A stretch of 64,000 nt of DNA from an uncultured bacterium (lineage in GTDB: Bacteria; Desulfobacterota; Binatia; HRBIN30; CADEER01): NCBI GenBank assembly GCA_902826395.1, contig CADEER010000012.1, positions 5,049 through 69,048 on the forward strand, in the 5' to 3' direction. The notes beneath the pieces were generated by a model. The model was not told the origin of the DNA. It did no database searches and worked only from the letters and a program-made list of their open reading frames with translations. The position numbers and the translations under genes are program-made. This document shows, piece by piece, positions 1-64,000 of this stretch; position 1 is the stretch's first letter, and the number at the start of each line of letters is the position of its first letter.

Positions 1-159
1 CGTCATCCCGAACATCGCCACCGAAATGGCCATGAACGCGAAGTGGTACCACATGGTCACGCTGAAGATCCGGGTGAGGAGGATCTGCTGCATCAAGGTC
101 GCCAGCGTGACCAAGAAGACCCCGAGATAGGTTTGGGGCCGTGGGCTGGATTCGGGCAT
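1..159 (-). CDS. N-terminus of a polytopic membrane protein (partial, runs off the window start)
   Basis: The reverse strand reads ATG (complement 157-159) MPESSPRPQTYLGVFLVTLATLMQQILLTRIFSVTMWYHFAFMAISVAMFGMT. The hydrophobic helices resemble the N-termini of membrane-anchored aminopropyltransferase-like proteins. The ORF is open to position 1. Confidence 0.4.
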   Translation of the reverse strand, partial: MPESSPRPQTYLGVFLVTLATLMQQILLTRIFSVTMWYHFAFMAISVAMFGMT

Positions 160-323
160 TCGGCGGTTCTCCAATCGAGTCGGACGCGCGGGCGGTGAGG
201 CTCGAAAAAATGCTGCGGATCGCGGCGCGAAAGCGACCTTCGTAGCACACGGATAAAATCTGATGCCAGCCGGAGGCGGTCGCCGTCCGCGCCCGCCGGC
301 CCAATCGGCTGTGGCAATTGACA

Positions 324-1808
324 ATGGATGTCGGCACCGGTTTGCTGGCCGGAATGCCCGTGCGAGTCTGGTCGCGGCTGGCCGCCGCCGTCGTGATCCT
401 GCTGTCGTGCGGCGCCTGCCAGAAAGACTCCGGCAAAGACTCCCGCGACGCGCCGTCCGGGGTCGTGTTCGTCCTCGTGGATGCCCTGCGGGCGGATCGG
501 TTGGGGTGCTACGGCAACCCGCGCCCGACGTCGCCCAACATCGACGCGCTGGTCAAGCGAGGCACCCTTTTTCAGAACGCCATTACGGCGGCGCCCTGGA
601 CGCTGCCGACGATGGCTACGATCTGGACGTCGCTGAATCCCTCGGTACACGGAGCGACGCGAATCAGCGATCTGTTCCAGCACGATATCCGTCCGGTGGC
701 CAAGCTGGACGAATCGCGCGTGACCCTGGCCGAGGTGCTGAAGGAGAACGGTTTCAAGACCGGCGCCTTCGTCGACGGCACGTACTGCCGGAAGCCTTTC
801 GGGATGGCGCAGGGCTTCGATGTCTTCCTCGACGCCGAGCTGCCCGGAATCCGGCTGAACGTCGAGTCGATGTTCGATTGGCTCGATCGCGAGAAGCCGG
901 AGCGGTTCTTCGCGTACCTGCACACCGTCGAGGTCCATTCCCCGTACTCACCCGCCAAACTGCGCCCGCCGAAAACCGAGACAAAAGATCTCGTCTGGCA
1001 ACAGATCGACAGCGTGCTCGCCGAGGAGAGAGATCGCTACGAGGAGTTCAACTTCGACCCGGGCTACGAGGGCAAGATCCACGGCTACTGGACCGTTGCG
1101 AAGAAGGAGCGGCGCGGCCTGGAGCCGCTGTCGGAGCCCGATCAGAAGCAACTCTTCGCGTTGTACGATCGCGGCATCGCCTACACGGACTATTGGATCG
1201 GCCAAGTGATCGAAGGGCTGGAAAAGCGCGGTCTGCTCGATCGAACCATCGTGGTCCTGACCGCCGACCACGGCGACGAGCTGATGGACCACGGCGGCGT
1301 CGAGCACGGCGAGACCTTCTACGACGAGATGGTGCGCGTCCCGCTCGTCATACGCGTCCCGGGCCTCGCCGAAGGGCGCTCGATCGAGCAGCAGGTGGGT
1401 CTCGTCGACTTGAAGCCATCCCTGCTGGATCTCCTGGACGTTCCCCACGATCTGCGCATGCAAGGTAGGAGTTTCGCGCCGCTGATGCGGGGTGAGGACT
1501 TTGCCGAATTGCCGGCCTTCTCGGAGGCGAGCATCGTGCCCGGCGAGGGTTCGGTTCGCACCCGCGACTGGAAGTACATCAAGATGCACGGCGGCGAGGA
1601 GCTGTACGACCTGCGCGCGGATCCGCGAGAGCTGACGAACGTTTGCCCGACACGGGCCGATGTCTGTGCGGAGATGGCCGGACAGCTTCGCGCCTGGAGA
1701 AAGCAGAACACCGAGATCGCAGAGCAGCTCGTCCTACCGGCGGCACCCAAGGCGGAAGTCGACGAGGAGACGAAGGAGCGCCTGCGCAACCTCGGCTACG
1801 AGGAGTGA
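324..1808 (+). CDS. Alkaline-phosphatase-superfamily lipoprotein of the type I phosphodiesterase / nucleotide pyrophosphatase (NPP) type; not a true sulfatase
   Basis: It has a signal peptide with a lipobox (VVILLSCGAC). VLVDALRADRLG resembles the NPP metal-binding block. PWTLPTMATIWTSLNPSVHG aligns with the NPP nucleophile block [20 protein letters not shown], with Thr as nucleophile and no C/S-x-P-x-R formylglycine motif. TADHGDELMDHGGVEHG is a distal metal site. The start could instead be TTG 318 or ATG 354. Confidence 0.8.
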   Translation: MDVGTGLLAGMPVRVWSRLAAAVVILLSCGACQKDSGKDSRDAPSGVVFVLVDALRADRLGCYGNPRPTSPNIDALVKRGTLFQNAITAAPWTLPTMATIWTSLNPSVHGATRISDLFQHDIRPVAKLDESRVTLAEVLKENGFKTGAFVDGTYCRKPFGMAQGFDVFLDAELPGIRLNVESMFDWLDREKPERFFAYLHTVEVHSPYSPAKLRPPKTETKDLVWQQIDSVLAEERDRYEEFNFDPGYEGKIHGYWTVAKKERRGLEPLSEPDQKQLFALYDRGIAYTDYWIGQVIEGLEKRGLLDRTIVVLTADHGDELMDHGGVEHGETFYDEMVRVPLVIRVPGLAEGRSIEQQVGLVDLKPSLLDLLDVPHDLRMQGRSFAPLMRGEDFAELPAFSEASIVPGEGSVRTRDWKYIKMHGGEELYDLRADPRELTNVCPTRADVCAEMAGQLRAWRKQNTEIAEQLVLPAAPKAEVDEETKERLRNLGYEE

Positions 1809-1824
1809 TGGCGGGAGCGATCGC

Positions 1825-3306
1825 TCAGCGGGCGTCAGGCGCCCGGCGCGGTGCGCCGGCGGGAACCAGCGGCGGCCTGCCGAATCTGACTTCGCTGCGC
1901 GACAGCACTTCGATCACCCCGCAGTGTGGCGAAGGCTCCTCGCTCAACGTCTTGGGATTCGGGTTGCGCAGCTCGATGCCGTGATCGGCGTAGACGGCGC
2001 TGAGCAGCCCGGAGGTGACGAACCACACCGCGAACAGGTGGCCGCGATCCCAATTCTCGGGCTCGAAGGCGTGCAGCGAGAAGCAGGTGCCGGTCGGCGG
2101 CTCCGGATACTGCTCTCGCATCAGTTCGACGATCCGGAGGTTCAACGCGCCGAGCGGCGCCGTGCCGCGCTCCCAGATGGTCTGGTAGGGGACGGCGGCG
2201 GCGAGGATCAGCACCATCGCCCACTCGATCTGCCGCGCGTGCGTCGCGCCCCAGCGCGCCCACACTGCGTCGAGATGCGCGGCGATCAGCAAGCAGAACG
2301 GCGCCTCCATCGCCATCACCATGCGGTGCTGGGCGAACCAGATTCCGAGGAAGGGCGTCATCGCGACGACCGACCAGGCCAGGGCCAACAGGGAGCGGCG
2401 TGCCAGCGTGCTCACGGTGCCGCGGCTGCCGATGGCCGCGATCCAGCCGGTGGCAACGAGAAGCGCCGCGACAACGGCGTGCAGCCAGTGCTCGTGCGCC
2501 AGCAGCCAGGTGTACGACGCGAGGTTGCGCAACATGTGCCAACCCACGCGCGGTGCGTAGTAGAAAGCGGGGGCGTCCAACAGCGGTGGCGCCAACAGCG
2601 CGAAACGGAAGTAGAGGTACGCGCCGAGCAGCAGTGCGTGCGGCCAGATGCGACGAGCCGTCTCGCGTATGCGCGCGACGGAGCCCCCCGGGGTGTGCCA
2701 CAACGCCAGGACTCCGAGGATGCCCGGCAACGTGGCCCCGAGCTCGTTGCTCAGGAGGGTGAGAACCTGCGCCGCGATCGAGGCGAGCAGCCAGCCCGGA
2801 CGGCGCGTATCCAGATGGGCGAGGAAGCACGACACCGAGACAAGATAGAAGAAGATCGCGCCGACCGGCTGCAGCGCCGATGCCCAGAACAGCTCGTGCA
2901 CGGACGGATACATCAGGACCATCAGACATCCGGCAAAGCACGCGGCGCGCACCGTAAAGCCCAAGCGCAAGGCGATCCGGAACAGGACGATGCCGCTCGC
3001 GAAGTGCACCGCAATCACGAACAGCAAGAACGGAAAGGCGTGGAAACCGTAGAGCGCGAAGAACGCCGAAAAGAACACCTCGATCGTCAGCGGCCGGTAA
3101 CTCCACCACAGCCGCGGCTCGAGCGGCGCGAAGATCTTCCACCAGTCCCGCGGCATCTGCGCCAGCTTCAAGAAGATGAAGTCGTCGCCGTAGAACCATT
3201 CTCGCGATGCCACCCAGACCATCATGGCGAAAGCCAGGGCGGCGACACTGAGCGCGGGTACGACGAAGCCGGCGGGGGATGCGCGGCGCGGTGCCTGCTC
3301 AACCAT
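1825..3306 (-). CDS. Polytopic membrane protein, putative GT-C-fold glycosyltransferase-like
   Basis: The 493-aa ORF has >10 predicted TM helices. An acidic motif (WFYGDDFIF) follows the first TM, as in the first extracytoplasmic loop of GT-C enzymes. A ~90-aa soluble C-terminus follows. It is co-oriented with the next membrane gene, 30 nt downstream of it. Confidence 0.6.
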   Translation of the reverse strand: MVEQAPRRASPAGFVVPALSVAALAFAMMVWVASREWFYGDDFIFLKLAQMPRDWWKIFAPLEPRLWWSYRPLTIEVFFSAFFALYGFHAFPFLLFVIAVHFASGIVLFRIALRLGFTVRAACFAGCLMVLMYPSVHELFWASALQPVGAIFFYLVSVSCFLAHLDTRRPGWLLASIAAQVLTLLSNELGATLPGILGVLALWHTPGGSVARIRETARRIWPHALLLGAYLYFRFALLAPPLLDAPAFYYAPRVGWHMLRNLASYTWLLAHEHWLHAVVAALLVATGWIAAIGSRGTVSTLARRSLLALAWSVVAMTPFLGIWFAQHRMVMAMEAPFCLLIAAHLDAVWARWGATHARQIEWAMVLILAAAVPYQTIWERGTAPLGALNLRIVELMREQYPEPPTGTCFSLHAFEPENWDRGHLFAVWFVTSGLLSAVYADHGIELRNPNPKTLSEEPSPHCGVIEVLSRSEVRFGRPPLVPAGAPRRAPDAR

Positions 3307-3336
3307 CCGCTGCCTCGGGCGCGTGCAATCGACAGC

Positions 3337-4845
3337 TCACAACCACGGCGCGAGCTCGCGAACGAAGCCCTCGTAGAAGCTGCCGTCGGGTGATGCGTGC
3401 AGGGCATCGATGGCGAACGGTCCCGCCTGGCGGTGCACGGTCGCGCCGACGATCACCCAGGGAATTGCGACGAACAGCGCCGTGGCGCCGATGAGCAGCG
3501 CGCAGAGGTGCTGCAGCGCCCACGAGCTGCGCGTCGTGGCGAGCAGATGCGCGGCGAGCGCGGCGAGACACACGGCGGTGACCGTGAACAGGTCCCATTC
3601 GTAGGGTCCGAAGACCGGCCGCACGATGCTCGCGTAGACGAGCATCGCGACGCTCGCCGTGGTCAAGAACGCCGCCTCCGGCGTCGACCATAAACGCCGC
3701 GGCGAGAAGATCGCATACGCGAGCACCACCGGCACAACCGCGGGCGCGAGCAGGAAGAACGAGTTGGCGAGGTACTTGAGGTGGAGGCGCGAGTAGAGCG
3801 CATACTTGCTGCCGCTTTCGGGCTCCCACGGCGGCCGGATCCAAACCGTCTCGTAGTGTTCGCGGCCGCCGCCGACCTCCGACCAGTTGATCAGCTTCGT
3901 CCACGCCAGCATCACATCGCGGCCCTCGCCGATCACCACCAGCAGCACCAGGAATCCCACCAGCGGGACGGCCGTCAGCGACAAGCCCCATGTCCACTGG
4001 ATGATCCGATCGCGCAGCGGCCGCGGTGGCTCTGTCAGAAGGGGAAGCAGCAACAGGCTCGGGATCAGGAAGAGAAAACACAGGTGGATCCACAGGCCGA
4101 AACCGAGTGCGAGACAGGGGACCGTCCAGCCGCAGCGGCCGTTCAGATAGGCGAGCGCGGCCCAGAAGTACGCGGCGAGGCCGATCAACACCACCGAGTA
4201 GACCTCGACGTGGCCGGCGTAGATGCGGGTGACGCCGCCGACGATCATCAGTGCGGTTGCAAACGCCGCCCACCCGGCCCTCGGTGCGAGATAATTGCCG
4301 ACGCGTACGAAGCACCACAGTGCCGGCCATACGGCGAGGCACACGAGCACCTGCACTCCCGCGATCCCTCCCCAACCGCGCGCCTGACCGAACTCGAAGA
4401 ACCATTTCAGCAGGTATGTGGCGCCGACGTCGGGAAAATAGAACTGGGTGTCCCTGGCCGCCAGCGCGAAGAGCAGGATCTTCGAGTCGCCGAGAAAATG
4501 GCGCTCGCGCACCGCCAACAAGAGCAACGGCAGCGCCAGGATCAGCGCCCACACAAACGGAGCTGCCGCCGGTGTGCGGCCGATGGCGTGCAGGCGCGCC
4601 AGAGCGCGCAGGAAGTAGGTGCGGGGAAGAGGTACGCAGAGAGCGAGCACCAGGAACGCCAGCGCGTACGAGACGAACGGCGGCAGGTACTGCCACAGGG
4701 TGAACCCCCAAGCGTGACGAAACGAGGCGACCCAGCCCAGCTCGACCGCGACCAGGGCGATGCAAACCGCCGTCGCCGCGTACAACGCGATGCGGTGCGA
4801 AAGCGATTCCCCGTCGTCCGCCCGGGCTGGCGGGCTGCTGGTCAT
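3337..4845 (-). CDS. Polytopic membrane protein of unknown function (glycan polymerase/ligase- or GT-C-like)
   Basis: The 502-aa ORF is hydrophobic throughout with ~12 TM segments. Codon usage matches the neighbours. It lies antisense to the spurious 5' part of the long + ORF 3781-6801. Confidence 0.6.
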   Translation of the reverse strand: MTSSPPARADDGESLSHRIALYAATAVCIALVAVELGWVASFRHAWGFTLWQYLPPFVSYALAFLVLALCVPLPRTYFLRALARLHAIGRTPAAAPFVWALILALPLLLLAVRERHFLGDSKILLFALAARDTQFYFPDVGATYLLKWFFEFGQARGWGGIAGVQVLVCLAVWPALWCFVRVGNYLAPRAGWAAFATALMIVGGVTRIYAGHVEVYSVVLIGLAAYFWAALAYLNGRCGWTVPCLALGFGLWIHLCFLFLIPSLLLLPLLTEPPRPLRDRIIQWTWGLSLTAVPLVGFLVLLVVIGEGRDVMLAWTKLINWSEVGGGREHYETVWIRPPWEPESGSKYALYSRLHLKYLANSFFLLAPAVVPVVLAYAIFSPRRLWSTPEAAFLTTASVAMLVYASIVRPVFGPYEWDLFTVTAVCLAALAAHLLATTRSSWALQHLCALLIGATALFVAIPWVIVGATVHRQAGPFAIDALHASPDGSFYEGFVRELAPWL

Positions 4846-5091
4846 GCCGTGGCGTGCACCCGTATTTGCAACCGGCCGTCTATGCGATGCGCACGCGATG
4901 ACGGTTGGCGCTCAGCCCTTCGGAGATCTAGCACTCGCCACTTCAAGCCCAGAAGGAAGAGCAATTCAACTGAGCAATCGCCTCGGGGCGTTTACCTTGA
5001 CACCTCAAATCGGCGGTGGAAGCGTCGTCGAAGTCTTCGAGCTGATGGAGGGGGTACGGGCGAAAGTTCCTCCTCCGTCGGAGGTAACCAC

Positions 5092-6801
5092 TTGATACGC
5101 CATCTGGGGCCGTGGGCCAGCCGTGCAGCGCTCATCTGTGTCGGCATCGTCGCCGCCCTGGCAATGCTCGAGGGCCTGTTGCGTCTGGGTGGTGTGCTCT
5201 ACGAGTTGCGACCGGGCGCCCGCAGCGGCGTACAACTGGCGAACAGCGACAGCTATCGGGTGCTCTGCCTGGGTGAATCAACCACAGCGGGACTGGCGTG
5301 GGGCGACCGCGCCTACCCGAACCAGCTCGAACGCATCCTGAACGAACGCGCCGGTGGCCGCGCGAAGTTCGCCGTGATCAACGGCGGCAAAGTGGCTACC
5401 ACTACCGATGTGATCGTCGCGCGCCTGCCTGCCATGCTGGACGAGATCGACCCGGATGTCGTCGTCACGATGATGGGCGTCAACGACGGAAAGGCGGTAG
5501 ACCCGTCGTTTCAGGTTGGCGGCGCGTTGCGTGTCTGGAAACTGATGCGGATGCTCTACAACCAGTATCGTCCACCGACCGAGGCGGCGGACGATGTGGA
5601 CGATCTACTCATGCGTGCCCGGGCGACGATGAAGTATTGGCCCGACGTCGCGATCGGATTGGCCGAGCGGATCATTCAGCTAGAGCCCGCCGACGTGCGC
5701 GGCTATCTGGTTCTGGCTGAAGCGCGATTCGCACAAAAGAAGGCCGGGCTGGCGGCCGAAGCGTACCTGAAGGCGCTCGAGCTCGATGGACCTGCAGTCC
5801 TGGCGTATGCGTTCACCGCCGACGAAAAGCTCAGCGACTTCCTCGACGGTGTCTTTGCCCGAGCGGAGACCAGCAGCTACGCGCTGGCAGCGCGCTCGGT
5901 GCTCGGGTTGCGCCGACTCAAACTGGCTGACGCGGATCATTATGCGCGCCGGGCGATCGAGATCGATCCGCACAACGCGATCGCGTTGGTCGTTCACGGG
6001 CGCGTGCTGCAACTGCGCGGTGCCGACATGGAGGCGCGTGTCGCGTTCTACGCTGCTGCCGAAGTGAATCCACGCGTCGTGGAGTTGCTCGAGGGACGCG
6101 GGCTGTTCCGGTCCGCCGCCCTCACTGAGATTGTGAGCGGTGAGGACTTTGTCGATCTCCTGGCGAAGGCGGGACCGGTCACCTCCGACGAACGCTGGTT
6201 GCGCGCCGCCGACGAGGAAGTCCGGGAGCGGTTCCGCGGTCTGCAGTTGGTGAAAAGCTGGGAGCAGATCGCGAATGGAGAGAACAGGGAGGCGGAGGAA
6301 TATCTGCGCCAGTTGGCCGATCCCGAAGCGCAGGTCGAACCGAGTGAACGCCTGCGCGCCTACGGGCAGTTGGCGATCCTGGCCTGGCAGCGCGGTGACG
6401 CCGCGGAAGCCGAGCGCTATCACGATCTGGTCGAAGAGGCGCTCGCCGACGGGGTCAACCCGAACACCCGGAAGAACTACCAGGCCCTGGCGAAGATTCT
6501 CGAAGAACGCGGGATCCCACTGGTCGCCGTGCAGTACCCGATGCGACGGTTGGACCCGCTGCGTGAGATGCTCGCGCCGGCGTCTGATGTCGTGTTCGTC
6601 AGCAACGAGCGAATCTTCAAGGATGCGCTTTTGGGCAGGCCGTATTCCGAAATCTTTGCCGATCTGTTCGCTGGTGACTTCGGACACACGAACATCGAGG
6701 GCAACAACATTCTCGCCGGCAATGTCGCCGAGGCGATCTTGAAGTTGGCACCGCAATCCGCGACCGAAGCGGGGGACGTCGCCGCGGCCGGCGAGGGTTG
6801 A
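5092..6801 (+). CDS. Membrane-anchored SGNH/GDSL-family hydrolase split by a TPR-repeat insertion
   Basis: A TTG start at 5092 follows a GGAGG RBS at 5080-5084. The product has an N-terminal TM helix. SGNH block I (VLCLGESTTAG) and block III (VVTMMGVNDG) are followed by ~300 aa of TPR-like helical repeats, then block V (DFGHTN, a DxxH motif) near the C-terminus. The upstream 1.3 kb of ORF 3781-6801 is spurious antisense of the 3337-4845 gene. Confidence 0.7.
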   Translation: MIRHLGPWASRAALICVGIVAALAMLEGLLRLGGVLYELRPGARSGVQLANSDSYRVLCLGESTTAGLAWGDRAYPNQLERILNERAGGRAKFAVINGGKVATTTDVIVARLPAMLDEIDPDVVVTMMGVNDGKAVDPSFQVGGALRVWKLMRMLYNQYRPPTEAADDVDDLLMRARATMKYWPDVAIGLAERIIQLEPADVRGYLVLAEARFAQKKAGLAAEAYLKALELDGPAVLAYAFTADEKLSDFLDGVFARAETSSYALAARSVLGLRRLKLADADHYARRAIEIDPHNAIALVVHGRVLQLRGADMEARVAFYAAAEVNPRVVELLEGRGLFRSAALTEIVSGEDFVDLLAKAGPVTSDERWLRAADEEVRERFRGLQLVKSWEQIANGENREAEEYLRQLADPEAQVEPSERLRAYGQLAILAWQRGDAAEAERYHDLVEEALADGVNPNTRKNYQALAKILEERGIPLVAVQYPMRRLDPLREMLAPASDVVFVSNERIFKDALLGRPYSEIFADLFAGDFGHTNIEGNNILAGNVAEAILKLAPQSATEAGDVAAAGEG

Positions 6802-8606
6802 GACGGCGCGCGAGCGCTCCTTCAGCGACGATGAGGTTGTCTGTCGCCCCCGATGTACCGCGTGCAGGGGGCCATCTCCCGGTGCAACACCGGCGGTGGT
6901 GGCTGCTCGCAATCCTCGCCATCGCTCTGCTGCTGCGGGTGTTTCGCGTCACGTGGGGATTGCCGGACTTCATTCCGCCGGACGGCCTCAACTACTATAT
7001 TCGCCCCGCTGCCCGTCTGGTGGCGTTGGGGGAGTTGGTTCCGCCGTCGTTCGTCCACTCCCCTCTGTTCGTCTACACGATCGGCCTGGTCGACTTCGCG
7101 TATACGGCGCTGACGGGAGAATCGATCGATCTGAGCCCGCGCCCGCTGCGGCCGGGGCTCGGCGGAATCCTGCCGCCCAATGACGTCGGCTTGCTTGGCT
7201 CGCTCGAGTTTCCGCCGCAACTCACCAATCTGATCCTCGCGGCGCGCGCCTTTTGTGTCGTCGTCGCCACGTTGTCCGTCGGCGTGCTGTATCTGCTGAC
7301 GCGCCGTCTCGCCGGCGACAGGGCGGCGTTGCTCGCCAGCGCTGCGTTCGCGCTGAGTCCTTTGCACGTTCTGGAGTCGCACCGGGTGAACGCGGACGGT
7401 CTGATGATTCTATTGGCGCTGTCGACCGCTCATCTCAGCGTGCTGTCACTGCAACGGCGCGATCGCCGCGGAATCGTCGCGGCCTTCGCACTCGCCGGTG
7501 TTACCGCCGCGATCCGGTACAACGGCCTGGCGATCGTGACGCTGCCGACATGGGTAGTGCTCCGCTGGCCGGGAGCCGCAGCGGCGCAGCGCCTTCGGTT
7601 GTTGATCGCTGGTGGTGCCGCTGTGTCGGTGGTCCTGGTGATCGGGCTCCTGCCGGCGCTGTTCGACTGGGAGCGATTCAAGAGCGTCGTCGTCGCGCTG
7701 TTCTCGGCGGGTTTCGTCGCCAGTGGCAACTTCGATCTCTCGGGCGATGGGTGGGTCTACAACCGCTACGTCTATCAACTGGTCGCGACCCTGCCGTACT
7801 CGCTCGGCTGGGCGGTCTACATCAGCTCGCTGCTCGGCTTGGCTTTGCTGGCGCGGTTCAACCGCCCCGTCTTCGGCATCGTCCTCGCGGCGATCGTGCC
7901 GTTCTTCCTCGTGCAGGGCGCCAGCCTCACCGTGGAGCACCGCTACTACCAACTGATGTTGCCGTTCCTGGCGCTGACCGCCGGTGTCGCGTTGGACGAG
8001 GCCGCCGCCCGGTGGAGAAGCGGCCGCTGGGTCGTGTGTGCAGTGCTCGTGTACACGGCGGCGCTGACGGGCAGCCATTGCCTGCGTCTGGGCTTGGCTC
8101 CACAACGGGCGATTGCCGAGCTGGTTCACTTGCGCGCCAGCGACGCGGACGCGGATGGCGCTCTCGCCATCGCCTATCCCGGGCCGGTCGACCTCCTCTT
8201 CGATCCTTTGCGGACGCAGATTCGCAGGGGCGTCGCGAGCGTGCATCACATTCCGCACCTTGCCGGAGACAGCCTCGAAGCGATGCCGGAGCCGATGTCG
8301 GAAGAGGAGTTGACGCAGCGGCTGCGCGAGTGGCTGGCCAGCAAGCGAATCGAGTTGATCGTTCTACCCGACTGGCAGGAAGACATCGCTGCCCGATCCA
8401 GCGGGAGGCCCGTCAATGCGCGCAAGGTGTACGCGCTGCTGGCGAATGGCGCTCTCGGTTATCGCCAGGTGGCGGAGCATCGGACCGGTTTCCTGACCGA
8501 GGCGTTGTACACCTGGCCGGATCCGTTGCTGGAGACGCATCGAGCCTTGGGAATCCTCGGCTACAAGCTCTTCGTCCGAACCGAGACGACTCAGGGCGCC
8601 GGCTGA
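6798..8606 (+). CDS. Polytopic membrane protein, GT39/GT-C-like
   Basis: The 602-aa ORF has >10 TM helices and a ~170-aa soluble C-terminal domain. The start (TTG 6798) overlaps the upstream stop (TGA 6799-6801); ATG 6831 is an alternative start. Confidence 0.6.
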   Translation: MRRRASAPSATMRLSVAPDVPRAGGHLPVQHRRWWLLAILAIALLLRVFRVTWGLPDFIPPDGLNYYIRPAARLVALGELVPPSFVHSPLFVYTIGLVDFAYTALTGESIDLSPRPLRPGLGGILPPNDVGLLGSLEFPPQLTNLILAARAFCVVVATLSVGVLYLLTRRLAGDRAALLASAAFALSPLHVLESHRVNADGLMILLALSTAHLSVLSLQRRDRRGIVAAFALAGVTAAIRYNGLAIVTLPTWVVLRWPGAAAAQRLRLLIAGGAAVSVVLVIGLLPALFDWERFKSVVVALFSAGFVASGNFDLSGDGWVYNRYVYQLVATLPYSLGWAVYISSLLGLALLARFNRPVFGIVLAAIVPFFLVQGASLTVEHRYYQLMLPFLALTAGVALDEAAARWRSGRWVVCAVLVYTAALTGSHCLRLGLAPQRAIAELVHLRASDADADGALAIAYPGPVDLLFDPLRTQIRRGVASVHHIPHLAGDSLEAMPEPMSEEELTQRLREWLASKRIELIVLPDWQEDIAARSSGRPVNARKVYALLANGALGYRQVAEHRTGFLTEALYTWPDPLLETHRALGILGYKLFVRTETTQGAG

Positions 8607-9733
8607 ACCGTCGAGTCGCCGTCGATCGAGCGCGCCAGCGCTGCGGCGGTGACTCGCGCCGCCAGCTCGAGCCCGGTCGCGTTGGGGTGCTGCATGTCGA
8701 GAAAGAGCGGGCGTTGCTCGGCGCGCTGAAACGCCGGCAGCAGATCGAGACACTCGAGCTTCAGCTCGTCGCACAGCCCCTGCCAGGCGCGCTGCGGCGC
8801 GAGATCCTGAGGTGCCGCGAGGATGTCCGTGCCGACCGCTTCGCTGACCTGGAACTTTTCCGGGAACAACACCACCAGCAGCTCGATGTCGTTGGCGGTG
8901 GTCAGGTCGCGGATCTCGGTGAGCGCCTGGCGGACGCTCGTCCAGCCGGGCCCGCGCGGGTTGGCGTAGAAACGCCGGTGCCGATCGGCGACCGCGGCGT
9001 CGATCCGAGCCCACACGTCCGCCGCTACCTCGTCGCCTTTCGCTGCCGCCATCTTCTGAAACGCGTGCTCGCCGCGGGCGTAGGTGATCAGCCATTCGAG
9101 CAGCACGAAGAATTCGGATCGATCGCGCAGCCAACCCGACAAGGTCGATTCGCCAGCGGTCTTGCTCAGCACTCCGGTTTTCGTGAGCACCGGCGTCCGC
9201 CCGAAGTCATTGAAGCTGACGGCGAGCACGACGACGGTCGGGCTCAACTCCAGTCCGCGGTGACGCAACAGAGCCGCGGCTGCGGCGGTGTTGTAGCCGG
9301 AGACACCGGCGTTGATGACTTCGTACGCGAGTGCATGCTGCTCGCGCAGGGCTCGCTGCAGAGCGACCGGATACGTTTCGGCCTCCACCAGCCCTTCGCC
9401 AAAGGCGACCGAGTCCCCGAGCACCAGTGCGCGACGCATGCCGGCGCTCGGTCTCGTTTCGATCTCCGCGCCGCGAAAGCCGAGGCGGTTGACGCGTACT
9501 TCGTACTCCCCGGCTGGCGATTCGCGGACGATCGAGACGCCGGGGCGCAAGGTGTAGGCGAGGCCCGCGGCGCCGGTTGGGGCGTACAATTGTCGCGGAA
9601 ATGCGTTCATCCGATCGATGAACGAAAGCTGACGGGCGACGATCTCGCCCAGGGCGAAGAAGAGCGCGAGCGATACAGTCACCCCGAGCAACCAGGATGA
9701 GATCCGCCGCGCGCTCGATGGGCTTGACGTCAC
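8591..9733 (-). CDS. Membrane-anchored SGNH/GDSL hydrolase (esterase/acyl-transferase-like)
   Basis: It has an N-terminal TM helix. GDSL block I (LVLGDSVAFGEG), block III (GVSGYN) and catalytic DxxH (DMQHPN) are all present. Confidence 0.8.
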   Translation of the reverse strand: MTSSPSSARRISSWLLGVTVSLALFFALGEIVARQLSFIDRMNAFPRQLYAPTGAAGLAYTLRPGVSIVRESPAGEYEVRVNRLGFRGAEIETRPSAGMRRALVLGDSVAFGEGLVEAETYPVALQRALREQHALAYEVINAGVSGYNTAAAAALLRHRGLELSPTVVVLAVSFNDFGRTPVLTKTGVLSKTAGESTLSGWLRDRSEFFVLLEWLITYARGEHAFQKMAAAKGDEVAADVWARIDAAVADRHRRFYANPRGPGWTSVRQALTEIRDLTTANDIELLVVLFPEKFQVSEAVGTDILAAPQDLAPQRAWQGLCDELKLECLDLLPAFQRAEQRPLFLDMQHPNATGLELAARVTAAALARSIDGDSTVQPAP

Positions 9734-9797
9734 GAGTGTACCGATGGGTGCCGTATCGACCGTATCCGCGCTTCATGGCCGACAACGAACCGCGCCA

Positions 9798-11807
9798 TCA
9801 TCGCAACCTGACAGTGGGCACTGGACCCGCCGTTGGCGCGGCGGCAGTGGCCGCGACCTCTCTGATGGCGAACTCGCGGATGGTGAATTCCTCTTTGCCG
9901 AACCACATTTCGGCAGCTTGCTTCCCTTCGACGGTGAGTAACCCGATCTCGATGACGTGGGTGCCGGGGCCGATCGATCTCGGCAAGACCAGGTCGTAGT
10001 TCTCGAGAATGAGGTCCTGCTCGCGCAGCGGGCCGAACTCCGCCTGGTAGCGTGCCAGGTTGCCGAACCCCATCACGTGAGTGTCGAAGATCGCGCCGTC
10101 GATGCGAACCAGTACCGTGTAGCGAGCGGCCCCGACGAACGTCCATTTCAGCTCGAGGCGCAAGCGCGTCCGCGGCGGTTTCTCGATGGCCCTCACGTTT
10201 CGAGCGGCGAGCTCGACGGGTTGCTTGCCGGGGAAGCCACCCGGCGGCGGCGGGCGTCTCACGACGAGTCGCGGCGGCATGCGATCGACGCGGTACAGGA
10301 CGAGGCCCCTGGTCTGATCTCCCACCAGCTCCGGCGCCATCCAGGCGTTGGGCGGGAAGGGCGAGCGTGTGAAGGCCTCTTTCGGGCGGCCGTCCTTCAG
10401 CCTGAGCGTCGAGTACACAGGCTCGGGTGGCATGCGCAGTCGCTTGGGAAGAGAGTGAATCGTGACATCAGGGCGCCAGCCGAGGACCCTCTGAAAATAG
10501 TTGGCGCCCTGACCGAAGACACCGGCGCCGGGTGCCAGGTAGGCTTTGTGCGGCAGGTACACGAAGACGGTTTCGTAGAAGTCTTCGAAGGACGTGTCAT
10601 CCGTTCGATCGTTCTCCGCGAAGCTCGCCCGACACACGAAGATCGACCAGGTGCCGAGCAGCGCGACCAGTGCGACCTGCGCCGCGCGGCGTGCCGTTTG
10701 GCGGTCGGAGTCGATGCGAGACATCGCGGAGACCCAGATGGCTTCGGTTCCAAAACCCAGAAAGATCGCCCAGGCGATGTAGCTGGGCAGGAAGAAGACT
10801 TGCGTGTCGGTCGCATACACCTGCATCGCGATCGTGACGTTGACGGCGAAGAGGCCGCCGAAGAGCAGGAAGCGCTGCTTGTGAGCGCGCCACAGTGCCC
10901 TGATGCCGACCGCCCCAATCGCAATGCCGATGAGAGTGAAGTTCTCGTTGAGCCGGGCCAGGTAATAGAGGAATCGCGCCGGCAGCTTGTACCATGGGAA
11001 GGCGAAGCGAAGGTTGGAGAACGCTCCCAGGGTGTAGTTGTAGAACGCCTCCAGCGAGTCCGGCGGCGGATTGGGGAACGGCGCGGTATGCGCCATCAGA
11101 GGTAGCCAGACGTACTGCGACAGCCCGACCAGGAATACGAGAAAGCCGGCCGCGATGGTCATCGGCCGCTTAAGGATCGCGGTGTCGGTGGCCAGGATGA
11201 ACAGAGCGAATACGGCGCCGAAGGCGAGATTCGAAGTGTGACAACCCAGGGATATTCCATAGGCGAGCGCAAACTTGACGAAGGCCGCGGTCGAGCGGGT
11301 TTGCGCCCAGCCGAGTAGGAACCAGATGACCAGCGACAGGGCGAGAGCGTTGAGGGTGTACACCTCGGTGATGACCGCTTGCGACCAGAATGTCGTGCCG
11401 ATGCCGAACAGCATGGCGGCAAACGCCGCCGCTGCGGGACGCAGCCCCACCCGGCGCGCGACCGCGAAGATCGCGATCACCGCGCTCGCTGCATAGACGG
11501 CGGACAAGAAGTTGGTGCGATAGGCCAGCTCGCCGAACGGGAACAGCAGCGTGAACAAGTGGCCGAGCCAGGTGTAGAGCGGATAGCCGGTGCGGCGAGT
11601 CAATCGCAGCTCGGCGATCGCCATCGTGAACTCGTGGGTGTCGCCGGGTGGGTTGAGCGGATCGACCCGGAAACCCAGCCCGGGCGTCAGCGTCGACCAG
11701 TAGACGAACAGGTGGAAGCCGAAGAGTGCCAGGGCAATCGCCAGATCGGCGCGTCGAACCGCAGTCGCCGCGCCCGGCGATGGTTCACGAACTTCGGAGG
11801 ACTCCAC
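9798..11807 (-). CDS. DUF2723/TMEM260-like GT-C membrane glycosyltransferase-like protein
   Basis: The 669-aa ORF is a multi-TM protein with a ~250-aa soluble C-terminus. A D-T-H-E-F motif (PPGDTHEF) follows TM1, resembling the D(S/T)xE(F/L) signature of DUF2723. Confidence 0.65.
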   Translation of the reverse strand: MESSEVREPSPGAATAVRRADLAIALALFGFHLFVYWSTLTPGLGFRVDPLNPPGDTHEFTMAIAELRLTRRTGYPLYTWLGHLFTLLFPFGELAYRTNFLSAVYAASAVIAIFAVARRVGLRPAAAAFAAMLFGIGTTFWSQAVITEVYTLNALALSLVIWFLLGWAQTRSTAAFVKFALAYGISLGCHTSNLAFGAVFALFILATDTAILKRPMTIAAGFLVFLVGLSQYVWLPLMAHTAPFPNPPPDSLEAFYNYTLGAFSNLRFAFPWYKLPARFLYYLARLNENFTLIGIAIGAVGIRALWRAHKQRFLLFGGLFAVNVTIAMQVYATDTQVFFLPSYIAWAIFLGFGTEAIWVSAMSRIDSDRQTARRAAQVALVALLGTWSIFVCRASFAENDRTDDTSFEDFYETVFVYLPHKAYLAPGAGVFGQGANYFQRVLGWRPDVTIHSLPKRLRMPPEPVYSTLRLKDGRPKEAFTRSPFPPNAWMAPELVGDQTRGLVLYRVDRMPPRLVVRRPPPPGGFPGKQPVELAARNVRAIEKPPRTRLRLELKWTFVGAARYTVLVRIDGAIFDTHVMGFGNLARYQAEFGPLREQDLILENYDLVLPRSIGPGTHVIEIGLLTVEGKQAAEMWFGKEEFTIREFAIREVAATAAAPTAGPVPTVRLR

Positions 11808-11967
11808 GGGGCGATCACGCTAGGAAAAGCCGTTGCTTCGCGCAACGCGCGGCACTCCACCGGGATGTCCTTGAACGGGCGCACCGCGCTGCGCTAATGA
11901 CCGGCACCGACATGAGCCCGACAACGATCGAGCGCACGGCGGTCGCCGCCGCGCTGCCGCGGAGTCG

Positions 11968-12936
11968 GTGAGGTCGCCGGTGGCGGTCTCGCGGTGGATG
12001 CCGCGTTTCATCGGCCCTCTCGTCCTCGTCGCGATCCTGCTGACCCTGGACGTCGGCGACGTCGCGGTCGCTCTGCGGCGGGTCGATCTGATGGCGCTCG
12101 CCGGGGCCTGTCTGGCGGTGCTGCCGACCGTGCCGTTCCGTTCGTCGCGCTGGCGAATGTTGGTGGAGGCGGGTGGAGCCGAGTTGGGGGGGATGGAAGC
12201 GCTGCATGCCTATGCGTTCTCGATCGTCGCCGGGGCCGCGACGCCGGGGCGTCTCGGGGAGCTCGTCAAAGTCGGTCATTTGCGAAATCGCGGTGTGCCG
12301 GCCAGCACGGCGCTGCTGAGCGTCTCGCTGGATCGCCTGTTCGATGTGGTGTTCCTGATCGTCGTCGGCGCCGGTGCCGTTGTCGCGGTTTCCGGTCTGC
12401 GATCGCCATGGCTCATCGCGGCGGCCTCGGGCGGCGCGGCTCTCTCGTGCGGCGCTGTGATTGCGATCGTCTTGAGCGAGCGCGGCAGTGCAGTTCCGCT
12501 GGCGATCCTGACGCGGTTGGTGCCGGCGCGGTGGTCGCAGCGCGTTGCGAGATTGCTCGAATCAACCGCCGCGCAGGCGAAGAAGCTGCCGCGGCGGACG
12601 CTGACGATGTGCGGTGTCCTGACTGCGCTGACCTGGCTCGCTACGTATTTCGCCGTCTATCTGTGCGCCGTCGGCTTGCGGCTCGACGTGCCCTTCCTCG
12701 ACGTCTGCGGCGTAACGGCGGTGTCGTCGCTGGTGACATTCCTACCGATCTCCATTCTCGGCCTCGGCACGCGCGACGCGGCGCTCATCGCGCTGCTTGC
12801 GCCGTACGGTGTTGCCGCCAGCGACGCAGTGGCGCTGTCGGCGCTGTATCTAGGCATCACACTGTGGGTAGTGCTCGCCTGCGCCTATTCCCTGCTGACC
12901 CCGGCAGCACGCGCCTGGAAGCGTGGCTGGACGTGA
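11968..12936 (+). CDS. Flippase-like domain protein (lysylphosphatidylglycerol-synthase TM region family, PF03706-like)
   Basis: The ~320-aa ORF has 8 TM helices. The Gly-rich helical pattern is typical of the MprF flippase-domain/UPF0104 family. The start is either GTG 11968 or ATG 11998. Confidence 0.6.
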   Translation: MRSPVAVSRWMPRFIGPLVLVAILLTLDVGDVAVALRRVDLMALAGACLAVLPTVPFRSSRWRMLVEAGGAELGGMEALHAYAFSIVAGAATPGRLGELVKVGHLRNRGVPASTALLSVSLDRLFDVVFLIVVGAGAVVAVSGLRSPWLIAAASGGAALSCGAVIAIVLSERGSAVPLAILTRLVPARWSQRVARLLESTAAQAKKLPRRTLTMCGVLTALTWLATYFAVYLCAVGLRLDVPFLDVCGVTAVSSLVTFLPISILGLGTRDAALIALLAPYGVAASDAVALSALYLGITLWVVLACAYSLLTPAARAWKRGWT

Positions 12937-12958
12937 GCGTTATCCGAGCCGCGCGACA

Positions 12959-15055
12959 CTAGCGCGGGGCGGGCGGGTCCACCGCCGACTTCGCCAGCAC
13001 GAGAATCTGTTCGCGGCCGATCAAGATCTCGGGATCGCCGGCGATGCTGAGAGTTACGTCGTATCGGTTGTGCGAGACACCGACGATCTTGGCGTCGACG
13101 GCGATGTCGGTCGTACGTTCGGCTGCCAGGGCCAGCGGTAGCAGGCCCCGCACGGACTCCTCGTGCGCGACTTTGCGACCGCGCTTCCAGGTGACGCGGA
13201 AGGTCGTCGGCTCGATCGGATCCGCGTGGCGGAACGTCGCCGCACCTGCCTTGACGCCGAACCGCAGCCCCTTTTCGCCGAGGATCGACGGCAGGCGGCC
13301 GCGGCTGGCGATCGAGAGCGAGCGCACGTCCGTGGTGATCGGACCGTCCGCGACCAGACGCGCCACGCGCACCGTCTCGCCGGCTGCGATCGGTATCAGA
13401 TGAGGTCCGTCCGGCTCGCGGAGCGCCTCGAGGATTGCGTCGGCTCGGCGGCGCTCGCCGCTGATGTTTTGTACGTGAAAGATGACGTTGCGGAAGCCGA
13501 GAGCCCACAGCTCGCGGGCTGCGTCGGGATCGGGCAGGCGCCGCGCGATCGCGTTCACCTCATGCTGCACTGGAGTCAGGAACGACGATTTGCACGAGCT
13601 GACGCGCTGCTGGTGGTAGGCGCCGAGCAACACGTAGCGACTGAGATGACCTGCCCACAGAAAGCTGTAGTTGCCGGGAAGATCGAGCACCGGGCCGGGC
13701 GGTAGATCGCGCACGGCGACGAGGTCCGCCTCCGGCGGCCGCATCGGGAACGGCGCCGATGGGATGGGTTGGCCGAACGTCCAGTCGGCCCACGCCGGCG
13801 TCATGATCTCGGCCGCGCATACCAGCGCGATGATCGCAAAGGCGCTTGCCCGTCGCCATGACGCGCCGCGCTCTGGCGAAGCAACGGCATCCGCCAGCGC
13901 GCGAGCTCCGTACGCCGCCAGCAGCGCCAGTGGAACGATGATGCCGACGAATACGTTGTTGGGTGCCCGAATGGCTCCCAGTCCCGGTACCCACGACTGC
14001 GCCAGAGAGCGCAGCGAAGGCACGTTAAAGCCGGCCCAGGAGGTCGGTAGAGGAAGGACGAACCAGGTGACGGCGAACGCCGCCAGCGCCAGCGCCAAGC
14101 GCGGGTCATGGACGCGACGCCGCGGCTTGCCGAGAAAGCGATCAAGCAGGCCGATGGCGGCCAGCAGCAGCAGGCTGTTGCCGGGGTAGAGCCCGTGGCC
14201 GAGGAAGACTTGCGTGGGAAACGCCCAGGCTCTGCGACCCTCGAGAATTCCCCATGCCTCGCGCGTGCCGAGGTACGGACCGAGCGCCGCCCACGCCGTG
14301 CCCGCGATAGGTAGTGTCGCGAGGAGCAGCTGCGGCAAGATCTTCGGTAGCGTCCGCCAATGCTTGAAGCACAGGTAAGTGCCGTAGATGCCCACGATCA
14401 AGGCGTAGTGCAGGAGCACGTACATGCTCTCGAGACATTGTGCGGAGCCGACAGCAGCGAGCATGACGGCGTATCGCCACTGGCGGCGCGTGAAGACGAG
14501 ATCGAGCAGCAAGAGAACCAGCGGCATCCACTCGTTGGCGCGCACCGAAGGATGCTGCAGATCGAGCAGGCGCATCGGATGAAAGCCGAACAACAGCCCG
14601 GCGATCATTGCGGCTGCGCTGTTGCCCGTCCAGTAGAGCGCCAGCGCATACATGGAAAGGGCGGCGATCCAGGGTTTGAATGCGCCGACGAAGTTATAGG
14701 TGATCACCGGATCGCCGGAGAACAGGTACACCGGGAGTCCCTGCAACCCCTCGCCCAACATGTGCTCGCCGAAGGTGACGCTGTCGGCGCTCGGATGGCA
14801 CATGGCGCCGTCGAAGAACTCGAGCGGCCGCGTCGACAGCGTGCGCGCCGCGTAGACCAGTTGAGTGAGTCCGCGGGTCATATCACTGCCCACCAGTTCA
14901 GCTGGATAGCGGCTGGACTGCATAACGGGATCGAAGTTCACGACGGTCGCCGGGTGATCCAGAACCGCGCGGTTGCACCACAGGGCAACGACCGTGAAAA
15001 GCGCGACAGCCACTAGGTGGCGCGGCCACCTTGCGGAAACCCAATCGCCGCTCAT
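12959..15055 (-). CDS. Large GT-C/YfhO-like membrane protein, paralog 1 of 3
   Basis: The 698-aa ORF has an N-in TM1, a ~100-aa extracytoplasmic loop carrying a conserved FFDGAMCHP...FGEHMLGEGL block, ~12 more TM helices, and a ~300-aa C-terminal soluble domain (AYHQQRVSSCKSSFLTPVQ...ELWALGFR). It overlaps the upstream paralog by 4 nt. Confidence 0.8.
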   Translation of the reverse strand: MSGDWVSARWPRHLVAVALFTVVALWCNRAVLDHPATVVNFDPVMQSSRYPAELVGSDMTRGLTQLVYAARTLSTRPLEFFDGAMCHPSADSVTFGEHMLGEGLQGLPVYLFSGDPVITYNFVGAFKPWIAALSMYALALYWTGNSAAAMIAGLLFGFHPMRLLDLQHPSVRANEWMPLVLLLLDLVFTRRQWRYAVMLAAVGSAQCLESMYVLLHYALIVGIYGTYLCFKHWRTLPKILPQLLLATLPIAGTAWAALGPYLGTREAWGILEGRRAWAFPTQVFLGHGLYPGNSLLLLAAIGLLDRFLGKPRRRVHDPRLALALAAFAVTWFVLPLPTSWAGFNVPSLRSLAQSWVPGLGAIRAPNNVFVGIIVPLALLAAYGARALADAVASPERGASWRRASAFAIIALVCAAEIMTPAWADWTFGQPIPSAPFPMRPPEADLVAVRDLPPGPVLDLPGNYSFLWAGHLSRYVLLGAYHQQRVSSCKSSFLTPVQHEVNAIARRLPDPDAARELWALGFRNVIFHVQNISGERRRADAILEALREPDGPHLIPIAAGETVRVARLVADGPITTDVRSLSIASRGRLPSILGEKGLRFGVKAGAATFRHADPIEPTTFRVTWKRGRKVAHEESVRGLLPLALAAERTTDIAVDAKIVGVSHNRYDVTLSIAGDPEILIGREQILVLAKSAVDPPAPR

Positions 15056-17208
15056 TGCCGGTCCCCTGGAGCTGAGCCGCGGAGCGCACCCTTCGGTGAT
15101 TGCACTGCTTTCGGTTTAGCCGGGCGCACGACGATGCGTTCGACGCCGAGCACATGCGCCGACTCATCGGCGAGTGCGAAGGTCACGTCATATTTGCCGA
15201 GCGCCGTCGGCGCGGTCGCTTTGACGACCACGTCGACGGTGCGACCGGGCGCCAGTGTGATGGGCAACAGTCCTCGGGCGACCTCGGTGTGCACCACCGT
15301 CTGGTCGCGCCGCCAGGTCACGAGCAACTCGGTCGGCTGGATGGGATCGGGATGGCGAAACGTCGCACCGGTGCTGGTGACGCCGAACGGAACGCCGATA
15401 CCGCCGGCATGGGCCGGCAGGCGCGGCGCGGGCGCCGGCGAGAGCGAGTCGAGATCTCGCGAGATCGGTCCATCGGCCACCAAACGCGCTATGCGAATGG
15501 TGTCGCCGGCCGGCAGCGGCACCAGGTGCGCGCCCGCGGCCGGGTCGGCGAGTCCGTTCAGAATCCGGTCGGTGTCGGCGCGGATGCGCTCGATGTCCTG
15601 CGCATGGAAGACGATGCTGCGGAAGCCGAGTGCCCACAGCTCGCGCGCCGCGTCGACGTCGGGTAGCCGCTCGGCGATGCGATTGACCTCGAACTGGATG
15701 GGTGTGTGAAACGACGCCTTACAGGTCGATATGCGGTGCTGGTGGTAGGAGCCGAGCAGCACGTAGTCGCTCAGCTCGCCGATCCAGAAGAAGTTGTAGT
15801 TGCCGGGTAAATCCAACACTGGACCGGGCGGCAGATTGCGCGCGGCCGCGAGATCGCCCTCGGGCGGTCGCAGCCGATAGGTGGCGGCAGGCAGCGCGGC
15901 TCCGAAGCTGCGCCGTGCGACGGCAGGTACGAAGACCTCGATCGCACAAGCTAGCGCGAGCACCGCCAGCGCGATGCCGCGCGCCGCGCTGCCGACCCGG
16001 GTCTCCATGGCGCGAATACCGTAGGCGGCGAGCACCGCCAGAGGCACGATGGCGGCAAAGAATACTTTGTCGGGTGCTCGCACCGCGGCGACACCCGGCA
16101 CATACGAACGCATCAAGTCGCCGAGTGACGGCACGCCGAACTGCGTGCCCGGTACCTGGAGTGGGAACAGGAACCATACCGCCGCCAGCGCTGCGGCAGT
16201 CAGGGGCAATCGCGGGTCGACGGGTCGCTCGCGAGTTTTTCCGAACAGTCGGTCGGCGAGACCCAGCAATGCGAGCAGCGACAGGCAAACGCCAGCGAAG
16301 TAGCGGCCTCCGAACCAGAAGAACCAAGGCGGCCCCTGGAAACCGCCGGGGCGATCGACGAATCCCCAGATCCGGCGGGTCTCGAGATATGGACCGAGTG
16401 CCCACGCCATGGTTACCGCGATGGCAGCGGCGACCGGCACCAGGCGGGGCAGGATCACCGCCAGCGCCGTCCGGTACTTCCAAAGCAGATAGAGTCCGTA
16501 GCTGCCGACGACCAATGCATACTGGATCAGCACGTACATGCTCGACAGCGCCTGCACCGAGGCGAATAGCGCCAGCGCCAGCGCGTCGCGCCAGCGACGT
16601 CGCGCGAAGACGCGGTCGAGAAAGAGCAGAATCAGGGGAATCCATTCGTTGCCGACCACCGACGGGTGTGCGGCATCGCTCAACCTCAGTGGATGGAAGC
16701 CGAACAGAAACCCGGCTAGCAGCGCCGCCCCCCAGCTCGACGTCCAGTGATAAGCCAACGCGTACATCCCCGCGGCGGCGATCCAGGGTTTGATCGTGGC
16801 GACGAAGTTGTAGGTGATGACCGGATCGTCCCAGAGGAGCTGGACCGGCGCGCCGACGATGCCGTCGGCGAGCATGTGCTCTCCGAACGCCACGCCATCG
16901 ACCGGATAGCACATCCACCCGGTGAAGAAGTCCTGCGGCGCGGTGGGCAGAGTCCTCGCGACATACGAAAGCTGTGCGACGCCGCGTTTGAGGTCGCTCG
17001 CCGCGAACTCGACCAGTTTGTCGAGATCGCGCTGCGACTTTCGCGGGAAATCGACGGATGGATCGTAGGTGACTACCGTGGCCGGATCGTTCAGCACGGC
17101 GCGCGAGTTCCACAGGGCGGCGCTCGCGAAGACGCACATCCCCAGCAGGTGCAATCCCCAGCGCATCATGGTCGGGCGAACTCTCATCCAGCAGGCGGGA
17201 CGGCGCAA
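15052..17208 (-). CDS. Large GT-C/YfhO-like membrane protein, paralog 2 of 3
   Basis: The 718-aa ORF is collinear with paralog 1 and ~55-65% identical by eye (FFTGWMCYP...FGEHMLADGI; SYHQHRISTCKASFHTPIQ...ELWALGFR). Confidence 0.8.
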   Translation of the reverse strand: MRRPACWMRVRPTMMRWGLHLLGMCVFASAALWNSRAVLNDPATVVTYDPSVDFPRKSQRDLDKLVEFAASDLKRGVAQLSYVARTLPTAPQDFFTGWMCYPVDGVAFGEHMLADGIVGAPVQLLWDDPVITYNFVATIKPWIAAAGMYALAYHWTSSWGAALLAGFLFGFHPLRLSDAAHPSVVGNEWIPLILLFLDRVFARRRWRDALALALFASVQALSSMYVLIQYALVVGSYGLYLLWKYRTALAVILPRLVPVAAAIAVTMAWALGPYLETRRIWGFVDRPGGFQGPPWFFWFGGRYFAGVCLSLLALLGLADRLFGKTRERPVDPRLPLTAAALAAVWFLFPLQVPGTQFGVPSLGDLMRSYVPGVAAVRAPDKVFFAAIVPLAVLAAYGIRAMETRVGSAARGIALAVLALACAIEVFVPAVARRSFGAALPAATYRLRPPEGDLAAARNLPPGPVLDLPGNYNFFWIGELSDYVLLGSYHQHRISTCKASFHTPIQFEVNRIAERLPDVDAARELWALGFRSIVFHAQDIERIRADTDRILNGLADPAAGAHLVPLPAGDTIRIARLVADGPISRDLDSLSPAPAPRLPAHAGGIGVPFGVTSTGATFRHPDPIQPTELLVTWRRDQTVVHTEVARGLLPITLAPGRTVDVVVKATAPTALGKYDVTFALADESAHVLGVERIVVRPAKPKAVQSPKGALRGSAPGDRQ

Positions 17209-17246
17209 CCTTCCGGGATTCTCCGGCTCGAGGTGCAGCCTGCGAC

Positions 17247-19283
17247 CTACTCGATGACTTTCACGCGTTGCGTCCCGATGATGTGTTCCGGTTGAGCTAC
17301 CGGTGCCAGGGTCACCTGGTAGATCGCGGCCTCGCGAGGTGCGCGATCCGCAACGACGATTTCGGTCTTGTGTCCGGGCGCGAGAGCGAGCGGCAGCAGA
17401 ACCCGCTGCTGCGTGGTCTGCGCAACGGCATCGTCACGGTTCCAGCGCACGACGACTTCCGTCGGCTGTACCGGATCTGGGTGTCGGAACGTCCTGCCGC
17501 CGGCGCTCTGCACGCCGAAGCGCGGCGCGATGTCGGAATTGGCCAGAACCGACCGCTTGCGAGCGACCGGCGCGAGCGAGGCGAAGTCGCTCGTCGTCGG
17601 CCGACCGGCCTCCAGGCGATACACTCGAAGCGTTGCGCCCGATGCGATCGGCTGTAGTCGAGGTCGTGCGTCGGCCCTCGACAATCGTTCGATGATCTCG
17701 TCGGCACGGCGTCGACGATCTTCGTCCTTCTGTCCGGAGAAGATGATCGTTCGCAGGCCGAGTGCCCAGAGCTCCTGGGCCGCGCGCGAGCTTGGCAAGC
17801 GGTCGACGATCGCGGCGATCTCGGTCTGCACCGGGGTTACGAAGGATGCCCGGCACGCTGCGAGCCGGCGTCGATGGTAGGCGCCGAGGAGCGCGTTGTG
17901 ACTCATGAAGAGTGAGCTCGCGCCTTGGTAGGACAACGGTATGTCGAGAACGGGTCCGGGCGGCAGATCGCGCAGCGCCGCCAGATCCTCCGCCGCAGGT
18001 CGGACGTGCAGCGTCGACGTCGGCAGCGGAGATCCAAAACTCACGCTCGCCAATCGGGGATGGAACACCTCGGCGGCGCAGCCCAGCGCGAGACCGGCGC
18101 TGGCCATGATCCGCGTCCTCGGCGAGAGCTTCTCGACCAGGGCCAGCACTCCGTAGGCGGCCATCAAGCCGAGGGGCGCGACGACGAGGAAGTACACGTT
18201 GCCCGGTGCGCGCACCGCATCGAGGCCGGGAAGCCAGGCGCGCAAGAGACGGTCGAGGGACGGCACCGCGAAGTCGGTGCCCGGCACTTGCCATGAGAGC
18301 ACGAACCAGCTCGCCGCCAATGCGAGTGCGGCCATCGGCAGTCGCGGGTCGTGTCCGAGTCGCGATCTAGCTCCGCGCAGCCGGTCCAGCATGCCGACGG
18401 AAGCGAGAATGAGCAGGCCGATCCCGACAAATCGGTGACCGCCGAAATGGACGAACTTCGACACAGTCGGAAAACCCACGCGGTCTTGCAGGACGCCCCA
18501 GATCTCGCGAGTCACCAGATAGGGTCCGAGTACCCAGAAGCCGCTTGCCCCGAGCGCAACCACCACCAGCGCCAGCTTGGGCAGGAGACCTGCTAGCTCG
18601 CCGCGGAATCGCCAAGACAAATAGGTTCCGTAGATGCCGCCGACCAGCGCGAGCTGGAGAACCACGTAGAAGCTCTCGAGAATCTGCAACGCCACGAGCG
18701 CGGCGAGGAGCAGTGCGTCCCGCCAGCGCCTGTTTGCGAAGAGTAACTGTAGTGCGAGCAGAATTGCCGGAAGGATCTCGTTGCCCACCACGGATGGGTG
18801 CGCGAGGTCGCGCAGGCGCATGGGGTGGAAGCCGAACAGAAATCCGGCGATCAGCGCCGCCCCGGAGCTTCCCGTCCAGTAGTACGCCAGCGCGTACATG
18901 CTCACGGCCCCGATCAAGGGCCGCGCAATGACTACGAAGTTGAACGTGACTACGGGGTCGTTCGACAGCAGGTATGCCGGGGCGCCCAGCAGGCCCTCGC
19001 CGAGCATGTGCTCTCCCAGGCTGACGCTGTTCGGAGTCGGGTAACACATCGGGCCTTCGAAGAATCGCCACGGTTCGCGCGTGAGAATTCGGCTGGCATA
19101 GGCCGTCTGGGCGATGTTCCGCCGCACGTCGGATGCCAAGAGGGGACTGTCGGGATAGCTGACCGTGACGAGCGCGGACGGATCTCGCAGCACGGCGCGC
19201 GACGGCCAGAGAGCGGCGATTGCGAACGCACCAACCGCCAGAGCGTGGATTGCAGGGTGTGTTCGCCTACCGGATATGATCAT
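17247..19283 (-). CDS. Large GT-C/YfhO-like membrane protein, paralog 3 of 3
   Basis: The 678-aa ORF has the same architecture (FFEGPMCYP...LGEHMLGEGL; AYHRRRLAACRASFVTPVQ...ELWALGLR). It is the first gene of the three-gene minus-strand operon. Confidence 0.8.
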   Translation of the reverse strand: MIISGRRTHPAIHALAVGAFAIAALWPSRAVLRDPSALVTVSYPDSPLLASDVRRNIAQTAYASRILTREPWRFFEGPMCYPTPNSVSLGEHMLGEGLLGAPAYLLSNDPVVTFNFVVIARPLIGAVSMYALAYYWTGSSGAALIAGFLFGFHPMRLRDLAHPSVVGNEILPAILLALQLLFANRRWRDALLLAALVALQILESFYVVLQLALVGGIYGTYLSWRFRGELAGLLPKLALVVVALGASGFWVLGPYLVTREIWGVLQDRVGFPTVSKFVHFGGHRFVGIGLLILASVGMLDRLRGARSRLGHDPRLPMAALALAASWFVLSWQVPGTDFAVPSLDRLLRAWLPGLDAVRAPGNVYFLVVAPLGLMAAYGVLALVEKLSPRTRIMASAGLALGCAAEVFHPRLASVSFGSPLPTSTLHVRPAAEDLAALRDLPPGPVLDIPLSYQGASSLFMSHNALLGAYHRRRLAACRASFVTPVQTEIAAIVDRLPSSRAAQELWALGLRTIIFSGQKDEDRRRRADEIIERLSRADARPRLQPIASGATLRVYRLEAGRPTTSDFASLAPVARKRSVLANSDIAPRFGVQSAGGRTFRHPDPVQPTEVVVRWNRDDAVAQTTQQRVLLPLALAPGHKTEIVVADRAPREAAIYQVTLAPVAQPEHIIGTQRVKVIE

Positions 19284-19537
19284 CTGCCTGGTGCGGTGTT
19301 CGATCCCGGACAGCCTGCTCGAATCGGTCCGTCATGGCGGATATGCCCGGTGGCCGTTCGGCTTCGCTGGCAATACGGATGTGGTTCTTGGTAGACAAGC
19401 CGACGGCACCGAGTCGACCGATCTTTCCGATCGGGGCGAGGCGAACGAAGGGGCACCAGGATGAGGTCGCCCAGGATCCGTCGCCCATGGTCGATCACCG
19501 GTAGTAGTTCCATGAAAAGTGAATGCAGGAGAGGTTC

Positions 19538-20749
19538 ATGAGAGTTCTCATCACCGGCGTCGACGGCTATCTGGGCTGGGCGCTGTCTCTACATCTGGCC
19601 GGTCGTGGGCACCAGGTGGCCGGCATCGACAACTACTCCCGGCGCGACTGGGTGCAGGAGATGGCATCGCAGTCGGCGACCCCGATTGCCCGCATGTCGG
19701 ATAGGCTCCTCGCCTACTACAAGCGGTTCGGCAAGAATCTGATCTTCCACAAGGGCGATCTGACCGACTTCAACTTCGTCCTGAACGTCTACAAGAGCTT
19801 CCGACCCGAGGCGATCGTCTATCTCGGCGAGATGCCGTCGGCGCCTTACAGCATGCTCGACGTGCACCACGCGGTGTACACGCAGACCAACAACATCGTC
19901 GGCACCCTGATGACCCTGTACGCGATGGCCGATGCGGTGCCCGAGTGTCATCTGGTGAAGCTCGGTACCATGGGCGAGTACGGCACTCCCAACGTCGACA
20001 TCCCCGAGGGCTTCTTCGAGATCGAGTACCGCGGCCGCAAGGACCGGATGATGTTCCCGCGCAAGGCGGGGAGCTGGTACCACCAGTCCAAGGTGCACGA
20101 CACCAACAACGTCGAGATGGCCTGCCGCCTGTGGGGCTTGCGCTCGACCGACATCATGCAGGGTGTGGTGTACGGCACGCGCGTCGATGAGATGGCGGGC
20201 GATGCGCACTTGCTGACGCGGTTCGACTTCGACCAATGCTTCGGCACGGCGATCAACCGCTTCTGCGCGCAGGCAGTCGTCGGTCTGCCATTGACGCCGT
20301 TCGGCAGAGGAACGCAACGACGCGGTTTCCTGCCGCTCCGCGACTCCGTGCAGTGCCTGACGCTGGCGGTGGAAAATCCGCCCGAGGCCGGCGAGTATCG
20401 CGTCTTCAACCAGTTTGAAGAGGTGTACAGCATCATGGAGCTGGCTGAAAAAGTCCGCACGGTGGCGGGCCGCCTCGGCATGGACGTCGAAATCCAGCCG
20501 CTCGAGAACCCGCGCATCGAGGCGGAGGATCACTACTACAATCCCGACCATCGACACCTGCTCGATCTCGGCTACCAGCCGACGCAGGACATGGAGAGCG
20601 AGCTCGAGATCGTGCTCAAGGACCTGCTCGAGTACCGCGATCGCATCGAGGCCCGCCAGGAGGCGCAGTTCCCGGACATCCGCTGGGACCGCGAGCGGCG
20701 CCGCTCGCAGACACTCCCCGCCGCGGGTGAGCGAAAGGCCGCTGGCTGA
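19538..20749 (+). CDS. sqdB: UDP-sulfoquinovose synthase (SQD1/SqdB family SDR)
   Basis: A GGAGAGG RBS sits 3 nt before ATG 19538. The product is collinear with plant SQD1 and bacterial SqdB across diagnostic blocks: RVLITGVDGYLGWA (Rossmann), MPSAPYSMLD, HHAVYTQTNNIVGTL, VKLGTMGEYGTPNVDIPEG, AGSWYHQSKVHD, GTAINRFCAQAVVG, and RVFNQFEEVYSIMELA. Confidence 0.9.
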   Translation: MRVLITGVDGYLGWALSLHLAGRGHQVAGIDNYSRRDWVQEMASQSATPIARMSDRLLAYYKRFGKNLIFHKGDLTDFNFVLNVYKSFRPEAIVYLGEMPSAPYSMLDVHHAVYTQTNNIVGTLMTLYAMADAVPECHLVKLGTMGEYGTPNVDIPEGFFEIEYRGRKDRMMFPRKAGSWYHQSKVHDTNNVEMACRLWGLRSTDIMQGVVYGTRVDEMAGDAHLLTRFDFDQCFGTAINRFCAQAVVGLPLTPFGRGTQRRGFLPLRDSVQCLTLAVENPPEAGEYRVFNQFEEVYSIMELAEKVRTVAGRLGMDVEIQPLENPRIEAEDHYYNPDHRHLLDLGYQPTQDMESELEIVLKDLLEYRDRIEARQEAQFPDIRWDRERRRSQTLPAAGERKAAG

Positions 20750-20768
20750 CGAGCCGCGGCGGGCGCAG

Positions 20769-21770
20769 ATGAACTGGCTGATCACGGGAGGCTGCGGATT
20801 CATCGGCACGAATCTGATCCGTTACCTCCGCGATCGCGGCGATCAGAGCGTTCGCGTGTACGACGACCTGAGCGTCGGGCGAACCGACGATCTCGCGGCG
20901 GTTGCTCCGATCGCGGAAGCAGCATCCGCGCCCGGCGAGTTCGCTCCGCCAGGTGGCCCGGTGCAGCTCGTGGTCGGCGACATCGAGAATGCCGAGGATC
21001 TCTGCGCGGCTGCCCACGGCGCCGACGTCGTCGTTCACCTCGCCGCCAGTACGGGCGTGTTGCCGTCGATCGAGAATCCGCGCCAGGACTGCAACGCCAA
21101 CGTGATCGGTACGCTGAATGCTCTCGAGGCGGCCCGCCTGCAGGGCGTCGACCGCTTCGTGTTTGCGTCGTCCGGCGCCGTGCTCGGCGAGCAGTTGCCG
21201 CCGATCGACGAGGGCAAGGTGCCGAAGCCGCTGTCGCCGTACGGCGCCGGCAAGCTCGCGGGAGAAGGGTACTGTTCCGTGTACGCGGCCTGTTACGGAA
21301 TCCACACCGCGGCGCTGCGGTTCGGCAACGTCTACGGTCCCGGCTCGGCGTCGAAGGGCAGCGTCGTCGCCAAGTTCATCAAGCAGGCTTTGGCAGGCGA
21401 GAAACTGGTGATCTACGGCGACGGCGCGCAGACGCGCGACTTCATCTACGTCGAGGATCTCGTCGACGCGGTGTTTCGCGCCGCGACTCTCGGCGCCGGC
21501 GGCGAGGTGTTCCAGATCGCCACCAACCGCGAAACCACCGTCAACGAGATCGTCGAGATGCTGTCATCGCTGGTTCACGAGGTGACCGGTCGCGAGGTCG
21601 AGGTCGAATACGCAGCGGCTCGCTCCGGCGAGATCCTGCGCAACTACGCCGACGTCTCCAAGGCGAAGCGCCTGCTCGGTTGGCAGCCGGTGCACTCTCT
21701 GCGCGATGGGCTGCGCGAGACCGTGCGCTGGTACGTCGAGGGCGGCCGCGCCGGCGGGGTCGCGGCGTAG
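20769..21770 (+). CDS. NAD-dependent nucleotide-sugar epimerase/dehydratase (UDP-glucose 4-epimerase-like SDR)
   Basis: MNWLITGGCGFIGTNL is a GxxGxxG Rossmann motif, and PYGAGK is the YxxxK catalytic motif. It lies 19 nt downstream of sqdB. The 5' part of ORF 20415-21770 is a frame artefact. Confidence 0.85.
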   Translation: MNWLITGGCGFIGTNLIRYLRDRGDQSVRVYDDLSVGRTDDLAAVAPIAEAASAPGEFAPPGGPVQLVVGDIENAEDLCAAAHGADVVVHLAASTGVLPSIENPRQDCNANVIGTLNALEAARLQGVDRFVFASSGAVLGEQLPPIDEGKVPKPLSPYGAGKLAGEGYCSVYAACYGIHTAALRFGNVYGPGSASKGSVVAKFIKQALAGEKLVIYGDGAQTRDFIYVEDLVDAVFRAATLGAGGEVFQIATNRETTVNEIVEMLSSLVHEVTGREVEVEYAAARSGEILRNYADVSKAKRLLGWQPVHSLRDGLRETVRWYVEGGRAGGVAA

Positions 21771-21785
21771 GGCCGCGAGGCGAGC

Positions 21786-22841
21786 ATGGGATCGATCTCG
21801 GTCTTGCGGCTGATCGGCGTCGTCGCCGGCTTGTACGTCGTCGCGTCGGCGTTCTGGGGATTCCGCGCGCGGCGGATCAACCGTCGCGAGACGCTGGTCC
21901 GCTGGCTGGTCGGCGGCGGCCTGGTCGTCGTCAGTCTGTTTCCCGACAGCATCAATTTCCTCCGCGACGTGCTGGCCCTCGATTCGGATGCGTACGGCAG
22001 GCTCCTCGCCCTGCTCGTCGTCTCGAACCTGCTCATCTGGCTGCTGTTCCTGCGCCAGCGCGGCAAGGTCTATCTGCTCGGCCGCCACCTCGACGGCCTG
22101 GTGCGAAGCTCGATGGTGCTGCGCAACCCCGAAGAGGGCCTCGCCAACCTGCCGGCCGGCGTCGACGTGCTGGTCGTGCTGCCGGCGTACAACGAAGAGC
22201 AAAACCTGCCCGGGGTGCTGGCGCGAATGCCCAAGGAGATCGACGGGTACACCGTCGGCGTCGCGGTGATCGACGATGGCAGCGAGGACGCCACTCGCCG
22301 CGTCGCTCTCGAGGCGGGAGCCGGCGTCGTGTCCAATCCGATCCGCCGCGGCCAGGGGGCGGCGTCGCGCCTCGGCTACGATCTGGCGCGGCGACTCGAT
22401 GCCAAGGTGGTGGTCACCCACGATGCCGACGGCCAGCACAGCCCCGAGGAGATCGCCACGGTGATCCGGCCGATCCTCGCCGGCGACAAAGATTTCGTCA
22501 TCGGCTCGCGACTGTTGGGCGAGCGCGAGAGCGACAGCCAGGTGCGCCTGGTAGGCATCCACGTCAACAACTTGCTGATCAACTTCCTCGCCGGCACCGG
22601 GGTGTCGGACTGCTCGAGCGGTTTCAAGGCGATCCGCGTCGAATCGCTGAAACAGTTCGAGCTCGCCGAGGACCAGTTTCAGGCAGCCGAAGCGATCATC
22701 GCCGCGGCGAAAGCCGGGCTGCGCATCGGCGAGGCGCCGATCACCGTAAAGCGGCGGTGGACTGGCGAGAGCAAGAAGGGCCGCAATTTCAGCTACGGCC
22801 TCAACTTCACGCGCACCGTGCTCAAGGCCTGGTGGAAGTGA
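21786..22841 (+). CDS. Polyprenyl-phosphate glycosyltransferase (GT2, DPM1/GtrB/ArnC-like) with an N-terminal 3-TM extension
   Basis: VLVVLPAYNEE, AVIDDGSEDAT (DxD) and VVTHDADGQHSPEE are GT2 DPM1-family blocks. The first ~100 aa form three TM helices (DUF2304-like). Confidence 0.8.
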   Translation: MGSISVLRLIGVVAGLYVVASAFWGFRARRINRRETLVRWLVGGGLVVVSLFPDSINFLRDVLALDSDAYGRLLALLVVSNLLIWLLFLRQRGKVYLLGRHLDGLVRSSMVLRNPEEGLANLPAGVDVLVVLPAYNEEQNLPGVLARMPKEIDGYTVGVAVIDDGSEDATRRVALEAGAGVVSNPIRRGQGAASRLGYDLARRLDAKVVVTHDADGQHSPEEIATVIRPILAGDKDFVIGSRLLGERESDSQVRLVGIHVNNLLINFLAGTGVSDCSSGFKAIRVESLKQFELAEDQFQAAEAIIAAAKAGLRIGEAPITVKRRWTGESKKGRNFSYGLNFTRTVLKAWWK

Positions 22842-23596
22842 AAGCCGACGCCGCCGCACCCGCTAGCCCGGTCCGCGACTTCTACGAGGCGAAGTATCTC
22901 GCCGGCGAGGAGATCCAGCGCACCAGCAAGCTGTACACGCTCGACTGTGTTCCCGCGGCCGGGGCGCTGGAGATCATCGACATCGGCTGCGGCACTGGGC
23001 ACAACTCGCGAGCGATGGCCGCCAGGGGACACCGCGTGCGGGGCATCGACATCTCCGAGCACGCCATCGCGCGGTACCGGGAGAGCGGCTTCGACGGCCG
23101 CACGATGGATATCGAGCGCGGGCTCGAGTTCGCCGACGAGTCGTTCGATCTGGCCTTCTGCTCGGAGGTGATCGAACATCTCGTCCGTCCGGAGCGCTTC
23201 GCGGCGGAGGTGCGCCGCGTGCTGCGCCCGGGCGGCCGCTTGGTGCTGTCGACGCCGAACTCGGCCTTCTGGCTCTACCGCGTCCTCGCCGTGTTCGGCT
23301 GGGTCGTCAGCGACGTCCAACACCCCATGCACCTGCGCTTCTTCACGCGCGCCAGCCTGCGCCGTCTGCTGGAGGGAGCGGGTTTCCGCGTCGACACGGC
23401 GCTCGGCCGCAACATGTACCTGATCCTGCCGGACCCGCGCCTCGAAGCGCTGCGGTCGCTCTATCGCGCGGTGGGCCTGCGCGAGGAGATCCGCTTCACG
23501 ACCAAGAAGAGCTTCTGGCACCTGTCGTCGCGGTCCGGCTTCTGGAGCTCCTTGTTCGCGGACACGCTGATCTTCGCCGTCGTCAAAGACCGCTGA
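22838..23596 (+). CDS. Class I SAM-dependent methyltransferase
   Basis: A GTG start overlaps the GT2 stop (GTGA). IIDIGCGTGHNS is motif I. It has a ~250-aa Methyltransf_11/23-like fold. Confidence 0.8.
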   Translation: MKADAAAPASPVRDFYEAKYLAGEEIQRTSKLYTLDCVPAAGALEIIDIGCGTGHNSRAMAARGHRVRGIDISEHAIARYRESGFDGRTMDIERGLEFADESFDLAFCSEVIEHLVRPERFAAEVRRVLRPGGRLVLSTPNSAFWLYRVLAVFGWVVSDVQHPMHLRFFTRASLRRLLEGAGFRVDTALGRNMYLILPDPRLEALRSLYRAVGLREEIRFTTKKSFWHLSSRSGFWSSLFADTLIFAVVKDR

Positions 23597-23605
23597 CCGC
23601 CGCCG

Positions 23606-24706
23606 TCAGGCGACCTGCAGCACCGTGCGGATACCGCGGCCGGCGCGCAGATCCTCGGCTGCGTGATTGATCTCGGCGAGCGGGCGTTTGGCGGTGACCA
23701 ACGCTTCGAGATCGAGCCGCCCGGCGCGCCACAGATCGACCAGGCGCGGAATGTCGCGCAGAGAATTGCAGCTTCCCAGCGTGCAACCGAGCAGCTTCTT
23801 CTCGGCGATGGTGAACAGCGCCGCCGGAGCGATCGAGATCGACTCGTCGATCGGCGCGGCGCCGACGCACACGGTGGTGCCGCCGGCGCGCGTCGCCCAG
23901 ACGCCCGCGGTGATTAGCGCCGAGCGGCCGACCGCGTCGAATGCGTAATCCGCGCCGATGCCGCGCGTGATCTCCATGACTCTCGTCGCCAGGTCTTCGC
24001 GGGTCGGATCGATGGCGTCGGTGGCGCCGAGACGAGTCGCCGCTGCGCGCCGCTCGGCGATCGGATCGGAGACGATGATACGCGCGGCGCCGGCGAGGCG
24101 GGCACCCTGGACGATCGACAGCCCGACGCCGCCGAGACCCATCACCAGCACGTTGGCGCCTTCTTCGACGCGCGCCGTGTTGAGCACCGATCCGACGCCA
24201 GTCTGGACCGCGCAGCCGATGACGCAGACGACGTCGAGGGGAATGTCCGCGTCGATCTTGATCGCACCGCTCGCCGGCGTCACCACCTTTTCCGCGAAGG
24301 CCGCGACCCCGACGCCGCGCAGGACGCGCTGCCCGTCGCGCGACAGGCCGGTCGAGCCGTCGGCCAACGTGTGACTCGTGATGCCGGTGACGTTCGAACA
24401 GGTGCCGGGCTCGCCGCGCAGACATCCGTAGCAGACGCCGCACGGCGGCACCGGCGTCAGGATCACGTGGTCGCCCGGCGCGAGATGGGTGACGCCCGGA
24501 CCGACCTGATCGACGACGCCGGCCGCCTCGTGGCCGAGGACGATCGGGACTTCACTGGGGAAGACACCGTCCACGATGCTGAGATCGGAGTGGCAGAGCC
24601 CGCAATAGTGAATGTCGACCCGCACTTCGCCGGCGCGCGGCGCGACGATGTCGACGTCGCCGATGACCAGGGGCTCGCCCTGCTTCTCCAGAATGGCTGC
24701 CTTCAT
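23606..24706 (-). CDS. Zinc-dependent alcohol dehydrogenase (class III / S-(hydroxymethyl)thiol dehydrogenase-like)
   Basis: CGLCHSDL...GHEAAG is the catalytic Zn site, PPCGVCYGCLRG the structural Zn site, and GLGGVGLS the Rossmann motif. Confidence 0.85.
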   Translation of the reverse strand: MKAAILEKQGEPLVIGDVDIVAPRAGEVRVDIHYCGLCHSDLSIVDGVFPSEVPIVLGHEAAGVVDQVGPGVTHLAPGDHVILTPVPPCGVCYGCLRGEPGTCSNVTGITSHTLADGSTGLSRDGQRVLRGVGVAAFAEKVVTPASGAIKIDADIPLDVVCVIGCAVQTGVGSVLNTARVEEGANVLVMGLGGVGLSIVQGARLAGAARIIVSDPIAERRAAATRLGATDAIDPTREDLATRVMEITRGIGADYAFDAVGRSALITAGVWATRAGGTTVCVGAAPIDESISIAPAALFTIAEKKLLGCTLGSCNSLRDIPRLVDLWRAGRLDLEALVTAKRPLAEINHAAEDLRAGRGIRTVLQVA

Positions 24707-24714
24707 CGGTAATC

Positions 24715-25857
24715 CTAGCGAACGGTGCGAAAGAACTTTCGCACGTCCTCGATGTAGAGCTCAGGTTGTTCCATGGCGGCGAAATGCCCACCGCGCGGCA
24801 TGTCGGTCCAGTGCGTGACGTTGAAGTGGTTCTCCACCCACTTTCTCGGAAAGCGCATGATCTCCTTCGGGAAGCGCGCGACGCCGGTCGGCACCTCGAC
24901 CTTCTTCTCGAGCAGGCCGATGCGCCCGCCCTTGAAGGTCTCGTAGTAGAGACGGGTCGACGAGGTGATCGTGCCGGTAACCCAGTAGATGGTGATGTTG
25001 GTGAGTAGCTCGTCACGGGTGAAGACGCTTTCGACGTCGCCGTTGCAGTCGCTCCAGCCGCGGAACTTCTCGGTGATCCAGGCGGCGAGGCCGGCCGGCG
25101 AATCCATGAGACCGAAACCCAGAGTCTGCGGTTTGGTGCCCTGGATCTTCTGGTAGCCGGCCTCGTCGCGATCCCACTGCTGCATCTCGGCGAAGACCGC
25201 CTGTTCCTCCGCCGTGAGCTGCACCGACGGATCGGGAAAGGCGAGCGGCATGTTGGTGTGCAGTCCGCGCACGTGTGCCGCGTCGAGCAGCGCCATCTCG
25301 GTGGTGACGATCGAGCCCCAATCGCCGCCCTGTGCGCCGTAGCGGTCGTAGCCGAGTCGAGCCATCAGGATGGCGAAAGCCTCGGCGATGCGGCGCGTAT
25401 CCCATTGCCGGCTGCGGGTCGGCTCGGAAAAGCCGTAACCGGGCAGCGACGGACAGACGACGTGAAAGGCGTCCGAAGCATCGCCGCCGTGCTGTTCAGG
25501 TTGCGTGAGCGGGCCGAGGACCTTGAGAAACTCGACGATCGATCCCGGCCAGCCGTGCGAGATCAGCAGCGGCATCGCGTGCTCGTGCGTCGAGCGGACG
25601 TGCAGGAAATGGATCGACTGGCCGTCGATCGAGGTCGTGAAGTTGGGATACGAATTCAGCTCCGCTTCGTGTCGGCGCCAATCGTAGCCGTCGCGCCAGT
25701 ACTCGATCAGGTCGCGAATCGCGCCGAGCTCGGCGCCGTAGTCCCATTCCGTGCCGGGGATCTGATCCGGCAGACGGGTCTTGCCGAGCCGCTCTCGCAG
25801 GTCGTCGAGGGTCGCCTGTGGTACGTCGATACGGAAGGGTGAGATTGCCTCCGGCAT
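24715..25857 (-). CDS. Epoxide hydrolase (microsomal EH-like alpha/beta hydrolase with EH N-terminal domain)
   Basis: PFRIDVPQATLDDLRERL is an EHN domain, HGWPGS the oxyanion-hole motif, and GGDWGS the nucleophile elbow. Confidence 0.85.
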   Translation of the reverse strand: MPEAISPFRIDVPQATLDDLRERLGKTRLPDQIPGTEWDYGAELGAIRDLIEYWRDGYDWRRHEAELNSYPNFTTSIDGQSIHFLHVRSTHEHAMPLLISHGWPGSIVEFLKVLGPLTQPEQHGGDASDAFHVVCPSLPGYGFSEPTRSRQWDTRRIAEAFAILMARLGYDRYGAQGGDWGSIVTTEMALLDAAHVRGLHTNMPLAFPDPSVQLTAEEQAVFAEMQQWDRDEAGYQKIQGTKPQTLGFGLMDSPAGLAAWITEKFRGWSDCNGDVESVFTRDELLTNITIYWVTGTITSSTRLYYETFKGGRIGLLEKKVEVPTGVARFPKEIMRFPRKWVENHFNVTHWTDMPRGGHFAAMEQPELYIEDVRKFFRTVR

Positions 25858-25952
25858 GATGCCTCCTCATGGTGCGAGCTGCGTTTGAGGAGCCATCTCT
25901 AGCGACTGCGCCGCGCGCAGCGCAACGCCGGCGGCTGCGGTCGCGACCCCAG

Positions 25953-25990
25953 GACTGCAAGGCCGCATGTCGCTGCAGTCCTTGCAGTCC
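25953..25990 (-). terminator. GC-rich hairpin downstream of lon (possible intrinsic terminator lacking a U-tract)
   Basis: A perfect 10-bp inverted repeat ggactgcaag (25953-25962) / cttgcagtcc (25981-25990) flanks an 18-nt loop. It lies 17 nt after the lon stop. No T-run follows it on the minus strand. Confidence 0.3.
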
Positions 25991-26006
25991 CCTTGGTCCC
26001 TTTGTC

Positions 26007-28286
26007 CTAGGCCGCGATGGCGGCCCTGTCACTGCCGAGCGCGACGCGCAACACCTGATCGATCGTGCCGACCGGGTGGAAGTGCATGACGTTGCGCACC
26101 TCCGCCGGCACGTCGTCGAGATCCGGCGCATTGCGTTCGGGCAGTACCACGTCGGTCAATCCAGCCGCGTGGGCGGCCAGCACCTTCTGCTTGAGGCCGC
26201 CGATCGGCAACACGCGTCCCTGCAGCGTCACCTCGCCGGTCATGCCGACGTGATTGCGCACCGCTCTGCCGGTGAGCAGCGACACCAGCGCGGTGGCGAT
26301 CGTGATGCCGGCGCTCGGGCCGTCCTTGGGGATTGCGCCGGCCGGGACGTGGATGTGGAACTCGCGTTCCTTCAGCAGGTTCTTGTCGATGCCCAGCGGT
26401 GCGGCGTGGCTGCGCACGTAGCTGAGCGCGATCTGCGCCGACTCCTTCATCACCTCGCCGAGCTGCCCGGTCAGCACCAACCCGCCTTTGCCCGGCATTG
26501 TGGCGACCTCGACGAAGAGGACATCGCCACCGGCGCCGGTCACGGCGAGCCCGGTTGCGACACCGGGCACGGCGACGCGCGAAGCCACTTCGGTGTAGTG
26601 CTTTTGCCGCCCGAGTGCGTCGCGGATTGTCGCCTCGTCGATCTCGATCGCAGCGTCCGGCTGAATCGCGACGCGTGTCGCCATCTTGCGCAACAGCTTG
26701 CCCAGCTCGCGTTCGAGCTGGCGCACGCCCGCCTCGCGTGTGTACTCGTCGATGATCAGCCGCAACAGCGGTGCGCTGATTTCGACCTCGCCCGGGCGCA
26801 GGGCGTTGCGCTTCAACTGGCGCGGCCACAGGTAGTCGCGCGCGATGGCCGTCTTCTCGTCGAGCGTGTAGCCGTCGAAGCGGATGATCTCCATGCGATC
26901 CAAGAGTGGCGCCGGAATGCTGTCGACGACGTTGGCGGTGGCGATGAACAAGACCTCCGACAAGTCGAGCTCGACGTCGAGGTAGTGATCGCGGAAGGTG
27001 TGGTTCTGCGCCGGGTCCAGGACCTCGAGCAACGCCGCCGACGGATCGCCGCGCCAGTCGTTGCCGAGCTTGTCGACCTCGTCGAGCAGAATGACCGGGT
27101 TCATCGTGCCGGCATCGCGCAGAGCGCGCACCAGTCGCCCGGGCATCGCGCCGATGTAGGTGCGGCGGTGGCCGCGGATCTCCGCCTCGTCGCGCACGCC
27201 GCCGAGGGCGATGCGGACGAACTCGCGACCGGTAGCGCGAGCCACCGACTCGCCGATCGAGGTCTTGCCGGTTCCCGGAGGGCCGACCAACGTGAGAATC
27301 ACGCCCGACTTGCGGTCCGGCTCGATTCCGCGCTCCTCGCGCAGCTTGCGCACCGCCAGGTAGTCGGTGATGCGCTGCTTGACGTCATCCAGTCCGGCGT
27401 GGTCGGCGTCTAGGACGGAGCGAGCGTTCAGCGGGTCGAGATTCTCGTCGCTGCGCTTCGACCAAGGCAGTGAGACCAGCCAGTCGAGGTAGGTGCGGAT
27501 CTGCTGCGACTCGGGACTCGAGTCGCCCATTCGTTCCAGCCGTCCGAGCTCGCGCTCGGCCTGCTCGCGGATGGCGTCCGGCATGCCGGCCTCGGCGATC
27601 TTGCTGCGGTATTCGTCGACGACGGCGTCGTCGTCATCGCCGAGCTCCTTGCGGATGGCGTCCATCTGACGGCGCAGCACGTACTCCTTCTGCTGCTTTT
27701 GCGAGCCGGCGTCGACGTCTTCGCGGATGCGCTTGCGCAGTTGCAGCTCGGTGAGCCGCTCGCGCTGCAGGTCGAGCGCGCGGCGCAGACGCTCCTTGAC
27801 GTCGAACGTCTCGAGGATCTCGACCTTTTGCGCAAAGGTCAGGTCGGGCGAGTATCCGCACGTGTCGGCGAGCGTTCCGACCTCTTCGATCGCGCGCACG
27901 AAAGACGCAATGCGGCCGTCGTCGCCGCGCAGGTCGAGAATCTCGGCCACCACGGCTCGGTATTCCTTCTCGAGCTCGATGGTCTGTGAGCGAGGCGGAT
28001 TCTCGTCCGGACGCTCGTCGACCTCGACGCGCAGATTGCCTTCCTGGTCGGGATGAGCCGAGCCGGCGACGGCCCGATGCAAGCCCTTCAGGGTGACGGC
28101 GCGCACGCCGCCGGGCAGCCGCAGGGCTTGCCCGACTTCGGCGACAACGCCGACGGACGCGAACCGGCCGTCTTCACGGGGGACCAGCAAAACTCGTGAT
28201 TCCGACCCCACCGAGACCGGCAGGGTCACGTCCATTCCAGGAAAAACCACGAGATCATCGGTTGGAATCAGTCTGAGGGTGGTCAT
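26007..28286 (-). CDS. lon: ATP-dependent Lon protease
   Basis: The true start is ATG (complement 28284-28286, [24 protein letters not shown], the LON N-domain). Walker A is GPPGTGKTS. The catalytic Ser-Lys motif is [17 protein letters not shown]. Upstream codons of ORF 26007-29117 are spurious. Confidence 0.9.
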
Positions 28287-28369
28287 GGCCGCCGAAGCTA
28301 ACCACGCAACTCGGACTGTCAACGTCAACGTTCGTGGTCTTGCAGCACACGAACGTGGAGCCTGACGGA

Positions 28370-29647
28370 CTACGGCGAGACCGCTGCGATGTAGCGCATC
28401 AGAGTGTCGTGGAAATGCCGGATTCGGATCTCTTGGTCGCCCAGATGCAGGGCCTCGAAAGCGCTCGACTGCATGCCGGCCTGGATGCGCGGCAGGTTGT
28501 AGAGATCCTCGTCGAGGATCTCGCCGCCCGGGATGTGCGACAGATCGCCTCCCTCGCCGGCGCGGCGCCGCTCGTGGCGCGGTCTGGGGACGTCCTGCGC
28601 GGGCGTGTTCAGCAGGTTGAAGAAATCGAAGTACATCTTGTTCGGATCGGTTGGGTGCGGTCGGTGGCGGAAGATCCAGACGAACATCGAGTGCACGTTG
28701 AAGGTCAGGTTGGGAAACACCGTGTAGTGAAAGTCGTCGCACATCTGCGTGTCGTCGAGCTGCGAGAAGTCGCTGCCCAGAGATTCGCCGAGACGCCGGA
28801 CGGCGGCGGCGAACTCGCGGCGGGCGTCGGCCGGGCCGCCGTGAAACGACTCCACGTCGACACCGACTCGCGCCAGGAAGTTCTTCTTGATGCCCTCGGT
28901 CACCGTGCCGTGCCCGGGATGGCGGCGGCTGGCGATCACTTCGGGAAAGATCATGCGCGTGTGACGCTCGTAGCAGTCGTAGGTGGTGCCGGTATCGTCG
29001 GTGAATTCGAGCGTCGCGGCGTGCGTTGCGTGGACGTGGTACGCCTCGTTGAACGCGTCGACCGAGGTCTTCCAGTTGCAGTCGACCTCGATCGTCATGT
29101 CGGTTTCCAGCTTCCATCGCTCGAAGCCGTAGGGATCGAGGTGTTCCGGAATCACGCCGAGATACTCGCGCAGCGGTATCGCACCGGCGTGGAGATTGAT
29201 CCAGACGAAGCCGCCCCAGGTTTCGCAGCGTACCGGGCGAAGGGCGAGCTTCTCCGCCGGCAGTCTTTGCGGGAAGGACTCCGGGTCGGTGGCCGCCAGC
29301 AGCGTGCCGTCGAGGCAGTACTGCCAGCCGTGGTAGGCGCAGGTAAAGCGCCCGGCGTTGCCGCGACCGGGCTCGCGCAGTCGATTGCCGCGGTGCATGC
29401 AGACGTTGTAGCGCGCGGCGACCGAGCCGTCCGGTTGCCGTACCACCAGGATCGATTCAGTTCCGATCTCGAACGTGAAGTAGTCGCCGCTGCGCTTGAG
29501 GTCTGATTCGAAGCCGGCGAACAACCAGACCCGCTGCCACATGCGCTCCCACTCGCTGCGCGCGAACTCGGGACTGGTGTAGCGATCCTTCGGGATTGGT
29601 TCGTGGCCGAGCTCGGGCCACGGAGCGCGCTGCATGGGCGTGGACAC
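28370..29647 (-). CDS. Rieske [2Fe-2S] ring-hydroxylating oxygenase alpha subunit
   Basis: CMHRGNRL...CAYHGWQY is a Rieske CxH-x(15-17)-CxxH motif. The C-terminal catalytic domain has a mononuclear-iron His motif (EAYHVHATH). Confidence 0.85.
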   Translation of the reverse strand: MSTPMQRAPWPELGHEPIPKDRYTSPEFARSEWERMWQRVWLFAGFESDLKRSGDYFTFEIGTESILVVRQPDGSVAARYNVCMHRGNRLREPGRGNAGRFTCAYHGWQYCLDGTLLAATDPESFPQRLPAEKLALRPVRCETWGGFVWINLHAGAIPLREYLGVIPEHLDPYGFERWKLETDMTIEVDCNWKTSVDAFNEAYHVHATHAATLEFTDDTGTTYDCYERHTRMIFPEVIASRRHPGHGTVTEGIKKNFLARVGVDVESFHGGPADARREFAAAVRRLGESLGSDFSQLDDTQMCDDFHYTVFPNLTFNVHSMFVWIFRHRPHPTDPNKMYFDFFNLLNTPAQDVPRPRHERRRAGEGGDLSHIPGGEILDEDLYNLPRIQAGMQSSAFEALHLGDQEIRIRHFHDTLMRYIAAVSP

Positions 29648-29697
29648 GGCCCAAGCCTACAGCCTACGGCCGACGGGGAGTCAATGACGGCGGCCGT

Positions 29698-32600
29698 TCA
29701 GACGCTGCCTTGGCCGTCGAGGAAGGAGCGCAGAAAACGGCCGGTGTGCGACGCCTTCACACGCATCACGTCGGCGACGCTGCCCATCGCGACGACGCGT
29801 CCGCCGCCTTCGCCTCCTTCGGGCCCGAGGTCGATGATCCAGTCCGCTTCTTTGACGATGTCGAGGTTGTGCTCGATGGTGATCACCGTGTTGCCGTGAT
29901 CGACGAGCCGGTGCAGGACGTCGATCAGCTTCTCCACGTCGGCGAAATGAAGGCCGGTGGTCGGCTCGTCGAGCACGTAGAGAGTCGCGCCCTGCGACTC
30001 CTTGCTCAGCTCGTAGGCGAGCTTGATGCGCTGCGCTTCACCGCCGGACAACGTGTTGCTGCCTTGCCCGAGAGTCAGGTAGCCGAGACCGATGTCGTTC
30101 AGTAGACGGAGCGGCTTTGCGACCTTCGGAACCGACGAGAAGAGCTCGGCGGCATCCTCGATCGTCATCGCCAGGACTTCGCCCATGTTACGGCCGCCGT
30201 ACAACACCGCGAGAGTTTCCTTGTTGAATCGCGCGCCGCCGCAGGTGTCGCACGAGACGTAGACGTCGGGCAGGAAGCTCATCTCCATCTTGATGCGTCC
30301 CTGACCGGCGCATTCTTCGCAGCGCCCGCCTTTTACGTTGAAAGAGAACCGACTCGCCTTGTATCCGCGGCTGCGGGCCTCGGGTGTGAGCGCGAAGAGT
30401 TTGCGGATCTCGTCGAAGAAGCCGACGTACGATGCCGGGATCGAGCGCGGAGTGCGCCCGATCGGCGTCTGGTCGACCTCGATGATGCGACCGAGTCGCT
30501 CGAATCCCTCGATGCGCGCGTGCGCGCCCGCTCGCCCGCCGGCGAGGCCGAGCTGTCTGCGCAAGCCGGCGTAGAGGACATCGCGTACCAGCGTCGACTT
30601 GCCGGAGCCGGATACGCCGGTCACACAGGTCCAGGCCCCGAGCGGCAGGTCGACATCGATGTCGCGGAGGTTGTGCTCGGCGGCACCGCGCAGAGCCAGG
30701 CGGTCGGAGGCAGTGGTGTCGCGGGTCGGACCGCGGCGGCTGCGCGCGCGACCGAGAAAGCGGCCGGTGAGGGATCGCTCGTTGCGTGCCAGCTCGCGCG
30801 GCGATCCGAGCCCTACCAGCTCGCCGCCCTTCGATCCGCCGCCCGGTCCGAGATCGACGATCAGGTCGGCCGCGTCGATCGTCGCTTCGTCGTGCTCGAC
30901 CACCAGTAGCGTGTTGCCCTTCTCCTTCAAGCCGACGAGCGTGCCGATCAACATGGCGTTGTCGCGCGGATGCAGGCCGATGGTCGGCTCGTCCAGGATG
31001 TAGCAGACACCGCGCAGATTGGAGCCGAGCTGGGACGCAAGGCGGATGCGCTGTGCCTCGCCGCCGGACAGAGTGTCGGCGCGCCGGTCGAGAGTCAGAT
31101 AGGGCAGCCCGACCTCCTCGAGGAAGCGCAGCCTGGGCAGGATCTCCTTCATCACGTTGTCGGCGATCGCCGCGTCGCGCTTGGAGAAACGCAGGCGGCC
31201 CAGCGCCGCGTGGGCGTCGGCGACGGAGTCGGCGGTCACTTCCGAGATGGCGCGACCCTGTACGCGAACCGCGCGCGCGCGATCGTTGAGGCGCGAACCG
31301 TGACACTCGCCGCAGGGCTTCTCGCTCAACAGCTCGAGCAGGCCCGCGGCCGCGTCGTCGTCCTCCGCCATCAGCTCGTGCAGCGCGTCGACGAGGCCGG
31401 GCTTGCCGTTGCCTGCGAAGAACGCCTTGCGCTTGCTCGCCGTCAGCTTGGCGTAGGATCGATCGAGGGCGACGCGATGGCTGCGGGCGATCTTCTTGGC
31501 CAGACGCTGGGCCTTGCTGCCGGCTTCGCTGAGACCGGCTTGCAGCGCCGCGCCGAGCGGCTGGTCGAAGTCGGCTATCAGCGAGGCGGGCTCGAAGGTG
31601 ACGACGGTTCCCATACCATCGCAGGCGGAACAGGCCCCCTGGCGGCTGTTGAAGGAGAACAGCCGCGGATCGAGCTCCTCGTAGCCGATGCCGCACGCCG
31701 CGCAGTAGAGGCGCTCGCTGTAGATGCGCTCGCCGCTGTGGCCGATGGTGACGACGGCGCCGCCGCCGAGTCGCTGCGCGGTGGCGACGCACTCGTCGAG
31801 CTGGGCGCGAGCGCTGCCGCGCACGTCGACCTCGCCGACGACGATGTCGATATCGTGCTCCTTGTAGCGGGCCAGCGATGGAGTCGGGTTCAGCGCGACG
31901 ATGGCCCCGTCGATGCGGGCGCGGCGGAATCCGATCTTGCGCACCGCCTGGAACAGCTCCTTGTAGATCCCCTTGCGCCCGCGCACCGCCGGCGCCAGGA
32001 GTGTCACGCTCTCGCCCTTGTGATCGCGCTGGATTCGCTTGACGATCTCCTCGCGCGTCATCGCGCTGAGCGGCTGATCGCAGCGCGTGCAGTGCTGCAC
32101 GCCGACCTTGGCGTAGAGGAGCCGCAGGTAGTGGTAGATCTCGGTGACGGTCGCCACGGTCGACCTCTTGCTGCCGCGGCTGAGGCGTTGCTCGATCGCG
32201 ACGGTCGCCGGCACGCCGGCGAGAAGGGCGACGTTGGGACGCGGCAGAATCTTCACGTACTGCCGCGCGTAGGTCGACAGGCTGTCCAGGTAACGCCTCT
32301 GTCCCTCGGCATAGATGATGTCGAAGGCGAGCGTCGACTTGCCCGAGCCGCTGAGGCCGGTGACGACGATGAAGCGGTCGCGCGGCAAGTCGATCGAAAT
32401 GTCGCGCAGGTTGTGCTCCTTCGCGCCGACGACGCGGATCTGGCCGGTCACGCGACCGTTGCGCGAGCCGTAGTCCGCAGCGTCTTCGCCGATCCCCGCG
32501 CGGCTGTGGGTGTCCGCTGCCGCGGGCTCGGCGGCGAGCGCGTGCTTCAGGTAGCGACCGGTGTGCGATGCGGCGCAGTCGGCGACCTCTTCGGGCGTGC

Positions 32601-35304
32601 CGGCGACGACGACCTGGCCGCCGCCGGCTCCGCCCTCGGGCCCGAGATCGATGACGTGATCGGCGACCTTCACGACCTCCATGTTGTGCTCGATGACGAC
32701 GACCGAGTGACCCTGTTCGACCAGGGCCTGGAAGGCGGCGAGCAGTTTCTCGACGTCGGCGAAGTGCAGGCCGATGGTCGGTTCGTCGAAGAGGAATAGC
32801 GTGCCGGTCTTGTTCTGCCCTCCCAGGGCGGCCGCCAGCTTCAATCGCTGTGCCTCGCCTCCCGACAGGGTCGTGAGCGGCTGCCCGAGCCGGAGATAGC
32901 CGAGACCGATCTCGATGAGCGGTCGCAGCCGCTCCCCGACCTCGGCGACGTCATCGAAGAACTCGACCGCCGCCTCTGCGGTGAGATCGAGCACGTCGCG
33001 AATCGACTTACCCTTGTGGGTTACCTCCAGAACTTCGGCGGAGAACCTCGCCCCGGCGCACGCCGGGCAGGTGACGTAGACGTCCGAGAGAAACTGCATC
33101 TCGATCTTCTCGAAGCCTTCTCCGGCGCAGGTTTCGCAGCGGCCGCCGGCGACGTTGAACGAGAACGTCGCGGCCGAATAGCCGCGCAGGCGGGCGAGGC
33201 TCGACGCGGCGAAGATCTTGCGGATCGGGTCGAACGCCTTCAGGTAGGTCGCGGGATTGCCGCGCCGCGTGCTGCCGAGCGCCGCCTGGTCGACCATCAC
33301 GATGTCGCGGACGTGCTGGGCGCCGGCGATCTCGTCGTACTCGCCGGGCGTGGCGACGAACTCACCCCGCTCCTTCTTGATCGCCCGGTACACGATGTCC
33401 TCGATCAGCGTCGACTTTCCGGATCCGGAAACTCCGGTGACCGCGACGAAGCGAGCCAGCGGAATCGACACGTTGACGTTGCGCAGGTTGTTCTCGCGAG
33501 CGCCGCGCACGACGAGGCGCAGGTTGGAGCTGAGAGGCCGCCGGCGGCGCGGCAGGGGGATGGCTTTGCGACCCGACAGATACTCGGCGGTGCTGGAACC
33601 GGTTTCGGAGAGGAGATCGCGATATGGGCCGGCGAACATCACCTCGCCCCCCTTCTCGCCGGCGCGCGGTCCCAGATCGATGATGTGATCGGCCTCGCGG
33701 ATGATCTCCGCCTCGTGCTCGACCACGACTACGGTGTTCTCTTTGGCGCGCAGCTCCTGAAGGATGCGCACCAGCCGCTGGCTGTCGCGAGGGTGCAGAC
33801 CGACCGAAGGCTCGTCCAGCACGTACAGCGTATTGACGAGCGACGATCCTACGGCGCGCGTCAGGTCGACGCGCGCCAACTCGCCGCCGGAGAGTGTTCG
33901 CGACTGGCGATCGAGCGTGAGGTACTCGAGGCCGACGGCGAGCAGATAGCCGAGCCGTGAGCGGATCTCCTTCAGAATGAGATCGGCGATCTGCGCTTCC
34001 TGGTCGGTCAGCGAGAGATCGGCGAAGAACGCTGCGACGTCGGCGACGCTGCGCCGATGCAGCTCCACGATGGTCTCCCCGCCGACGCGGTAGTTGAGGG
34101 CATCCTTCTTGAGACGCCCGCCGTCACAAGTCGTGCAGACGCGATAGGAGCGATAGCGCGCCAGGAAGACGCGGACGTGCATCTTGTAAGTCCGCCCCTC
34201 GAGCCAGCGGAACCAGCCGCGGATGCCGTGGAACTTGCCCTCGCCGTCGACGATACGCCGTTTGTGGTCCTCGCGCAGATTTTCGTACGCGACGTCCATC
34301 GGGATGCCGGCGCCGCGGCAATAGCGGGCGAGAACGCCGCGCTCCCACTCGGTGGAGTTGGTGTTCCACGGTTTGATGGCGCCGTCCTTCAGCGACTTGC
34401 GGGTGTCGGGCACGACTAGATCCAGATCGACGTCGATGATGCGGCCGAAGCCGCGGCAGGCGTCGCAGGCGCCGAGCGGGCTGTTGAAGGAGAAGAGATT
34501 CGGCACCGGCTCGCGCAGCGAAATGTTGCAGCGGGCGCAGACGAGATCTTCGCTGTGCGGTTCGATCTCGCCGCTGTCCGGGTAGACGACGGCCATCGAC
34601 CCCTTGCCGAAGCGAAACGCCTGCTCGATCGAGTCGGTCGCGCGCTTCTTCTGGTCGCTGCCGCCCGCGGCGCGGATTACCAGCCGATCGACCACGACGC
34701 AGAGCGGCCGTGGCATGCCCTGGTTGTCGTCGATGCTCTCCAGATCGCGCACCTCGCCGTCGACGAGAAGACGGCGAAAGCCCGCGGCCTGCAGCCCGGC
34801 GCGCACCTCCGACCACGGCAGCGAATCCGGGACCGACGGCGCGAAGGTGACCAGCGCGCGTGTACCATCGGAGCGCTGCATCAGGGCGTGGGCGACGCGC
34901 TCGGGCGTTTCGCGCGCGACGACGGTGCCGCACTGTGGGCAGTGCGGCACTCCGATCTTCGCGAACAGCAGCTTCAGATGGTCGTGAAGCTCGGTCATGG
35001 TGCCGACCGTCGAACGCGACGTCTTGACCGAGTTCCCCTGGCTGATGGCAATCGCCGGCAGAATTCCTTCGATCTGTTCGACCTGCGGCTTGTCCATGCG
35101 ATCGAGGAACTGACGCGTGTATGCCGAGAAGCTCTCGACGTAGCGCCGCTGCCCTTCGGCATAGAGGACGTCGAAGGCGAGGCTGGATTTCCCCGACCCC
35201 GACACGCCGGTAATGACCGTCAGCTGGTTGACCGGGATGTCGACGTCGACGTTGCGGAGGTTGTTCTGACTCGCCCCGCGAATGCGAATCCAATCCTTCT
35301 TCAC
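29698..35304 (-). CDS. uvrA: Tandem-duplicated UvrA-like excinuclease ABC subunit A (two complete UvrA units fused, four ABC ATPase modules)
   Basis: The 1868-aa ORF has UvrA homology end to end. Unit 1 begins [62 protein letters not shown]. Unit 2 begins ~aa 930 with [62 protein letters not shown]. Each unit has two Walker A sites (GxSGSGKST), ABC signature motifs (LSGGE) and Zn-finger Cys pairs. Confidence 0.85.
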
Positions 35305-35469
35305 TGCTCGCCCACCACGAACCGGCGACTATAGCGAAGGCCACGCACCCCGGCCATGCACCCGCCGAATCCCCGCTTTTTTCGTCCGCCGATTGCCTGA
35401 TATGAGTCGCATCAGACACTGCGCTCTTCGTGGGTCGGGGCGGTCGTAGGTTATCGAGGAAGGCAGGTC

Positions 35470-36732
35470 ATGAGCGACAAACTGGGTATTCTCGTCTCGG
35501 GCGGACCGGCGCCCGGCATCAACAGCGTCATCGCGGCGGCGTCGATTCGGGCTCGGCTGGAGGGCACCGAGGTCTTCGGTATCCGCGACGGTTTCGAGTG
35601 GATCATGCAAGGCAGCGTTGCCGAGGTGATCCCCCTGACCATCGAGGCGGTGAGCCGCATCCACTTTCGCGGCGGCTCCTTCATCGGCATCTCGCGCGCC
35701 AATCCCACGAAATCGCCGGAGCGGATGCAAAACGTATTGCAGTCGTTCCAGCGCCTGGGGATCACGCAGTTGATCACCATCGGCGGCGACGGCACGGCCT
35801 TTCTGGCCGGCAAGGTTCACGAGGCCAGCGGCGGTGTCGTACGCGTCGTCCACGTTCCCAAGACGATCGACAACGACCTGCCCCTGCCGGACAACATCAA
35901 CAGCTTCGGATACCAAACGGCGCGTCACATCGGGGCGGGAATCCTGAAGTCGCTCATGACCGACGCGCACTCGATGTCGCGCTGGTACTTCGTCATCACG
36001 ATGGGGCGCTCGGCCGGCCACCTGGCGTTGGGCATCGGCAAGGCCGCCGGCGCCACCCTGACGATCATCCCGGAAGAGCTCGATCGACCCTGCCCGCTCG
36101 CCACCGTCGTCGACACGCTGGTGGGGGCCATCATCAAACGCCGAGCCCTCGGACAGCGACACGGCGTGGCGGTGATTGCCGAAGGCATCGCGACCGTTCT
36201 CGAGGAGGGCGCGCTCGAGGGCGCCTACGTGGAGGGCCGGGACGGCAGGCCCAAGCTCTCCAGCATCCGCATCGGCGACATTCTCGCTGCGGGCGTGGAG
36301 GAGCAGCTCGCGGGTCTCGGCATCGAAGCCTCGATCGTGTCGAAGGACATCGGGTACGAGGTTCGTTCGGCCGAGCCGATTCCCTACGACATGGAGTACA
36401 CGCGCGATCTCGGCTACTGCGCGGCGCGCTATCTGTGCGAAGGCGGCAGCGGCGCCATGGTGACGATGCAGGGCGGTCGCTTCGTGCCGATCCCGTTCGC
36501 AGAGATGCGGGATCCGGCAACCGGCGGCACGCGAGTGCGGCTAGTCGACGTCAACGCCGAGCGCTACAAGATCGCACGCCGCTACATGATCCGCATCCGG
36601 CGCGACGATTTCGACGACCCCGAGCTGCTCGCCCGTCTCGCGAAGACGGCGAATCTCACGGTCGAGCAGTTTCGCGATCGCTTCCAGCCGCTGACCAGGA
36701 ACGAGCCGCCGCCGCTGACCATGTGCGAGTGA
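35470..36732 (+). CDS. 6-phosphofructokinase (PFK-A family; the GGPAPG variant suggests PPi-dependent type)
   Basis: GILVSGGPAPGINSVI, ITIGGDGT, MGRSAGHLAL and PKTIDNDL are PFK blocks. Confidence 0.9.
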   Translation: MSDKLGILVSGGPAPGINSVIAAASIRARLEGTEVFGIRDGFEWIMQGSVAEVIPLTIEAVSRIHFRGGSFIGISRANPTKSPERMQNVLQSFQRLGITQLITIGGDGTAFLAGKVHEASGGVVRVVHVPKTIDNDLPLPDNINSFGYQTARHIGAGILKSLMTDAHSMSRWYFVITMGRSAGHLALGIGKAAGATLTIIPEELDRPCPLATVVDTLVGAIIKRRALGQRHGVAVIAEGIATVLEEGALEGAYVEGRDGRPKLSSIRIGDILAAGVEEQLAGLGIEASIVSKDIGYEVRSAEPIPYDMEYTRDLGYCAARYLCEGGSGAMVTMQGGRFVPIPFAEMRDPATGGTRVRLVDVNAERYKIARRYMIRIRRDDFDDPELLARLAKTANLTVEQFRDRFQPLTRNEPPPLTMCE

Positions 36733-36907
36733 AGCGATTCAACGCGGAGGCGCGGAGACTCAGAGGCGCAGAGGAAAGCCCAAAGTACGTTGACTCAATG
36801 CAACCTCCGCGCCTTTGCGCCTCTGCGTTTGGATCTCCTCGTGGCGCCTTCGTGGTTTCTTTGACGCGCTGTTTGCGGTAGTGCGCCGATCGGGGAGGGA
36901 ACGGCAG

Positions 36908-37717
36908 ATGGATCATTTCGACGGCAAGGTCGCGATCGTCACCGGCGCGGCCTCCGGCATCGGCAAGGAGATCGCCAGGGCTCTCTTGGCCCGCGGTGCG
37001 ACGGTCGCGCTCGCCGATAATCACGCGGCGAACCTCGCGACGGCCGCCGACGAGCTCGGGCGCCAGAAGACCGAGCCGCACGTCGTCGACGTCACCGATG
37101 CGCAGGCAGTCGCGGATCTGGTTCGCGACGTCGCCGCGCGCCACGGGCGGCTCGACTTCATGTTCAACAACGCCGGAATCGCGGTCTTCGGCAATGCCCA
37201 GGACATGACGCTCGAGGATTGGAACCGCCTGGTCGACATCAACGTCCGCGGCGTCATCCACGGCGTTGCTGCCGCCTACCCGCTCATGATCGACCAGGGC
37301 GGCGGACATATCGTAAACACCGCCTCGGTCGCGGGCCTGGTGCCGACTCCCTCTGGCGTCGGCTACAGCATGACCAAGCATGCGGTAGTCGGACTCTCCA
37401 GCTCGTTGCGCATCGAGGCGGCTCGGTACGGTGTGCGGGTCAGCGCCGTGTGCCCGGGGTTCATCGACACGCCGATCGTGCAGAACGCGAAAGTGATCAA
37501 GTTGGATCGCGAACGAATGCTGCGCGAGATGCCTGTTCGCTTCCACTCGCCCGTCGCCTTGGCACAGGCGGTCCTACACGGCGTCGAACGGAATCGCGGT
37601 ATCATCGTGTTCAGCGGCTTCGCGCGCTTCGGTTGGTACTTCCATCGACTGTCGCCGGCGTTCATGACGCGCATGCTGGCGGCGGGCGCTCGCCGCAATC
37701 CGATGCTGGCCGAGTAG
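36908..37717 (+). CDS. Short-chain dehydrogenase/reductase (SDR) family oxidoreductase
   Basis: Start at ATG 36908 (MDHFDGKVAIVTGAASGIGKEIA). TGxxxGxG, NNAG and YSMTK (YxxxK) are present. Confidence 0.85.
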   Translation: MDHFDGKVAIVTGAASGIGKEIARALLARGATVALADNHAANLATAADELGRQKTEPHVVDVTDAQAVADLVRDVAARHGRLDFMFNNAGIAVFGNAQDMTLEDWNRLVDINVRGVIHGVAAAYPLMIDQGGGHIVNTASVAGLVPTPSGVGYSMTKHAVVGLSSSLRIEAARYGVRVSAVCPGFIDTPIVQNAKVIKLDRERMLREMPVRFHSPVALAQAVLHGVERNRGIIVFSGFARFGWYFHRLSPAFMTRMLAAGARRNPMLAE

Positions 37718-37730
37718 AGAAGCTGCTGCG

Positions 37731-39212
37731 ATGACGGTGCCCGGTCCCGTGTCGCTGCCGCACCTGGCCGAAGGCCTACGCGCCAGAATCCCGGGTGTGA
37801 CGGAGCTCGTTTCGTGCACACGACTGTCGGGCGGCGCGAGCCAGGAGACGTACCGCGTCGTCACCGGCGGCCCGGCCGGTGAGCGGCGCTTCGCGATGCG
37901 CCGATCGCTCGGCGGCGTGGCGCAATCGGTCATGCCCGGCCATCCCGGCCTGCGCGTCGAAGCCCGCCTGATGACCGTGGCGCGTGCCGCCGGAGTGCCG
38001 GAGCCCGAGGTGCTGTGGGTCTTCGATCCGGAGGACGGTCTCGGTGAGGGCTTCGTGATGGAGTGGCTCGACGGCGAGACGCTCGGCAAGCGCATCGTCG
38101 CCGCCGACGAGCTGGCGGAGGTCCGGCCGCGTCTGGCCTACCAGTGCGGTGAGATCCTGGCGCGCGTTCACGCGATCGACGTCGATGCAGATTTCGGATC
38201 GGCGCTGGCCAGGCTGACGCCGGAGGCGTTCCTCGACCAAACGTACGCGCGCTACCGGAGCTTCGACGCACCGCAGCCGATGATCGACTACACGGCGCGG
38301 TGGTTGCGTGAACGTCTCGAGCGCATGCCGCCGCCGGAGCGATTGGCTCTCGTGCACAACGATTTTCGCAACGGCAACCTGATGGTCGGTGCCAAAGGCG
38401 TGGTCGCTGTGCTCGATTGGGAACTGGCGCACGTCGGCGATCCGATGCGCGATCTCGGCTGGATCTGCACCAATTCATGGCGTTTCGGGCGCAGCGATCT
38501 GCCGGTCGGCGGCTTCGGTGCGTACGAGGATCTCTTTGCCGGTTACGAGTCGGTATCCGGCTCGCCGGTCGATCGCGAACGAGTCCACTACTGGGAAGTG
38601 TTCGGCTCCTTCTGGTGGGCGGTGGGCTGCCTCGAGATGGCGAATGCGTTCCGCACGGGCATCGACCGCAGTATCGAGCGCGCCGCGATCGGCCGCCGAT
38701 CGTCGGAGTGCCAGATCGACTGCGTGAACCTGATCATCCCCGGTCCAGTCCACCAGCTGGAACCGACTACCGCGCACAGTTCGTCCGACATGCCGCGCGC
38801 CGCCGAGCTGTTGGAGGCCGCCAGCCGATACCTGCGCGAAGAGGTCATGACGACGACGGCGGGACGCACCGCCTTCCTCGCCCGAGTGACCGCCAACGCT
38901 CTCGACATCGTCGCGCGCGAGAACACGCTCGGACCCGCGCACCGAGAGATAGAGCGCCGGCAACTCGCGGCTCTGCTGGCGCGGGACGGCGAAGCGGACG
39001 AGCTGCGGCGCGAGCTGGCGGATGGGCTGCGGTCCGGTGCCATGCCGCTCGACCGCCCCGGGCTCGCCGACTACCTGCGCGACTCGGTGGTCAGGCAGGT
39101 CGCAATCGACCAGCCGGGATACGGCGGCTTGCGGAGCGCACTGCGCCAGTCGGGCCATTCCGCAACCCCGGCAAAAGTGCCATCGTCGGCATCCCCGAAG
39201 CAGCGGAGGTAG
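37731..39212 (+). CDS. Phosphotransferase-family kinase (APH/CHK-like) with a C-terminal extension
   Basis: LVHNDFRNGNLMV is the HxDxxxxN catalytic loop of the aminoglycoside/choline-kinase-like fold. VLDWE is a DxE/DFG-like metal site. The ~150-aa C-terminal tail is unassigned. Confidence 0.8.
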   Translation: MTVPGPVSLPHLAEGLRARIPGVTELVSCTRLSGGASQETYRVVTGGPAGERRFAMRRSLGGVAQSVMPGHPGLRVEARLMTVARAAGVPEPEVLWVFDPEDGLGEGFVMEWLDGETLGKRIVAADELAEVRPRLAYQCGEILARVHAIDVDADFGSALARLTPEAFLDQTYARYRSFDAPQPMIDYTARWLRERLERMPPPERLALVHNDFRNGNLMVGAKGVVAVLDWELAHVGDPMRDLGWICTNSWRFGRSDLPVGGFGAYEDLFAGYESVSGSPVDRERVHYWEVFGSFWWAVGCLEMANAFRTGIDRSIERAAIGRRSSECQIDCVNLIIPGPVHQLEPTTAHSSSDMPRAAELLEAASRYLREEVMTTTAGRTAFLARVTANALDIVARENTLGPAHREIERRQLAALLARDGEADELRRELADGLRSGAMPLDRPGLADYLRDSVVRQVAIDQPGYGGLRSALRQSGHSATPAKVPSSASPKQRR

Positions 39213-39214
39213 CG

Positions 39215-39685
39215 ATGTCCGGAAATCCGAAGATGCCTGCATACCGCCCGCCGCTGCTCGCGGGCCTCGCCATGGTCGCTCTGCTCGGGACGATTGCCGA
39301 GCCGGCGCATGCGCGGCGCGCCAGACTGCCGCTCTCGGTGCGGATCACCGCTTACGTCAATGCCAAGCCCGAGGGTTTCAACCCGCAGTTCGAGTGGGTC
39401 GTATCGCATCGGCGCGAGAGGATACGGCTGTACATCCAGCGCTTGTTCGTAACGACCGGCGATGCCTCGCCCGGTCAGGTCGACAGTGCCGTCGATCCCT
39501 TCCAGGTACAGTTTCAACTTGCCGGCGAGGCGGCGGCGCTGGAGCAATTGATGACGGCTCCAGCCGGGACCCGTGTCGTCATCGATGCCTTTCTGCAGAT
39601 GGCAGGTGCCCGCATGATGATGGTCAACAGCGTGCGGATCGAGGCCGAGCCGACCGTGGCCGCGACGCCGGCGGTGACCCCGTGA
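39215..39685 (+). CDS. Small secreted hypothetical protein
   Basis: ATG 39215 lies 3 nt after a GGAGGT RBS. It has a signal peptide (LLAGLAMVALLGTIAEPAHA). There is no recognisable domain. It is tightly coupled to the upstream kinase. Confidence 0.5.
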   Translation: MSGNPKMPAYRPPLLAGLAMVALLGTIAEPAHARRARLPLSVRITAYVNAKPEGFNPQFEWVVSHRRERIRLYIQRLFVTTGDASPGQVDSAVDPFQVQFQLAGEAAALEQLMTAPAGTRVVIDAFLQMAGARMMMVNSVRIEAEPTVAATPAVTP

Positions 39686-39831
39686 GCTGGGAGGACCGGA
39701 CCGGCCTCCGCTTTCTTGCGCCACTCTCGTCCCCCCGCCTGTCTGGATCATCTTGAGCCGAGGAAGCGCCCGCGGAAGTGCAGTCAAAGGACGCCATTGA
39801 GCCGACGGCCTCGGGCGGTGGCGACTGGAAT

Positions 39832-39851
39832 TCATGAATATTGCGGGCTAG
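39832..39851 (+). promoter_or_regulatory. AT-rich palindromic motif tcatgaatattgcgggctag (copy 1), 11 nt upstream of the MoxR ATG
   Basis: 18/20 identical to 56711-56730. It contains the 10-bp perfect palindrome ATTCATGAAT (39830-39839). It is an AT-rich island in a ~70% GC context. Confidence 0.35.
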
Positions 39852-39861
39852 GGGTGTCCGG

Positions 39862-40743
39862 ATGACGACCAACGAAGACTTCCTGCGCTTTAAGGGCACC
39901 GACCGATACATCGCCTCCGGACCGCTCGTCGACGCGGTCAACTGCGCCATCGCGCTCGAGCGGCCGCTGCTGCTGAAGGGCGAGCCCGGCACCGGCAAGA
40001 CGGTGCTGGCACAGCACGTCGCGGCAGGGCTCGGCATGCCGATGCTGTCGTGGCACATCAAGTCGACTTCGAAGGCGGCCGACGGACTCTACATCTACGA
40101 CACGGTGCAGCGCCTCAACGACAGCCGCTTCGGCGGCGGCGACGTCGCCGACATCAACCACTACATCAAGCTCGGCCCGCTCGGACGCACGTTCGAAGCC
40201 GAGAATCGACACGTTCTGTTGATCGACGAGATCGACAAGGCCGACCTCGAGTTTCCGAACGACCTCCTGCGCGAGCTCGACGAGATGCGCTTCACGATCA
40301 CCGAGACCGGCCGCGAGGTCATGGCGCAACAGCGACCCGTCGTGTTGATCACCTCGAACAACGAGAAAGAATTGCCGGACGCCTTCCTGCGCCGCTGCGT
40401 GTTCTACTTCATCGAGTTCCCCAGCGTCGAGCTGATGCGACGCATCATCGCCGTGCACCATCCCAACCTCGACGCGGCGCTGCTCGACCAGGTGTTGATC
40501 AAGTTCTACTGGCTGCGCGAGCAGAACGAGCTGCGCAAGAAGCCGTCGACCTCGGAGCTCATCGACTGGATCAGCGCCCTCTTGCGCTCCGGCATCTCAC
40601 AGGAGCAGCTCGAGGCGCACATCCCGTTCATCGGAGCGCTGCTGAAGACCGAGCAGGACGTCGAAGCCCTCACCACATACAACAAGCGCGACGGCCGCTA
40701 CCCGACCAACTGGCAAGACCTCGGCCCGCGCTACAATCAGTGA
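39862..40743 (+). CDS. MoxR-family AAA+ ATPase (CoxD/CbbQ-like, ~293 aa)
   Basis: Start at ATG 39862 (MTTNEDFL). Walker A is LLKGEPGTGKT, Walker B is HVLLIDEIDKA, and sensor/Arg-finger motifs are present. The size and layout match CoxD-like partners of CoxE VWA proteins. Confidence 0.85.
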   Translation: MTTNEDFLRFKGTDRYIASGPLVDAVNCAIALERPLLLKGEPGTGKTVLAQHVAAGLGMPMLSWHIKSTSKAADGLYIYDTVQRLNDSRFGGGDVADINHYIKLGPLGRTFEAENRHVLLIDEIDKADLEFPNDLLRELDEMRFTITETGREVMAQQRPVVLITSNNEKELPDAFLRRCVFYFIEFPSVELMRRIIAVHHPNLDAALLDQVLIKFYWLREQNELRKKPSTSELIDWISALLRSGISQEQLEAHIPFIGALLKTEQDVEALTTYNKRDGRYPTNWQDLGPRYNQ

Positions 40744-41311
40744 TGCAGCAGCATTGAGGGCGGGAGATTGCCACATACGGCGCAAGCTCGAATAGGGCTC
40801 GGCTTGCTACCTCCGTCCCGGTAAACATTTGTCCTCGTCCGGGCCGACACACAGGCTGACTTCGCTTTGCCCGTCGGCGGTCGATGACGAGATTGTAGTA
40901 CATTGCAAGCCGTCCTCACACGGGTTGCACTCTTTCATCAGGCAGGCGAACGAGCAGCTCAGTTGACGTGCGGCTGCATCGCCGCACGTGGCGCGTATGC
41001 ACTCCGTCTGACAGACACGCATGCCGCGCTCATCCGCCTCGCATTTCTCGTGACACGTGTCGGTGCAAGCTCGGACTTCAGGTTGCGAGCAGTCGTCCTT
41101 CTCCATGCACTTCGCTTGGCATTCCTTCGCCTTCTGAGGGTCGCATGGTTGACACTCCGCAAGCTTAGTCGCTGGATTCTTACTCCAGCTCATCCCCGGT
41201 GAAATCAGTGTCGCGATCATTACGAGCACCGATCCACAACGATGCGTTCTGCCCGACCTTAACGCTGAAGTCATCGAGCGGAGTTGTGTACAGAATGTGG
41301 ACCGGAGGCAA
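40744..41311. other. ~0.57-kb lower-GC islet between the MoxR stop and a duplicated copy of the MoxR 3' end
   Basis: Visibly lower GC (~57% by eye) than the flanks. It carries the Cys-rich ORF on the minus strand. It is bounded by 40627-40743 (gene 3' end) and 41312-41365 (diverged duplicate). Confidence 0.4.
40807..41274 (-). CDS. Cysteine-rich (18 Cys) small secreted protein, unknown function
   Basis: The 155-aa ORF has a signal-peptide-like N-terminus (RCGSVLVMIATLISPG). The mature ~125 aa contain 18 Cys in repeated C-x(2-7)-C spacing (ECQPCDPQKAKECQAKCMEKDDC...CHEKCEADERGMRVCQTECIRATC...). There is no strong RBS and the start is uncertain. Codon composition differs from the neighbours. 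Confidence 0.5.
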   Translation of the reverse strand: MTSALRSGRTHRCGSVLVMIATLISPGMSWSKNPATKLAECQPCDPQKAKECQAKCMEKDDCSQPEVRACTDTCHEKCEADERGMRVCQTECIRATCGDAAARQLSCSFACLMKECNPCEDGLQCTTISSSTADGQSEVSLCVGPDEDKCLPGRR

Positions 41312-41365
41312 GCGAAGTGCCTTCATCGGAGCGCTGCTCGAGACTGAGCAGGACGGCCCGCGCTA
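41312..41365 (+). repeat. Diverged duplicate of the 3' end of the MoxR gene (direct repeat of 40627-40660 + 40724-40743)
   Basis: ttcatcggagcgctgctcgagactgagcaggacg|gcccgcgctacaatcagtag matches the gene end except for a 63-nt internal gap and a few substitutions. It is in frame, forming a 27-codon mini-ORF (ATG 41286, MWTGGKRSAFIGALLETEQDGPRYNQ*). Confidence 0.6.
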
Positions 41366-41390
41366 CAATCAGTAGCGCGGGCCGTAAAGG

Positions 41391-41798
41391 TCAATATGCC
41401 TGCGCCGCTCCGACGGCGGGCTGGAACAACACCTCGGCCAGGCGAAACTGTCGCGAGCGCCCGGACGGTACCGGCCAGGAGATGGATTGGCCGGTGCGCA
41501 AACCGAGCAAGGCCGCTCCGACGGGCGCGAGGACGGAGATCTTGTTCTCCGCGACATTTGCGTCGTGCGGATACACGAGTGTGATTTCCGTCTGGTCGCC
41601 TGTTTCCTCGTCGACGAACCGCACCACCGAGCCCATGGTGACGACATCGGACGTCACTTCACTCTCGTCGACGATCTCGGCGCGCTCGAGCTCGGCGGCG
41701 AGCGCCGCGACTTCGCCGCTGCGTCGCCGCTGCGCGAGCAAGCGCTCCAGGACGGCGTGATCGTTCTGGCAGATGGTGATCGGCGGAAGTGGCTTCAT
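41391..41798 (-). CDS. rnk: GreA/GreB-family protein, Rnk-like (regulator of nucleoside diphosphate kinase)
   Basis: The 135-aa product has a GreA/GreB C-terminal FKBP-like domain (VTMGSVVRFVDEETGDQTEITLVYPHDAN...SVLAPVGAALLGLRTGQSISW). Confidence 0.75.
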   Translation of the reverse strand: MKPLPPITICQNDHAVLERLLAQRRRSGEVAALAAELERAEIVDESEVTSDVVTMGSVVRFVDEETGDQTEITLVYPHDANVAENKISVLAPVGAALLGLRTGQSISWPVPSGRSRQFRLAEVLFQPAVGAAQAY

Positions 41799-41959
41799 GG
41801 CAGACTCCTACTGTGCTGCGAGGCGCGAGATCCACGCCCGGGTGCCGCAGGGCCAACACGGCGAGTGATGACTTCCATGAGTAACCGCCGATTCCGTTGC
41901 CGGCAATCTCCGGCGTTCCCACGTTCGTAGCCGGATCGGCCGCGCGGCAGCTCGCCGGT

Positions 41960-43258
41960 CTAGTCCGCCGAAGGCAGAGCGAGGCGGACGCTGAGGCCGC
42001 CGAGGTTGGCGCGCTCCAGCGTCAGGGCGCCGCCGTAGAGATCGGTCAGATCGGCGGCGATCGACAGGCCGAGGCCGGAACCGGGGGTCGTCGCGTCGAA
42101 GCGCGTGCCCCTTTCCAGGGAGCGCTTCGCCGCTTCGGGGCTCAGGCCGGGTCCGTCGTCGTCAATCTGTAGGTGGAGTTGTTGGCCAACGACATTCCCG
42201 CGCACCGAGACAGTCGCGGCGGCCCACTTACACGCATTGTCCATCAAGTTTCCGAGGATCTCTTCGAGATCCTGCTGCTCGCCGGCGAAGACGAGATCGC
42301 GAGGCATTGTGACATCGATCGAGAGGCCTCTTCCGGTGTGTAGTCGCAGCAAGGTTGGGCGCAACGCGTCCACGACGGCGCGGACGTCCGTGCGCGATCC
42401 CGGAATGCGTCGCGCGCCGGCGGCGGCAGCGCGTGTGAGGTGGTGATCCACCAGGCGTCTCATGATGCCCACCTGATCCTTGATCGCTCCGACTTGCGGG
42501 CTGCCGCCGGAAGCATCGGCGGCGATCACCGACAACGGGGTCTTCAGCGCGTGGGCGAGATCGCCGACGTGGCTTCGCGCTCGTTCGATCAGTTGCCGCT
42601 GGTGCTCGAGGACGTCGTTCATCGCGCCGACCAGCGGCTCGACCTCGCGGGGATACTCGTCGCGCAGCCGCTCGGCTCGCCCTGCGCGAACGTCCTGCAG
42701 CTCGTCGGCGAGGCGCTGCAGCGGACGCAATCCGTAGCCCACCTGGACGGCGATCGCGATGGCGAGGCCGACGCCGAAGATCGCCAGCGCAGAAAGCAGC
42801 AGTCGATCGAACGCATCGATCTCGCGCTGCAGCTCCTCCTGCGGTGCCGCCACGGCGACGCGGATGGCCTGTGCCCGCGACGGAAACTGCAGCGTGCGTT
42901 CTCTGAGGCGCAGCGCCTCGCCGCGCGGTCCCGAGATCGCACCGGTCTCCAGCAGGTGATCCCAGAGCGAACGCGAGCGCAGGTGGTGGTCTTCGTCGGA
43001 CACCTGCCAGTACCAACCCGAGTAGGGGCGCTCGAAGCGCGGCTCGGGAATCGGCCGCGTCATCGCCGCCGGTCCGCCGGGTGGCACGTCGAGGGCCGCA
43101 ATCACCGCAATCAACAGCGACTGCAGGCGGTCGTCGAATGCGTTCTCGACGGATCGGCGGAATGCGACGGATAAAACCAGGCCGGCGGCGGCAAGTGCCA
43201 GGATGGTCCACACCGCCGTGCCAGCGAGGAGGCGGGCGCGGAAGGAGCGCAGCCTCAT
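41960..43258 (-). CDS. Sensor histidine kinase (periplasmic sensor + HAMP + HisKA + HATPase_c)
   Basis: Start at ATG (complement 43256-43258), overlapping the response-regulator stop (ATGA). Two TM helices flank a ~150-aa periplasmic domain. The H-box is DLAHALKTPL, the N-box LGNLMDNACKWA, and the G-boxes DDGPGL / GSGLGLSI. Confidence 0.85.
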   Translation of the reverse strand: MRLRSFRARLLAGTAVWTILALAAAGLVLSVAFRRSVENAFDDRLQSLLIAVIAALDVPPGGPAAMTRPIPEPRFERPYSGWYWQVSDEDHHLRSRSLWDHLLETGAISGPRGEALRLRERTLQFPSRAQAIRVAVAAPQEELQREIDAFDRLLLSALAIFGVGLAIAIAVQVGYGLRPLQRLADELQDVRAGRAERLRDEYPREVEPLVGAMNDVLEHQRQLIERARSHVGDLAHALKTPLSVIAADASGGSPQVGAIKDQVGIMRRLVDHHLTRAAAAGARRIPGSRTDVRAVVDALRPTLLRLHTGRGLSIDVTMPRDLVFAGEQQDLEEILGNLMDNACKWAAATVSVRGNVVGQQLHLQIDDDGPGLSPEAAKRSLERGTRFDATTPGSGLGLSIAADLTDLYGGALTLERANLGGLSVRLALPSAD

Positions 43259-43920
43259 CGAGACTTCGAGCTCATGCGATAGCCCTGACCGCGTATGGTC
43301 TCGATCACGTCGACGGTGATCTTGCGCCGGATGCGACCGATCAGCACGTCGATGACGTTCGAGTCGCGATCGAAGTCGCGGTCGTAGACGTGGTCGATGA
43401 TGTCGAGGCGGCTGACGATGCGATCGCGGCGGTGCAGGAGATACTCGAGGATTCTCAGCTCGTGTGTGGTGAGCCGCACCGGCGCGCCGTCGACGGTGAC
43501 CGAGCCGCTGGTGGTGTCCAGTCGCAGAGGGCCGCACTCGATCGCCGCCGACGGCGCACCGGCGGCGCGGCGCATGAGCGCTCGCAAACGGACGATCACC
43601 TCCTGAACCTCGAACGGCTTGGTCACGTAGTCGTCAGCGCCCGCCGAGAAGGCAGCAAGCTTCTCGGGCCAGCGGCCGCGAGCGGTGAGGACGAGGACGG
43701 GCGTTTCGATTCCGGCGGAGCGCCAGCGTTGCAGCACCGACACCCCATCCATTCGCGGCAGACCGAGATCGAGGACGACCGCATCGTATGGCTCGATCTT
43801 GCCGAGGTGCAGCGCCTCTTCGCCGTCGGCGACTGGTTCGACGACGAACCCGGCATCCACCAGAGCCTCGCGAAGCCGCTGCGCGAGCGCGGCTTCGTCC
43901 TCGACCAGAAGGATTCTCAT
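43255..43920 (-). CDS. OmpR-family response regulator
   Basis: Start MRILLVEDE (complement 43918-43920). The receiver Asp is in AVVLDLGLP. The C-terminal winged helix is LTTHELRILEYLL...VIDVLIGRIRRKI. Confidence 0.9.
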   Translation of the reverse strand: MRILLVEDEAALAQRLREALVDAGFVVEPVADGEEALHLGKIEPYDAVVLDLGLPRMDGVSVLQRWRSAGIETPVLVLTARGRWPEKLAAFSAGADDYVTKPFEVQEVIVRLRALMRRAAGAPSAAIECGPLRLDTTSGSVTVDGAPVRLTTHELRILEYLLHRRDRIVSRLDIIDHVYDRDFDRDSNVIDVLIGRIRRKITVDVIETIRGQGYRMSSKSR

Positions 43921-44237
43921 TTCGCTTTGCGCGCCGCGTCGACTTTCTCGCCGGTCGTTTCGAGGCGCACCGTCTTGGCGTCGTACTCGAGCTCGAGCAC
44001 GCTCCCGCTGGTGAGCAGCTCGACTTCGTAGATCCATCGGCCGCCGTCGCGTTCCAACTCGACCTCGATGACCTCTCCCTCGAAGCTCGATTGGACTGCG
44101 TCGAGCACCTTCGTGAGAGCGACGATCTCGCCGGCCTCGTATGCTTTTCGAGCCTCGTCGTGATCCCCGTCGGCCAGGGTTGTGCCGACCAAGCCGACCA
44201 GGGGCAGGGTTGCCAGTATCACCCGTCGTATGCGCAT
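43917..44237 (-). CDS. PepSY domain secreted protein
   Basis: The 106-aa product has a signal peptide and a single PepSY fold (VIEVELERDGGRWIYEVELL). Its stop overlaps the RR start. Confidence 0.7.
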   Translation of the reverse strand: MRIRRVILATLPLVGLVGTTLADGDHDEARKAYEAGEIVALTKVLDAVQSSFEGEVIEVELERDGGRWIYEVELLTSGSVLELEYDAKTVRLETTGEKVDAARKAK

Positions 44238-44258
44238 CGCTTTTCTTTACTCGTTGCG

Positions 44259-44314
44259 ATTAAACGCCGAATGAACGAACGAGTCACGTTCGGTTCACGG
44301 ACGGGTATTAAACG
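44259..44314. promoter_or_regulatory. Divergent promoter/operator region between two PepSY genes: direct repeats ATTAAACG x2 flanking an imperfect palindrome
   Basis: ATTAAACG occurs at 44259-44266 and 44307-44314 (48-bp spacing). gaacgaacg-agtca-cgttcggttc (44273-44296) is an imperfect inverted repeat. The region is AT-rich relative to the window. A GGAGA RBS precedes ATG 44372. Confidence 0.35.
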
Positions 44315-44371
44315 TGTCTGCGAAATCGGCGCGATGGGCGCGCCGACACTACGGACACAAGGAGATCGCAG

Positions 44372-44656
44372 ATGAAGACGACGATGCACAAGATCCGTAC
44401 CCTCGGCCTGTTCGCCGCGGCGATGGGGCTGGCCGCGACACCTGTCCTCGCGGCAGATGTCACCGATGCGGCGAAAGCCGAGATGTCGCCGGCCGAGATC
44501 GTTCGCGCCGTCGAGGCAGCCGGCTACACCAACGTCCGCGACATCGAGTTCGACGACGGGCGCTGGGAAATGGAAGCGACGTCACCGGCCGGTGCGCCGG
44601 TCGATCTCGAGGTCGACGCCAAGACCGGCAAGGTCCTGCATGAGGAAGCCGACTGA
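44372..44656 (+). CDS. PepSY domain secreted protein
   Basis: The 94-aa product has a signal peptide (LGLFAAAMGLAATPVLA) and a PepSY fold (IEFDDGRWEMEATSPAGAPVDLEVDAKTGKVL). Confidence 0.7.
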   Translation: MKTTMHKIRTLGLFAAAMGLAATPVLAADVTDAAKAEMSPAEIVRAVEAAGYTNVRDIEFDDGRWEMEATSPAGAPVDLEVDAKTGKVLHEEAD

Positions 44657-44723
44657 ACAAAGCGATGGCTCGGGGGCGCCGCCCCCGGGCCATCGAAGGT
44701 CGCCGCCGGCGTCCGGTTCGCGT

Positions 44724-45674
44724 TCAATGGAGCGACGCGTCCGCCACGACGTGCGGTAAGTTCGAAGGTTCGGCGGTGCGCTCCGGACTCTGGGATGATC
44801 GCTCCAACGCCAGTCGGCGCAGCGGCGACGGCCCCTCGATCCAACGAATCAAGCTCGAGATCAGCTTCGCTGCCGGCGTCACGACGGCGCGATGCGCTAG
44901 CGTGGAATGCGCCAACCCGAGCTTGCGCTTGGCCCAACCCGGCAGGATGCCGATCGATGCCCGGATCAGCACCGACCGAGCGATCTGGTCTGCCGGTTCG
45001 GCGCTGGGGTCGTGCATGAGGAACTCGACCGTTTCGCGCGCCTGCTGGCCGGCGTCGAGCTCGGGTTGCATCGCGCGGTAGTAGGCGCGCACCTCGGCGA
45101 CCGATTGTGGCACCTGGGCGGCCCCCAGCCGCGCCGCGATCACCGACATCTCGGCGAGGTATCGATCGCAGTCGCGGTCGGACAGCGGCGCTCCGGAGTA
45201 GCGCTGGTAGCCGCGCAAGAACGACGCCGCCTCGGCGGTGTGGACCCAGGTGAGCAGCTTCGGATCGTTGGCCGAGTACGGCCGTCCATCGGGTGCCGAG
45301 CCGACTACCCGCTCGTGCACCTTGCGAACACCTCGAATGGCGCGCTCGGCCAGCGGCGTACCGCCGTAGGTCGTGACCGCGATGAAGCGCGCCGTCATCG
45401 CCAGCCGGTGCTTCGGATCCTCGCGAAAGTTGGAGTGGTCGGTGACGCCGGCCATGGCCAGCGGGTGGAGAGTTTGAATCAGCAGCGCTCCCACGCCGCC
45501 GATCAGCATACTCGGCAGGTCGGAGTGCACCTGCCACGTCACGCTGTCGGGACCGAAGAGGCCCGCGTCGCCGAGCGGCTGCGAATAATCATCGGGCTCG
45601 CGCACGCCTCCGTAGAGACTGCGTTCGAGCGACACATGTGCTTCGCGGCGGATGCTCTCCAGGCGGTCGCCCAT
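44724..45674 (-). CDS. MpaB/RubberOxygenase-family (DUF2236) oxygenase
   Basis: The true start is ATG (complement 45672-45674, MGDRLESIRREAH). The conserved GPDSVTWQVH...LLIQTLHPLAMAGV...HTAEAASFLRGY blocks are typical of DUF2236 ER-bound-oxygenase-like proteins. The upstream 270 codons of the ORF are spurious. Confidence 0.7.
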   Translation of the reverse strand: MGDRLESIRREAHVSLERSLYGGVREPDDYSQPLGDAGLFGPDSVTWQVHSDLPSMLIGGVGALLIQTLHPLAMAGVTDHSNFREDPKHRLAMTARFIAVTTYGGTPLAERAIRGVRKVHERVVGSAPDGRPYSANDPKLLTWVHTAEAASFLRGYQRYSGAPLSDRDCDRYLAEMSVIAARLGAAQVPQSVAEVRAYYRAMQPELDAGQQARETVEFLMHDPSAEPADQIARSVLIRASIGILPGWAKRKLGLAHSTLAHRAVVTPAAKLISSLIRWIEGPSPLRRLALERSSQSPERTAEPSNLPHVVADASLH

Positions 45675-45676
45675 TG

Positions 45677-46714
45677 CTACGCCAGGGGGTCGAAGGGGGC
45701 GTCGGCGTTCGAGGAGGTGTCTTCGTCGCTGCGGCGTCTGTCTTCGCGCCGGTCGGCGATCAGAGAGGCGGCAACTGTGATGGTGAGAATGACACTGATG
45801 ACGACCAGCGAAGTCCAGGTGGGCGGATGCCAGTGGAAGAAGTAGCCGGCCAGCATTTTCAAGCCTACGAAGGCGAGAATCAGGCCCAGGCCGTTGTTCA
45901 GATAGCGGAGCTTGTCCTGCATCCCGTTGAGCAGGAAGTAGAGAGAGCGCAGGCCGAGGATCGCGAAGGCGTTCGAGCTGAACACGATGAACGGCTCGTG
46001 TGACACGGCGAGGATCGCCGGAATGGAGTCGACGGCGAACACCACGTCGGTAGTCTCGACCATGATCAGCACGGCAAACAGCGGCGTCGCCATGCGCTTG
46101 CCGTCGCGCACGGTGAAGAGCTTCTGTCCGTCGTACACGCCGGTCGATGGGATGACCTTGCGCATCAGCCGCAGCACCGGGTTCTTTTCCGGGTGAACCT
46201 CGGCGTCGTCGTGGGTGGCGATCTTCCACGCCGAGTACAGCAGGATCACGCCGAAGATGGCCAGGGTCCAGTCGAAGGCCTCGATCATGGCAACGCCGGC
46301 GAAGATGAAGATGGCGCGCAGTACGAGTGCGCCGAAGATGCCCCAGAACAGGACTCGGAACTGATACTTCTTGGGCACGCCGAAGTAGCTGAAGATGACG
46401 GCCCAGACGAAGACGTTGTCGACCGACAGCGATTTCTCGATCAGGTAGCCGGCGATGTACTCCCCGGCGGCCTGGGTTCCCTGCCACCAGAACATGACTC
46501 CGGTGAAGGCCACTCCAATGGCGATCCAGATCGTCGACTCGATGGCCGCCTCGCGAAACGAGATTTCATGTGCGGTGCGATGCACCAGCAGCAGGTCGGC
46601 CACGAGCAGAATGGTGACGAAGGCCAGGAAAAGACCCCACTGCCAGGGGTGCACGTCGAAAGTGGCGAAGTTCGCCGCCCGACTCGAGGTCTCGGCGAGA
46701 GTGATGGCGTTCAT
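45677..46714 (-). CDS. TerC/Alx-family integral membrane protein
   Basis: The 345-aa product has ~9 TM helices. The TerC signature is LSVDNVFVWAVIF...FAVDSIPAILAVSHEPFIVFSSNAFAILGLRSLYF. Confidence 0.85.
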   Translation of the reverse strand: MNAITLAETSSRAANFATFDVHPWQWGLFLAFVTILLVADLLLVHRTAHEISFREAAIESTIWIAIGVAFTGVMFWWQGTQAAGEYIAGYLIEKSLSVDNVFVWAVIFSYFGVPKKYQFRVLFWGIFGALVLRAIFIFAGVAMIEAFDWTLAIFGVILLYSAWKIATHDDAEVHPEKNPVLRLMRKVIPSTGVYDGQKLFTVRDGKRMATPLFAVLIMVETTDVVFAVDSIPAILAVSHEPFIVFSSNAFAILGLRSLYFLLNGMQDKLRYLNNGLGLILAFVGLKMLAGYFFHWHPPTWTSLVVISVILTITVAASLIADRREDRRRSDEDTSSNADAPFDPLA

Positions 46715-46875
46715 GAGAGATGTTGCCTCCGGCTAGGAAAGTGATTTTTTCCAGCCTGAGTCTCTCCACCTCCGGGTGTCGAACACCAAGAGGCCTGCCG
46801 TCCCGGGTGACCATGCGGCCACCGTGCTGACGTCACGGCTGTTTCGGATACTCCCTCAGACGGGCGTCAACCTAG
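46715..46875 (-). ncRNA. Candidate yybP-ykoY (Mn2+) riboswitch-like 5' leader of the TerC gene
   Basis: A 160-nt untranslated leader precedes TerC. It contains GGGAGUA and UUGGUGUUCGACACCCGGAGG...GAGAGACUCAGG, reminiscent of conserved yybP-ykoY junction/loop elements. TerC/Alx genes are the canonical downstream genes of this riboswitch class. Not verified by a covariance model. Confidence 0.3.
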
Positions 46876-46936
46876 CGGAGCGGTCGATGAGAGCCAATAT
46901 CCCAGGGCGGATTCCAGGCAATGGGCGCGGGGGCCG

Positions 46937-48325
46937 CTAAACCTGGAGCAAATAGAGCATCGCGCCAGCCGCGGTGCAGGCCGCGAGGGTCGATACCATT
47001 CCCCAGCCGAGGCGGAAGAGCATGACGAAGGCGGCAGCGGCCACTGCGACGGATGCCCAACTGGTGGTGTGCGGGTCCGGTACCAGAAGTCGCAAGCCGT
47101 GCCAGTGGACCTCGGTGACGACGCCGAAGGCGACGTGCAGGCCGAACCAGACGGCGAGGTTGAGAATGACTCCGACGACGGCCGCCGTGATTGCGCTCAG
47201 CGCCGCGGTGAGCGAGCGGCTGCCGCGCAGTCTCTCGATGTACGGCGCACCGAGAAAGATCCACAGGAAGCACGGCACGAACGTCACCCAAACCGTCATC
47301 AGGGCGCCCAGGACTCCGGCGACCAGCGGGGTGAACGGCTCCGGGTTGCGGTAGGCGCCGAGGAAGCCGACGAACTGCACCACCATGATCAGCGGCCCGG
47401 GCGTCGTCTCCGCCATGCCGAGGCCGTCGAGCATCTCGCCGGGCGCCAGCCAGCCGTAGGTCTCGACCGCCTGCTGCGCGATGTAGGCGAGAACGGCGTA
47501 GGCACCACCGAACGTGACGACGGCGGCTTTGCTGAAGAAGACGCCCTCGCGCACCAGCACGTGTGACGAGCCGAGCCACAGCGCCAGCAGGGCCAGCGGG
47601 GTTCCCCATAGGACGATGAAGATCGCCGCGACGCGCAGCGCGCGCGCAGCGGTCGGTTTCACCGCGGGTCCTGTCAGTTCGTCGGTGACGGCGGCCGATG
47701 CCGTTGCGCCGCCGCGCGGCGTCGCAAAGATCTCGGGCAGCACGCGACCGCCCAGCAATCCCAGCAATCCCGCTCCGAGAACGATCAGAGGAAAGGGCAC
47801 ATCCAGGAAGAAGATCGCCAGGAAGGCAGCGGCGGCGATGCCGACCATGAAACGGTTCTTCAGTGCGCGCTTGCCGATGCGGACCACCGCCTCGATCACG
47901 ATGGCGAGGACCGCGGCCTTGAGGCCGAAGAACAACGCCGCGAGCGCGGTCGTGTCGTGGTACGAGGCGTAGAGAATCGACAGCGTCATGATCGCGACGA
48001 AGCCGGGCAGCACGAACAGGATCCCCGCCGCGAGACCGCCGGCCGTGCCGTGCAGGAGCCAACCGATATAGGTGGCGAGCTGCTGTGCCTCGGGACCGGG
48101 CAGCAACATGCAGTAGTTGAGCGCGTGCAGAAACCGCTCCTCGCTCACCCAACGCTTCTCCTCGACGAGGATGCGGTGCATCACCGCAATCTGCCCCGCC
48201 GGCCCGCCGAAGCTTAGCGCCGCAACCCGCAGCCACACGCGCAACGCCTCGGAGAAGGAGACGGTGTGGGCTGCACCGCCCGGCGGCGCCGCTCCGAGGG
48301 TACGGTGTGGAGGGGATTTGAGCAC
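46937..48325 (-). CDS. chrA: Chromate transporter ChrA (fused two-domain CHR family)
   Basis: The 462-aa product has two homologous halves of ~6 TM each. CHR family motifs are ALSFGGPAGQIAVMH and GLGMAETTPGPLIMVVQFVGFLGA. Confidence 0.85.
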   Translation of the reverse strand: MLKSPPHRTLGAAPPGGAAHTVSFSEALRVWLRVAALSFGGPAGQIAVMHRILVEEKRWVSEERFLHALNYCMLLPGPEAQQLATYIGWLLHGTAGGLAAGILFVLPGFVAIMTLSILYASYHDTTALAALFFGLKAAVLAIVIEAVVRIGKRALKNRFMVGIAAAAFLAIFFLDVPFPLIVLGAGLLGLLGGRVLPEIFATPRGGATASAAVTDELTGPAVKPTAARALRVAAIFIVLWGTPLALLALWLGSSHVLVREGVFFSKAAVVTFGGAYAVLAYIAQQAVETYGWLAPGEMLDGLGMAETTPGPLIMVVQFVGFLGAYRNPEPFTPLVAGVLGALMTVWVTFVPCFLWIFLGAPYIERLRGSRSLTAALSAITAAVVGVILNLAVWFGLHVAFGVVTEVHWHGLRLLVPDPHTTSWASVAVAAAAFVMLFRLGWGMVSTLAACTAAGAMLYLLQV

Positions 48326-48473
48326 CGCGCGACGTCTAGCAAACGAGTGAGACGCGGGCGACGACGTCGGGGTCGGGCCGCGGTGGCCTTACGAACCGAC
48401 ATAGGCTAGCCAATAGGCATCTCGGTGAACCCCTCTGTGCCTGCGTGCCTCTGTGGTTCAGAGTCTCTCGACC

Positions 48474-49676
48474 ATGTTTCTCGACTTATTCTACGGACTG
48501 CGCGACGAAGGCGTGCCGATCGGCATCCAGGAGTGGATGGCGTTCCTGCAGGCGCTGGAGAAGGGCCTGCACGGCTCGGACCTGCTGCGCTTCTACCATC
48601 TCGGCCGCGCCTGTCTGATCAAGAGCGAGACCTACTTCGACGCCTACGACCGCGTCTTCGCGCGCGTCTTCAAGGGCATCGAGGGGCAGTTCGGCGACGA
48701 CGTCACCCAGGAGGTGATGGACTGGCTGCGCAATCCGGAGAACTTCAAGGAGCTGACCGACGAGCAGCGCGCGCAGCTCGAGGCGCTGAGCCGCGACGAG
48801 CTGATGCGGCGCTTCCTCGAGACGCTGGCCGAGCAGGACGAGCGACACGACGGTGGTGACCGCTGGGTGGGCACCGGCGGGCGGTCGCCGTTCGGCAACA
48901 ACGGCGAGCACCCGAGCGGCATCCGGGTCGGCGGCCAGAGCAAGAACCGCTCGGCGATGAAGGTCGCCGAGGAGCGCAAGTTCAAGGACTATCGCACCGA
49001 TCAGCAGCTCGATGTCCGCCAGCTGAAGGTGTCGCTGCGCCGCCTGCGCCAGCTCACCCGCAACGGTCAGGCGACCGAGCTCGACCTCGACGAAACGGTC
49101 GACGAGACCTGCCGCAACGCCGGCGAGATCGAGCTGGTGTTCCGCGCGCCGCGGCGCAACAACGTGCGCCTGCTGCTGTTGATGGATGTCGGCGGGACCA
49201 TGGACCCGTACTTCGAACCGGTCAGCCGCCTGCTCACCGCCCTGCACGAGTATCACGGCCTGCGCGAGCTGCAGTCGTACTACTTCCACAACTGCATCTA
49301 CGACCACGTCTACACCAGCGGCCGCATGACCCGCGCCGACGCCTTTCCGACCGCCGACATCCTGCGCCGCCTCGACAGCCGCTGGAAGGTCGCGATTGTC
49401 GGCGACGCCTCGATGCACCCCGCCGAGCTGCTCGAGGCCTACGGCTCGATCGACCCGCGCAAGGAGTCGCCGACGCCCGGCATCGTCTGGCTGCAACGCA
49501 TCGCCGATCATTTCGAGCGCACGGTATGGGTCAATCCCGACGGCCGCGCCTATTGGAACGGCTCGCACACCGCGCGCATCGTGCAGCGCCTGTTCCCGAT
49601 GTTCCACCTCAGCGTCGACGGCATCACCGAGGCCATGCAGGCGCTCGTCGGCGCCCGCCGCTCGACCGCTGCGTAG
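48474..49676 (+). CDS. VWA-domain protein, CoxE-like (partner family of CoxD/MoxR ATPases)
   Basis: ATG 48474 gives the N-terminus [28 protein letters not shown], typical of the CoxE family. The VWA/MIDAS region is [14 protein letters not shown]. An upstream GTG 48453 is less likely. Confidence 0.8.
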
Positions 49677-49721
49677 CGCAGGCGCACCCGATCCGAATGG
49701 ACGGGTGCGCCTGGACTGCAG

Positions 49722-51572
49722 CTACAGCTTGTCGTTGAACTGTGCCGGCTCGTTCTTGGTAGCCGGCGTCGACAGCGTTGTCTCGAAGCAAGCTCCGCCG
49801 TCGCTCGACACGAGTTGGACGATGACGTCGGTGTCCTGCTCGAGCATCATGCTGCCGCTGAACGGCACCGGCAGCGGCAGCGACGAACCTTTGCCCTTGA
49901 TGACGATCTTCGCCTTGCCGGCGGCGCCCGCCTTGAGAATCATGCGCTCGACGCCCTGCGAGCCGCGATCGGGATCCTTGTACTTCCAGCCCTTGCCGTC
50001 CGGCGGCCCACCGCCCAGCGCTTTGAAGCAGGGCTTGCCGTCGCAGGTGTCGCCGGCGCGATGGACCTGCATCTCCATCGACAGGCTCGGCGCACCGCTC
50101 GACTCGTCGTACAGACAGATCGCGTAGCTGGTGCTGCCGGCCACCGGGTCGGCGCCGAGCTCCGTCTGCGTGGTCGCGGCTCCCTTGATCCACTTCCACA
50201 AGAAGAGATCCTTGCTGGAGTCGACGTCGTTCTTGATCTTGAGGATGCCCTTCTCCGCAGTGCGGCAACCTCCCGCCGGCGTTGCCGGGCAAGAAGCGGG
50301 GACTGGAGTTTCGGTCGGCATCGCGGTGTCCGTCGGTGTCGCCGTCGGCACCCCGTCACCGACCAGCATATAGATGTCGTCGCCGACGGCGGCGTACAGC
50401 TCGCCGTCTATATCCTCGCCGAAGCTGGTCAGCTCGAAGCCGAGGTCTTCGATGACCGGATCGTCACCCGCGTCGCCGGGATCGAGAGCGATGATGTCGC
50501 CGGAGCAGTAGTCGCTGAAGATGTAGCGGCCGACCAGGCCGGGGATCGCGGAGCCGCGATAGACGAATCCGCCGGTGACCGCGCAGGTGCCGCCGCCGGT
50601 GTATTCATAAAATGGAAAGGTCAGGCTGGCGCAGTTCGGAATCGGCAGCGGGCAGTTGGTCAGAGCGCAGGTGCCGGGGTTGCACTGCGAGCCCTCGGCG
50701 ACCGGCCAACCGTAATTCTGACCGCCGACGCCCGCGGCCTGCACGTTGATCTCCTCGCGGCGCGACCCGCCGCTCTGCCCGACATCGCCGAGCCACAGGT
50801 CGCCAGTGGCGCGGTCGAACGAGAACCGCCACGGATTGCGCAGCCCGTACGCCCAGATCTCGGGCTCGAACGCGGCGTTGCCGACGAACGGATTGTCGCC
50901 CGGCACCGCGTAGTTGAGATTCGGATCGCCGGGAAAGTCGTCGCCGTCAACGTCGATACGCAGCAGCGACCCGAGCAGCGAGTCGGTCTTTTGGGCGTTG
51001 CATCCGCTGCCGGCGCTGTCACAACCGCCGCCGCCGTCTCCCATTGCCGCGTACAGATAGCCGTCGGGTCCGAAGTGCAGTTGGCCACCGTTGTGATTGC
51101 CGGCCGGCTGATCAATGCCGAGGATGATCAGCGCGCTGCCGGCGTTGGCGACGTTGGGATCTCCGGAGACCTGGTAGCGCGCGATCACCGTGTCGCTGCT
51201 GTTGTTGATGTATTCGACGTAGAAGAAACCGTTGCTGTCGTAGTCGGGATGGAAGGCGATGCTGAGGAGCCCTCGCTCATCGCCGCCGCCGCTCGGGTTG
51301 ACCACCAGCGCGTCGATGTCGAGGAACGGCGTCGCGATGATGCTGCCGCCATCGAGGATCTGCACGATGCCGCGCTTGCGGACGATGAACATCCGATCGT
51401 CGCCCGCCACGCCGCTGTTGGTCAGATGCACGAGCTGGTCGGCGGCGGTCGCCACCAGTTGCATCTCGACACCGGGCAGTGTCCCACCGAGCGCCGGCCC
51501 CGCCAGAAGCGCGAAACAACCAACCAGCAGCCCGGATCCCAACAGCGCAGAAACTACGGAACGCGCGTTCAT
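49722..51572 (-). CDS. PQQ-dependent sugar (glucose/sorbosone) dehydrogenase-like beta-propeller with an extra C-terminal domain
   Basis: Start at ATG (complement 51570-51572, MNARSVVSALL, a signal peptide). SGL/soluble-GDH blocks are LLSIAFHPDY, GNHNGGQLHFGPDGYLY and GLRNPWRFSFD. A Pro/Thr linker (PTATPTDTAMPTETPVPA) precedes a ~190-aa Cys-containing C-terminal domain of unknown type. Confidence 0.8.
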   Translation of the reverse strand: MNARSVVSALLGSGLLVGCFALLAGPALGGTLPGVEMQLVATAADQLVHLTNSGVAGDDRMFIVRKRGIVQILDGGSIIATPFLDIDALVVNPSGGGDERGLLSIAFHPDYDSNGFFYVEYINNSSDTVIARYQVSGDPNVANAGSALIILGIDQPAGNHNGGQLHFGPDGYLYAAMGDGGGGCDSAGSGCNAQKTDSLLGSLLRIDVDGDDFPGDPNLNYAVPGDNPFVGNAAFEPEIWAYGLRNPWRFSFDRATGDLWLGDVGQSGGSRREEINVQAAGVGGQNYGWPVAEGSQCNPGTCALTNCPLPIPNCASLTFPFYEYTGGGTCAVTGGFVYRGSAIPGLVGRYIFSDYCSGDIIALDPGDAGDDPVIEDLGFELTSFGEDIDGELYAAVGDDIYMLVGDGVPTATPTDTAMPTETPVPASCPATPAGGCRTAEKGILKIKNDVDSSKDLFLWKWIKGAATTQTELGADPVAGSTSYAICLYDESSGAPSLSMEMQVHRAGDTCDGKPCFKALGGGPPDGKGWKYKDPDRGSQGVERMILKAGAAGKAKIVIKGKGSSLPLPVPFSGSMMLEQDTDVIVQLVSSDGGACFETTLSTPATKNEPAQFNDKL

Positions 51573-51768
51573 TCGACTCACCCCTTTTCGCGCTCGCCGC
51601 ACGAGCGCGGTTCTCAGATAGGCTGTACGCGGAAACCCTAGTGGCCTGAGTGAGCCGTGGCAATCACCAATTTGCGCTCGGGACGGTCGATCTAGCCGTT
51701 GACAGTGGCCAGGTCGGGGCACTAAACAGGATGCAAAGGTCCTGATTGAGAAAGGGCGGGGTCATCGC

Positions 51769-52215
51769 ATGATCTCTCAAACCGCCGAGTATGCGTTGCG
51801 TGCGGTCGTCTACCTGGCATCGCAAGGTGGCGAAGCGCGTAGCGTCCAGCAGATCGCCGCGACGACGCGGGTTCCGACGGGCTACCTGGCCAAGGTGATG
51901 CAGAGCTTGAGCCGTGCCGGCTTGGTGCAGTCGTGGAGAGGGGCGGCGGGAGGGTTTTCACTCAGTCACGCACCGGAGAAGGTGTCGGTTCTCGATGTGA
52001 TCAATGTCGTAGAGCCAATTCGCCGTTTCCCGGAGTGCCCGCTCGGATTGCCGGGTCACGCTGGCCGGTTGTGTCCGCTGCACCAGCAGTTGGACGATGC
52101 CGGGCGGCAGCTGGAAGCGGCGTTTCGAGGGCAGATGCTGAGCGATATCGCCGAGCTGCCGAGCGGCCGCCGCCGGATGTGCCCTTTCCCCGTCGCCGGA
52201 GCGGATGCGACGTGA
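51769..52215 (+). CDS. Rrf2-family transcriptional regulator (IscR/NsrR-like, Fe-S capable)
   Basis: The N-terminal wHTH is SQTAEYALRAVVYLA...VQQIAATTRVPTGYLAKVMQSL. The three Cys in FPECPLGLPGHAGRLCPLH are arranged like Rrf2 cluster ligands. Confidence 0.85.
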   Translation: MISQTAEYALRAVVYLASQGGEARSVQQIAATTRVPTGYLAKVMQSLSRAGLVQSWRGAAGGFSLSHAPEKVSVLDVINVVEPIRRFPECPLGLPGHAGRLCPLHQQLDDAGRQLEAAFRGQMLSDIAELPSGRRRMCPFPVAGADAT

Positions 52216-52228
52216 AAGCGAGAGATAG

Positions 52229-53758
52229 TTGATGGCTCCCCACTACGCTGCGGATCGACTGTCCGCGCTCGACGCGATGTTTCTGGGAATCGAGTCTCAT
52301 TCGGCGCACATGCACGTCGGCTCGATCTCCATCTTCGAAGGCGATGCCCTGCGGGCGCCGGGCGGCGGCATCGACATGGAGAAGTTGCGCCGAGGGATGG
52401 AGGCCGTGGTGTCGCACACCCCGCGCCTGCGCCAGAAGATCGAACGGACGCCGGTGATCGGACACCCGGTTTGGGTCGACGATCATCGCTTCAATCTGCA
52501 CTTCCACATCCGCCACACGATGCTGCCGCCGCCCGGCGACGACCGTCAGCTCAAGGAAGTGATCGGTCAGGTCATGTCGCGAAGCCTCGACCGGCACAAG
52601 CCGCTTTGGGAGATGTGGTTCGTGGACGGTCTCTCGGGTGGGCGGGTTGCGCAGATCACCAAGGTGCATCACTGCATGATCGATGGCGCCGGCGGCGTGA
52701 GCCTGATGATGGCCATGCTGTCGCTCGATGCCGATCCTGAGCCGCCGGCGATCAAGCATTGGGTTGCGAGCGAACCGCCCTCGGGAGCGCAGATGCTGGC
52801 CGCCGAGCTCGCTCACCGCGCGACGTTTCCGCTGGCGGCGCTGCGTATGGCGAGCTCCGCTCTAGCCGGCTCCGGCCCTGTGCGGCCGTCGCTGCGCGGT
52901 GCAATCGAGTCCCTCGGCGATCTATTGCAGGCCGGACTGTCGCCGGCGTCGGCGACGGCGCTGAACGGCCGGATCGGCGCCTTCCGGCGTTTCGATTGGT
53001 CGGTCACCGATCTGGAGCGCATCAAGCGCATCAAGAATCGGTTGGGCGGCACGGTGAACGACATCGTGTTGGCGTGCGTCGCGGGTGCCGTGCGCGGATT
53101 TCTGCTCGGCCGCGGCGAGGATGTCGCATGCATCGACTTCCGCACGGCGGCACCGGTCAATGTTCGCGACGCGCAGAACGCCAACTCGGCGCGCGGCAAC
53201 TTCGTGTCGTCGCTGATCGTGCCGCTGCCGCTCGACGAACCGTTGCCGCTGCGGCGATTGAGCCGCGTCCGAGACGCGACCGAGCGGGCCAAGGCTGCAC
53301 AGCAAGCTCGCGGCGCCGAGTTTCTCGAGGAGTTGAGCGACCGCATGGCTCCGGGCTTGATGGTCCAGATCGGCCGCGTCGTGCCGCTGCTGCGCCCCTG
53401 CAACACCATCGTCACCAACGTGCCGGGACCGCCCTTCCCACTGTTCCTGCTCGGCGCGCGCCTGCTCGAAGTGTATCCGTACGTGCCGTTGATGGCGCAC
53501 ACCTCGGTGGCCGTCGCGCTGTTTAGCTACTGCGGGCGGATGTTCTGGGGCTTCAACGCCGACTGGGACGAGCTGCCCGATCTCGACGATCTCGTCACCG
53601 CGGTCGAGGCGGAGCTCGACCTGCTCGACGAGCTCGCTGTAGCCGCCTCCCCACCGGCGCCGCCGCGCCGGCGCGCCGCGACGCGCAAGGCCACGTCGCG
53701 CCGCGCGACCACGCGGAGCTCCGGCAATCAACAGAGCCACGGCCGCCGGCGAAAGTAG
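52229..53758 (+). CDS. Wax ester synthase/diacylglycerol acyltransferase (WS/DGAT)
   Basis: It has the HHxxxDG active-site motif (HHCMIDGAG), an N-terminal LDAMFLGIES block, and a C-terminal NxxxSNVPGP-type motif (VTNVPGPPFPLFLLG). Confidence 0.85.
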   Translation: MMAPHYAADRLSALDAMFLGIESHSAHMHVGSISIFEGDALRAPGGGIDMEKLRRGMEAVVSHTPRLRQKIERTPVIGHPVWVDDHRFNLHFHIRHTMLPPPGDDRQLKEVIGQVMSRSLDRHKPLWEMWFVDGLSGGRVAQITKVHHCMIDGAGGVSLMMAMLSLDADPEPPAIKHWVASEPPSGAQMLAAELAHRATFPLAALRMASSALAGSGPVRPSLRGAIESLGDLLQAGLSPASATALNGRIGAFRRFDWSVTDLERIKRIKNRLGGTVNDIVLACVAGAVRGFLLGRGEDVACIDFRTAAPVNVRDAQNANSARGNFVSSLIVPLPLDEPLPLRRLSRVRDATERAKAAQQARGAEFLEELSDRMAPGLMVQIGRVVPLLRPCNTIVTNVPGPPFPLFLLGARLLEVYPYVPLMAHTSVAVALFSYCGRMFWGFNADWDELPDLDDLVTAVEAELDLLDELAVAASPPAPPRRRAATRKATSRRATTRSSGNQQSHGRRRK

Positions 53759-53821
53759 TCGCCTCGCCGGCGATCGACGGCCGCCTTCTTCTCGAGGTCG
53801 CATTCGCATAGCTTTGGCCCC

Positions 53822-56392
53822 ATGAGCGACCGAGACTACCGATTACCCACGAACATTCGGCCAAGCCGCTACACCCTGCGCATCGACGTCGATCTCGAGA
53901 ATTGGCGATTTCGCGTCGACGAAGTGGTCGAGATCGATGTCGACGATCCGAGCGCGAGCATCGCGTTGCATGCTGTCGACCTGGAGCTCCGCAAGGCGGA
54001 GGCGGTGATCGGCGATCGCGTCATCGCCGCCGATGCGTCATGGCAGGCGGAGGCGGAAACCGTGACCCTGCACTTCGCCGAGCCGCTGCCGGCCGGTCGA
54101 GCGCGGCTCCAGCTCGAGTTGCACGGCGCGATTCTCGAGCGCTTGCGCGGGTTCTATCGCTCGGTCAAGGACGGCGTCCGCTATGCCGCAACGCAGTTCG
54201 AAGCCGCGGACGCGCGGCGCGCCTTCGCTTGTTTCGACGAGCCGGAGTTCAAGGCGCGGTTCTCGCTTGCGCTGATCGTCCCCTCCGACGTCACCGCGAT
54301 TTCCAACGGCGCGGTCGTCGGCGAGCGGCAGCTCGGCGGCGGACGCAAGGAGGTTCGTTTCGAAGAGACGCCGCCGATCTCCACCTACCTGGTTGCCTAC
54401 TGCGTCGGTCCGTTCGAAGCGACGCCGACCGTCGCAACCCCCAACGGCTGGCCGGTGCGGGTCTTTCTACCGCGCGGTATGGCCGACAAGGGAATCTTCG
54501 CCCGCGACGCGCACGCGAGCTCGCTGACCTGGCTCGAGGCGTACACCGGCCTCCCCTACCCGTACGGAAAAGTCGATGCCATCGGCGTTCCCGATTTCGA
54601 GGCCGGGGCGATGGAGAATCCGGGCGCCATCACCTATCGGCTGACGGCTATCGCCGCCGACGAGCAGCGCGCCTCGACGCACGCTCTCAAGGGGATCTAC
54701 TACACGGCGGCCCACGAGCTCACGCACATGTGGTGGGGCGACCTGGTGACCATGGCGTGGTGGGACGACCTGTGGCTGAACGAGTCTTTCGCCACCTTCA
54801 TCGGCTACAAGGCGGTCGCCGAGCTGATGCCGGAGTGGGGCTTGTGGCGCGACTTCGTCGCGACCCTGTCACGGCCGTTCGCACTCGACGCCCTGGTGTC
54901 GACGCATCCGATCTCGTTCGAGGTGCGCAACGCCCACCAGGCCACCGAGCGGTTCGACGTCATCACGTACTGGAAGGGAGCCGGCGTCGTCCGCATGATC
55001 GAGGGCTACCTCGGAGCCGACGAGTTCCGCGCCGGCGTGCGCACCTATCTCGACGCGTACCGCGAGCGCAACGCCACCGCCGACGATTTCTGGCGCGAGC
55101 TGACGAAAGCCTCCGGGCGCGACGTGGCGCAGATCGCCAACGCCTGGATCCGCGAGCCGGGTCATCCGGTGGTGCACGCGTCGGCGACGGCGAACGGCAC
55201 CGGCCTGCGAATCGAGCTGCGCCAGGAGCGCTTCTTCGCCGACCCGGCGGCCGCGGCCGGCGCCCCCGATCAACTGTGGCCGGTGCCGCTGGTCATCAAG
55301 TACGGCGCGGGAGCCAACGCCGAAACGCGCAGCGTGCTGCTCGACGGCCGAGAGGCGCAGGTCGAGCTCGGCGACGCCGATTGGTTCTTCCCCAACGCCG
55401 AAGGCGCCGGCTTCTATAGGTTCAGTCTCGACGACGGATCGCTCGCTGCGCTCGGCGGTCGGATGCAGCAGGTACTGGCACCGCACGAGCGGCTGTTGCT
55501 CGCCAACAACCAATGGGCGTTGCTCAAGGCGGGGCACGTTTCGATCGAACAGTTTCTCCAGTTGCTCGACGCCTACGGAGATGATGAGGACCGCGCCGTC
55601 GTGTCCACCATCACCGAGCAGCTCGGCTGGCTGTGGACGCACGTCGCCGATGCGGCGAGCGAGGCGCCTTTTGCCGCGCTCGTTACCGAAGCCTTCGGCA
55701 AGCGGCTCGAGGCGATCGGTTGGGACGCGGCGCCGGACGAATCGGCGGACGAACGCATGAAGCGCGCCGCCATTCTCGGCGCATTGGGACGCATCGCGCG
55801 ACTCGACGGCGTGCGCGGCGAAGCGCGGACGCGCCTCGAGACGTACTTTGCCGATCCGTCGACGCTCGATCCGAACATCGTCGGCGCGGTCGCCGGCATC
55901 GCCGCCATCGACGGCGATCCGGGATTGTTCGATCGCTACCTCGACCGCAAGCGCCGTGCGACCAGCGATCCCGAAGAAGAGCAGCGATTCCTGATGGCCC
56001 TCGGCGGTTTCGAGAGAATGGAGCTGGTCGAGCGCGCCCTGGCGTTGGCGTTGAGCGACGAGGTCAGACCGCAGGACCGGCCGTTTCTGCTGGCGACGCT
56101 GCTCGGCCAGAAGCGAGCCCGCCGCGCCGCGTGGCAGTTCGTCCGCGATCGGTGGGACGAGCTGAGCGCATCGATGGACCCGATGCTGATGCAGAACCTG
56201 GTGCGAGCGACGGGCCAGCTCACCGACCCGACCCTTGCCGACGAAGTATCGGCATTTCTCGCCGACAAGACGACACCGCAATCGGAGGAGACGACCGCCC
56301 AGGTCCGCGAGCAACTGCGCATCGACGCCGCCACCGTCCAACGCCTGCGCCCAAGGTTGACCACGGCACTGCAAGCGAGAGGGGCCGAATAG
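53822..56392 (+). CDS. pepN: M1-family aminopeptidase N
   Basis: GAMEN is the exopeptidase motif, HELTHMWWGD...WLNESFA is HExxH-x18-E zinc binding, and an ERAP1-like C-terminal domain follows. Confidence 0.9.
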   Translation: MSDRDYRLPTNIRPSRYTLRIDVDLENWRFRVDEVVEIDVDDPSASIALHAVDLELRKAEAVIGDRVIAADASWQAEAETVTLHFAEPLPAGRARLQLELHGAILERLRGFYRSVKDGVRYAATQFEAADARRAFACFDEPEFKARFSLALIVPSDVTAISNGAVVGERQLGGGRKEVRFEETPPISTYLVAYCVGPFEATPTVATPNGWPVRVFLPRGMADKGIFARDAHASSLTWLEAYTGLPYPYGKVDAIGVPDFEAGAMENPGAITYRLTAIAADEQRASTHALKGIYYTAAHELTHMWWGDLVTMAWWDDLWLNESFATFIGYKAVAELMPEWGLWRDFVATLSRPFALDALVSTHPISFEVRNAHQATERFDVITYWKGAGVVRMIEGYLGADEFRAGVRTYLDAYRERNATADDFWRELTKASGRDVAQIANAWIREPGHPVVHASATANGTGLRIELRQERFFADPAAAAGAPDQLWPVPLVIKYGAGANAETRSVLLDGREAQVELGDADWFFPNAEGAGFYRFSLDDGSLAALGGRMQQVLAPHERLLLANNQWALLKAGHVSIEQFLQLLDAYGDDEDRAVVSTITEQLGWLWTHVADAASEAPFAALVTEAFGKRLEAIGWDAAPDESADERMKRAAILGALGRIARLDGVRGEARTRLETYFADPSTLDPNIVGAVAGIAAIDGDPGLFDRYLDRKRRATSDPEEEQRFLMALGGFERMELVERALALALSDEVRPQDRPFLLATLLGQKRARRAAWQFVRDRWDELSASMDPMLMQNLVRATGQLTDPTLADEVSAFLADKTTPQSEETTAQVREQLRIDAATVQRLRPRLTTALQARGAE

Positions 56393-56449
56393 GCAGCGCC
56401 GACTGGGCGCGAGACCTGACGACTGTTTTCGATTAAGCTGACCGCACGT

Positions 56450-56700
56450 ATGAAGCGAGGAGCTCCCACCCGCAGGATCACCGGCCGCACTTTCCGCCCG
56501 GGGCAGCCGGTCGCCGAAAACCTCGAGGCGCGATCGACGCCGGCCGAACGGATCGCGATGGTCTGGGAGCTCACCCTGCAATGTCTCGCCTGGGGAAAGG
56601 ACTGCGAGGGTGAACCGAGACTTCAGAGATCTGTTGGCCGAGTTCAACGCCCACGGCGTTGAGTACATCGTCGTCGGCGCCCTGGGAGTGTGGCGGGCGC
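56450..56700 (+). pseudogene. Degenerate nucleotidyltransferase-like (MNT/AbiEii-type) gene remnant
   Basis: A 70-codon ORF (56450-56662) is followed in another frame by ...FRDLLAEFNAHGVEYIVVGALG, which resembles nucleotidyltransferase toxin/antitoxin-associated proteins. The frame is broken and there is no intact domain. Confidence 0.25.
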
Positions 56701-56710
56701 TTCTTCAAAC

Positions 56711-56730
56711 TCATGAATAATCCGGGCTAG
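56711..56730 (+). promoter_or_regulatory. AT-rich motif tcatgaataatccgggctag (copy 2), 17 nt upstream of the HEAT-like gene ATG
   Basis: 18/20 identical to 39832-39851. ACTCATGAAT is a 9/10 palindrome. Confidence 0.35.
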
Positions 56731-56747
56731 CTGACCGGCGGTTCGCC

Positions 56748-57590
56748 ATGCCCAAGGGACACGACATGACGAAGCTCGACATTCTGAGGGCTAGCGAACC
56801 GTGGCAGTGGCCGGAGGACGCGGCCGCGACGCTGCTTGACGTCCTGCGCGACCGCGAGGGCAGCGACGACAGCTTGTTCCTCGCCGCCGAGCTGGCCGGC
56901 GATCTTCCCGACCTCGACGAGGGTGTCGCCCTGGCGTTGCTCGGGATCGCTGGCGACGCGCGATGCTCCGAGCGATCTCGCTGCGCAGCGACAGCGTCGC
57001 TCGGGCCGCTGTTGGACAACGCGGAGATGGAGGGCTTCGAGGACGATCTCTCCGGCCCGGCGGTTTCGCAGACGACCTTTCGAGAAATCTGCGATGGCTT
57101 GGAATCCCTGTATCGAGACGCCGCCGCATCGAAGACACTGCGCCGGCGCGCCCTGGAGGCTTCGTGCATGGCGTCGCGCGACTGGCATCCGGCGGCGGTG
57201 CGCGCCGCTTACGCCAGCGGCGATGCCGAGTGGCGGCTCACGGCCGTGTTCTCCATGCGTTTCATCAATGGGTTCCTCAAGGAGATCCTCACGGCGCTGT
57301 CGGATGAAGACGAGTATATCCGGCGCGAGGCGTTGCTCGCCGCCGGTAACTGGGAAATCGAAGAGGCATGGCCACAAGTTGCCGAACTGCTCTCGGCAGG
57401 CGATACGGCGCGACCGTTATTGCTGGCCGCCATCGAAGCGGCGCCGACTATCGCGCCGGCTGCGGAGCTAGTTCTACTCTCCGATCTGGCGGACGACCGG
57501 GACGACGAGATCGCCGACGCGGCTGCGGAAGCAATGATGCTCGCGGAGCAACTCCGTGGCTTCGAGGAGTCGTTCGACGACGACGATTGA
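56748..57590 (+). CDS. HEAT/ARM-like repeat hypothetical protein with an acidic C-terminus
   Basis: The 280-aa ORF has repeated helical LLxAA/EA motifs and ends in EESFDDDD. No enzymatic motif was seen. Confidence 0.55.
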   Translation: MPKGHDMTKLDILRASEPWQWPEDAAATLLDVLRDREGSDDSLFLAAELAGDLPDLDEGVALALLGIAGDARCSERSRCAATASLGPLLDNAEMEGFEDDLSGPAVSQTTFREICDGLESLYRDAAASKTLRRRALEASCMASRDWHPAAVRAAYASGDAEWRLTAVFSMRFINGFLKEILTALSDEDEYIRREALLAAGNWEIEEAWPQVAELLSAGDTARPLLLAAIEAAPTIAPAAELVLLSDLADDRDDEIADAAAEAMMLAEQLRGFEESFDDDD

Positions 57591-57636
57591 ATCCCTTGCG
57601 AACTACCCGCCGACGATGACGAACTCGAGGCCGGTG

Positions 57637-57834
57637 TCAGCCAGACTCTCGAGGAGCTTTAGAAAGTCGACGTGCATAACGGGGATTCTGCTCGACGAAC
57701 GCGCTCTCCAATTCGCGCAGGGCGTTTACGGCAGCGGAAAGCGCGTCGAGGCGGCGGGTGAACGTCTCGGGCGTCAGCGCCGGCGACTCGGACGCCACCG
57801 CCTGCCGCCGATCCTGTAACACCCTTGACGACAC
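57637..57834 (-). CDS. Small hypothetical ORF downstream of copA (possible small regulator)
   Basis: The 65-aa ORF MSSRVLQDRRQAVASESPALTPETFTRRLDALSAAVNALRELESAFVEQNPRYARRL is helical and has no Cys. It is on the same strand as copA, 110 nt downstream. Support is weak. Confidence 0.2.
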   Translation of the reverse strand: MSSRVLQDRRQAVASESPALTPETFTRRLDALSAAVNALRELESAFVEQNPRYARRLSKAPRESG

Positions 57835-57942
57835 GCCGGGATGATCGCAGGGCAGCCCGACCCATGCAATCGGCGATCCGCATCGACGCTTTGGGAACCT
57901 GTCGTCCGGAGCGATCAGATGCCGGCGTTCGGCGATGGACAG

Positions 57943-60296
<2,354 letters not shown>

Positions 60297-60300
<4 letters not shown>

Positions 60301-63300
60301 ATCGTCCCTCGTGTGTCTCGCGGCTCGTCGTGTTGCTCGGTGAGATGCCAACCTTTCCATAGAAAGAAGATCGCCGGATAGACGAGCAGCTCGAGCAGGA
60401 ACGAGCTCGCCAGGCCGCCGATCATCGGCGCGGCGATGCGCCGCATCACGTCGGCCCCTGTGCCGGTCGCCCACATCACCGGCAAGAGGCCGAGGAAGTC
60501 CGTCAGCACCGTCATCAGTTTCGGACGGATTCGCTGCGCCGCACCGTCGACGATAGCCTCCCGCAGGTCGGCGCGATCGTTCAATCGCCCTCCCGCTACG
60601 GCGCGCTCGTGCGACAGCTTCAGGTAGAGGAGCATCACCACTCCGGTCTCGGCGTCGAGTCCCGCCAGTGCGATCAAGCCGACCCACACCGCGACGCTGA
60701 GGTTGTAGTCGAGCCAGTAGAGAAGCCATACCGCGCCGATCAGAGAGAACGGCACGGCGAGGAGCACGATCGCCACCTCGGCCGCCGATTGGGTGCTCAA
60801 GTAGAGCAACAGGCAGATGATGGCCAAGGTCACGGGGACGACGATCTTCAGTCGCTCGATGGCGCGCTCGAAGTACGTGAATTGCCCCGCCCATTCGATG
60901 CGAGTACCCGCCGGTAGTTGTACCCGCTCGCTCACCACCTCGCGCGCCTCGGCGACGTAGTCGGGGATCGGCCGACTGCCGGTGTCGACGAATACGTAGC
61001 CCACCAGTTTCCCGGCCTCGCTGCGAATCATCGGCGGCCCGACGTTCGTTTGGATCGTCGCCACCTGCCCGAGCGGCACTTGGGCACCGTCCGATGCCGC
61101 GACCAATAGGCGAGATAGTTGCTCCGGATCGTCGCGGAAGTCGCGCGCATACGAGATGCTCACCGGATAGCGCTGGCGACCTTCGACCGTTTCGGTCACC
61201 CGCATGCCTCCGACTGCGGTCCGGATGACTTCGTTGACGTCGGCGGCGCGCACTCCGACGCGGGCGGCGCGCTCGCGGTCGATCGCTACGTCGACGTAGA
61301 AGCCGCCGGTCGATCGATCGGCAAAGGCGCTGCGCGTGCCGTCGATCTGCGCGACTACCTTTTCGATCGCGATGGCGGTGCGCTCGATCGTCTGCAGATC
61401 GTCGCCGAAGATCTTGATACCGAGCGGGCTGCGGATACCCGTCGACAGCATCTCGGTACGCGTCTGAACCGGCATCCACCAGATGTTCGGCATGCCGGGA
61501 TAGACCAGCGCACGGTCCATCTCGTCGATCAGTGCGTCCCAGGTCAGGCCCTCGCGCCACTCGCTCCTGGGCTTCAGCGTGACCACGGTCTCCACCATGC
61601 CGATCGGCGCCGGATCGGTGGCCGTCCGCGCCCTCCCCATCTTGCCGAAGACGGTCAGCACCTCCGGAAACTCCTTCAGCCTGCGATCCATCGACTGCAG
61701 GATCATCGTAGCCTCGCTGGTCGACATGCCGGGCGGGGCGGTCGGCATGTAGAGAAGCACGCCTTCGTTCAGCGGCGGCATGAACTCGCCTTCGAGCTGC
61801 AGGAGAGCCCAGCCGGTGGGCAGCATGGCCAGAAAAGCCAGGGCGATCACCGTGCGCGGAATCCTGATGACGGCGCACACGACCGGCGCGTAGGCGCGAA
61901 CGAGCCAACGGTTGAGCGGATTCGTTTGCTCGCGATGTGCGCGTCCTCGGATGAGGAGTGCGGCGAGCGCGGGTGTCAGCGTCACCGCTAGAATGGCGCC
62001 GAACCCCATCGAGTAGGTCTTGGTGAAGGCGAGTGGGCGAAACAGGCGGCCCTCGACGCCCTGCAGTGTGAAGACGGGTAGGAACGCCACCGCGATCACG
62101 AGCAGCGAGAAGAAGATGCTCGGCCCGACTTCCTGCATTGCCTCGATCAGCACCGTCGATCGATCGCCCTGTCCGCCGCTCTCCTCCCAATCGGCGAGTC
62201 GCTTGTGGATGTTCTCGATGATGATGATCGAAGCGTCGACCATGGCGCCGATCGCCACCACGATGCCGCCCAGGGACAAGATGTTTACGGTCAGTCCCTG
62301 AATCGACATCGGGATGAACGCCAGCAGCACGGCGAGGGGCAGGGTGAGGATCGGCACCAGGGCGCTGCGCACGTGCAACAGGAAGAGAAAGATGATCGCG
62401 CCGACGATCAGCATCTCCTCCAACAAGGCGTCGCGCAGCGTGGCGACTGACTCCTCGATCAAGCTGGAGCGGTCGTAGGTAATCACGACCTCGACTCCGT
62501 CCGGCAGGCTGCCCTGGATCTGCGCCAATCTCTCCTTGACCGCATCGATCACGTTCAGAGCGTTCTCGCCGTGGCGCATGATGACGATGCCGCCGACCGC
62601 TTCGCCACGCCCGTTCAACTCGGCGAAGCCGCGGCGGCTCGCAGGCCCCACCTGCACGACCGCGACATCGCGCAGACGAATCGGCGTGCCGCCGCTGCCC
62701 ACTCTGAGGGGAATCGACTCGAGGTCGGCGATTGAGCGCAGATAGCCGCGGCCGCGCACCATGTACTCGTGCTCGGCGAGGTCGAGCACCTGGCCGCCCG
62801 CGTCCTCGTTGGACTCGCGCACGGCTTGCACGATGTCCCGCAGGCGGACGTCGTACGCGCGCAGCGCGACCGGATCGAGGAGGATTTGATACTCCTTGAC
62901 GAAGCCGCCGACGGAAGCGACCTCGGCGACGCCGGGCACACTCTCCAGCGCGTAGCGGATTATCCAATCCTGCAGGGTGCGCAGCTCTTGCAGATCCGTC
63001 TGGCCGGTCTCGTCGACCAGAGCGTACTGGAAGACCCAGCCGACGCCGGTTGCATCCGGCCCGAGGGTCGGCGTGACGCCGTCGGGCAAGCTACCCTGTA
63101 CCTCGTTGAGATATTCGAGGACGCGCGAGCGCGCCCAGTAGATGTCGGTGCCGTCCTCGAACACGACGTACACGAAGGACATCCCGAACATCGATTGACC
63201 GCGCACGTACTTCACCTGCGGTGCCGACAGCAGGGTCGACGAGATCGGGTACGTCACCTGATCTTCGATGATGTCCGGGCTCTGTCCGTCCCACTCGGTG

Positions 63301-63449
63301 AAGATGATCACCTGTGTGTCGGATAGATCGGGGATGGCATCGAGCGGCGCGCCGATCATCGCGAACCAGCCCCAGACGCCGAGCCCGATCGACAGCAAGA
63401 TGGTCAGCAGTCGGTTGCGCGCACACGCTTCGATCACGCGCGCGATCAT
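60297..63449 (-). CDS. cusA: CusA/CzcA-family heavy-metal efflux RND transporter
   Basis: The 1050-aa product has 12 TM helices and two large periplasmic loops. It is collinear with CusA from the N-terminus [20 protein letters not shown] to the C-terminus. Confidence 0.9.
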
Positions 63450-64000
63450 TTCCAGTGCTCCATGTCGAGCTTCAATCGGCTCTCGGCTGCCACCAGGAAG
63501 TTTCCGGAAGTGACGACCGAGTCACCGGCCTCGATGCCGTCCAGCACTTCGATCCAGTCGCCACTCTTGCGGCCGATCTGAATCGATCGCGGCGCGAGGC
63601 GGCCCTCGCCGAGGTCGAGAAAGACGAATTGTCGCTCGCCGGCGTACAGCACCGCGTCGGAAGGCACGACGAGAGCCTCGCCGAGCTGCTTTTCGATCTC
63701 GACGTCGACGTACATGTCCGGCCGCAGCGCCAGCTCGGGGTTGGCGATCTCGGCGCGGATGCGGCCGGTGCGCGTCGCGCCGTCGAGATAGGGATAGACG
63801 AAGGCGATCTCGCCTTCGAGGGTGCCGCCCGGCGTGTACGGCATGCGCACCGTCACCGGATCGCCGGGAGCGAGCAGCGGCAGGTCGGACTCGTATACGT
63901 CCGCCTCGACCCAGACGCGGTCGAGATCGGCGATGCGATAGAGACGCGCGCCCGGTTCGACAGTGGCGCCGGCGACGACGTTCTTTTCGACCACGTGTCC
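63446..64000 (-). CDS. cusB: CusB-like RND efflux membrane fusion protein (C-terminal part; 5' end beyond the window)
   Basis: Beta-barrel/MP domain motifs of the periplasmic adaptor subunit (VVPSDAVLYAGERQFVFL...GDWIEVLDGIEAGDSVVTSGNFLV). Its stop overlaps the cusA start (ATGA). Confidence 0.8.
   Translation of the reverse strand, partial: GHVVEKNVVAGATVEPGARLYRIADLDRVWVEADVYESDLPLLAPGDPVTVRMPYTPGGTLEGEIAFVYPYLDGATRTGRIRAEIANPELALRPDMYVDVEIEKQLGEALVVPSDAVLYAGERQFVFLDLGEGRLAPRSIQIGRKSGDWIEVLDGIEAGDSVVTSGNFLVAAESRLKLDMEHWK

What the first reader, a model, noticed from the sequence alone, without database searches (positions are those of the whole stretch)
324..23596. Expanded three-component (GT2 + flippase + GT-C) extracytoplasmic glycosylation locus with seven GT-C-like membrane proteins
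About 23 kb is filled almost entirely with envelope-glycan machinery. There is a DPM1/GtrB/ArnC-like polyprenyl-phosphate glycosyltransferase with its own 3-TM anchor (21786-22841). There is a flippase-like LPG-synthase-TM-family protein (11968-12936). There are at least seven large polytopic proteins whose architecture matches GT-C / YfhO / DUF2723 transferases that use polyprenyl-P-sugar donors outside the membrane (TM1, then a ~100-aa acidic extracytoplasmic loop, then a multi-TM core and a soluble C-terminal domain). Accessory enzymes are also present: two membrane-anchored SGNH hydrolases that could O-acylate or de-esterify a glycan, an NPP-type phosphodiesterase lipoprotein, and a SAM methyltransferase. 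Known CsbB-GtcA-YfhO, GtrABX and ArnC-ArnEF-ArnT systems have one transferase. Here the transferase arm is multiplied sevenfold, and the flippase is of a different family (PF03706-like rather than GtrA). That combination does not match any described system I know of.
Basis: partly seen in the sequence, partly recalled or inferred. Interest (0 to 1): 0.85.

Follow-up and report, generated by a model that had tools for sequence, protein, structure and literature searches.

The report
Multi-GT-C envelope glycosylation island with sulfoquinovose synthase

Summary
Window 318-23596 contains 15 tightly packed genes, all related to envelope glycans.

Confirmed parts:
- A GT2 fused to a three-helix DUF2304 (GacJ/Rv3632-like) anchor, with intact DxD motifs.
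- A PF03706/UPF0104 flippase-like protein.
- Two membrane-anchored SGNH proteins, one SAM methyltransferase and one alkaline-phosphatase-superfamily lipoprotein.

Seven large polytopic proteins:
- Two match Pfam GT-C-type families (PMT_2, TMEM260-like).
- Three tandem paralogs give only weak PTPS_related matches.

In 57 of 80 GT2-anchored loci from about six phyla, an SqdB-family gene lies within 10 kb. In 27 it lies directly upstream on the same strand.

My best reading is a three-component-type system whose donor is polyprenyl-phosphate-sulfoquinovose or a derivative. This rests on genomic context only.

The general scheme is already known, including variable flippases, multi-GT-C versions and UPF0104 proteins as predicted flippases. 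I rate it a new variant of a known kind.

The parts
318..1808 (+). g1: alkaline-phosphatase-superfamily lipoprotein of the Sulfatase family, probably with a Thr nucleophile. It is not a formylglycine sulfatase.
   Evidence: PF00884 3e-49, PF01663 8.6e-12. T-L-P-T-M aligns with the C/S-x-P-x-R motif of PDB sulfatases. Lipobox LLSC.
1825..3306 (-). g2: orphan GT-C-fold membrane protein, 493 aa, with an invariant D42 in a WFYGDDF motif just after TM1.
   Evidence: No Pfam, NCBIfam or PDB sequence hit. Only 15 homologs in 5.8e9 proteins. AF2 pLDDT 86.5. The top 30 Foldseek PDB hits are all GT-C: Pmt4, AglB, STT3, PglB, ArnT.
3337..4845 (-). g3: orphan GT-C-fold membrane protein, 502 aa, with an invariant D120 in an RER..GDS motif.
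5092..6801 (+). g4: membrane-anchored SGNH hydrolase or acyl-transfer protein with TPR repeats.
   Evidence: PF13472 3.8e-11 plus weak TPR hits. N-terminal TM. Start chosen at a TTG preceded by GGAGG.
6798..8606 (+). g5: GT-C transferase of the PMT_2 (ArnT/GT39-like) family.
   Evidence: PF13231 1.6e-09, 38.6 bits against a 26.1 cut-off. About 8 TM helices and a 90-aa first loop with 8 acidic residues.
8591..9733 (-). g6: membrane-anchored SGNH/AlgX-like protein.
   Evidence: PF13472 5e-12, PF16822 ALGX 1.3e-06. N-terminal TM.
9798..11807 (-). g7: GT-C transferase of the TMEM260-like (DUF2723) family.
   Evidence: PF11028 1e-20, 74.7 bits against a 24.2 cut-off. PPGDTHEF motif in the first loop.
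11968..12936 (+). g8: UPF0104/PF03706 flippase-like membrane protein, the candidate flippase for the lipid-linked sugar.
   Evidence: PF03706 6e-44. TIGR00374 72.8 bits against 43.2. Homologs recur next to sqdB and the DUF2304-GT2 in L010, L094-096, L098, L103, L105, L110 and L113.
12959..15055 (-). g9: first of three tandem paralogs, a probable GT-C-like protein. It has TM1, an acidic loop of about 78 aa, a multi-TM core and a soluble C-terminal domain of about 270 aa.
   Evidence: 53% and 48% identical to g10 and g11. PF10131 reaches only 8.7 bits.
15052..17208 (-). g10: tandem paralog, a probable GT-C-like protein distantly related to PTPS_related.
   Evidence: PF10131 27.8 bits against 26.4. 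The family has 3512 representatives at E<=1e-3. Colinear weak PF10131 hits appear in 9 of 10 members tested. hhalign against the g2 family gives 16% probability.
17247..19283 (-). g11: tandem paralog, a probable GT-C-like protein.
   Evidence: PF10131 30.9 bits against 26.4. 48% identical to g10.
19523..20749 (+). g12: UDP-sulfoquinovose synthase ortholog (SQD1/SqdB/Agl3 family), the first gene of the g12-g15 operon.
   Evidence: NF041015 567.7 bits, full length, against a 575 cut-off. PDB SQD1 1qrr/1i24 E 4.5e-128, 47% identity over 385 aa. GTMGEYG and YHQSKVH motifs match the [ST]MG..Yx3K fingerprint (PMC8987622).
20769..21770 (+). g13: GalE-like NDP-sugar 4-epimerase or dehydratase of the SDR superfamily.
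   Evidence: PF01370 3e-55. Best PDB relatives are UDP-glucose and UDP-GlcNAc 4-epimerases (4zrm, WbpP, WbgU). g13-like genes also sit beside sqdB in many metagenome loci.
21786..22841 (+). g14: fused DUF2304 (GacJ/Rv3632-like, 3 TM) and GT2 polyprenyl-phosphate glycosyltransferase (GacI/PpgS/AglJ/DPM1-like).
   Evidence: PF00535 7.4e-22 and PF10066 24.2 bits. Best NCBIfam hits are AglJ, PpgS and ArnC, all below cut-off. D163, D164, D213 and D215 are invariant.
22838..23596 (+). g15: class I SAM-dependent methyltransferase. Its start overlaps the g14 stop by 4 bp.
   Evidence: PF13489 2.5e-25, PF08241 4e-25. Conserved after the GT2 in the syntenic relative L004.

Best explanation
The island is a three-component-type, polyprenyl-phosphate-sugar-dependent system for glycosylating envelope molecules outside the cytoplasmic membrane.

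Proposed pathway:
1. In the cytoplasm the g12-g15 operon makes UDP-sulfoquinovose from UDP-glucose and sulfite (g12).
2. g13 may 4-epimerise it, and g15 may methylate it.
3. g14, a GacJ-GacI/Rv3632-PpgS-type fusion, transfers the sugar to polyprenyl phosphate.
4. The UPF0104 protein g8 flips the lipid-linked monosaccharide.
5. Seven GT-C or GT-C-like enzymes from five unrelated families (g2, g3, g5, g7, g9-11) transfer it, and possibly other polyprenyl-P-sugars made elsewhere, to several acceptors or positions on periplasmic glycans or proteins.
6. Two SGNH proteins and an alkaline-phosphatase-superfamily lipoprotein edit acyl or phospho substituents.

Shown here: the domain and fold identities, intact catalytic motifs, synteny, and the cross-phylum linkage of sqdB with this GT2.

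Inferred: the donor sugar, the flipping step, the acceptors, and the roles of g13 and g15.
For: - GT2: DPM1/GacI-type with invariant DxD motifs and a DUF2304 anchor. GacJ (DUF2304) activates GacI, and fused forms are known.
- g12: a full-length SQD1/Agl3 ortholog with the TMG..Yx3K fingerprint.
- Operon structure: g12-g13-g14-g15 have gaps of 19 bp, 15 bp and -4 bp.
- Cross-phylum linkage: of 80 genome loci anchored on g14 homologs (Actinomycetota, Chloroflexota, Desulfobacterota, Myxococcota, Acidobacteria, Planctomycetes, Alphaproteobacteria), 57 carry an SqdB-family gene within 10 kb. In 27 it lies directly upstream on the same strand, and in 4 one gene lies between, as in this window.
- Ten sampled SqdB-like proteins match only NF041015, at 449-562 bits.
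- A minimal module recurs: a DUF6541 13-TM protein, sqdB, DUF2304-GT2 and a PF03706 flippase-like protein (L010, L094, L103).
- No GT4 or GT8 SQDG synthase lies in the island.
Against: - No biochemical data exist for any protein in the island.
- g12 and all sampled homologs score below the NCBIfam equivalog cut-off (567.7 against 575).
- A closer GT2 relative (59% identity, L005) has no sqdB within 10 kb. 17 loci with enough upstream DNA also lack it.
- The closest g12 relatives at about 70% identity sit with GT4, Wzx or UGDH genes rather than with this GT2. UDP-sulfoquinovose therefore also feeds conventional cytoplasmic pathways.
- GT-C status of g9-11 is not established.
- The flippase activity of UPF0104 proteins has not been demonstrated.
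- The 80 loci were ranked by similarity to a GT2 that is itself sqdB-linked, so the 57/80 figure describes one GT2 subfamily only.
Confidence: 0.55

Rival explanations
1. The three-component machinery is as described, but the lipid-linked sugar is an ordinary hexose or N-acetylhexosamine. g14 would use UDP-Glc, UDP-Gal, UDP-GlcNAc or UDP-GalNAc, with g13 as its epimerase. g12 would supply UDP-sulfoquinovose to a different transferase encoded elsewhere.
For: - The characterised relatives GacI, PpgS, AglJ and GtrB use GlcNAc, GalNAc or hexose.
- L005 keeps the epimerase and GT2 without sqdB.
- Many sqdB genes pair with GT4 or Wzx clusters instead.
Against: - sqdB lies directly upstream of this GT2 subfamily in 27 loci across several phyla, often with gaps of 4-8 bp and no epimerase.
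- No other cytoplasmic glycosyltransferase in the island could use UDP-sulfoquinovose.
Confidence: 0.25
2. g12 and g14 make a membrane sulfolipid as an end product, either polyprenyl-P-sulfoquinovose or another beta-sulfoquinovosyl lipid. This would be an anionic, phosphate-sparing lipid. The GT-C-like proteins would be neighbours that use other donors.
For: - Sulfoquinovose is best known as a lipid head group.
- Several Actinomycetota loci (L029, L033, L065) have the sqdB-GT2 pair with no polytopic neighbour within 10 kb.
Against: - The pair recurs with a flippase-like gene and a large polytopic protein, namely DUF6541, DUF6077 or PMT_2.
- All characterised GT2s of this subfamily make donor intermediates.
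- In this window the pair sits inside a conserved 15-gene island.
Confidence: 0.1
3. The genes are unrelated membrane proteins that happen to be neighbours, so there is no functional system.
For: - The seven polytopic proteins fall into five families with no detectable mutual similarity.
- The genes are split into seven alternating transcription units.
Against: - All 15 genes belong to envelope-glycan functional classes.
- The island is syntenic in an independent contig at 58-88% identity for the genes where identity was measured.
- A relative at 59% GT2 identity shows another multi-GT-C island.
Confidence: 0.03

Closest known systems
GacI-GacJ-GacK-GacL (Streptococcus pyogenes group A carbohydrate GlcNAc side chain)
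   Same: A GT2 makes a polyprenyl-P-monosaccharide. A DUF2304 three-TM partner activates it. A flippase and a GT-C transferase complete extracytoplasmic addition. GacJ-GacI fusions are reported in Geobacter and Desulfuromonas.
   Different: - Here DUF2304 is fused to the GT2.
- The flippase candidate is UPF0104/PF03706, not the flippase GacK.
- There are seven GT-C-like genes instead of one.
- The operon starts with a UDP-sulfoquinovose synthase.
PpgS-Rv3632 with the GT-C Rv3779 (Mycobacterium tuberculosis galactosamine on arabinogalactan)
   Same: A GT2 polyprenyl-P-sugar synthase is stimulated by a DUF2304 protein. PpgS is the second-best NCBIfam match for g14. The link to a nearby epimerase and to Rv3779 comes from my own knowledge.
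   Different: g14 scores 92 bits against a 370 cut-off, so it is not a PpgS equivalog. The sugar, the flippase and the number of transferases all differ.
GtrA-GtrB-GtrC, CsbB-GtcA-YfhO and ArnC-ArnE/F-ArnT three-component systems
   Same: The logic matches: a lipid-P-sugar synthase, a flippase and a GT-C.
   Different: There is no GtrA/SMR-type flippase. The transferase arm is multiplied. SGNH, alkaline-phosphatase-superfamily and methyltransferase accessory genes are present.
Citrobacter youngae ORF12-15 pentofuranose system and relatives (PMC11127046)
   Same: It shows that the flippase family varies (MATE there). [quoted passage not shown]
   Different: There the donor comes from PRPP through a phosphoribosyl transferase, not from a GT2. 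The sugars are pentofuranoses.
Mycobacterial arabinan/mannan assembly (Emb, Aft, Mpt and PimE using decaprenyl-P-arabinose or polyprenyl-P-mannose)
   Same: One lipid-linked monosaccharide donor feeds many GT-C enzymes, which build or extend a periplasmic glycan. AftA, AftB, AftD, Emb and PimE are among the fold matches for g2 and g3.
   Different: The mycobacterial genes are scattered in the genome. There is no sequence-level relationship, and the donors and phylum differ.
Sulfolobus acidocaldarius agl1-agl4 cluster (sulfoquinovose in the N-glycan)
   Same: A UDP-sulfoquinovose synthase (Agl3) lies next to a membrane-bound glycosyltransferase (Agl1) that is predicted to transfer sulfoquinovose into a surface glycan.
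   Different: This is an archaeal system. Transfer is proposed to go directly from UDP-sulfoquinovose to a dolichol-linked glycan on the cytoplasmic side. No flippase-like or GT-C partners are described. I could not compare the Agl1 sequence.

Membership tests
Three-component extracytoplasmic glycosylation systems (Gtr/Gac/CsbB-YfhO/Arn type) | A GT2 polyprenyl-phosphate glycosyltransferase with intact DxD catalytic motifs | tested here: met
   PF00535 7.4e-22. Best NCBIfam hits are AglJ, PpgS, Dol-P-hexose transferase and ArnC. D163, D164, D213 and D215 are invariant in 12 homologs.
Three-component extracytoplasmic glycosylation systems (Gtr/Gac/CsbB-YfhO/Arn type) | At least one GT-C-fold transferase encoded with the GT2 | tested here: met
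   g5 PMT_2 and g7 TMEM260-like pass the Pfam cut-offs. The g2 and g3 models match only GT-C structures at the top of the hit lists.
Three-component extracytoplasmic glycosylation systems (Gtr/Gac/CsbB-YfhO/Arn type) | A flippase of the GtrA/SMR, Wzx or MATE type | tested here: not met
   No such Pfam family appears among the 15 genes. The only candidate is PF03706/UPF0104 (g8), which is a predicted and unproven flippase family.
Three-component extracytoplasmic glycosylation systems (Gtr/Gac/CsbB-YfhO/Arn type) | Formation, flipping and GT-C-dependent transfer of a polyprenyl-P-monosaccharide | not testable with these tools
   This needs lipidomics and enzyme assays.
GacJ/Rv3632 (DUF2304) activator domain | A match to PF10066 at the gathering score | tested here: inconclusive
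   The window protein scores 24.2 bits against a 25.5 cut-off. Many full-length homologs carry a precomputed PF10066 hit. Three TM helices are found at residues 4-89.
UDP-sulfoquinovose synthase (SQD1/SqdB/Agl3) | The NCBIfam NF041015 equivalog cut-off of 575 bits | tested here: not met
   567.7 bits with a full-length match. Ten homologs next to GT2 genes score 449-562 bits.
UDP-sulfoquinovose synthase (SQD1/SqdB/Agl3) | The [ST]MG...Yx3K fingerprint and full-length similarity to SQD1 | tested here: met
   GTMGEYG and YHQSKVH are present. 47% identity over 385 aa to PDB 1i24/1qrr, E 4.5e-128. The fingerprint is taken from PMC8987622. GTMGEYG occurs in 60 of 60 SqdB-like ORFs.
Sulfolipid (SQDG) pathway: SqdB with SqdX or SqdD | A GT4 or GT8 sulfoquinovosyl-diacylglycerol synthase encoded with sqdB | tested here: not met
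   There is no GT4 or GT8 domain in the island or among the ORFs scanned in the rest of the window. A GT4 does accompany sqdB in another lineage, L147.
Formylglycine-dependent sulfatases (for g1) | The C/S-x-P-x-R formylglycine motif | tested here: not met
   T-L-P-T-M aligns to the motif position. The family-level PF00884 hit itself is strong.
GT-C (for g9, g10, g11) | Membership of a GT-C-clan Pfam family, or a GT-C fold | tested here: inconclusive
   PF10131 PTPS_related scores 27.8, 30.9 and 8.7 bits against a 26.4 cut-off. Colinear weak hits appear in 9 of 10 relatives. Profiles give no PDB hit. hhalign against the g2 family gives 16%. That PF10131 belongs to the GT-C clan is from memory.

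The most novel reading that the evidence does not exclude
Polyprenyl-phosphate-sulfoquinovose, or a 4-epimer or methylated derivative, is an undescribed lipid-linked sugar donor. A conserved sqdB plus DUF2304-GT2 pair would make it in at least six bacterial phyla. After flipping, GT-C enzymes would use it to attach a sulfonated sugar to envelope glycans or proteins. The seven-transferase island in this Myxococcota-like genome would be its most elaborate form. That would add a non-photosynthetic, non-lipid pool of sulfoquinovose to bacterial cell surfaces.
Probability: 0.4. Interest if true: 0.85.

Novelty: new variant of a known kind. Interest (0 to 1): 0.62.

Why it matters
If the donor is polyprenyl-P-sulfoquinovose, bacteria from soil and sediment phyla would carry a permanently anionic, sulfonated sugar on their envelopes.

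Sulfoquinovose is so far documented in thylakoid-type sulfolipids and in a few archaeal N-glycans. An envelope pool would bear on surface charge, phage and predator recognition, and the environmental sulfoquinovose budget.

The island also supplies testable material:
- Two orphan GT-C families (g2, g3), with 15 and 41 homologs in the searched protein collection.
- One large uncharacterised family (g9-11; 3512 cluster representatives).
- Repeated genomic support for UPF0104 proteins as flippases of lipid-linked sugars.

If the sugar proves ordinary, the locus is still a useful but unsurprising example of an expanded three-component system.

Tried and rejected
- **Sequence searches against the PDB.** Searches of g2, g3, g10 and their family profiles found nothing. 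Fold assignment therefore had to come from AF2 models, and only two jobs were allowed, so g9-11 stayed unmodelled.
- **Profile-profile comparisons among the membrane families.** All were non-significant: g2 vs g3 at 2%, g9-11 vs g2 at 0.6% and 16%, g9-11 vs g3 at 0.3%, and DUF6541 vs g9-11 at 10%. I do not claim the families are related to each other.
- **g1 as a true sulfatase that pairs with the sulfo-sugar.** Rejected. The formylglycine motif is absent. From established chemistry, a sulfatase would not cleave the C-S bond of a sulfonate.
- **An SQDG lipid pathway.** Rejected for this island, because no GT4 or GT8 gene is present.
- **A shared regulatory motif.** The three divergent intergenic regions share nothing longer than 9 nt.
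- **RNA genes.** tRNA and Rfam scans of the window found nothing.
- **Meyer et al. 2011 (PMC4391026).** The paper is not held. The agl1-agl4 neighbourhood is cited from PMC4388408 instead.
- **Literature searches for a lipid-linked sulfoquinovose.** Searches combining sulfoquinovose with polyprenyl, undecaprenyl, dolichol or GT2 found no description in the held library. This is not proof that none exists.

Full report
**Gene map.** The window has about 66% GC, so I called genes by third-codon-position GC. Between 318 and 23596 there are 15 genes:

| Gene | Coordinates | Strand |
|---|---|---|
| g1 | 318-1808 | + |
| g2 | 1825-3306 | - |
| g3 | 3337-4845 | - |
| g4 | 5092-6801 | + |
| g5 | 6798-8606 | + |
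| g6 | 8591-9733 | - |
| g7 | 9798-11807 | - |
| g8 | 11968-12936 | + |
| g9 | 12959-15055 | - |
| g10 | 15052-17208 | - |
| g11 | 17247-19283 | - |
| g12 | 19523-20749 | + |
| g13 | 20769-21770 | + |
| g14 | 21786-22841 | + |
| g15 | 22838-23596 | + |

To the right lie unrelated genes: an alcohol dehydrogenase, an epoxide hydrolase, Lon, a Rieske oxygenase and a 1868-aa UvrA-like protein. The ORFs scanned in the rest of the window are housekeeping genes. The island's right boundary is therefore real. On the left, the window cuts a minus-strand membrane ORF.

**Checking the observation.**
- g14 has a GT2 domain (PF00535 7.4e-22) behind three TM helices that match DUF2304 (24.2 bits, just under the 25.5 cut-off).
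- g8 is PF03706 (6e-44) and passes TIGR00374 'flippase-like domain-containing protein'.
- g4 and g6 are membrane-anchored SGNH proteins. g4 also has TPR repeats, and g6 has an AlgX-like region.
- g15 is a class I SAM methyltransferase.
- g1 is a lipoprotein (lipobox LLSC). It is a Sulfatase-family member of the alkaline-phosphatase superfamily. T-L-P-T-M replaces the C/S-x-P-x-R formylglycine motif, so a Thr nucleophile is likely, as in NPP, LtaS and EptA enzymes.

**The seven polytopic proteins.**
- g5 passes PMT_2 (38.6 bits against 26.1). g7 passes TMEM260-like/DUF2723 (74.7 bits against 24.2).
- g2 and g3 have no Pfam, NCBIfam or PDB sequence match, even at E<=10. Both are rare: 15 and 41 homologs among 5.8 billion proteins, and the named ones come from Myxococcota MAGs.
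- AlphaFold2 models built on these alignments are confident (pLDDT 86.5 and 90.0).
  - For g2, the top 30 Foldseek PDB hits are all GT-C enzymes: Pmt4, AglB, STT3, PglB, ArnT, ALG9, DPY19, AftA/B and Emb.
- Each family has an invariant Asp near the N-terminus: D42 in g2, in WFYGDDF right after TM1, and D120 in g3, in RER..GDS.
- A distant g3 homolog sits directly after an epimerase, a sugar nucleotidyltransferase and a short GT2 in another MAG (L088). That is the classic context for a transferase that uses polyprenyl-P-sugar.
- g9, g10 and g11 are tandem paralogs, 48-53% identical. They have TM1, an acidic loop of about 78 aa with a nearly invariant Asp (D72, g10 numbering), a multi-TM core and a soluble C-terminal domain of about 270 aa.
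  - Their family is large: 3512 representatives at E<=1e-3.
  - Its only database link is a weak but consistently colinear match to PF10131 PTPS_related. g10 and g11 score 27.8 and 30.9 bits, g9 scores 8.7, and 9 of 10 tested members hit the same region.
  - I recall PF10131 as a GT-C-clan family but could not verify that here.
- In summary, four of the seven are established as GT-C and three are probable.

g12 is a UDP-sulfoquinovose synthase ortholog.
- It gives a full-length match to NF041015 at 567.7 bits (cut-off 575).
- It is 47% identical over 385 residues to Arabidopsis SQD1 (E 4.5e-128).
- It has the T-M-G...Y-x3-K fingerprint that separates SQD1/Agl3 from other sugar-nucleotide SDRs (PMC8987622).
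- g13 is a GalE-like epimerase.
- g12-g13-g14-g15 lie on one strand with gaps of 19 bp, 15 bp and -4 bp. This is an operon in which the only glycosyltransferase is the DPM1/GacI-type GT2.

**Comparative evidence, anchored on the GT2.** I scanned one genome per GTDB species with an alignment of g14 homologs. I then searched the 80 best loci with all island proteins.
- The fused DUF2304-GT2 occurs in Myxococcota, Desulfobacterota, Chloroflexota, Actinomycetota, Acidobacteria, Planctomycetes, Alphaproteobacteria and haloarchaea.
- In 57 of 80 loci an SqdB-family gene lies within 10 kb.
  - In 27 it lies directly upstream on the same strand (within 150 bp, often 4-8 bp).
  - In 4 loci one gene lies between, as in this window.
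- All 60 SqdB-like ORFs found in the fetched loci have GTMGEYG. Ten sampled ones match only NF041015, at 449-562 bits.
- The large membrane proteins of the window are not conserved at sequence level outside its lineage. Functionally similar neighbours recur instead:
  - DUF6541 (13 TM) and PF03706 in Delta proteobacterium NaphS2.
  - DUF6077, PMT_2 and an NPP-type phosphodiesterase in Anaerolineae and Acidobacteria.
  - A MATE/Wzx-like protein, DUF6077 and an AT3-SGNH acyltransferase in Actinomycetota.

**Comparative evidence, anchored on g12.** The reciprocal scan used g12 against metagenome contigs.
- The 75-80% identity group repeats the module DUF6541 - sqdB - DUF2304-GT2 - PF03706.
- The ~70% identity group pairs sqdB with a g13-like epimerase and with GT4, Wzx or UDP-glucose-dehydrogenase genes, without this GT2.
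- UDP-sulfoquinovose therefore seems to enter bacterial glycans by more than one route. The GT2 route is one of them.

**Synteny.** A JGI contig (3300076801 Ga0645780_03236; L004 plus L087) carries the whole island.
- Protein identities are 66% for g2, 69% for g3 and 58-88% for g8-g15. g1 and g4-g7 match with phmmer E-values of 1e-154 or better.
- That contig has one extra sulfatase-like gene, two extra unannotated proteins of about 570 aa, and one relocated paralog.
- A Myxococcales MAG whose GT2 is 59% identical has a different multi-GT-C island. It contains PTPS_related, DUF6798, DUF6541, PMT_2 and a second, unfused DUF2304 plus GT2 pair, but no sqdB within 10 kb.
- Expanded GT-C islands are thus a trait of this lineage. 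Their sugar supply may vary.

**Mechanism.** The best-supported model is a three-component-type pathway: UDP-Glc plus sulfite gives UDP-sulfoquinovose (g12), with possible epimerisation (g13) and methylation (g15). g14 then makes polyprenyl-P-sulfoquinovose, g8 flips it, and GT-C enzymes transfer it to several acceptors or positions. SGNH and alkaline-phosphatase-superfamily enzymes edit the product.
- Five unrelated GT-C families in one island suggest several acceptors or linkages. They could also build an oligomer or polymer in the periplasm, as mycobacterial Emb, Aft and Mpt enzymes do. I cannot tell these apart.
- Domain identities, folds, motifs, synteny and gene linkage are shown. The donor sugar, flipping, acceptors and accessory roles are inferred.

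**Comparison with known systems.**
- GacI/GacJ/GacK/GacL and PpgS/Rv3632 are the closest relatives of the donor-forming step. GacJ-GacI fusions have been noted before.
- Kelly et al. 2024 show that the flippase family varies between three-component systems. They also mention systems with multiple GT-Cs.
- COG0392/UPF0104 is already annotated as a predicted flippase, and GpgF is a recent example.
- In Sulfolobus, the sulfoquinovose synthase Agl3 lies beside a membrane-bound glycosyltransferase, Agl1.
- I found no description of a polyprenyl- or dolichyl-phosphate-sulfoquinovose donor, or of a bacterial sqdB plus GacI-type GT2 pathway, in the held literature.

**Verdict.** The island is a new variant of a known kind. 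Its main value is the testable prediction of a lipid-linked sulfoquinovose donor. Interest is 0.62.

Noticed in passing
L033:6945-8330, L065:7195-8778 (Actinomycetota genome loci): A class V aminotransferase (Aminotran_5, the cysteine desulfurase family) sits directly upstream of the sqdB and DUF2304-GT2 pair. Enzymes of this family can release sulfite from cysteine sulfinate, so it could supply sulfite to the sulfoquinovose synthase. That idea is speculation.
   Followed up: partly
L114-L164 metagenome loci (for example L147:439-4117, L149:9995-13701, L123:177-4351): sqdB is often followed by a g13-like epimerase, and then by a GT4, a UDP-glucose dehydrogenase or a Wzx flippase. This suggests that sulfoquinovose or its 4-epimer enters conventional bacterial polysaccharide pathways.
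   Followed up: partly
P0191 (926 aa) and P0198 (994 aa), homologs of g10: Some members of the g9-11 family carry a C-terminal FGE-sulfatase (formylglycine-generating enzyme-like) domain or an esterase (BD-FAE/Abhydrolase_3) domain.
   Followed up: no
window 318-1808: The Sulfatase-family lipoprotein has T-L-P-T-M instead of the C/S-x-P-x-R formylglycine motif. The syntenic relative has two such genes (L087:14898-17851). A separate sqdB locus has an LtaS/EptA-like version with 5 TM helices (L117:7849-9831).
   Followed up: partly
L005/L006 (Myxococcales MAG, 59% GT2 identity): This is a second type of multi-GT-C island. It has two DUF2304/GT2 sets (one fused, one split), a third GT2, and PTPS_related, DUF6798, DUF6541 and PMT_2 proteins. 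No sqdB lies within 10 kb.
   Followed up: partly
window 29698-35304 (-): A single 1868-aa ORF carries UvrA-type domains (UvrA_inter in two stretches, UvrA_DNA-bind, ABC_tran in two stretches) and looks like a double-length UvrA paralog. A 1699-aa counterpart is conserved at the same position in the relative L004.
   Followed up: no
window 1-160 (-): A truncated ORF at the left edge begins MPESSPRPQTYLGVFLVTLATLMQQILLTRIFSVTMWYHF. It probably corresponds to the 812-aa membrane protein with a weak spermine-synthase hit that flanks the island in the relative (L087:18044-20482).
   Followed up: no
window 40743-45677: This stretch has weak or short gene calls and the lowest GC in the window (0.627 at 40-42 kb). 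No tRNA or Rfam family was found there.
   Followed up: no
window 52229-53758 (+): A WS/DGAT wax-ester synthase/diacylglycerol acyltransferase gene is present. It is unrelated to the island.
   Followed up: no

Follow-up and report, generated by a model that had tools for sequence, protein, structure and literature searches.

Three tandem membrane proteins of predicted GT-C fold next to a possible sulfoquinovose donor module in an uncultured bacterium

Three consecutive minus-strand genes of an uncultured bacterium, contained in the 64,000-nucleotide stretch of DNA that was analysed (the window), encode related membrane proteins, designated P1, P2, and P3. The question raised by this locus is what these proteins would transfer, from which donor, and why three of them are encoded side by side. 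They belong to an unnamed family of approximately 1,500 clusters (E<1e-30), of which, to our knowledge, no enzyme has been characterised. The neighbouring genes suggest that P1-P3 attach sulfoquinovose to the cell surface, which, if true, would be a reaction not described before.

The three paralogs and their ancestry

The open reading frames of the three genes have exactly the coordinates that were given in the preliminary description:

17247..19283, minus strand: P1, paralog of predicted GT-C fold, 678 aa, ATG start
15052..17208, minus strand: P2, paralog of predicted GT-C fold, 718 aa from TTG at 17208, modelled by AF2
12959..15055, minus strand: P3, paralog of predicted GT-C fold, 698 aa, ATG start

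The true start of P2 is probably the ATG at position 17187, which is favoured by the N-termini of homologues and would give a protein of 711 aa. In the public annotation, P1 (P0014, 648 aa) begins 30 aa late, with the loss of TM1; a protein identical to P3 is P0007 from an NCBI contig. The ATG of P3 and the stop codon of P2 overlap by 4 nt (ATGA, in the context cggcaATGAgc), and 38 nt lie between P1 and P2 (59 nt with the ATG start of P2). The coupling of the tandem genes by a 4-nt overlap, as previously proposed, thus holds for P2/P3 but not for P1/P2.

The proteins are collinear from end to end (BLASTP, E = 0), as had been described; their amino acid identity is lower than the 55-65% estimated by eye, namely 48.4% for P1/P2, 47.7% for P1/P3, and 52.7% for P2/P3. 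At the DNA level, the genes are far from near-identical, with pairwise identities of 56-60% and dS values of 1.1-1.4. This refutes the notion that the triplication arose by misassembly or very recently, in favour of which nothing but the tandem arrangement speaks; the notion is equally contradicted by the distribution of the three genes over separate orthogroups that are also represented in other metagenomes. GC3 values of 0.78-0.81 (genome GC, 66%), full-length homologues elsewhere, and dN/dS ratios below 1 show that the genes are real.

In the phylogenetic tree, P1, P2, and P3 fall into three orthogroups, each including members from other genomes or metagenomes. Bootstrap values are 100 for the P2 group, 64 for the P3 group (98 for its core of WIN_P3, P0006, and L001_b), and 73 for the P1 group (87 without P0008), with P1 being the earliest-branching orthogroup. 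One metagenomic locus, L001, contains one-to-one orthologues of all three, of which the P1 orthologue is relocated, a flippase gene being situated between it and the other two. Amino acid identity and dN/dS are 61% and 0.26 for P1 and its L001 orthologue, 63% and 0.24 for P2 and its orthologue P0001, and 59% and 0.29 for P3 and its L001 orthologue, these ratios being rough because dS is near saturation. All three genes are accordingly under purifying selection, as shown by the dN/dS analysis proposed earlier, and they are best interpreted as ancient duplicates within a large uncharacterised GT-C family. Between orthogroups, the periplasmic loops EL4 and EL5 show the steepest fall in identity. 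Fixed differences among the three groups are very few, amounting to four positions by strict and 20 by relaxed criteria. The idea that the triplication reflects distinct specificities is consistent with the three orthogroups, the one-to-one orthologues in L001, and purifying selection, which stop short of proving it.

Fold, topology, and conserved residues

In the AF2 model of P2 (pLDDT 87.2, pTM 0.88), an N-terminal domain of approximately 11 TM helices is followed by a C-terminal domain that is soluble. In a Foldseek search of the PDB, the best 21 matches are all GT-C enzymes, including STT3/OST (1.5e-7), AftA (1.5e-6), DPY19, ArnT, and PglB, followed by EmbB and ALG6; TM-scores against solved GT-Cs are modest at 0.32-0.53 (AftA, TMt 0.53). 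From the AF2 helices and the positive-inside pattern, 11 TM helices are predicted, with EL1 corresponding to residues 35-128. Each of the three proteins would have about 11 TM segments, an internal N-terminus, an external C-terminus, and a long first periplasmic loop, and the periplasmic C-terminal domain is modelled as an alpha/beta part plus a beta-sandwich.

By sequence, the only family to be matched is PF10131 (PTPS_related, clan CL0111), a GT-C clan member the function of which is not known (PMC7801869). P1 (30.9 bits) and P2 (27.8 bits) pass its gathering cut-off of 26.4 bits, but P3 (8.7 bits) fails; the match extends over no more than some 155 of the 621 profile positions, and of 75 diverse family members just 16 match at all. 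The family is therefore regarded as a satellite of PF10131 rather than as PF10131 proper. It belongs by sequence to none of YfhO, PMT, and ArnT; the Pfam scan of P1-P3 returned neither an STT3 nor an ArnT/PMT_2 match, the WWDxG motif is absent from all three proteins, and a sequence search of the PDB gave no match. Taken together, P1-P3 are predicted to be GT-C-fold membrane glycosyltransferases with no more than a marginal sequence relationship to PF10131. The earlier designation as GT-C-like is borne out by the Foldseek matches of P2 and by PF10131 for P1 and P2, and neither Foldseek nor Pfam assigned the proteins to a non-transferase family.

The previously noted loop motif FF[DTE]GxMC[HY]P...[FL]GEHML[GA][ED]G is present as written in P1, P2, and P3. 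The C-terminal block is likewise found in all three, with the corrections that P2 opens with SYH instead of AYH and that six residues, not four, separate RLP from ELWALG. Conservation was assessed in 142 sequences, 24-38% identical to P2, with numbering according to P2 from the TTG start. Within the GEHML motif, only 73% (Glu) and 60% (His) conservation is seen family-wide; near-invariant are D72 (137 of 142), C100 (139), Y225 (142), R333 (140), R377 (141), and C496 (140), and this full set is carried by P1, P2, and P3. The Asp that is proposed to be catalytic in solved GT-Cs comes after TM1 (PMC11127046). D72 in EL1, 38 residues past TM1 and hence farther than in ArnT or PglB, would be the candidate for the catalytic base, with R377, H181, and Y225 as candidates for lipid-phosphate binding. 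A disulfide probably links C100 of EL1 to C496 of the C-terminal domain.

The neighbouring donor module

The following features adjoin the three genes:

19284..19522, no strand assigned: intergenic region of 239 bp between the P1 operon and the divergent donor-synthesis operon
19523..20749, plus strand: UDP-sulfoquinovose (UDP-SQ) synthase of the SQD1/SqdB/Agl3 type (NF041015 and SQD1 matches)
20769..21770, plus strand: SDR, UDP-hexose 4-epimerase-like, 333 aa, by its PDB matches
21786..22841, plus strand: polyprenyl-phosphate glycosyltransferase-type GT2 carrying a 3-TM DUF2304 domain at its N-terminus (Pfam GT2 and DUF2304)
11968..12936, plus strand: flippase-like membrane protein with an MprF-type LPG_synthase_TM domain (PF03706, 6e-44; TIGR00374, 3e-20)

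None of the SQ synthase, GT2, and flippase-like genes was mentioned in the preliminary description. The intergenic region presumably holds the promoters of both operons; a match to the sigma-70 consensus was not found in it. The SQ synthase matches NF041015 with E 1.1e-170 (567.7 bits, below the cut-off of 575) and is aligned over its full length with Arabidopsis SQD1 (1I24/1QRR; E 4.5e-128), the catalytic motifs GTMGEYG and YHxSK being kept. The nearest PDB entry to the SDR is the UDP-glucose 4-epimerase 4ZRM (1.3e-55), along with WbpP/WbgU. The GT2, which has three TM segments, matches AglJ (7.7e-28), PpgS (2.6e-26), a Dol-P-hexose transferase, and ArnC in NCBIfam, and Dol-P-Man synthase 5MLZ (2e-14) and ArnC (3e-10) in the PDB. 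These three genes are consecutive on one strand with gaps of 15-19 nt. The flippase-like gene, the start codon of which is uncertain, is convergent with and abuts P3; its product is MprF-type and not GtrA-type, the nearest named NCBIfam relative being a protein that flips a glycerolipid. These neighbours suggest what the donor of P1-P3 would be.

The SQ synthase-SDR-GT2 order, divergent from a family member and with a flippase-like gene alongside, is found in five independent metagenomic loci (L001, L002, L010/11/15, L012, and L013). The SQ synthases adjoining family members there are 86-91% identical, and in L001, L002, L010, L012, and L013 the flippase-like gene adjoins a family member as well. 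One to three family copies are present per locus, namely three in L001, two each in L010 and L013, and one each in L002 and L012. Close family members also occur alone, without the module (L008/L024, L016). Distant members (32-40% identical) often adjoin a GT2 (L004, L017, L020-23, L026), in these cases without an SQ synthase.

A possible periplasmic transfer pathway and its alternatives

The best explanation, held with moderate confidence, is that P1-P3 are periplasmic GT-Cs of a Gtr/Arn-like system, using a lipid-linked donor that is probably sulfoquinovose-derived, with the copies differing in acceptor or linkage. The analysis demonstrates gene structure, paralogy, fold, family size, orthogroups, purifying selection, and the conserved synteny with the donor module; the donor, the acceptor, the roles of the residues, and separate specificities are inferred. 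In the cytoplasm, the divergent operon would produce UDP-sulfoquinovose from UDP-glucose and sulfite, which may be 4-epimerised by the SDR. The DUF2304-GT2 would place the sugar on polyprenyl phosphate, and the MprF-type protein would then flip the lipid-linked product to the periplasmic side of the membrane. There, P1, P2, and P3 would each transfer it to a different position or acceptor of an envelope glycan or glycoconjugate, with the C-terminal domain reading the acceptor. A literature search revealed no report of polyprenyl-phospho-sulfoquinovose, and the substrate of the GT2 could instead be UDP-Glc or UDP-Gal.

That last option leads to the main alternative, unlikely but deserving attention, in which the same GT-Cs are fed by the GT2 with an ordinary polyprenyl-P-hexose (Glc/Gal via the SDR), the SQ synthase contributing to something else, for instance a sulfolipid or a glycan assembled in the cytoplasm. 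It would agree with the pairing of distant members with a GT2 alone, with UDP-Glc and UDP-GlcNAc 4-epimerases as the closest structures to the SDR, and with the resemblance of the GT2 to generic Dol-P-hexose synthases. It is opposed by the tight same-strand arrangement of the three donor genes, by their being kept together beside a family GT-C in all five loci, and by the failure to find an SQDG-type GT4/GT8 gene among the annotated neighbours. An improbable variant would make P1-P3 subunits of one hetero-oligomeric GT-C machine in the style of EmbA-EmbB. The tandem genes with their P2/P3 overlap, the retention of all three in L001, and the EmbA-EmbB and Pmt1-Pmt2 heterodimers among the solved GT-C matches would fit; but copy number varies among close relatives, the flippase gene sets the L001 P1 orthologue apart, and the complete set of near-invariant residues means that none of the three resembles a dead subunit. 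We also give little credence to the use of a polyprenyl-diphosphate-linked oligosaccharide, as by an oligosaccharyltransferase, ligase, or polymerase, or to a non-catalytic role. STT3 subunits are indeed the best Foldseek matches and the large periplasmic C-terminal domain is reminiscent of PglB and AglB, but the STT3 signatures are missing, a Pren-P-type GT2 repeatedly adjoins family members, and the monophosphate-donor enzymes AftA, DPY19, and ArnT score nearly equally; strongly conserved charged periplasmic residues argue against a purely structural function.

The preferred pathway with a sulfoquinovose-derived donor can be placed within the three-component framework for periplasmic glycosylation (PMC11127046). 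The GtrA/GtrB/Gtr* systems of Shigella and Salmonella and the GT136 pentofuranose system follow the same logic: a sugar is loaded onto polyprenyl-P in the cytoplasm, a flippase moves it, and a GT-C whose C-terminal domain binds the acceptor transfers it, the GT-C paralogs determining the site or the linkage. The GT2 of the present locus is GtrB-like, but the GT-Cs are from another, unnamed family, the candidate for the flippase is of the MprF type (PF03706) instead of GtrA or MATE, a sulfoquinovose-derived sugar is inferred, and three family GT-Cs are accompanied by at least three others in the locus. The ArnC/ArnT pathway of lipid A aminoarabinose modification likewise combines nucleotide-sugar-modifying enzymes with an Und-P-sugar GT2 and a periplasmic GT-C, and both enzymes are among the PDB matches (ArnT for P2, ArnC for the GT2); P1-P3 lie outside ArnT/PMT_2 by sequence, and flippase type, sugar, and number of GT-Cs differ. 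The mycobacterial EmbC-EmbA-EmbB/Aft arabinosyltransferases offer a parallel of three tandem GT-C paralogs with C-terminal carbohydrate-binding domains, in which acceptor specificity has diverged (Emb), and AftA ranks near the top of the structural matches to P2. However, Emb proteins are of about 1,100 aa, decaprenyl-P-arabinose is made by another route, a sequence relationship is not detectable, and the present host is of a Gram-negative-type uncultured lineage. The first enzyme is shared with SQD1/SqdB and the SQDG synthases and with Agl3 of Sulfolobus N-glycosylation (PMC4388408). In the known routes, sulfoquinovose is transferred in the cytoplasm from UDP-SQ to diacylglycerol or a lipid-linked N-glycan. 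Here, by contrast, a Pren-P-type GT2 and a flippase-like protein accompany the GT-Cs, implying extracytoplasmic transfer.

Further genes of the locus are:

9798..11807, minus strand: GT-C, TMEM260-like (PF11028, 1e-20), syntenic in L001, L012, and L013
8591..9733, minus strand: SGNH/GDSL protein, AlgX-like, syntenic in L001, L012, and L013
6798..8606, plus strand: GT-C, PMT_2/ArnT-like (PF13231, 1.6e-9), syntenic in L012 and L013
5100..6801, plus strand: SGNH/GDSL protein with TPR repeats, start approximate; same gene type in L013
1825..3306, minus strand: protein of predicted GT-C fold (AF2 pLDDT 89; Foldseek)

The AlgX-like protein is a possible glycan O-acyl-modifying enzyme. The stop codon of the TPR-containing gene and the start of the gene that follows overlap. 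The product of 1825..3306 has no family match; its best Foldseek match is ArnT 5F15 (8.4e-6, TMq 0.55), followed by GT-Cs only. An invariant GDD follows TM1 in this protein, homologues of which are encoded on the L001, L012, and L013 contigs.

Three collinear membrane proteins of old duplication

Three genes are located on the minus strand of the window (GC content ~66%), at exactly the positions reported in the preliminary description.

P1: 17247-19283, minus strand, 678 aa, ATG start
P2: 15052-17208, minus strand, 718 aa from a TTG start
P3: 12959-15055, minus strand, 698 aa

The translations are collinear throughout, beginning with the first transmembrane (TM) helix and ending with the final beta strand. 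Amino acid identity, formerly estimated by eye at 55-65%, is lower according to BLASTP, with 48.4% for P1/P2, 47.7% for P1/P3, and 52.7% for P2/P3 (all E = 0). Both signature blocks described for these proteins are present in P1, P2, and P3, except that AYH is replaced by SYH in P2, and that RLP and ELWALG are separated by six residues, not four. Translational coupling, claimed for the whole set, holds for one junction only; the stop codon of P2 and the start codon of P3 overlap as ATGA, whereas P1 and P2 are 38 nt apart and do not overlap. This gap would be 59 nt with the ATG at 17187 as start of P2, which is favoured by the N-termini of homologues. Promoter, terminator, and Rfam scans yielded nothing informative.

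Near-identical DNA, which would have pointed to a recent assembly duplication, was looked for by pairwise comparison and is absent. The paralogs share 56-60% DNA identity at a dS of 1.1-1.4 and a dN/dS of 0.34-0.43; low identity together with high dS rules out an assembly artefact, and the triplication is an old duplication. Among public proteins, the database homologue P0007 is identical to P3, while P0014 corresponds to P1 minus 30 residues; its gene call begins 30 codons late at a GTG, thereby losing the conserved first TM helix. Homologues agree with the 678-aa ATG start of P1.

Fold, family, and conserved residues

P2 was modelled with AlphaFold2 from an alignment of 24 homologues (pLDDT 87.2, pTM 0.88). 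The model predicts ~11 TM helices, with a 94-residue first extracytoplasmic loop (EL1, residues 35-128; numbering from the TTG start), followed by a soluble C-terminal part consisting of an alpha/beta domain (~436-570) and a beta-sandwich (~571-700). The charge distribution obeys the positive-inside rule, with the N-terminus inside and the C-terminus outside. A polytopic N-terminal membrane domain (8-13 TM) and a long first extracytoplasmic loop are features of the GT-C superfamily, and the GT-C-like character proposed earlier is supported by Foldseek, where 21 out of 21 PDB matches of the model with E ≤ 1e-3 are GT-C enzymes. The best are STT3/OST (1.5e-7), AftA (1.5e-6, TMt 0.53), DPY19, ArnT, and PglB, followed by EmbB and ALG6. 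TM-scores to solved GT-Cs range from 0.32 to 0.53, which implies the same fold class and no close solved relative. P1-P3 are thus very likely GT-C glycosyltransferases.

The only Pfam match of the three proteins is PF10131 (PTPS_related), a member of the GT-C clan of unknown function (PMC7801869). At a gathering threshold of 26.4 bits, P1 scores 30.9, P2 27.8, and P3 8.7 bits; the match spans profile positions 11-166 only (~155 of 621), and it is found in only 16 of 75 relatives. NCBIfam gave no match for P1, P2, or P3, and neither a 3-sequence nor a 75-sequence profile found more than chance matches among PDB sequences. The families suggested for comparison in the preliminary description, YfhO, PMT, and PMT_2 (ArnT), are not matched (no PF09586, PF02366, or PF13231 at E ≤ 1); for P2, ArnT is a fold-level match only, at Foldseek rank 16. 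Likewise, nothing usable came from aligning the family profile with the PMT_2 and TMEM260-like proteins of the window by hhalign (probability <1%). An identity as STT3/PglB/AglB oligosaccharyltransferases was rejected, since P1-P3 contain neither WWDxG nor WW[DE]; PF02516 is not matched either.

A word-indexed search recovered only 31 relatives, all unnamed. When 1.84 billion cluster representatives were searched exhaustively with a profile, 12,138 matches at E ≤ 1e-3 and 1,527 at E ≤ 1e-30 were obtained; among the matches listed, 150 of 150 have E ≤ 1e-119, and most span nearly the whole profile. Whatever the sugar, a large family without a database name (~1,500 clusters at E<1e-30) hereby gains a fold and a context. 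A genome scan with 15 close sequences was also run for relatives; family relatives originate from metagenome-assembled genomes labelled Thermodesulfobacteriota, Deltaproteobacteria, Candidatus Binatia, and Myxococcales.

Conservation was assessed in 142 sequences, 24-38% identical to P2. Near-invariant are D72, P91, C100, P102, G109, P129, N134, H181, W189, and R199, and further Y225, D331-P-R333, P371-G372, R377, C496, S499, and G528. The GEHML motif, highlighted earlier for its acidic and histidine residues, is less constant, with E in only 73% and H in only 60% of the set. D72, kept in 137 of the 142 sequences, is the sole conserved acidic residue of EL1, and the Asp proposed to be catalytic in solved GT-Cs comes after TM1 (PMC11127046); on these grounds D72 is a candidate catalytic residue of P2. 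A putative disulfide is suggested by C100 and C496, which lie in EL1 and the C-terminal domain, respectively; both are periplasmic and each is ~98% conserved. The roles given to individual residues are inferences; D72, H181, Y225, R333, R377, and the C100/C496 pair are thereby available as testable residues.

Gene neighbourhood and orthogroups

Divergent from P1, across a 239-bp gap, is an operon of three genes (the donor module), while a flippase-like gene is convergent with P3.

19523-20749, plus strand: UDP-sulfoquinovose synthase (NF041015, SQD1 alignment)
20769-21770, plus strand: SDR, best solved relatives UDP-hexose 4-epimerases
21786-22841, plus strand: GT2 with a 3-TM DUF2304 N-terminus
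11968-12936, convergent with P3: MprF-type flippase-like protein (PF03706/TIGR00374)

The first product matches NF041015 with E 1.1e-170 and 567.7 bits, slightly below the 575-bit cut-off, and aligns full-length to Arabidopsis SQD1 (1I24/1QRR; E 4.5e-128), with GTMGEYG, YHxSK, and the catalytic Thr, Tyr, and Lys conserved; the catalytic residues of the enzyme are described in PMC4388408. The best named relatives of the GtrB-like GT2 are all polyprenyl-phosphate glycosyltransferases, namely AglJ, PpgS, and a Dol-P-hexose transferase (all three among the top NCBIfam matches), with ArnC lower; in the PDB, Dol-P-Man synthase 5MLZ and ArnC match best. A dedicated GtrA or MATE flippase gene was not found at the locus, where the conserved PF03706/TIGR00374 gene is present instead. 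The same arrangement recurs in the metagenomic loci L001, L002, L010/L011/L015, L012, and L013: sulfoquinovose (SQ) synthase, SDR, and GT2 are divergent from a GT-C of the family, and a flippase-like gene lies alongside. Across these loci, identity is 86-91% for the SQ synthase and only 50-63% for the GT-Cs. More distant family members (32-40% identical; L004, L017, L020-23, L026) often adjoin a GT2 without an SQ synthase, so that the GT2 pairing is family-wide and the sulfoquinovose link specific to the clade of the window.

Further genes belong to the same conserved neighbourhood.

9798-11807: TMEM260-like GT-C
8591-9733 and ~5100-6801: two SGNH/GDSL proteins
6798-8606: PMT_2-type GT-C
3337-4845, minus strand: unannotated polytopic protein
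1825-3306, minus strand: unannotated polytopic protein, 492 aa

The 492-aa protein, without Pfam or NCBIfam match, was modelled with a pLDDT of 89; ArnT ranks first among its PDB matches (E 8.4e-6, TMq 0.55), and those after it are all GT-Cs, AglB, Pmt4, ALG12, and STT3 among them. An invariant GDD directly follows TM1. As judged from the model, the protein represents another GT-C family without a name at the locus. Together with P1-P3 and the TMEM260-like and PMT_2-type proteins, this makes at least six predicted GT-C-fold enzymes around one lipid-linked-donor module. The adjoining 3337-4845 gene on the same strand encodes 502 aa with ~11-13 hydrophobic segments and no family match; a copy, 56% identical, is found at the end of L013. 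Nearby RND and TonB/ExbD genes indicate a diderm envelope.

In a neighbour-joining tree with bootstrap, P1, P2, and P3 fall into three orthogroups, all of which include sequences of other metagenomes. The P2 group has a bootstrap value of 100; the P3 group, as compared below, reaches 64 (98 for its core of window P3, P0006, and L001_b), and the seven-member P1 group 73 (87 without P0008). P1 is the first branch of the tree. The JGI contig L001 carries one-to-one orthologues of P1, P2, and P3 (61%, 63%, and 59% identical), that of P1 being displaced beyond the flippase-like gene.

Table. dN/dS between the window and L001
P1: 0.26
P2: 0.24
P3: 0.29
Flippase-like gene: 0.29
TMEM260-like GT-C: 0.29
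SQ synthase: 0.07
GT2: 0.14

All three copies are maintained. Evolution of the envelope-facing proteins outpaces that of the cytoplasmic donor enzymes ~4-fold and is quickest in the C-terminal beta-sandwich and the extracytoplasmic loops EL4 and EL5. Likewise, identity between the window and L001 is only 59-66% for every protein of the locus that is membrane-bound or faces the periplasm, versus 81-89% for the cytoplasmic SQ synthase, ADH, epoxide hydrolase, and GT2, which suggests faster evolution of the envelope-facing parts of the locus.

A proposed extracytoplasmic pathway

The architecture of the locus resembles that of three-component periplasmic glycosylation, in which a GtrB-like synthase is combined with a flippase and with a GT-C enzyme (PMC11127046), and also that of ArnC/ArnT; on this likeness the following pathway is proposed. 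The donor operon would make polyprenyl-phosphate-linked sulfoquinovose or its 4-epimer, the flippase-like protein would translocate the lipid-linked sugar, and P1, P2, and P3 would transfer it to different acceptor positions, with their C-terminal domains recognizing the acceptor. With the other GT-Cs of the locus, of which there are at least three, P1-P3 could act extracytoplasmically to assemble or modify an envelope glycan, sulfonated and strongly anionic, of an uncultured Binatia-like lineage. So many GT-C-fold enzymes around one donor module recall, in spirit, the extracytoplasmic assembly of mycobacterial arabinan or mannan more than the modification of a single side chain.

To our knowledge, sulfoquinovose is found almost only in the thylakoid lipid SQDG and in archaeal N-glycans, where its transfer occurs from UDP-SQ, inside the cell. 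A literature search found neither a lipid-phosphate-linked sulfoquinovose nor a sulfoquinovose-acting GT-C. New at the locus are the GT-C family, the flippase partner, and, probably, the sugar. If the proposal is true, a lipid-phosphate-linked SQ donor for periplasmic GT-Cs would add both an activated sugar and a glycosyltransferase family to those known, and the pathway would be a new sulfoquinovose sink in soil and sediment bacteria.

This scenario has to be weighed against rivals concerning the donor and the organization of the three enzymes. The donor may be an ordinary hexose; hexose enzymes are among the nearest relatives of both the SDR and the GT2. Against it, the operon at the recurring loci includes the SQ synthase throughout. 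A sulfoquinovose-derived donor is considered somewhat less likely than not. P1-P3 might instead use a diphosphate-linked oligosaccharide; STT3/OST heads the structural matches of P2. Against it, a GT2 of the polyprenyl-phosphate type is adjacent here and in many relatives, in indirect support of a polyprenyl-phosphate-linked sugar as donor.

Alternatively, P1-P3 may form one complex, like EmbA-EmbB. EmbB is found among the fold matches; against a single complex, the number of family copies per locus varies, with one (L002, L012), two (L010, L013), or three (window, L001). Residues fixed in an orthogroup-specific manner are few, 4 by strict and 20 by relaxed criteria, so that separate specificities of P1-P3 are plausible, short of demonstrated; distinct roles for the three copies are considered fairly likely. 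The full proposal, that the locus encodes the first extracytoplasmic sulfoquinovosylation pathway, with a new GT-C family whose paralogs are linkage- or acceptor-specific sulfoquinovosyltransferases using flipped polyprenyl-phospho-SQ or its 4-epimer, is advanced tentatively, as less likely than not.

A link to a true sulfatase was considered for the neighbouring gene at 264-1808 (plus strand), which matches the Pfam family Sulfatase (PF00884), and was rejected for lack of the C/SxPxR formylglycine motif. The product has a TLPT segment and a lipoprotein-like signal (LLSCGAC) and probably acts as a phospho-transferase or -diesterase with a Thr nucleophile. Genes of the sulfatase family also lie beside members of the P1-P3 family in L003, L008/L024, and L025.

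Elsewhere in the window, 29698-35328 (minus strand) encodes a 1,876-aa protein resembling UvrA, in which the ABC and UvrA interaction/DNA-binding domains are repeated, so that it approximates a doubled UvrA. The long ORFs at 25869-27413 (plus strand) and 22793-23521 (minus strand), with Arg/Ala/Asp/His-rich translations, resemble antisense shadows; the L001 region matching the former carries a Lon protease on the opposite strand. A GH2 glycoside hydrolase in L012 (13377-15617) and YfhO-like GT-Cs in L013 (8667-10895) and L014 (7085-9379) are absent from the window, and the content of the locus is thus modular between genomes.

What the first reader, a model, noticed from the sequence alone, without database searches (positions are those of the whole stretch)
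19538..23596. UDP-sulfoquinovose synthase without an SQDG glycosyltransferase, next to a polyprenyl-phosphate GT2: a possible lipid-linked sulfosugar donor
sqdB is normally followed by sqdX/sqdD/sqdC, which make the membrane lipid SQDG. Here the downstream genes are instead an SDR epimerase, a DPM1-like polyprenyl-phosphate glycosyltransferase and a methyltransferase, all within the GT-C cluster. By analogy to archaeal Agl3-dependent N-glycans, that suggests UDP-sulfoquinovose, or an epimerised/methylated derivative, is loaded onto a polyprenyl phosphate and used for periplasmic glycosylation. Sulfoquinovose in a bacterial protein or glycan modification pathway would be unusual. The 4-nt GT2/MTase overlap and short gaps indicate one operon.
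Basis: partly seen in the sequence, partly recalled or inferred. Interest (0 to 1): 0.7.

Follow-up and report, generated by a model that had tools for sequence, protein, structure and literature searches.

The report
Lipid-linked sulfosugar glycosylation gene cluster
A bacterial operon couples the enzyme that makes the sulfonated sugar sulfoquinovose to a lipid-carrier sugar-loading enzyme and a battery of membrane glycosyltransferases, and this pairing recurs across many phyla, which points to an undescribed way of putting sulfosugars on cell envelopes.

Summary
Window 19538-23596 holds four co-directional genes:
- a full-length SqdB/SQD1/Agl3-type UDP-sulfoquinovose synthase homolog;
- a GalE/WbpP-like 4-epimerase-type SDR;
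- a GT2 whose closest relatives are polyprenyl-phosphate glycosyltransferases (DPMS, ArnC, GtrB), fused to a GacJ/Rv3632-like DUF2304 membrane domain;
- a SAM methyltransferase.

Upstream lie a flippase-like protein, two SGNH proteins and at least five GT-C glycosyltransferases. One of these was modelled at pLDDT 91, and every significant PDB match was a GT-C enzyme. The 64 kb window has no SqdX/SqdD-type transferase.

The linkage is not local chance.
- Starting from SqdB, this GT2 family is its commonest neighbour (17 of about 77 genomes).
- Starting from the GT2, 17 of 20 metagenome loci with at least 5 kb of flank carry SqdB.
- Carriers include Actinomycetota, Acidobacteriota, Desulfobacterota, Planctomycetota and Bathyarchaeia.

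Best reading: a Gtr/GacIJL/PpgS-type extracytoplasmic glycosylation system whose lipid-linked donor is polyprenyl-phospho-sulfoquinovose, or its C4 epimer sulfofucose, possibly methylated.

Caveats:
- there is no biochemistry;
- GT2-linked SqdBs almost always lack an Arg that is essential in Agl3;
- the acceptor is unknown;
- the rest of the genome could not be searched.

I found no published description.

The parts
19538..20749 (+). SqdB/SQD1/Agl3-family UDP-sulfoquinovose synthase homolog, 403 aa
   Evidence: NF041015 scores 567.7 bits over positions 1-383 of 384. SQD1 1QRR scores 430 bits over the full length, at 47% identity. Catalytic columns T145, M146, E148, Y149, S180, Y182, H183 and K186 are kept. 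The 'HFGEQRSAP' loop reads YLGEMPSAP, so His95 is Tyr and Arg101 is Pro.
20769..21770 (+). Extended SDR of the UDP-hexose 4-epimerase type, 333 aa. Candidate UDP-sulfoquinovose 4-epimerase, or a UDP-Glc supplier.
   Evidence: Pfam Epimerase, E 3e-55. No NCBIfam equivalog is reached. Best PDB relatives are 4-epimerases: T. maritima GalE 4ZRM (E 1e-55), WbpP, WbgU and MoeE5. The sequence shows SSGA...YGAGK and no dehydratase Asp-Glu pair. Homologs at 42-59% identity sit beside SqdB and/or the GT2 in other loci.
21786..22841 (+). DUF2304 (GacJ/Rv3632-like, 3 TM helices) fused to a DPMS/ArnC/GtrB-type GT2, 351 aa. Candidate polyprenyl-phosphate sulfosugar synthase.
   Evidence: Pfam GT2 at 130-290 and weak DUF2304 at 7-89. 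The family profile hits DPMS 5MLZ (E 2e-26), ArnC (E 1e-20) and GtrB (E 7e-11). The AF2 model has pLDDT 85, and its top fold hits are ArnC and DPMS. The RxxGESK motif aligns with DPMS. DDGS and DADGQH motifs are invariant in the family.
22838..23596 (+). Class I SAM-dependent methyltransferase, 252 aa, translationally coupled to the GT2 through a GTGA overlap
   Evidence: Methyltransf_23/11/25, E about 1e-25. No specific NCBIfam or PDB orthologue. Conserved at the same position in L001 at 78% identity. The substrate is unknown.
19284..19537 (.). Divergent intergenic region between the GT-C genes (minus strand) and the SqdB operon (plus strand). Presumed promoter region.
   Evidence: Position only. 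The sigma-70 consensus scan found nothing.
17247..19283 (-). GT-C fold glycosyltransferase, paralog 1, with a C-terminal beta-sandwich domain
   Evidence: Weak Pfam PTPS_related match. The AF2 model has pLDDT 91.3 and pTM 0.90. All 21 Foldseek PDB hits with E<=1e-3 are GT-C enzymes: AftD, AftA, STT3/PglB, ArnT and DPY19. An Asp (D52) is invariant at the N-terminal end of the family alignment. No WWD motif.
15052..17208 (-). GT-C paralog 2
   Evidence: 48% identical to paralog 1. Weak Pfam PTPS_related match.
12959..15055 (-). GT-C paralog 3
   Evidence: 47% identical to paralog 1. No Pfam hit of its own. All three paralogs are conserved in L001.
11968..12936 (+). Flippase-like membrane protein (LPG_synthase_TM / TIGR00374). 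Candidate flippase for the lipid-linked donor.
   Evidence: PF03706, E 6e-44. TIGR00374 scores 72.8 bits against a cut-off of 43.2. Homologs lie beside SqdB-GT2 in L004, L006, L017 and L092.
9798..11807 (-). TMEM260-like GT-C glycosyltransferase
   Evidence: PF11028, E 1e-20. Conserved in L001.
8591..9772 (-). SGNH/GDSL, AlgX-like protein. Candidate glycan O-acyl modifier.
   Evidence: Lipase_GDSL_2, E 6e-12, and ALGX, E 1e-6.
6798..8606 (+). PMT_2-type GT-C glycosyltransferase
   Evidence: PF13231, E 2e-9. Its start overlaps the stop of the upstream GDSL-domain ORF.
4900..6801 (+). ORF with a second GDSL/SGNH domain. The start is uncertain and membership is tentative.
   Evidence: Lipase_GDSL_2, E 5e-11, on the in-frame translation. 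ORF listing.
1825..4845 (-). Two polytopic membrane proteins (493 and 502 aa) with no family match. Possible further members of the cluster.
   Evidence: No Pfam or NCBIfam hit. A crude hydropathy count gives 8 and 11 hydrophobic segments.

Best explanation
The locus encodes an extracytoplasmic glycosylation system of the three-component kind, fed by a sulfonated sugar: a polyprenyl-phosphate sugar synthase, a flippase and GT-C transferases.

Proposed steps:
1. The SqdB homolog converts UDP-glucose plus sulfite to UDP-sulfoquinovose.
2. The adjacent GalE-like SDR optionally epimerises it at C4 to UDP-sulfofucose. Alternatively it balances the UDP-Gal/UDP-Glc supply.
3. The DUF2304-GT2 fusion transfers the sulfosugar to undecaprenyl or polyprenyl phosphate at the cytoplasmic face. 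The built-in GacJ-like domain would serve lipid-acceptor binding.
4. The TIGR00374 flippase-like protein moves the lipid-linked sugar outward.
5. The five or more GT-C enzymes transfer it, at several positions or repeatedly, to an envelope acceptor that is still unknown. The methyltransferase and SGNH proteins decorate the product.

What is shown: gene identities, operon layout, the fold of the GT2 and of one GT-C, and the recurrent SqdB-GT2(-GT-C) linkage.

What is inferred: every chemical step, the donor specificity of the GT2, the role of the SDR and the methyltransferase, and the acceptor.
For: (1) SqdB identity. The match to SQD1 is full length at 430 bits. NF041015 scores 567.7 bits, higher than the 489.9 bits of a cyanobacterial SqdB homolog against the same model. 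Eight catalytic columns are conserved.

(2) GT2 identity. Profile hits are DPMS (E 2e-26), ArnC (E 1e-20) and GtrB (E 7e-11), ahead of soluble GT-A enzymes at about 1e-10. The top fold hits are ArnC and DPMS. The GESK motif aligns with DPMS. The N-terminal DUF2304 corresponds to GacJ/Rv3632, which stimulate the Und-P GT2s GacI and PpgS and are sometimes fused to them (bioRxiv 10.1101/180810).

(3) Linkage seeded from SqdB. Among about 77 non-redundant genome loci, this GT2 family is the commonest neighbour: 17 loci, 11 of them immediately downstream.

(4) Linkage seeded from the GT2. In 80 metagenome loci only 33-47% identical to the window GT2, an SqdB homolog (at least 40% identity) is present in 46 of 80 overall. 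It is present in 34 of 48 loci with at least 1.3 kb on both sides, and in 17 of 20 with at least 5 kb on both sides. It is often directly upstream.

(5) Breadth. Carriers include delta proteobacterium NaphS2, Acanthopleuribacteraceae, several Actinomycetota, Solirubrobacterales, Planctomycetota and Bathyarchaeia. GT2-linked SqdBs fall in at least five sequence clusters.

(6) Third and fourth components travel with the pair. PMT_2 or DUF6541 GT-C genes and LPG_synthase_TM genes follow it in L004, L006, L017 and L092. A PMT_2 family is sandwiched between SqdB and the GT2 in many actinobacterial-type loci. In 27 of 40 SqdB-GT2 loci, a polytopic protein of at least 380 aa lies within 8 kb.

(7) The window GT-C paralog has a GT-C fold.

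(8) The order SqdB-SDR-GT2 recurs in L001, L103, L112, L148 and in Bathyarchaeia L026 and L042.

(9) No SQDG-type transferase is present in the window.
Against: - No enzyme activity or glycan structure is available. The donor specificity of a GT2 cannot be read from sequence.
- GT2-linked SqdB homologs lack the Arg of the EQRSAP loop in 60 of 61 cases, and the window enzyme also changes His95 to Tyr. Ala mutants of both residues inactivate Agl3 (PMC4388408). I know of no characterised member with Pro at this site.
- Two close GT2 relatives, L090 (59% identity) and L098, sit behind the SDR with no SqdB in 8-10 kb. The GT2 could therefore use the SDR's product from another UDP-sugar, as PpgS uses UDP-GalNAc.
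- The flippase-like protein is not from a family with proven polyprenyl-phosphate-sugar flippase activity.
- The DUF2304 match in the window protein is just under Pfam's threshold (24.2 against 25.5 bits).
- The rest of the genome could not be searched for sqdX/sqdD.
Confidence: 0.6

Rival explanations
1. The SDR and the GT2 form a self-contained PpgS-like unit. An epimerase makes, for example, UDP-GalNAc or UDP-Gal, and the GT2 loads that sugar on polyprenyl phosphate. SqdB is only a neighbour, and its product goes to another glycoconjugate: SQDG through an unlinked SqdX/SqdD, or a cytoplasmic glycan pathway.
For: L090 (GT2 59% identical) and L098 have SDR followed by GT2 with no SqdB within 8-10 kb. 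The SDR's best solved relatives include the UDP-GlcNAc 4-epimerases WbpP and WbgU. PpgS/Rv3632 and GacI/GacJ use HexNAc donors (bioRxiv 10.1101/180810). SqdB-SDR pairs also occur without this GT2 in Wzx/Wzy loci.
Against: In most loci SqdB is the only sugar-nucleotide enzyme beside the GT2, and the SDR is absent. SqdB is present in 17 of 20 well-flanked GT2 loci. The GT2 misses the PpgS, AglJ and ArnC equivalog cut-offs by wide margins.
Confidence: 0.15
2. The GT2 is a new kind of sulfolipid synthase. It transfers sulfoquinovose directly to a non-polyprenyl membrane lipid such as diacylglycerol. This would replace SqdX, and the GT-C genes would belong to a separate pathway.
For: No SqdX/SqdD is present in the window. 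Some GT2/GT21 enzymes make glycosyl-diacylglycerols (my own knowledge). Acidobacterial SqdB loci carry a GT21.
Against: Sequence and fold matches rank polyprenyl-phosphate enzymes first, including the GESK region. The DUF2304 partner domain is known only with Und-P GT2s (bioRxiv 10.1101/180810). GT-C and flippase-like genes co-travel with the pair in unrelated phyla.
Confidence: 0.12
3. The Arg-less SqdB subgroup does not add sulfite. It makes another C6-modified or 5,6-ene/4-keto UDP-hexose, so the lipid-linked sugar is not a sulfosugar.
For: Arg101 is Pro, Ala or Ser in 60 of 61 GT2-linked enzymes. It is retained in SQD1 and in 24 of 66 unlinked homologs. R101A and H95A mutants of Agl3 are inactive, and without sulfite Agl3 releases UDP-glucose-5,6-ene (PMC4388408).
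Against: All other catalytic and dehydratase-like residues, including His183, are kept in 126 of 128 sequences. Overall similarity to SQD1 and to the archaeal model is high. By motif alignment the Arg corresponds to the NAD-ribose Lys84 of GalE, a position that varies among extended SDRs (my own knowledge, not tested here).
Confidence: 0.1

Closest known systems
GacI/GacJ/GacK/GacL of Streptococcus pyogenes (GlcNAc side chain of the group A carbohydrate)
   Same: A GT2 makes a sugar-P-undecaprenol. A DUF2304 membrane protein (GacJ) binds and activates it, and fusions of the two are known. A flippase and a GT-C (GacL) complete the extracytoplasmic transfer (bioRxiv 10.1101/180810). The window GT2 is such a DUF2304-GT2 fusion, with GT-C and flippase-like genes nearby.
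   Different: The donor there is UDP-GlcNAc; here the linked nucleotide-sugar enzyme is an SqdB homolog. The flippase candidate is TIGR00374-type, not Wzx-type. There are at least five GT-C genes instead of one. No orthology to a characterised member was shown.
PpgS (Rv3631)/Rv3632 with the GT-C Rv3779 of Mycobacterium tuberculosis (galactosamine on arabinogalactan)
   Same: A polyprenyl-phosphate GT2 is stimulated by a DUF2304 protein (bioRxiv 10.1101/180810). From my own knowledge, a UDP-hexose 4-epimerase supplies its donor and a GT-C performs the final transfer. The window's SDR-to-GT2 order mirrors that logic.
   Different: The NCBIfam PpgS model scores only 92 bits against a cut-off of 370. 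An SqdB homolog is present, and most relatives have SqdB but no epimerase.
Three-component O-antigen modification systems (GtrA/GtrB/Gtr*; Citrobacter undP-ribofuranose system)
   Same: The definition is a polyprenyl-phosphate sugar synthase, a flippase and a GT-C enzyme, with auxiliary epimerases in some systems (PMC11127046). All three roles have candidates here.
   Different: The sugar would be a sulfonated 6-deoxyhexose, not reported for any such system in the literature I could search. The acceptor glycan is unknown, and no O-antigen genes were seen in the window.
SQDG pathway (SqdB/SQD1 with SqdX/SQD2, or SqdB-SqdD-SqdC-SqdA)
   Same: The first enzyme belongs to the same family, with 47% identity to SQD1 and the same catalytic residues.
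   Different: There is no GT4 or GT8 sulfoquinovosyltransferase in the window. The conserved partner is a polyprenyl-phosphate-type GT2. The EQRSAP Arg is replaced.
Agl3-dependent N-glycosylation in Sulfolobus acidocaldarius
   Same: A UDP-sulfoquinovose synthase homolog feeds a glycoconjugate other than SQDG (PMC4388408). The window enzyme scores closer to the archaeal NCBIfam model than a cyanobacterial SqdB does.
   Different: From my own knowledge, sulfoquinovose in Sulfolobus is built into a dolichol-pyrophosphate-linked oligosaccharide that AglB then transfers. Here none of the five GT-C proteins checked has a WWD-type oligosaccharyltransferase motif, and the partner is a monophosphate-type GT2.
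Mycobacterial arabinan and mannan assembly (one decaprenyl-phosphate sugar donor, many GT-C enzymes: Emb, Aft, Mpt)
   Same: Several paralogous GT-C enzymes sit around one lipid-linked monosaccharide donor. The best fold matches of the window paralog are AftD and AftA, and like them it carries an extra C-terminal beta domain.
   Different: There is no sequence-level relationship. The donor synthase is a GT2, not a PRPP-dependent enzyme. The organism is not a mycobacterium.

Membership tests
UDP-sulfoquinovose synthase (SqdB/SQD1/Agl3) | Full-length similarity to an experimentally characterised member | tested here: met
   SQD1 1QRR scores 430 bits, E 7e-128, over residues 2-385. Identity is 47%. 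The next best family (GalE) scores only 34.7 bits.
UDP-sulfoquinovose synthase (SqdB/SQD1/Agl3) | SDR triad Thr145/Tyr182/Lys186, plus His183 and the Glu/Tyr pair implicated in dehydration | tested here: met
   The KLGTMGEYG and SWYHQSK motifs are present. These columns are conserved in 126 of 128 family members aligned.
UDP-sulfoquinovose synthase (SqdB/SQD1/Agl3) | His95 and Arg101 of the HF(G/A)EQRSAP loop, which are essential in Agl3 | tested here: not met
   The window reads YLGEMPSAP. Arg is absent in 60 of 61 GT2-linked homologs. Mutant data are from PMC4388408.
UDP-sulfoquinovose synthase (SqdB/SQD1/Agl3) | NCBIfam NF041015 equivalog cut-off (575 bits) | tested here: inconclusive
   The window scores 567.7 bits. 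The model behaves as an archaeal one: a cyanobacterial SqdB homolog scores 489.9, while Thermoplasmata score 632.
UDP-sulfoquinovose synthase (SqdB/SQD1/Agl3) | [quoted passage not shown] | not testable with these tools
   Needs an enzyme assay.
Polyprenyl-phosphate glycosyltransferase GT2 (DPMS/GtrB/ArnC/GacI/PpgS) | GT-A catalytic domain with DXD motifs | tested here: met
   PF00535, E 7e-22. DDGS (D163, D164) and DADGQH (D213, D215) are invariant in the family alignment.
Polyprenyl-phosphate glycosyltransferase GT2 (DPMS/GtrB/ArnC/GacI/PpgS) | Closest sequence and fold relatives are enzymes that glycosylate polyprenyl phosphate, including the C-terminal RxxGESK region | tested here: met
   Profile hits: DPMS E 2e-26, ArnC E 1e-20, GtrB E 7e-11. 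Foldseek top hits are ArnC 9ASC and DPMS 5MLZ at E 4e-14, though GpgS follows closely at 7e-13. GESK aligns with DPMS.
Polyprenyl-phosphate glycosyltransferase GT2 (DPMS/GtrB/ArnC/GacI/PpgS) | Association with a DUF2304 (GacJ/Rv3632) membrane partner | tested here: met
   The N-terminal residues 7-89 match PF10066 at 24.2 bits, just under the 25.5 cut-off. Many homologs carry the precomputed PF10066 hit. The model shows three long N-terminal helices.
Polyprenyl-phosphate glycosyltransferase GT2 (DPMS/GtrB/ArnC/GacI/PpgS) | Orthology to a characterised member (AglJ, PpgS, ArnC, Dol-P hexose transferase) | tested here: not met
   Scores are 97.7/325, 92.4/370, 42.4/529 and 68.7/375 bits against the respective cut-offs.
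Polyprenyl-phosphate glycosyltransferase GT2 (DPMS/GtrB/ArnC/GacI/PpgS) | Transfers a sugar to polyprenyl phosphate, and which sugar | not testable with these tools
   Needs membranes, C55-P and UDP-SQ/UDP-SFuc.
Three-component extracytoplasmic glycosylation system | A GT-C fold transferase encoded with the synthase | tested here: met
   Pfam PMT_2, TMEM260-like and PTPS_related matches. The model of 17247-19283 matches only GT-C structures.
Three-component extracytoplasmic glycosylation system | A flippase for the lipid-linked monosaccharide (GtrA, Wzx, MATE or SMR type) | tested here: inconclusive
   The candidate is a TIGR00374/LPG_synthase_TM flippase-like protein, not one of the named families. 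It recurs with SqdB-GT2.
SQDG biosynthesis locus | A sulfoquinovosyltransferase (GT4 SqdX/SQD2, or GT8 SqdD with SqdC/SqdA) | tested here: not met
   No such family appears among the window's genes. The rest of the genome was not available.
Agl3/AglB-type N-glycosylation | An STT3/AglB/PglB oligosaccharyltransferase with the WWDYG motif | tested here: not met
   No WW[DE] motif in any of the five GT-C proteins. The top fold hits are AftD and AftA, with STT3/PglB among the general GT-C matches.

The most novel reading that the evidence does not exclude
The SqdB-SDR pair is the missing biosynthetic route to UDP-sulfofucose, the C4 epimer of sulfoquinovose. As of 2025 no biosynthetic pathway for sulfofucose was known (PMC12421959). 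Polyprenyl-phospho-sulfosugar would then be used by the several GT-C paralogs to build or heavily decorate a sulfonated, phosphate-free anionic envelope polymer. This would be a widespread, unrecognised sink and source of sulfosugars in non-phototrophic bacteria and in some archaea.
Probability: 0.15. Interest if true: 0.85.

Novelty: new variant of a known kind. Interest (0 to 1): 0.72.

Why it matters
Current reviews treat sulfoquinovose essentially as the head group of the phototroph lipid SQDG, plus a few archaeal N-glycans (PMC13436972, PMC4388408).

A conserved SqdB plus polyprenyl-phosphate GT2 plus GT-C module across Actinomycetota, Acidobacteriota, Desulfobacterota, Planctomycetota and Bathyarchaeia would have three consequences.
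- Many heterotrophs would make sulfosugar glycoconjugates on their surfaces. That would change estimates of where environmental sulfoquinovose comes from, and explain why sulfoglycolytic bacteria thrive away from phototrophs.
- It would add a negatively charged, phosphorus-free sugar to the repertoire of lipid-linked donors used by GT-C enzymes.
- It would give a concrete candidate (SqdB plus the GalE-like SDR) for sulfofucose biosynthesis.

The idea is directly testable. One carrier, delta proteobacterium NaphS2, is a cultured strain (my own knowledge), and the two core genes could be expressed in E. coli.

Tried and rejected
- **Gene calling.** A longest-ORF-first gene caller lost SqdB in 17 high-GC loci. 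I replaced it with a GC3-weighted caller with SqdB forced in.
- **Motif extraction.** A regular-expression read-out of the EQRSAP loop missed most sequences. I replaced it with a MAFFT column read-out.
- **NCBIfam cut-off.** I rejected the NF041015 cut-off as a membership test after calibration. A cyanobacterial SqdB homolog scores further below it than the window does.
- **PDB sequence search.** A profile of the three GT-C paralogs found nothing in the PDB by sequence. Fold comparison was needed.
- **Promoter and terminator scan.** The scan of 19200-23900 was uninformative: no promoter-like sites, and terminator-like sites only inside genes.
- **Organism.** I could not name it. Exact-sequence look-ups return unnamed NCBI and Logan records (samples ERR3089228, ERR3089230, ERR3089232 and ERR3089240), and two look-ups for the NCBI contig failed. 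The nearest named relatives of cluster proteins are Myxococcales/Myxococcota, 'Deltaproteobacteria' and Planctomycetota MAGs.
- **Papers not held.** Mulichak et al. 1999 (the SQD1 structure) and Goddard-Borger & Williams 2017 are not in the library. The structural role of Arg101 therefore rests on my memory of GalE.
- **Cyanobacterial reference.** Locus L076 had no sqdX next to sqdB, so it gave no SqdX reference sequence.
- **Literature.** Searches for sulfoquinovose with undecaprenyl, polyprenyl, polyprenol, GT-C, dolichol phosphate or exopolysaccharide found no description of this arrangement.
- **Oligosaccharyltransferase reading.** I considered and rejected an AglB/PglB-type oligosaccharyltransferase role for the GT-C genes, because they lack the WWD motif.

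Full report
**The observation**

Window 19538-23596 holds four plus-strand ORFs:
- 19538-20749, 403 aa;
- 20769-21770, 333 aa;
- 21786-22841, 351 aa;
- 22838-23596, 252 aa.

They are separated by 19 nt and 15 nt, and the last two overlap by 4 nt (GTGA). An AGGAG lies 5 nt before the ATG at 19538. Independent gene calls on identical metagenome contigs give the same four products.

- The first protein matches the NCBIfam UDP-sulfoquinovose synthase model end to end (567.7 bits, E 1e-170). The next best family scores 35 bits.
- The second is an extended SDR of the epimerase/dehydratase family.
- The third is a GT2. Its best NCBIfam matches are polyprenyl or dolichyl-phosphate glycosyltransferases (AglJ, PpgS, a Dol-P hexose transferase, ArnC), all far below their orthologue cut-offs. 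It also has a weak N-terminal DUF2304 match.
- The fourth is a class I SAM methyltransferase.

The upstream region holds the following:
- a PMT_2 protein at 6798-8606;
- a TMEM260-like protein at 9798-11807;
- three paralogous proteins of about 700 aa at 12959-19283;
- a flippase-like LPG_synthase_TM/TIGR00374 protein at 11968-12936;
- two SGNH/GDSL proteins.

The rest of the window holds ordinary genes, including sulfatase, Lon, a UvrA-like protein, PFK, AcrB and WS/DGAT. It has no GT4 or GT8 gene that could be SqdX/SQD2 or SqdD.

**Is the first gene really in the SqdB/Agl3 family?**

Yes, by most tests.
- It aligns over its full length with Arabidopsis SQD1 (1QRR): 430 bits and 47% identity.
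- It keeps Thr145, Met146, Glu148, Tyr149, Ser180, Tyr182, His183 and Lys186. These columns are conserved in 126 of 128 family members I aligned.
- It misses the NCBIfam cut-off by 7 bits, but this is not meaningful. A cyanobacterial SqdB homolog scores only 489.9 against that model, while Thermoplasmata and Bathyarchaeia sequences score 632 and 593. The model is therefore centred on archaeal enzymes.

One test fails. In Agl3, Ala mutants of His95 and Arg101 in the HF(G/A)EQRSAP loop are inactive (PMC4388408). The window enzyme reads YLGEMPSAP.

**What is the GT2?**

- A profile of 21 family members hits Pyrococcus dolichyl-phosphate mannose synthase (E 2e-26), ArnC (E 1e-20) and GtrB (E 7e-11). 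Soluble GT-A enzymes score about 1e-10.
- The alignment to DPMS runs through the C-terminal RxxGESK segment.
- An AlphaFold model (pLDDT 85) has three long N-terminal helices followed by a GT-A domain and a terminal amphipathic helix.
- Its best PDB fold matches are ArnC and DPMS, although glucosyl-3-phosphoglycerate synthase follows closely.

DUF2304 is the family of GacJ and Rv3632. These small membrane proteins bind and stimulate the undecaprenyl-phosphate GT2s GacI and PpgS, and Rush et al. noted natural DUF2304-GacI fusions (bioRxiv 10.1101/180810). The window protein is such a fusion.

**Are the neighbours GT-C enzymes?**

The three paralogs are 47-48% identical to one another. They belong to a rare family: only 64 hits among 5.8 billion proteins, and most of those homologs carry no Pfam domain. 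They have no sequence match in the PDB.

A model of the 17247-19283 protein is confident (pLDDT 91.3, pTM 0.90). All 21 significant Foldseek matches are GT-C glycosyltransferases: AftD, AftA, STT3/PglB, ArnT and DPY19. An Asp (D52) is invariant at the N-terminal end of the family alignment, and a C-terminal beta-sandwich domain is present. None of the five GT-C proteins has the WWD motif of oligosaccharyltransferases.

**Is the SqdB-GT2 pairing more than a local accident?**

I tested this in both directions.

*Seeding with SqdB.* A scan of one genome per species returned 80 loci from bacteria and archaea. After clustering the four genes on either side, the largest neighbour family was the window's GT2 family: 17 of about 77 non-redundant loci, 11 of them immediately downstream. 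The second largest was the SDR family: 14 loci, 7 immediately downstream. Carriers of the SqdB-GT2 pair include:
- delta proteobacterium NaphS2;
- Acanthopleuribacteraceae;
- several Actinomycetota and Solirubrobacterales;
- Bathyarchaeia.

*Seeding with the GT2 family.* A metagenome scan returned 80 loci whose GT2 is only 33-47% identical to the window's. An SqdB homolog (at least 40% identity) is present in the following proportions, often directly upstream:
- 46 of 80 loci overall;
- 34 of 48 loci with at least 1.3 kb on both sides;
- 17 of 20 loci with at least 5 kb on both sides.

A Planctomycetota relative (GT2 57% identical) also has SqdB immediately upstream. GT2-linked SqdBs fall in at least five sequence clusters, including the one that holds SQD1. 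The association is therefore either ancient or has been assembled repeatedly.

**Do the other components travel with the pair?**

- In L004 and in NaphS2 the order is SqdB, GT2, a GT-C (PMT_2 or DUF6541), then LPG_synthase_TM.
- In L017 the flippase-like gene follows the GT2 directly.
- In many actinobacterial-type loci a PMT_2 protein sits between a divergent SqdB and the GT2.
- By a crude hydropathy count, 27 of 40 well-flanked SqdB-GT2 loci have a polytopic protein of at least 380 aa within 8 kb.
- A close relative of the window (L001, SqdB 90% identical) conserves the whole cluster.

**The SDR and the methyltransferase**

The SDR's best solved relatives are UDP-hexose 4-epimerases: T. maritima GalE, WbpP, WbgU and MoeE5. 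It has the epimerase-type SSGA...YxxxK signature and no dehydratase Asp-Glu pair.

Homologs at 42-59% identity occur in three arrangements:
- between SqdB and the GT2, in L001, L103, L112 and L148, and in Bathyarchaeia L026 and L042 (about 34% identity in the two Bathyarchaeia loci);
- after SqdB without the GT2, in L008, L009, L012 and L014;
- before the GT2 without a nearby SqdB, in L090 and L098.

All three pairwise couplings exist, and the gene order is always SqdB, SDR, GT2. This fits an enzyme acting between the two, for example a UDP-sulfoquinovose 4-epimerase giving UDP-sulfofucose. Sulfofucose is a natural sugar with no known biosynthetic route (PMC12421959). The data equally allow a UDP-Gal/UDP-Glc supply role, or an independent HexNAc route. 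Most SqdB-GT2 pairs lack the SDR, so it is accessory.

The methyltransferase has no informative relatives. Its role is a guess.

**Mechanism proposed, and how sure**

The best-supported reading is a three-component extracytoplasmic glycosylation system as defined for Gtr, Gac and the Citrobacter pentofuranose systems (PMC11127046; bioRxiv 10.1101/180810). Its lipid-linked donor would be polyprenyl-phospho-sulfoquinovose or a C4-epimerised and/or methylated derivative. I put this at about 0.6.

The presence of five or more GT-C genes around one donor synthase recalls mycobacterial arabinan and mannan assembly. It suggests multiple linkages or polymer building rather than a single side-chain addition. 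The acceptor is unknown.

Gene identities, folds and linkage are shown. All chemistry is inferred.

**Rivals**

1. The SDR and the GT2 form a PpgS-like HexNAc unit, and SqdB serves another pathway (0.15). L090 and L098 support this. The many SDR-less SqdB-GT2 pairs argue against it.
2. The GT2 makes a sulfolipid directly on a non-polyprenyl acceptor (0.12). The DPMS/ArnC-type matches, the GacJ-like domain and the co-travelling GT-C genes argue against it.
3. The Arg-less SqdB subgroup does different chemistry (0.10). Arg101 is replaced in 60 of 61 GT2-linked enzymes, but kept in SQD1 and in 24 of 66 unlinked homologs. This correlation is unexplained. By motif alignment the Arg corresponds to the NAD-ribose Lys84 of GalE, a position that varies in extended SDRs. 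That point rests on my memory and could not be checked, because the structure paper is not held.

**Novelty**

Full-text searches combined sulfoquinovose with undecaprenyl, polyprenyl, polyprenol, GT-C, dolichol phosphate and exopolysaccharide. They found no description of such a pathway in bacteria. A 2026 review still presents SqdB-SqdX/SQDG as the bacterial route (PMC13436972).

The kind of system is known. The sugar and the SqdB coupling are new, so I rate it a new variant of a known kind.

**Limits**

- The organism could not be named.

Noticed in passing
window 19820-19850 (SqdB residues 95-100); alignment of 128 SqdB homologs from L001-L171: SqdB homologs next to the DUF2304-GT2 almost never keep the Arg of the EQRSAP loop: 60 of 61 have Pro, Ala or Ser. 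SQD1 and 24 of 66 unlinked homologs keep it. The Ala mutant of this Arg is inactive in Agl3. The window enzyme also has Tyr in place of His95.
   Followed up: partly
L008 5785-15997; L011 12310-14391: SqdB-SDR pairs without the GT2 sit inside Wzx/Wzy-type polysaccharide loci (Wzz/tyrosine kinase, Polysacc_synt flippase, Wzy_C) in a Spirochaetia MAG and a MAG labelled Rickettsiales. This suggests sulfosugars also enter conventional bacterial polysaccharide pathways.
   Followed up: partly
L046-L086 (Acidobacteriota loci), e.g. L061 5304-7196 and 11686-12861: Acidobacterial SqdB genes, which keep the canonical Arg, are flanked by a GT21-family glycosyltransferase, a PMT_2 GT-C and an asparagine synthase-like gene. 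This is a different conserved SqdB neighbourhood that may make another sulfoglycolipid or glycan.
   Followed up: partly
window 12959-19283: The three paralogous GT-C proteins belong to a very rare family. Only 64 homologs were found among 5.8 billion proteins, and most of those carry no Pfam domain. They have a C-terminal beta-sandwich domain. Their closest solved folds are the mycobacterial arabinofuranosyltransferases AftD and AftA.
   Followed up: yes
window 1825-3306 and 3337-4845 (minus strand): Two adjacent polytopic membrane proteins (493 and 502 aa, roughly 8 and 11 hydrophobic segments) have no Pfam or NCBIfam match. They sit at the edge of the glycosylation cluster.
   Followed up: no
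window 318-1808; L091 5002-6969 and 17346-18656: A sulfatase gene lies at the edge of the window cluster, and two sulfatases flank the SqdB-GT2 pair of a Planctomycetota relative. Sulfatases act on sulfate esters, not sulfonates, so the link is unclear.
   Followed up: no
window about 4900-6801 (+) and 8591-9772 (-): Two SGNH/GDSL-domain proteins, one of them AlgX-like, are interleaved with the GT-C genes. The first ORF has an uncertain start, and its stop overlaps the PMT_2 start at 6798. An AlgX-like SGNH gene also follows SqdB-SDR in L014.
   Followed up: no
L090 8993-11065 and 14906-16020: A Myxococcales MAG has the closest named GT2 relative (59% identity) directly behind the SDR, with no SqdB in 10 kb. 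The same locus also carries a separate unfused DUF2304 plus GT2 pair and at least three GT-C genes.
   Followed up: partly
L053, L056, L064, L075 (Thermoplasmata): SqdB is next to an NTP_transferase gene, which I recall matches the Agl3-Agl4 arrangement of Sulfolobus. These enzymes keep the canonical Arg and pass the NCBIfam cut-off.
   Followed up: partly
L018, L022, L024, L025, L028, L044 (Anaerolineae and relatives): SqdB sits in a conserved block of genes that, read by eye from their sequences only, look like amino-acid biosynthesis genes (histidinol dehydrogenase-like, ATP phosphoribosyltransferase-like, prephenate dehydratase-like, aspartate-semialdehyde dehydrogenase-like). No glycosyltransferase is adjacent.
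   Followed up: no
window 29698-35304 (minus strand): An unusually long (1868 aa) UvrA-like protein with repeated ABC, UvrA interaction and DNA-binding domains. A similar protein of 1699 aa is present in the related contig L001.
   Followed up: no
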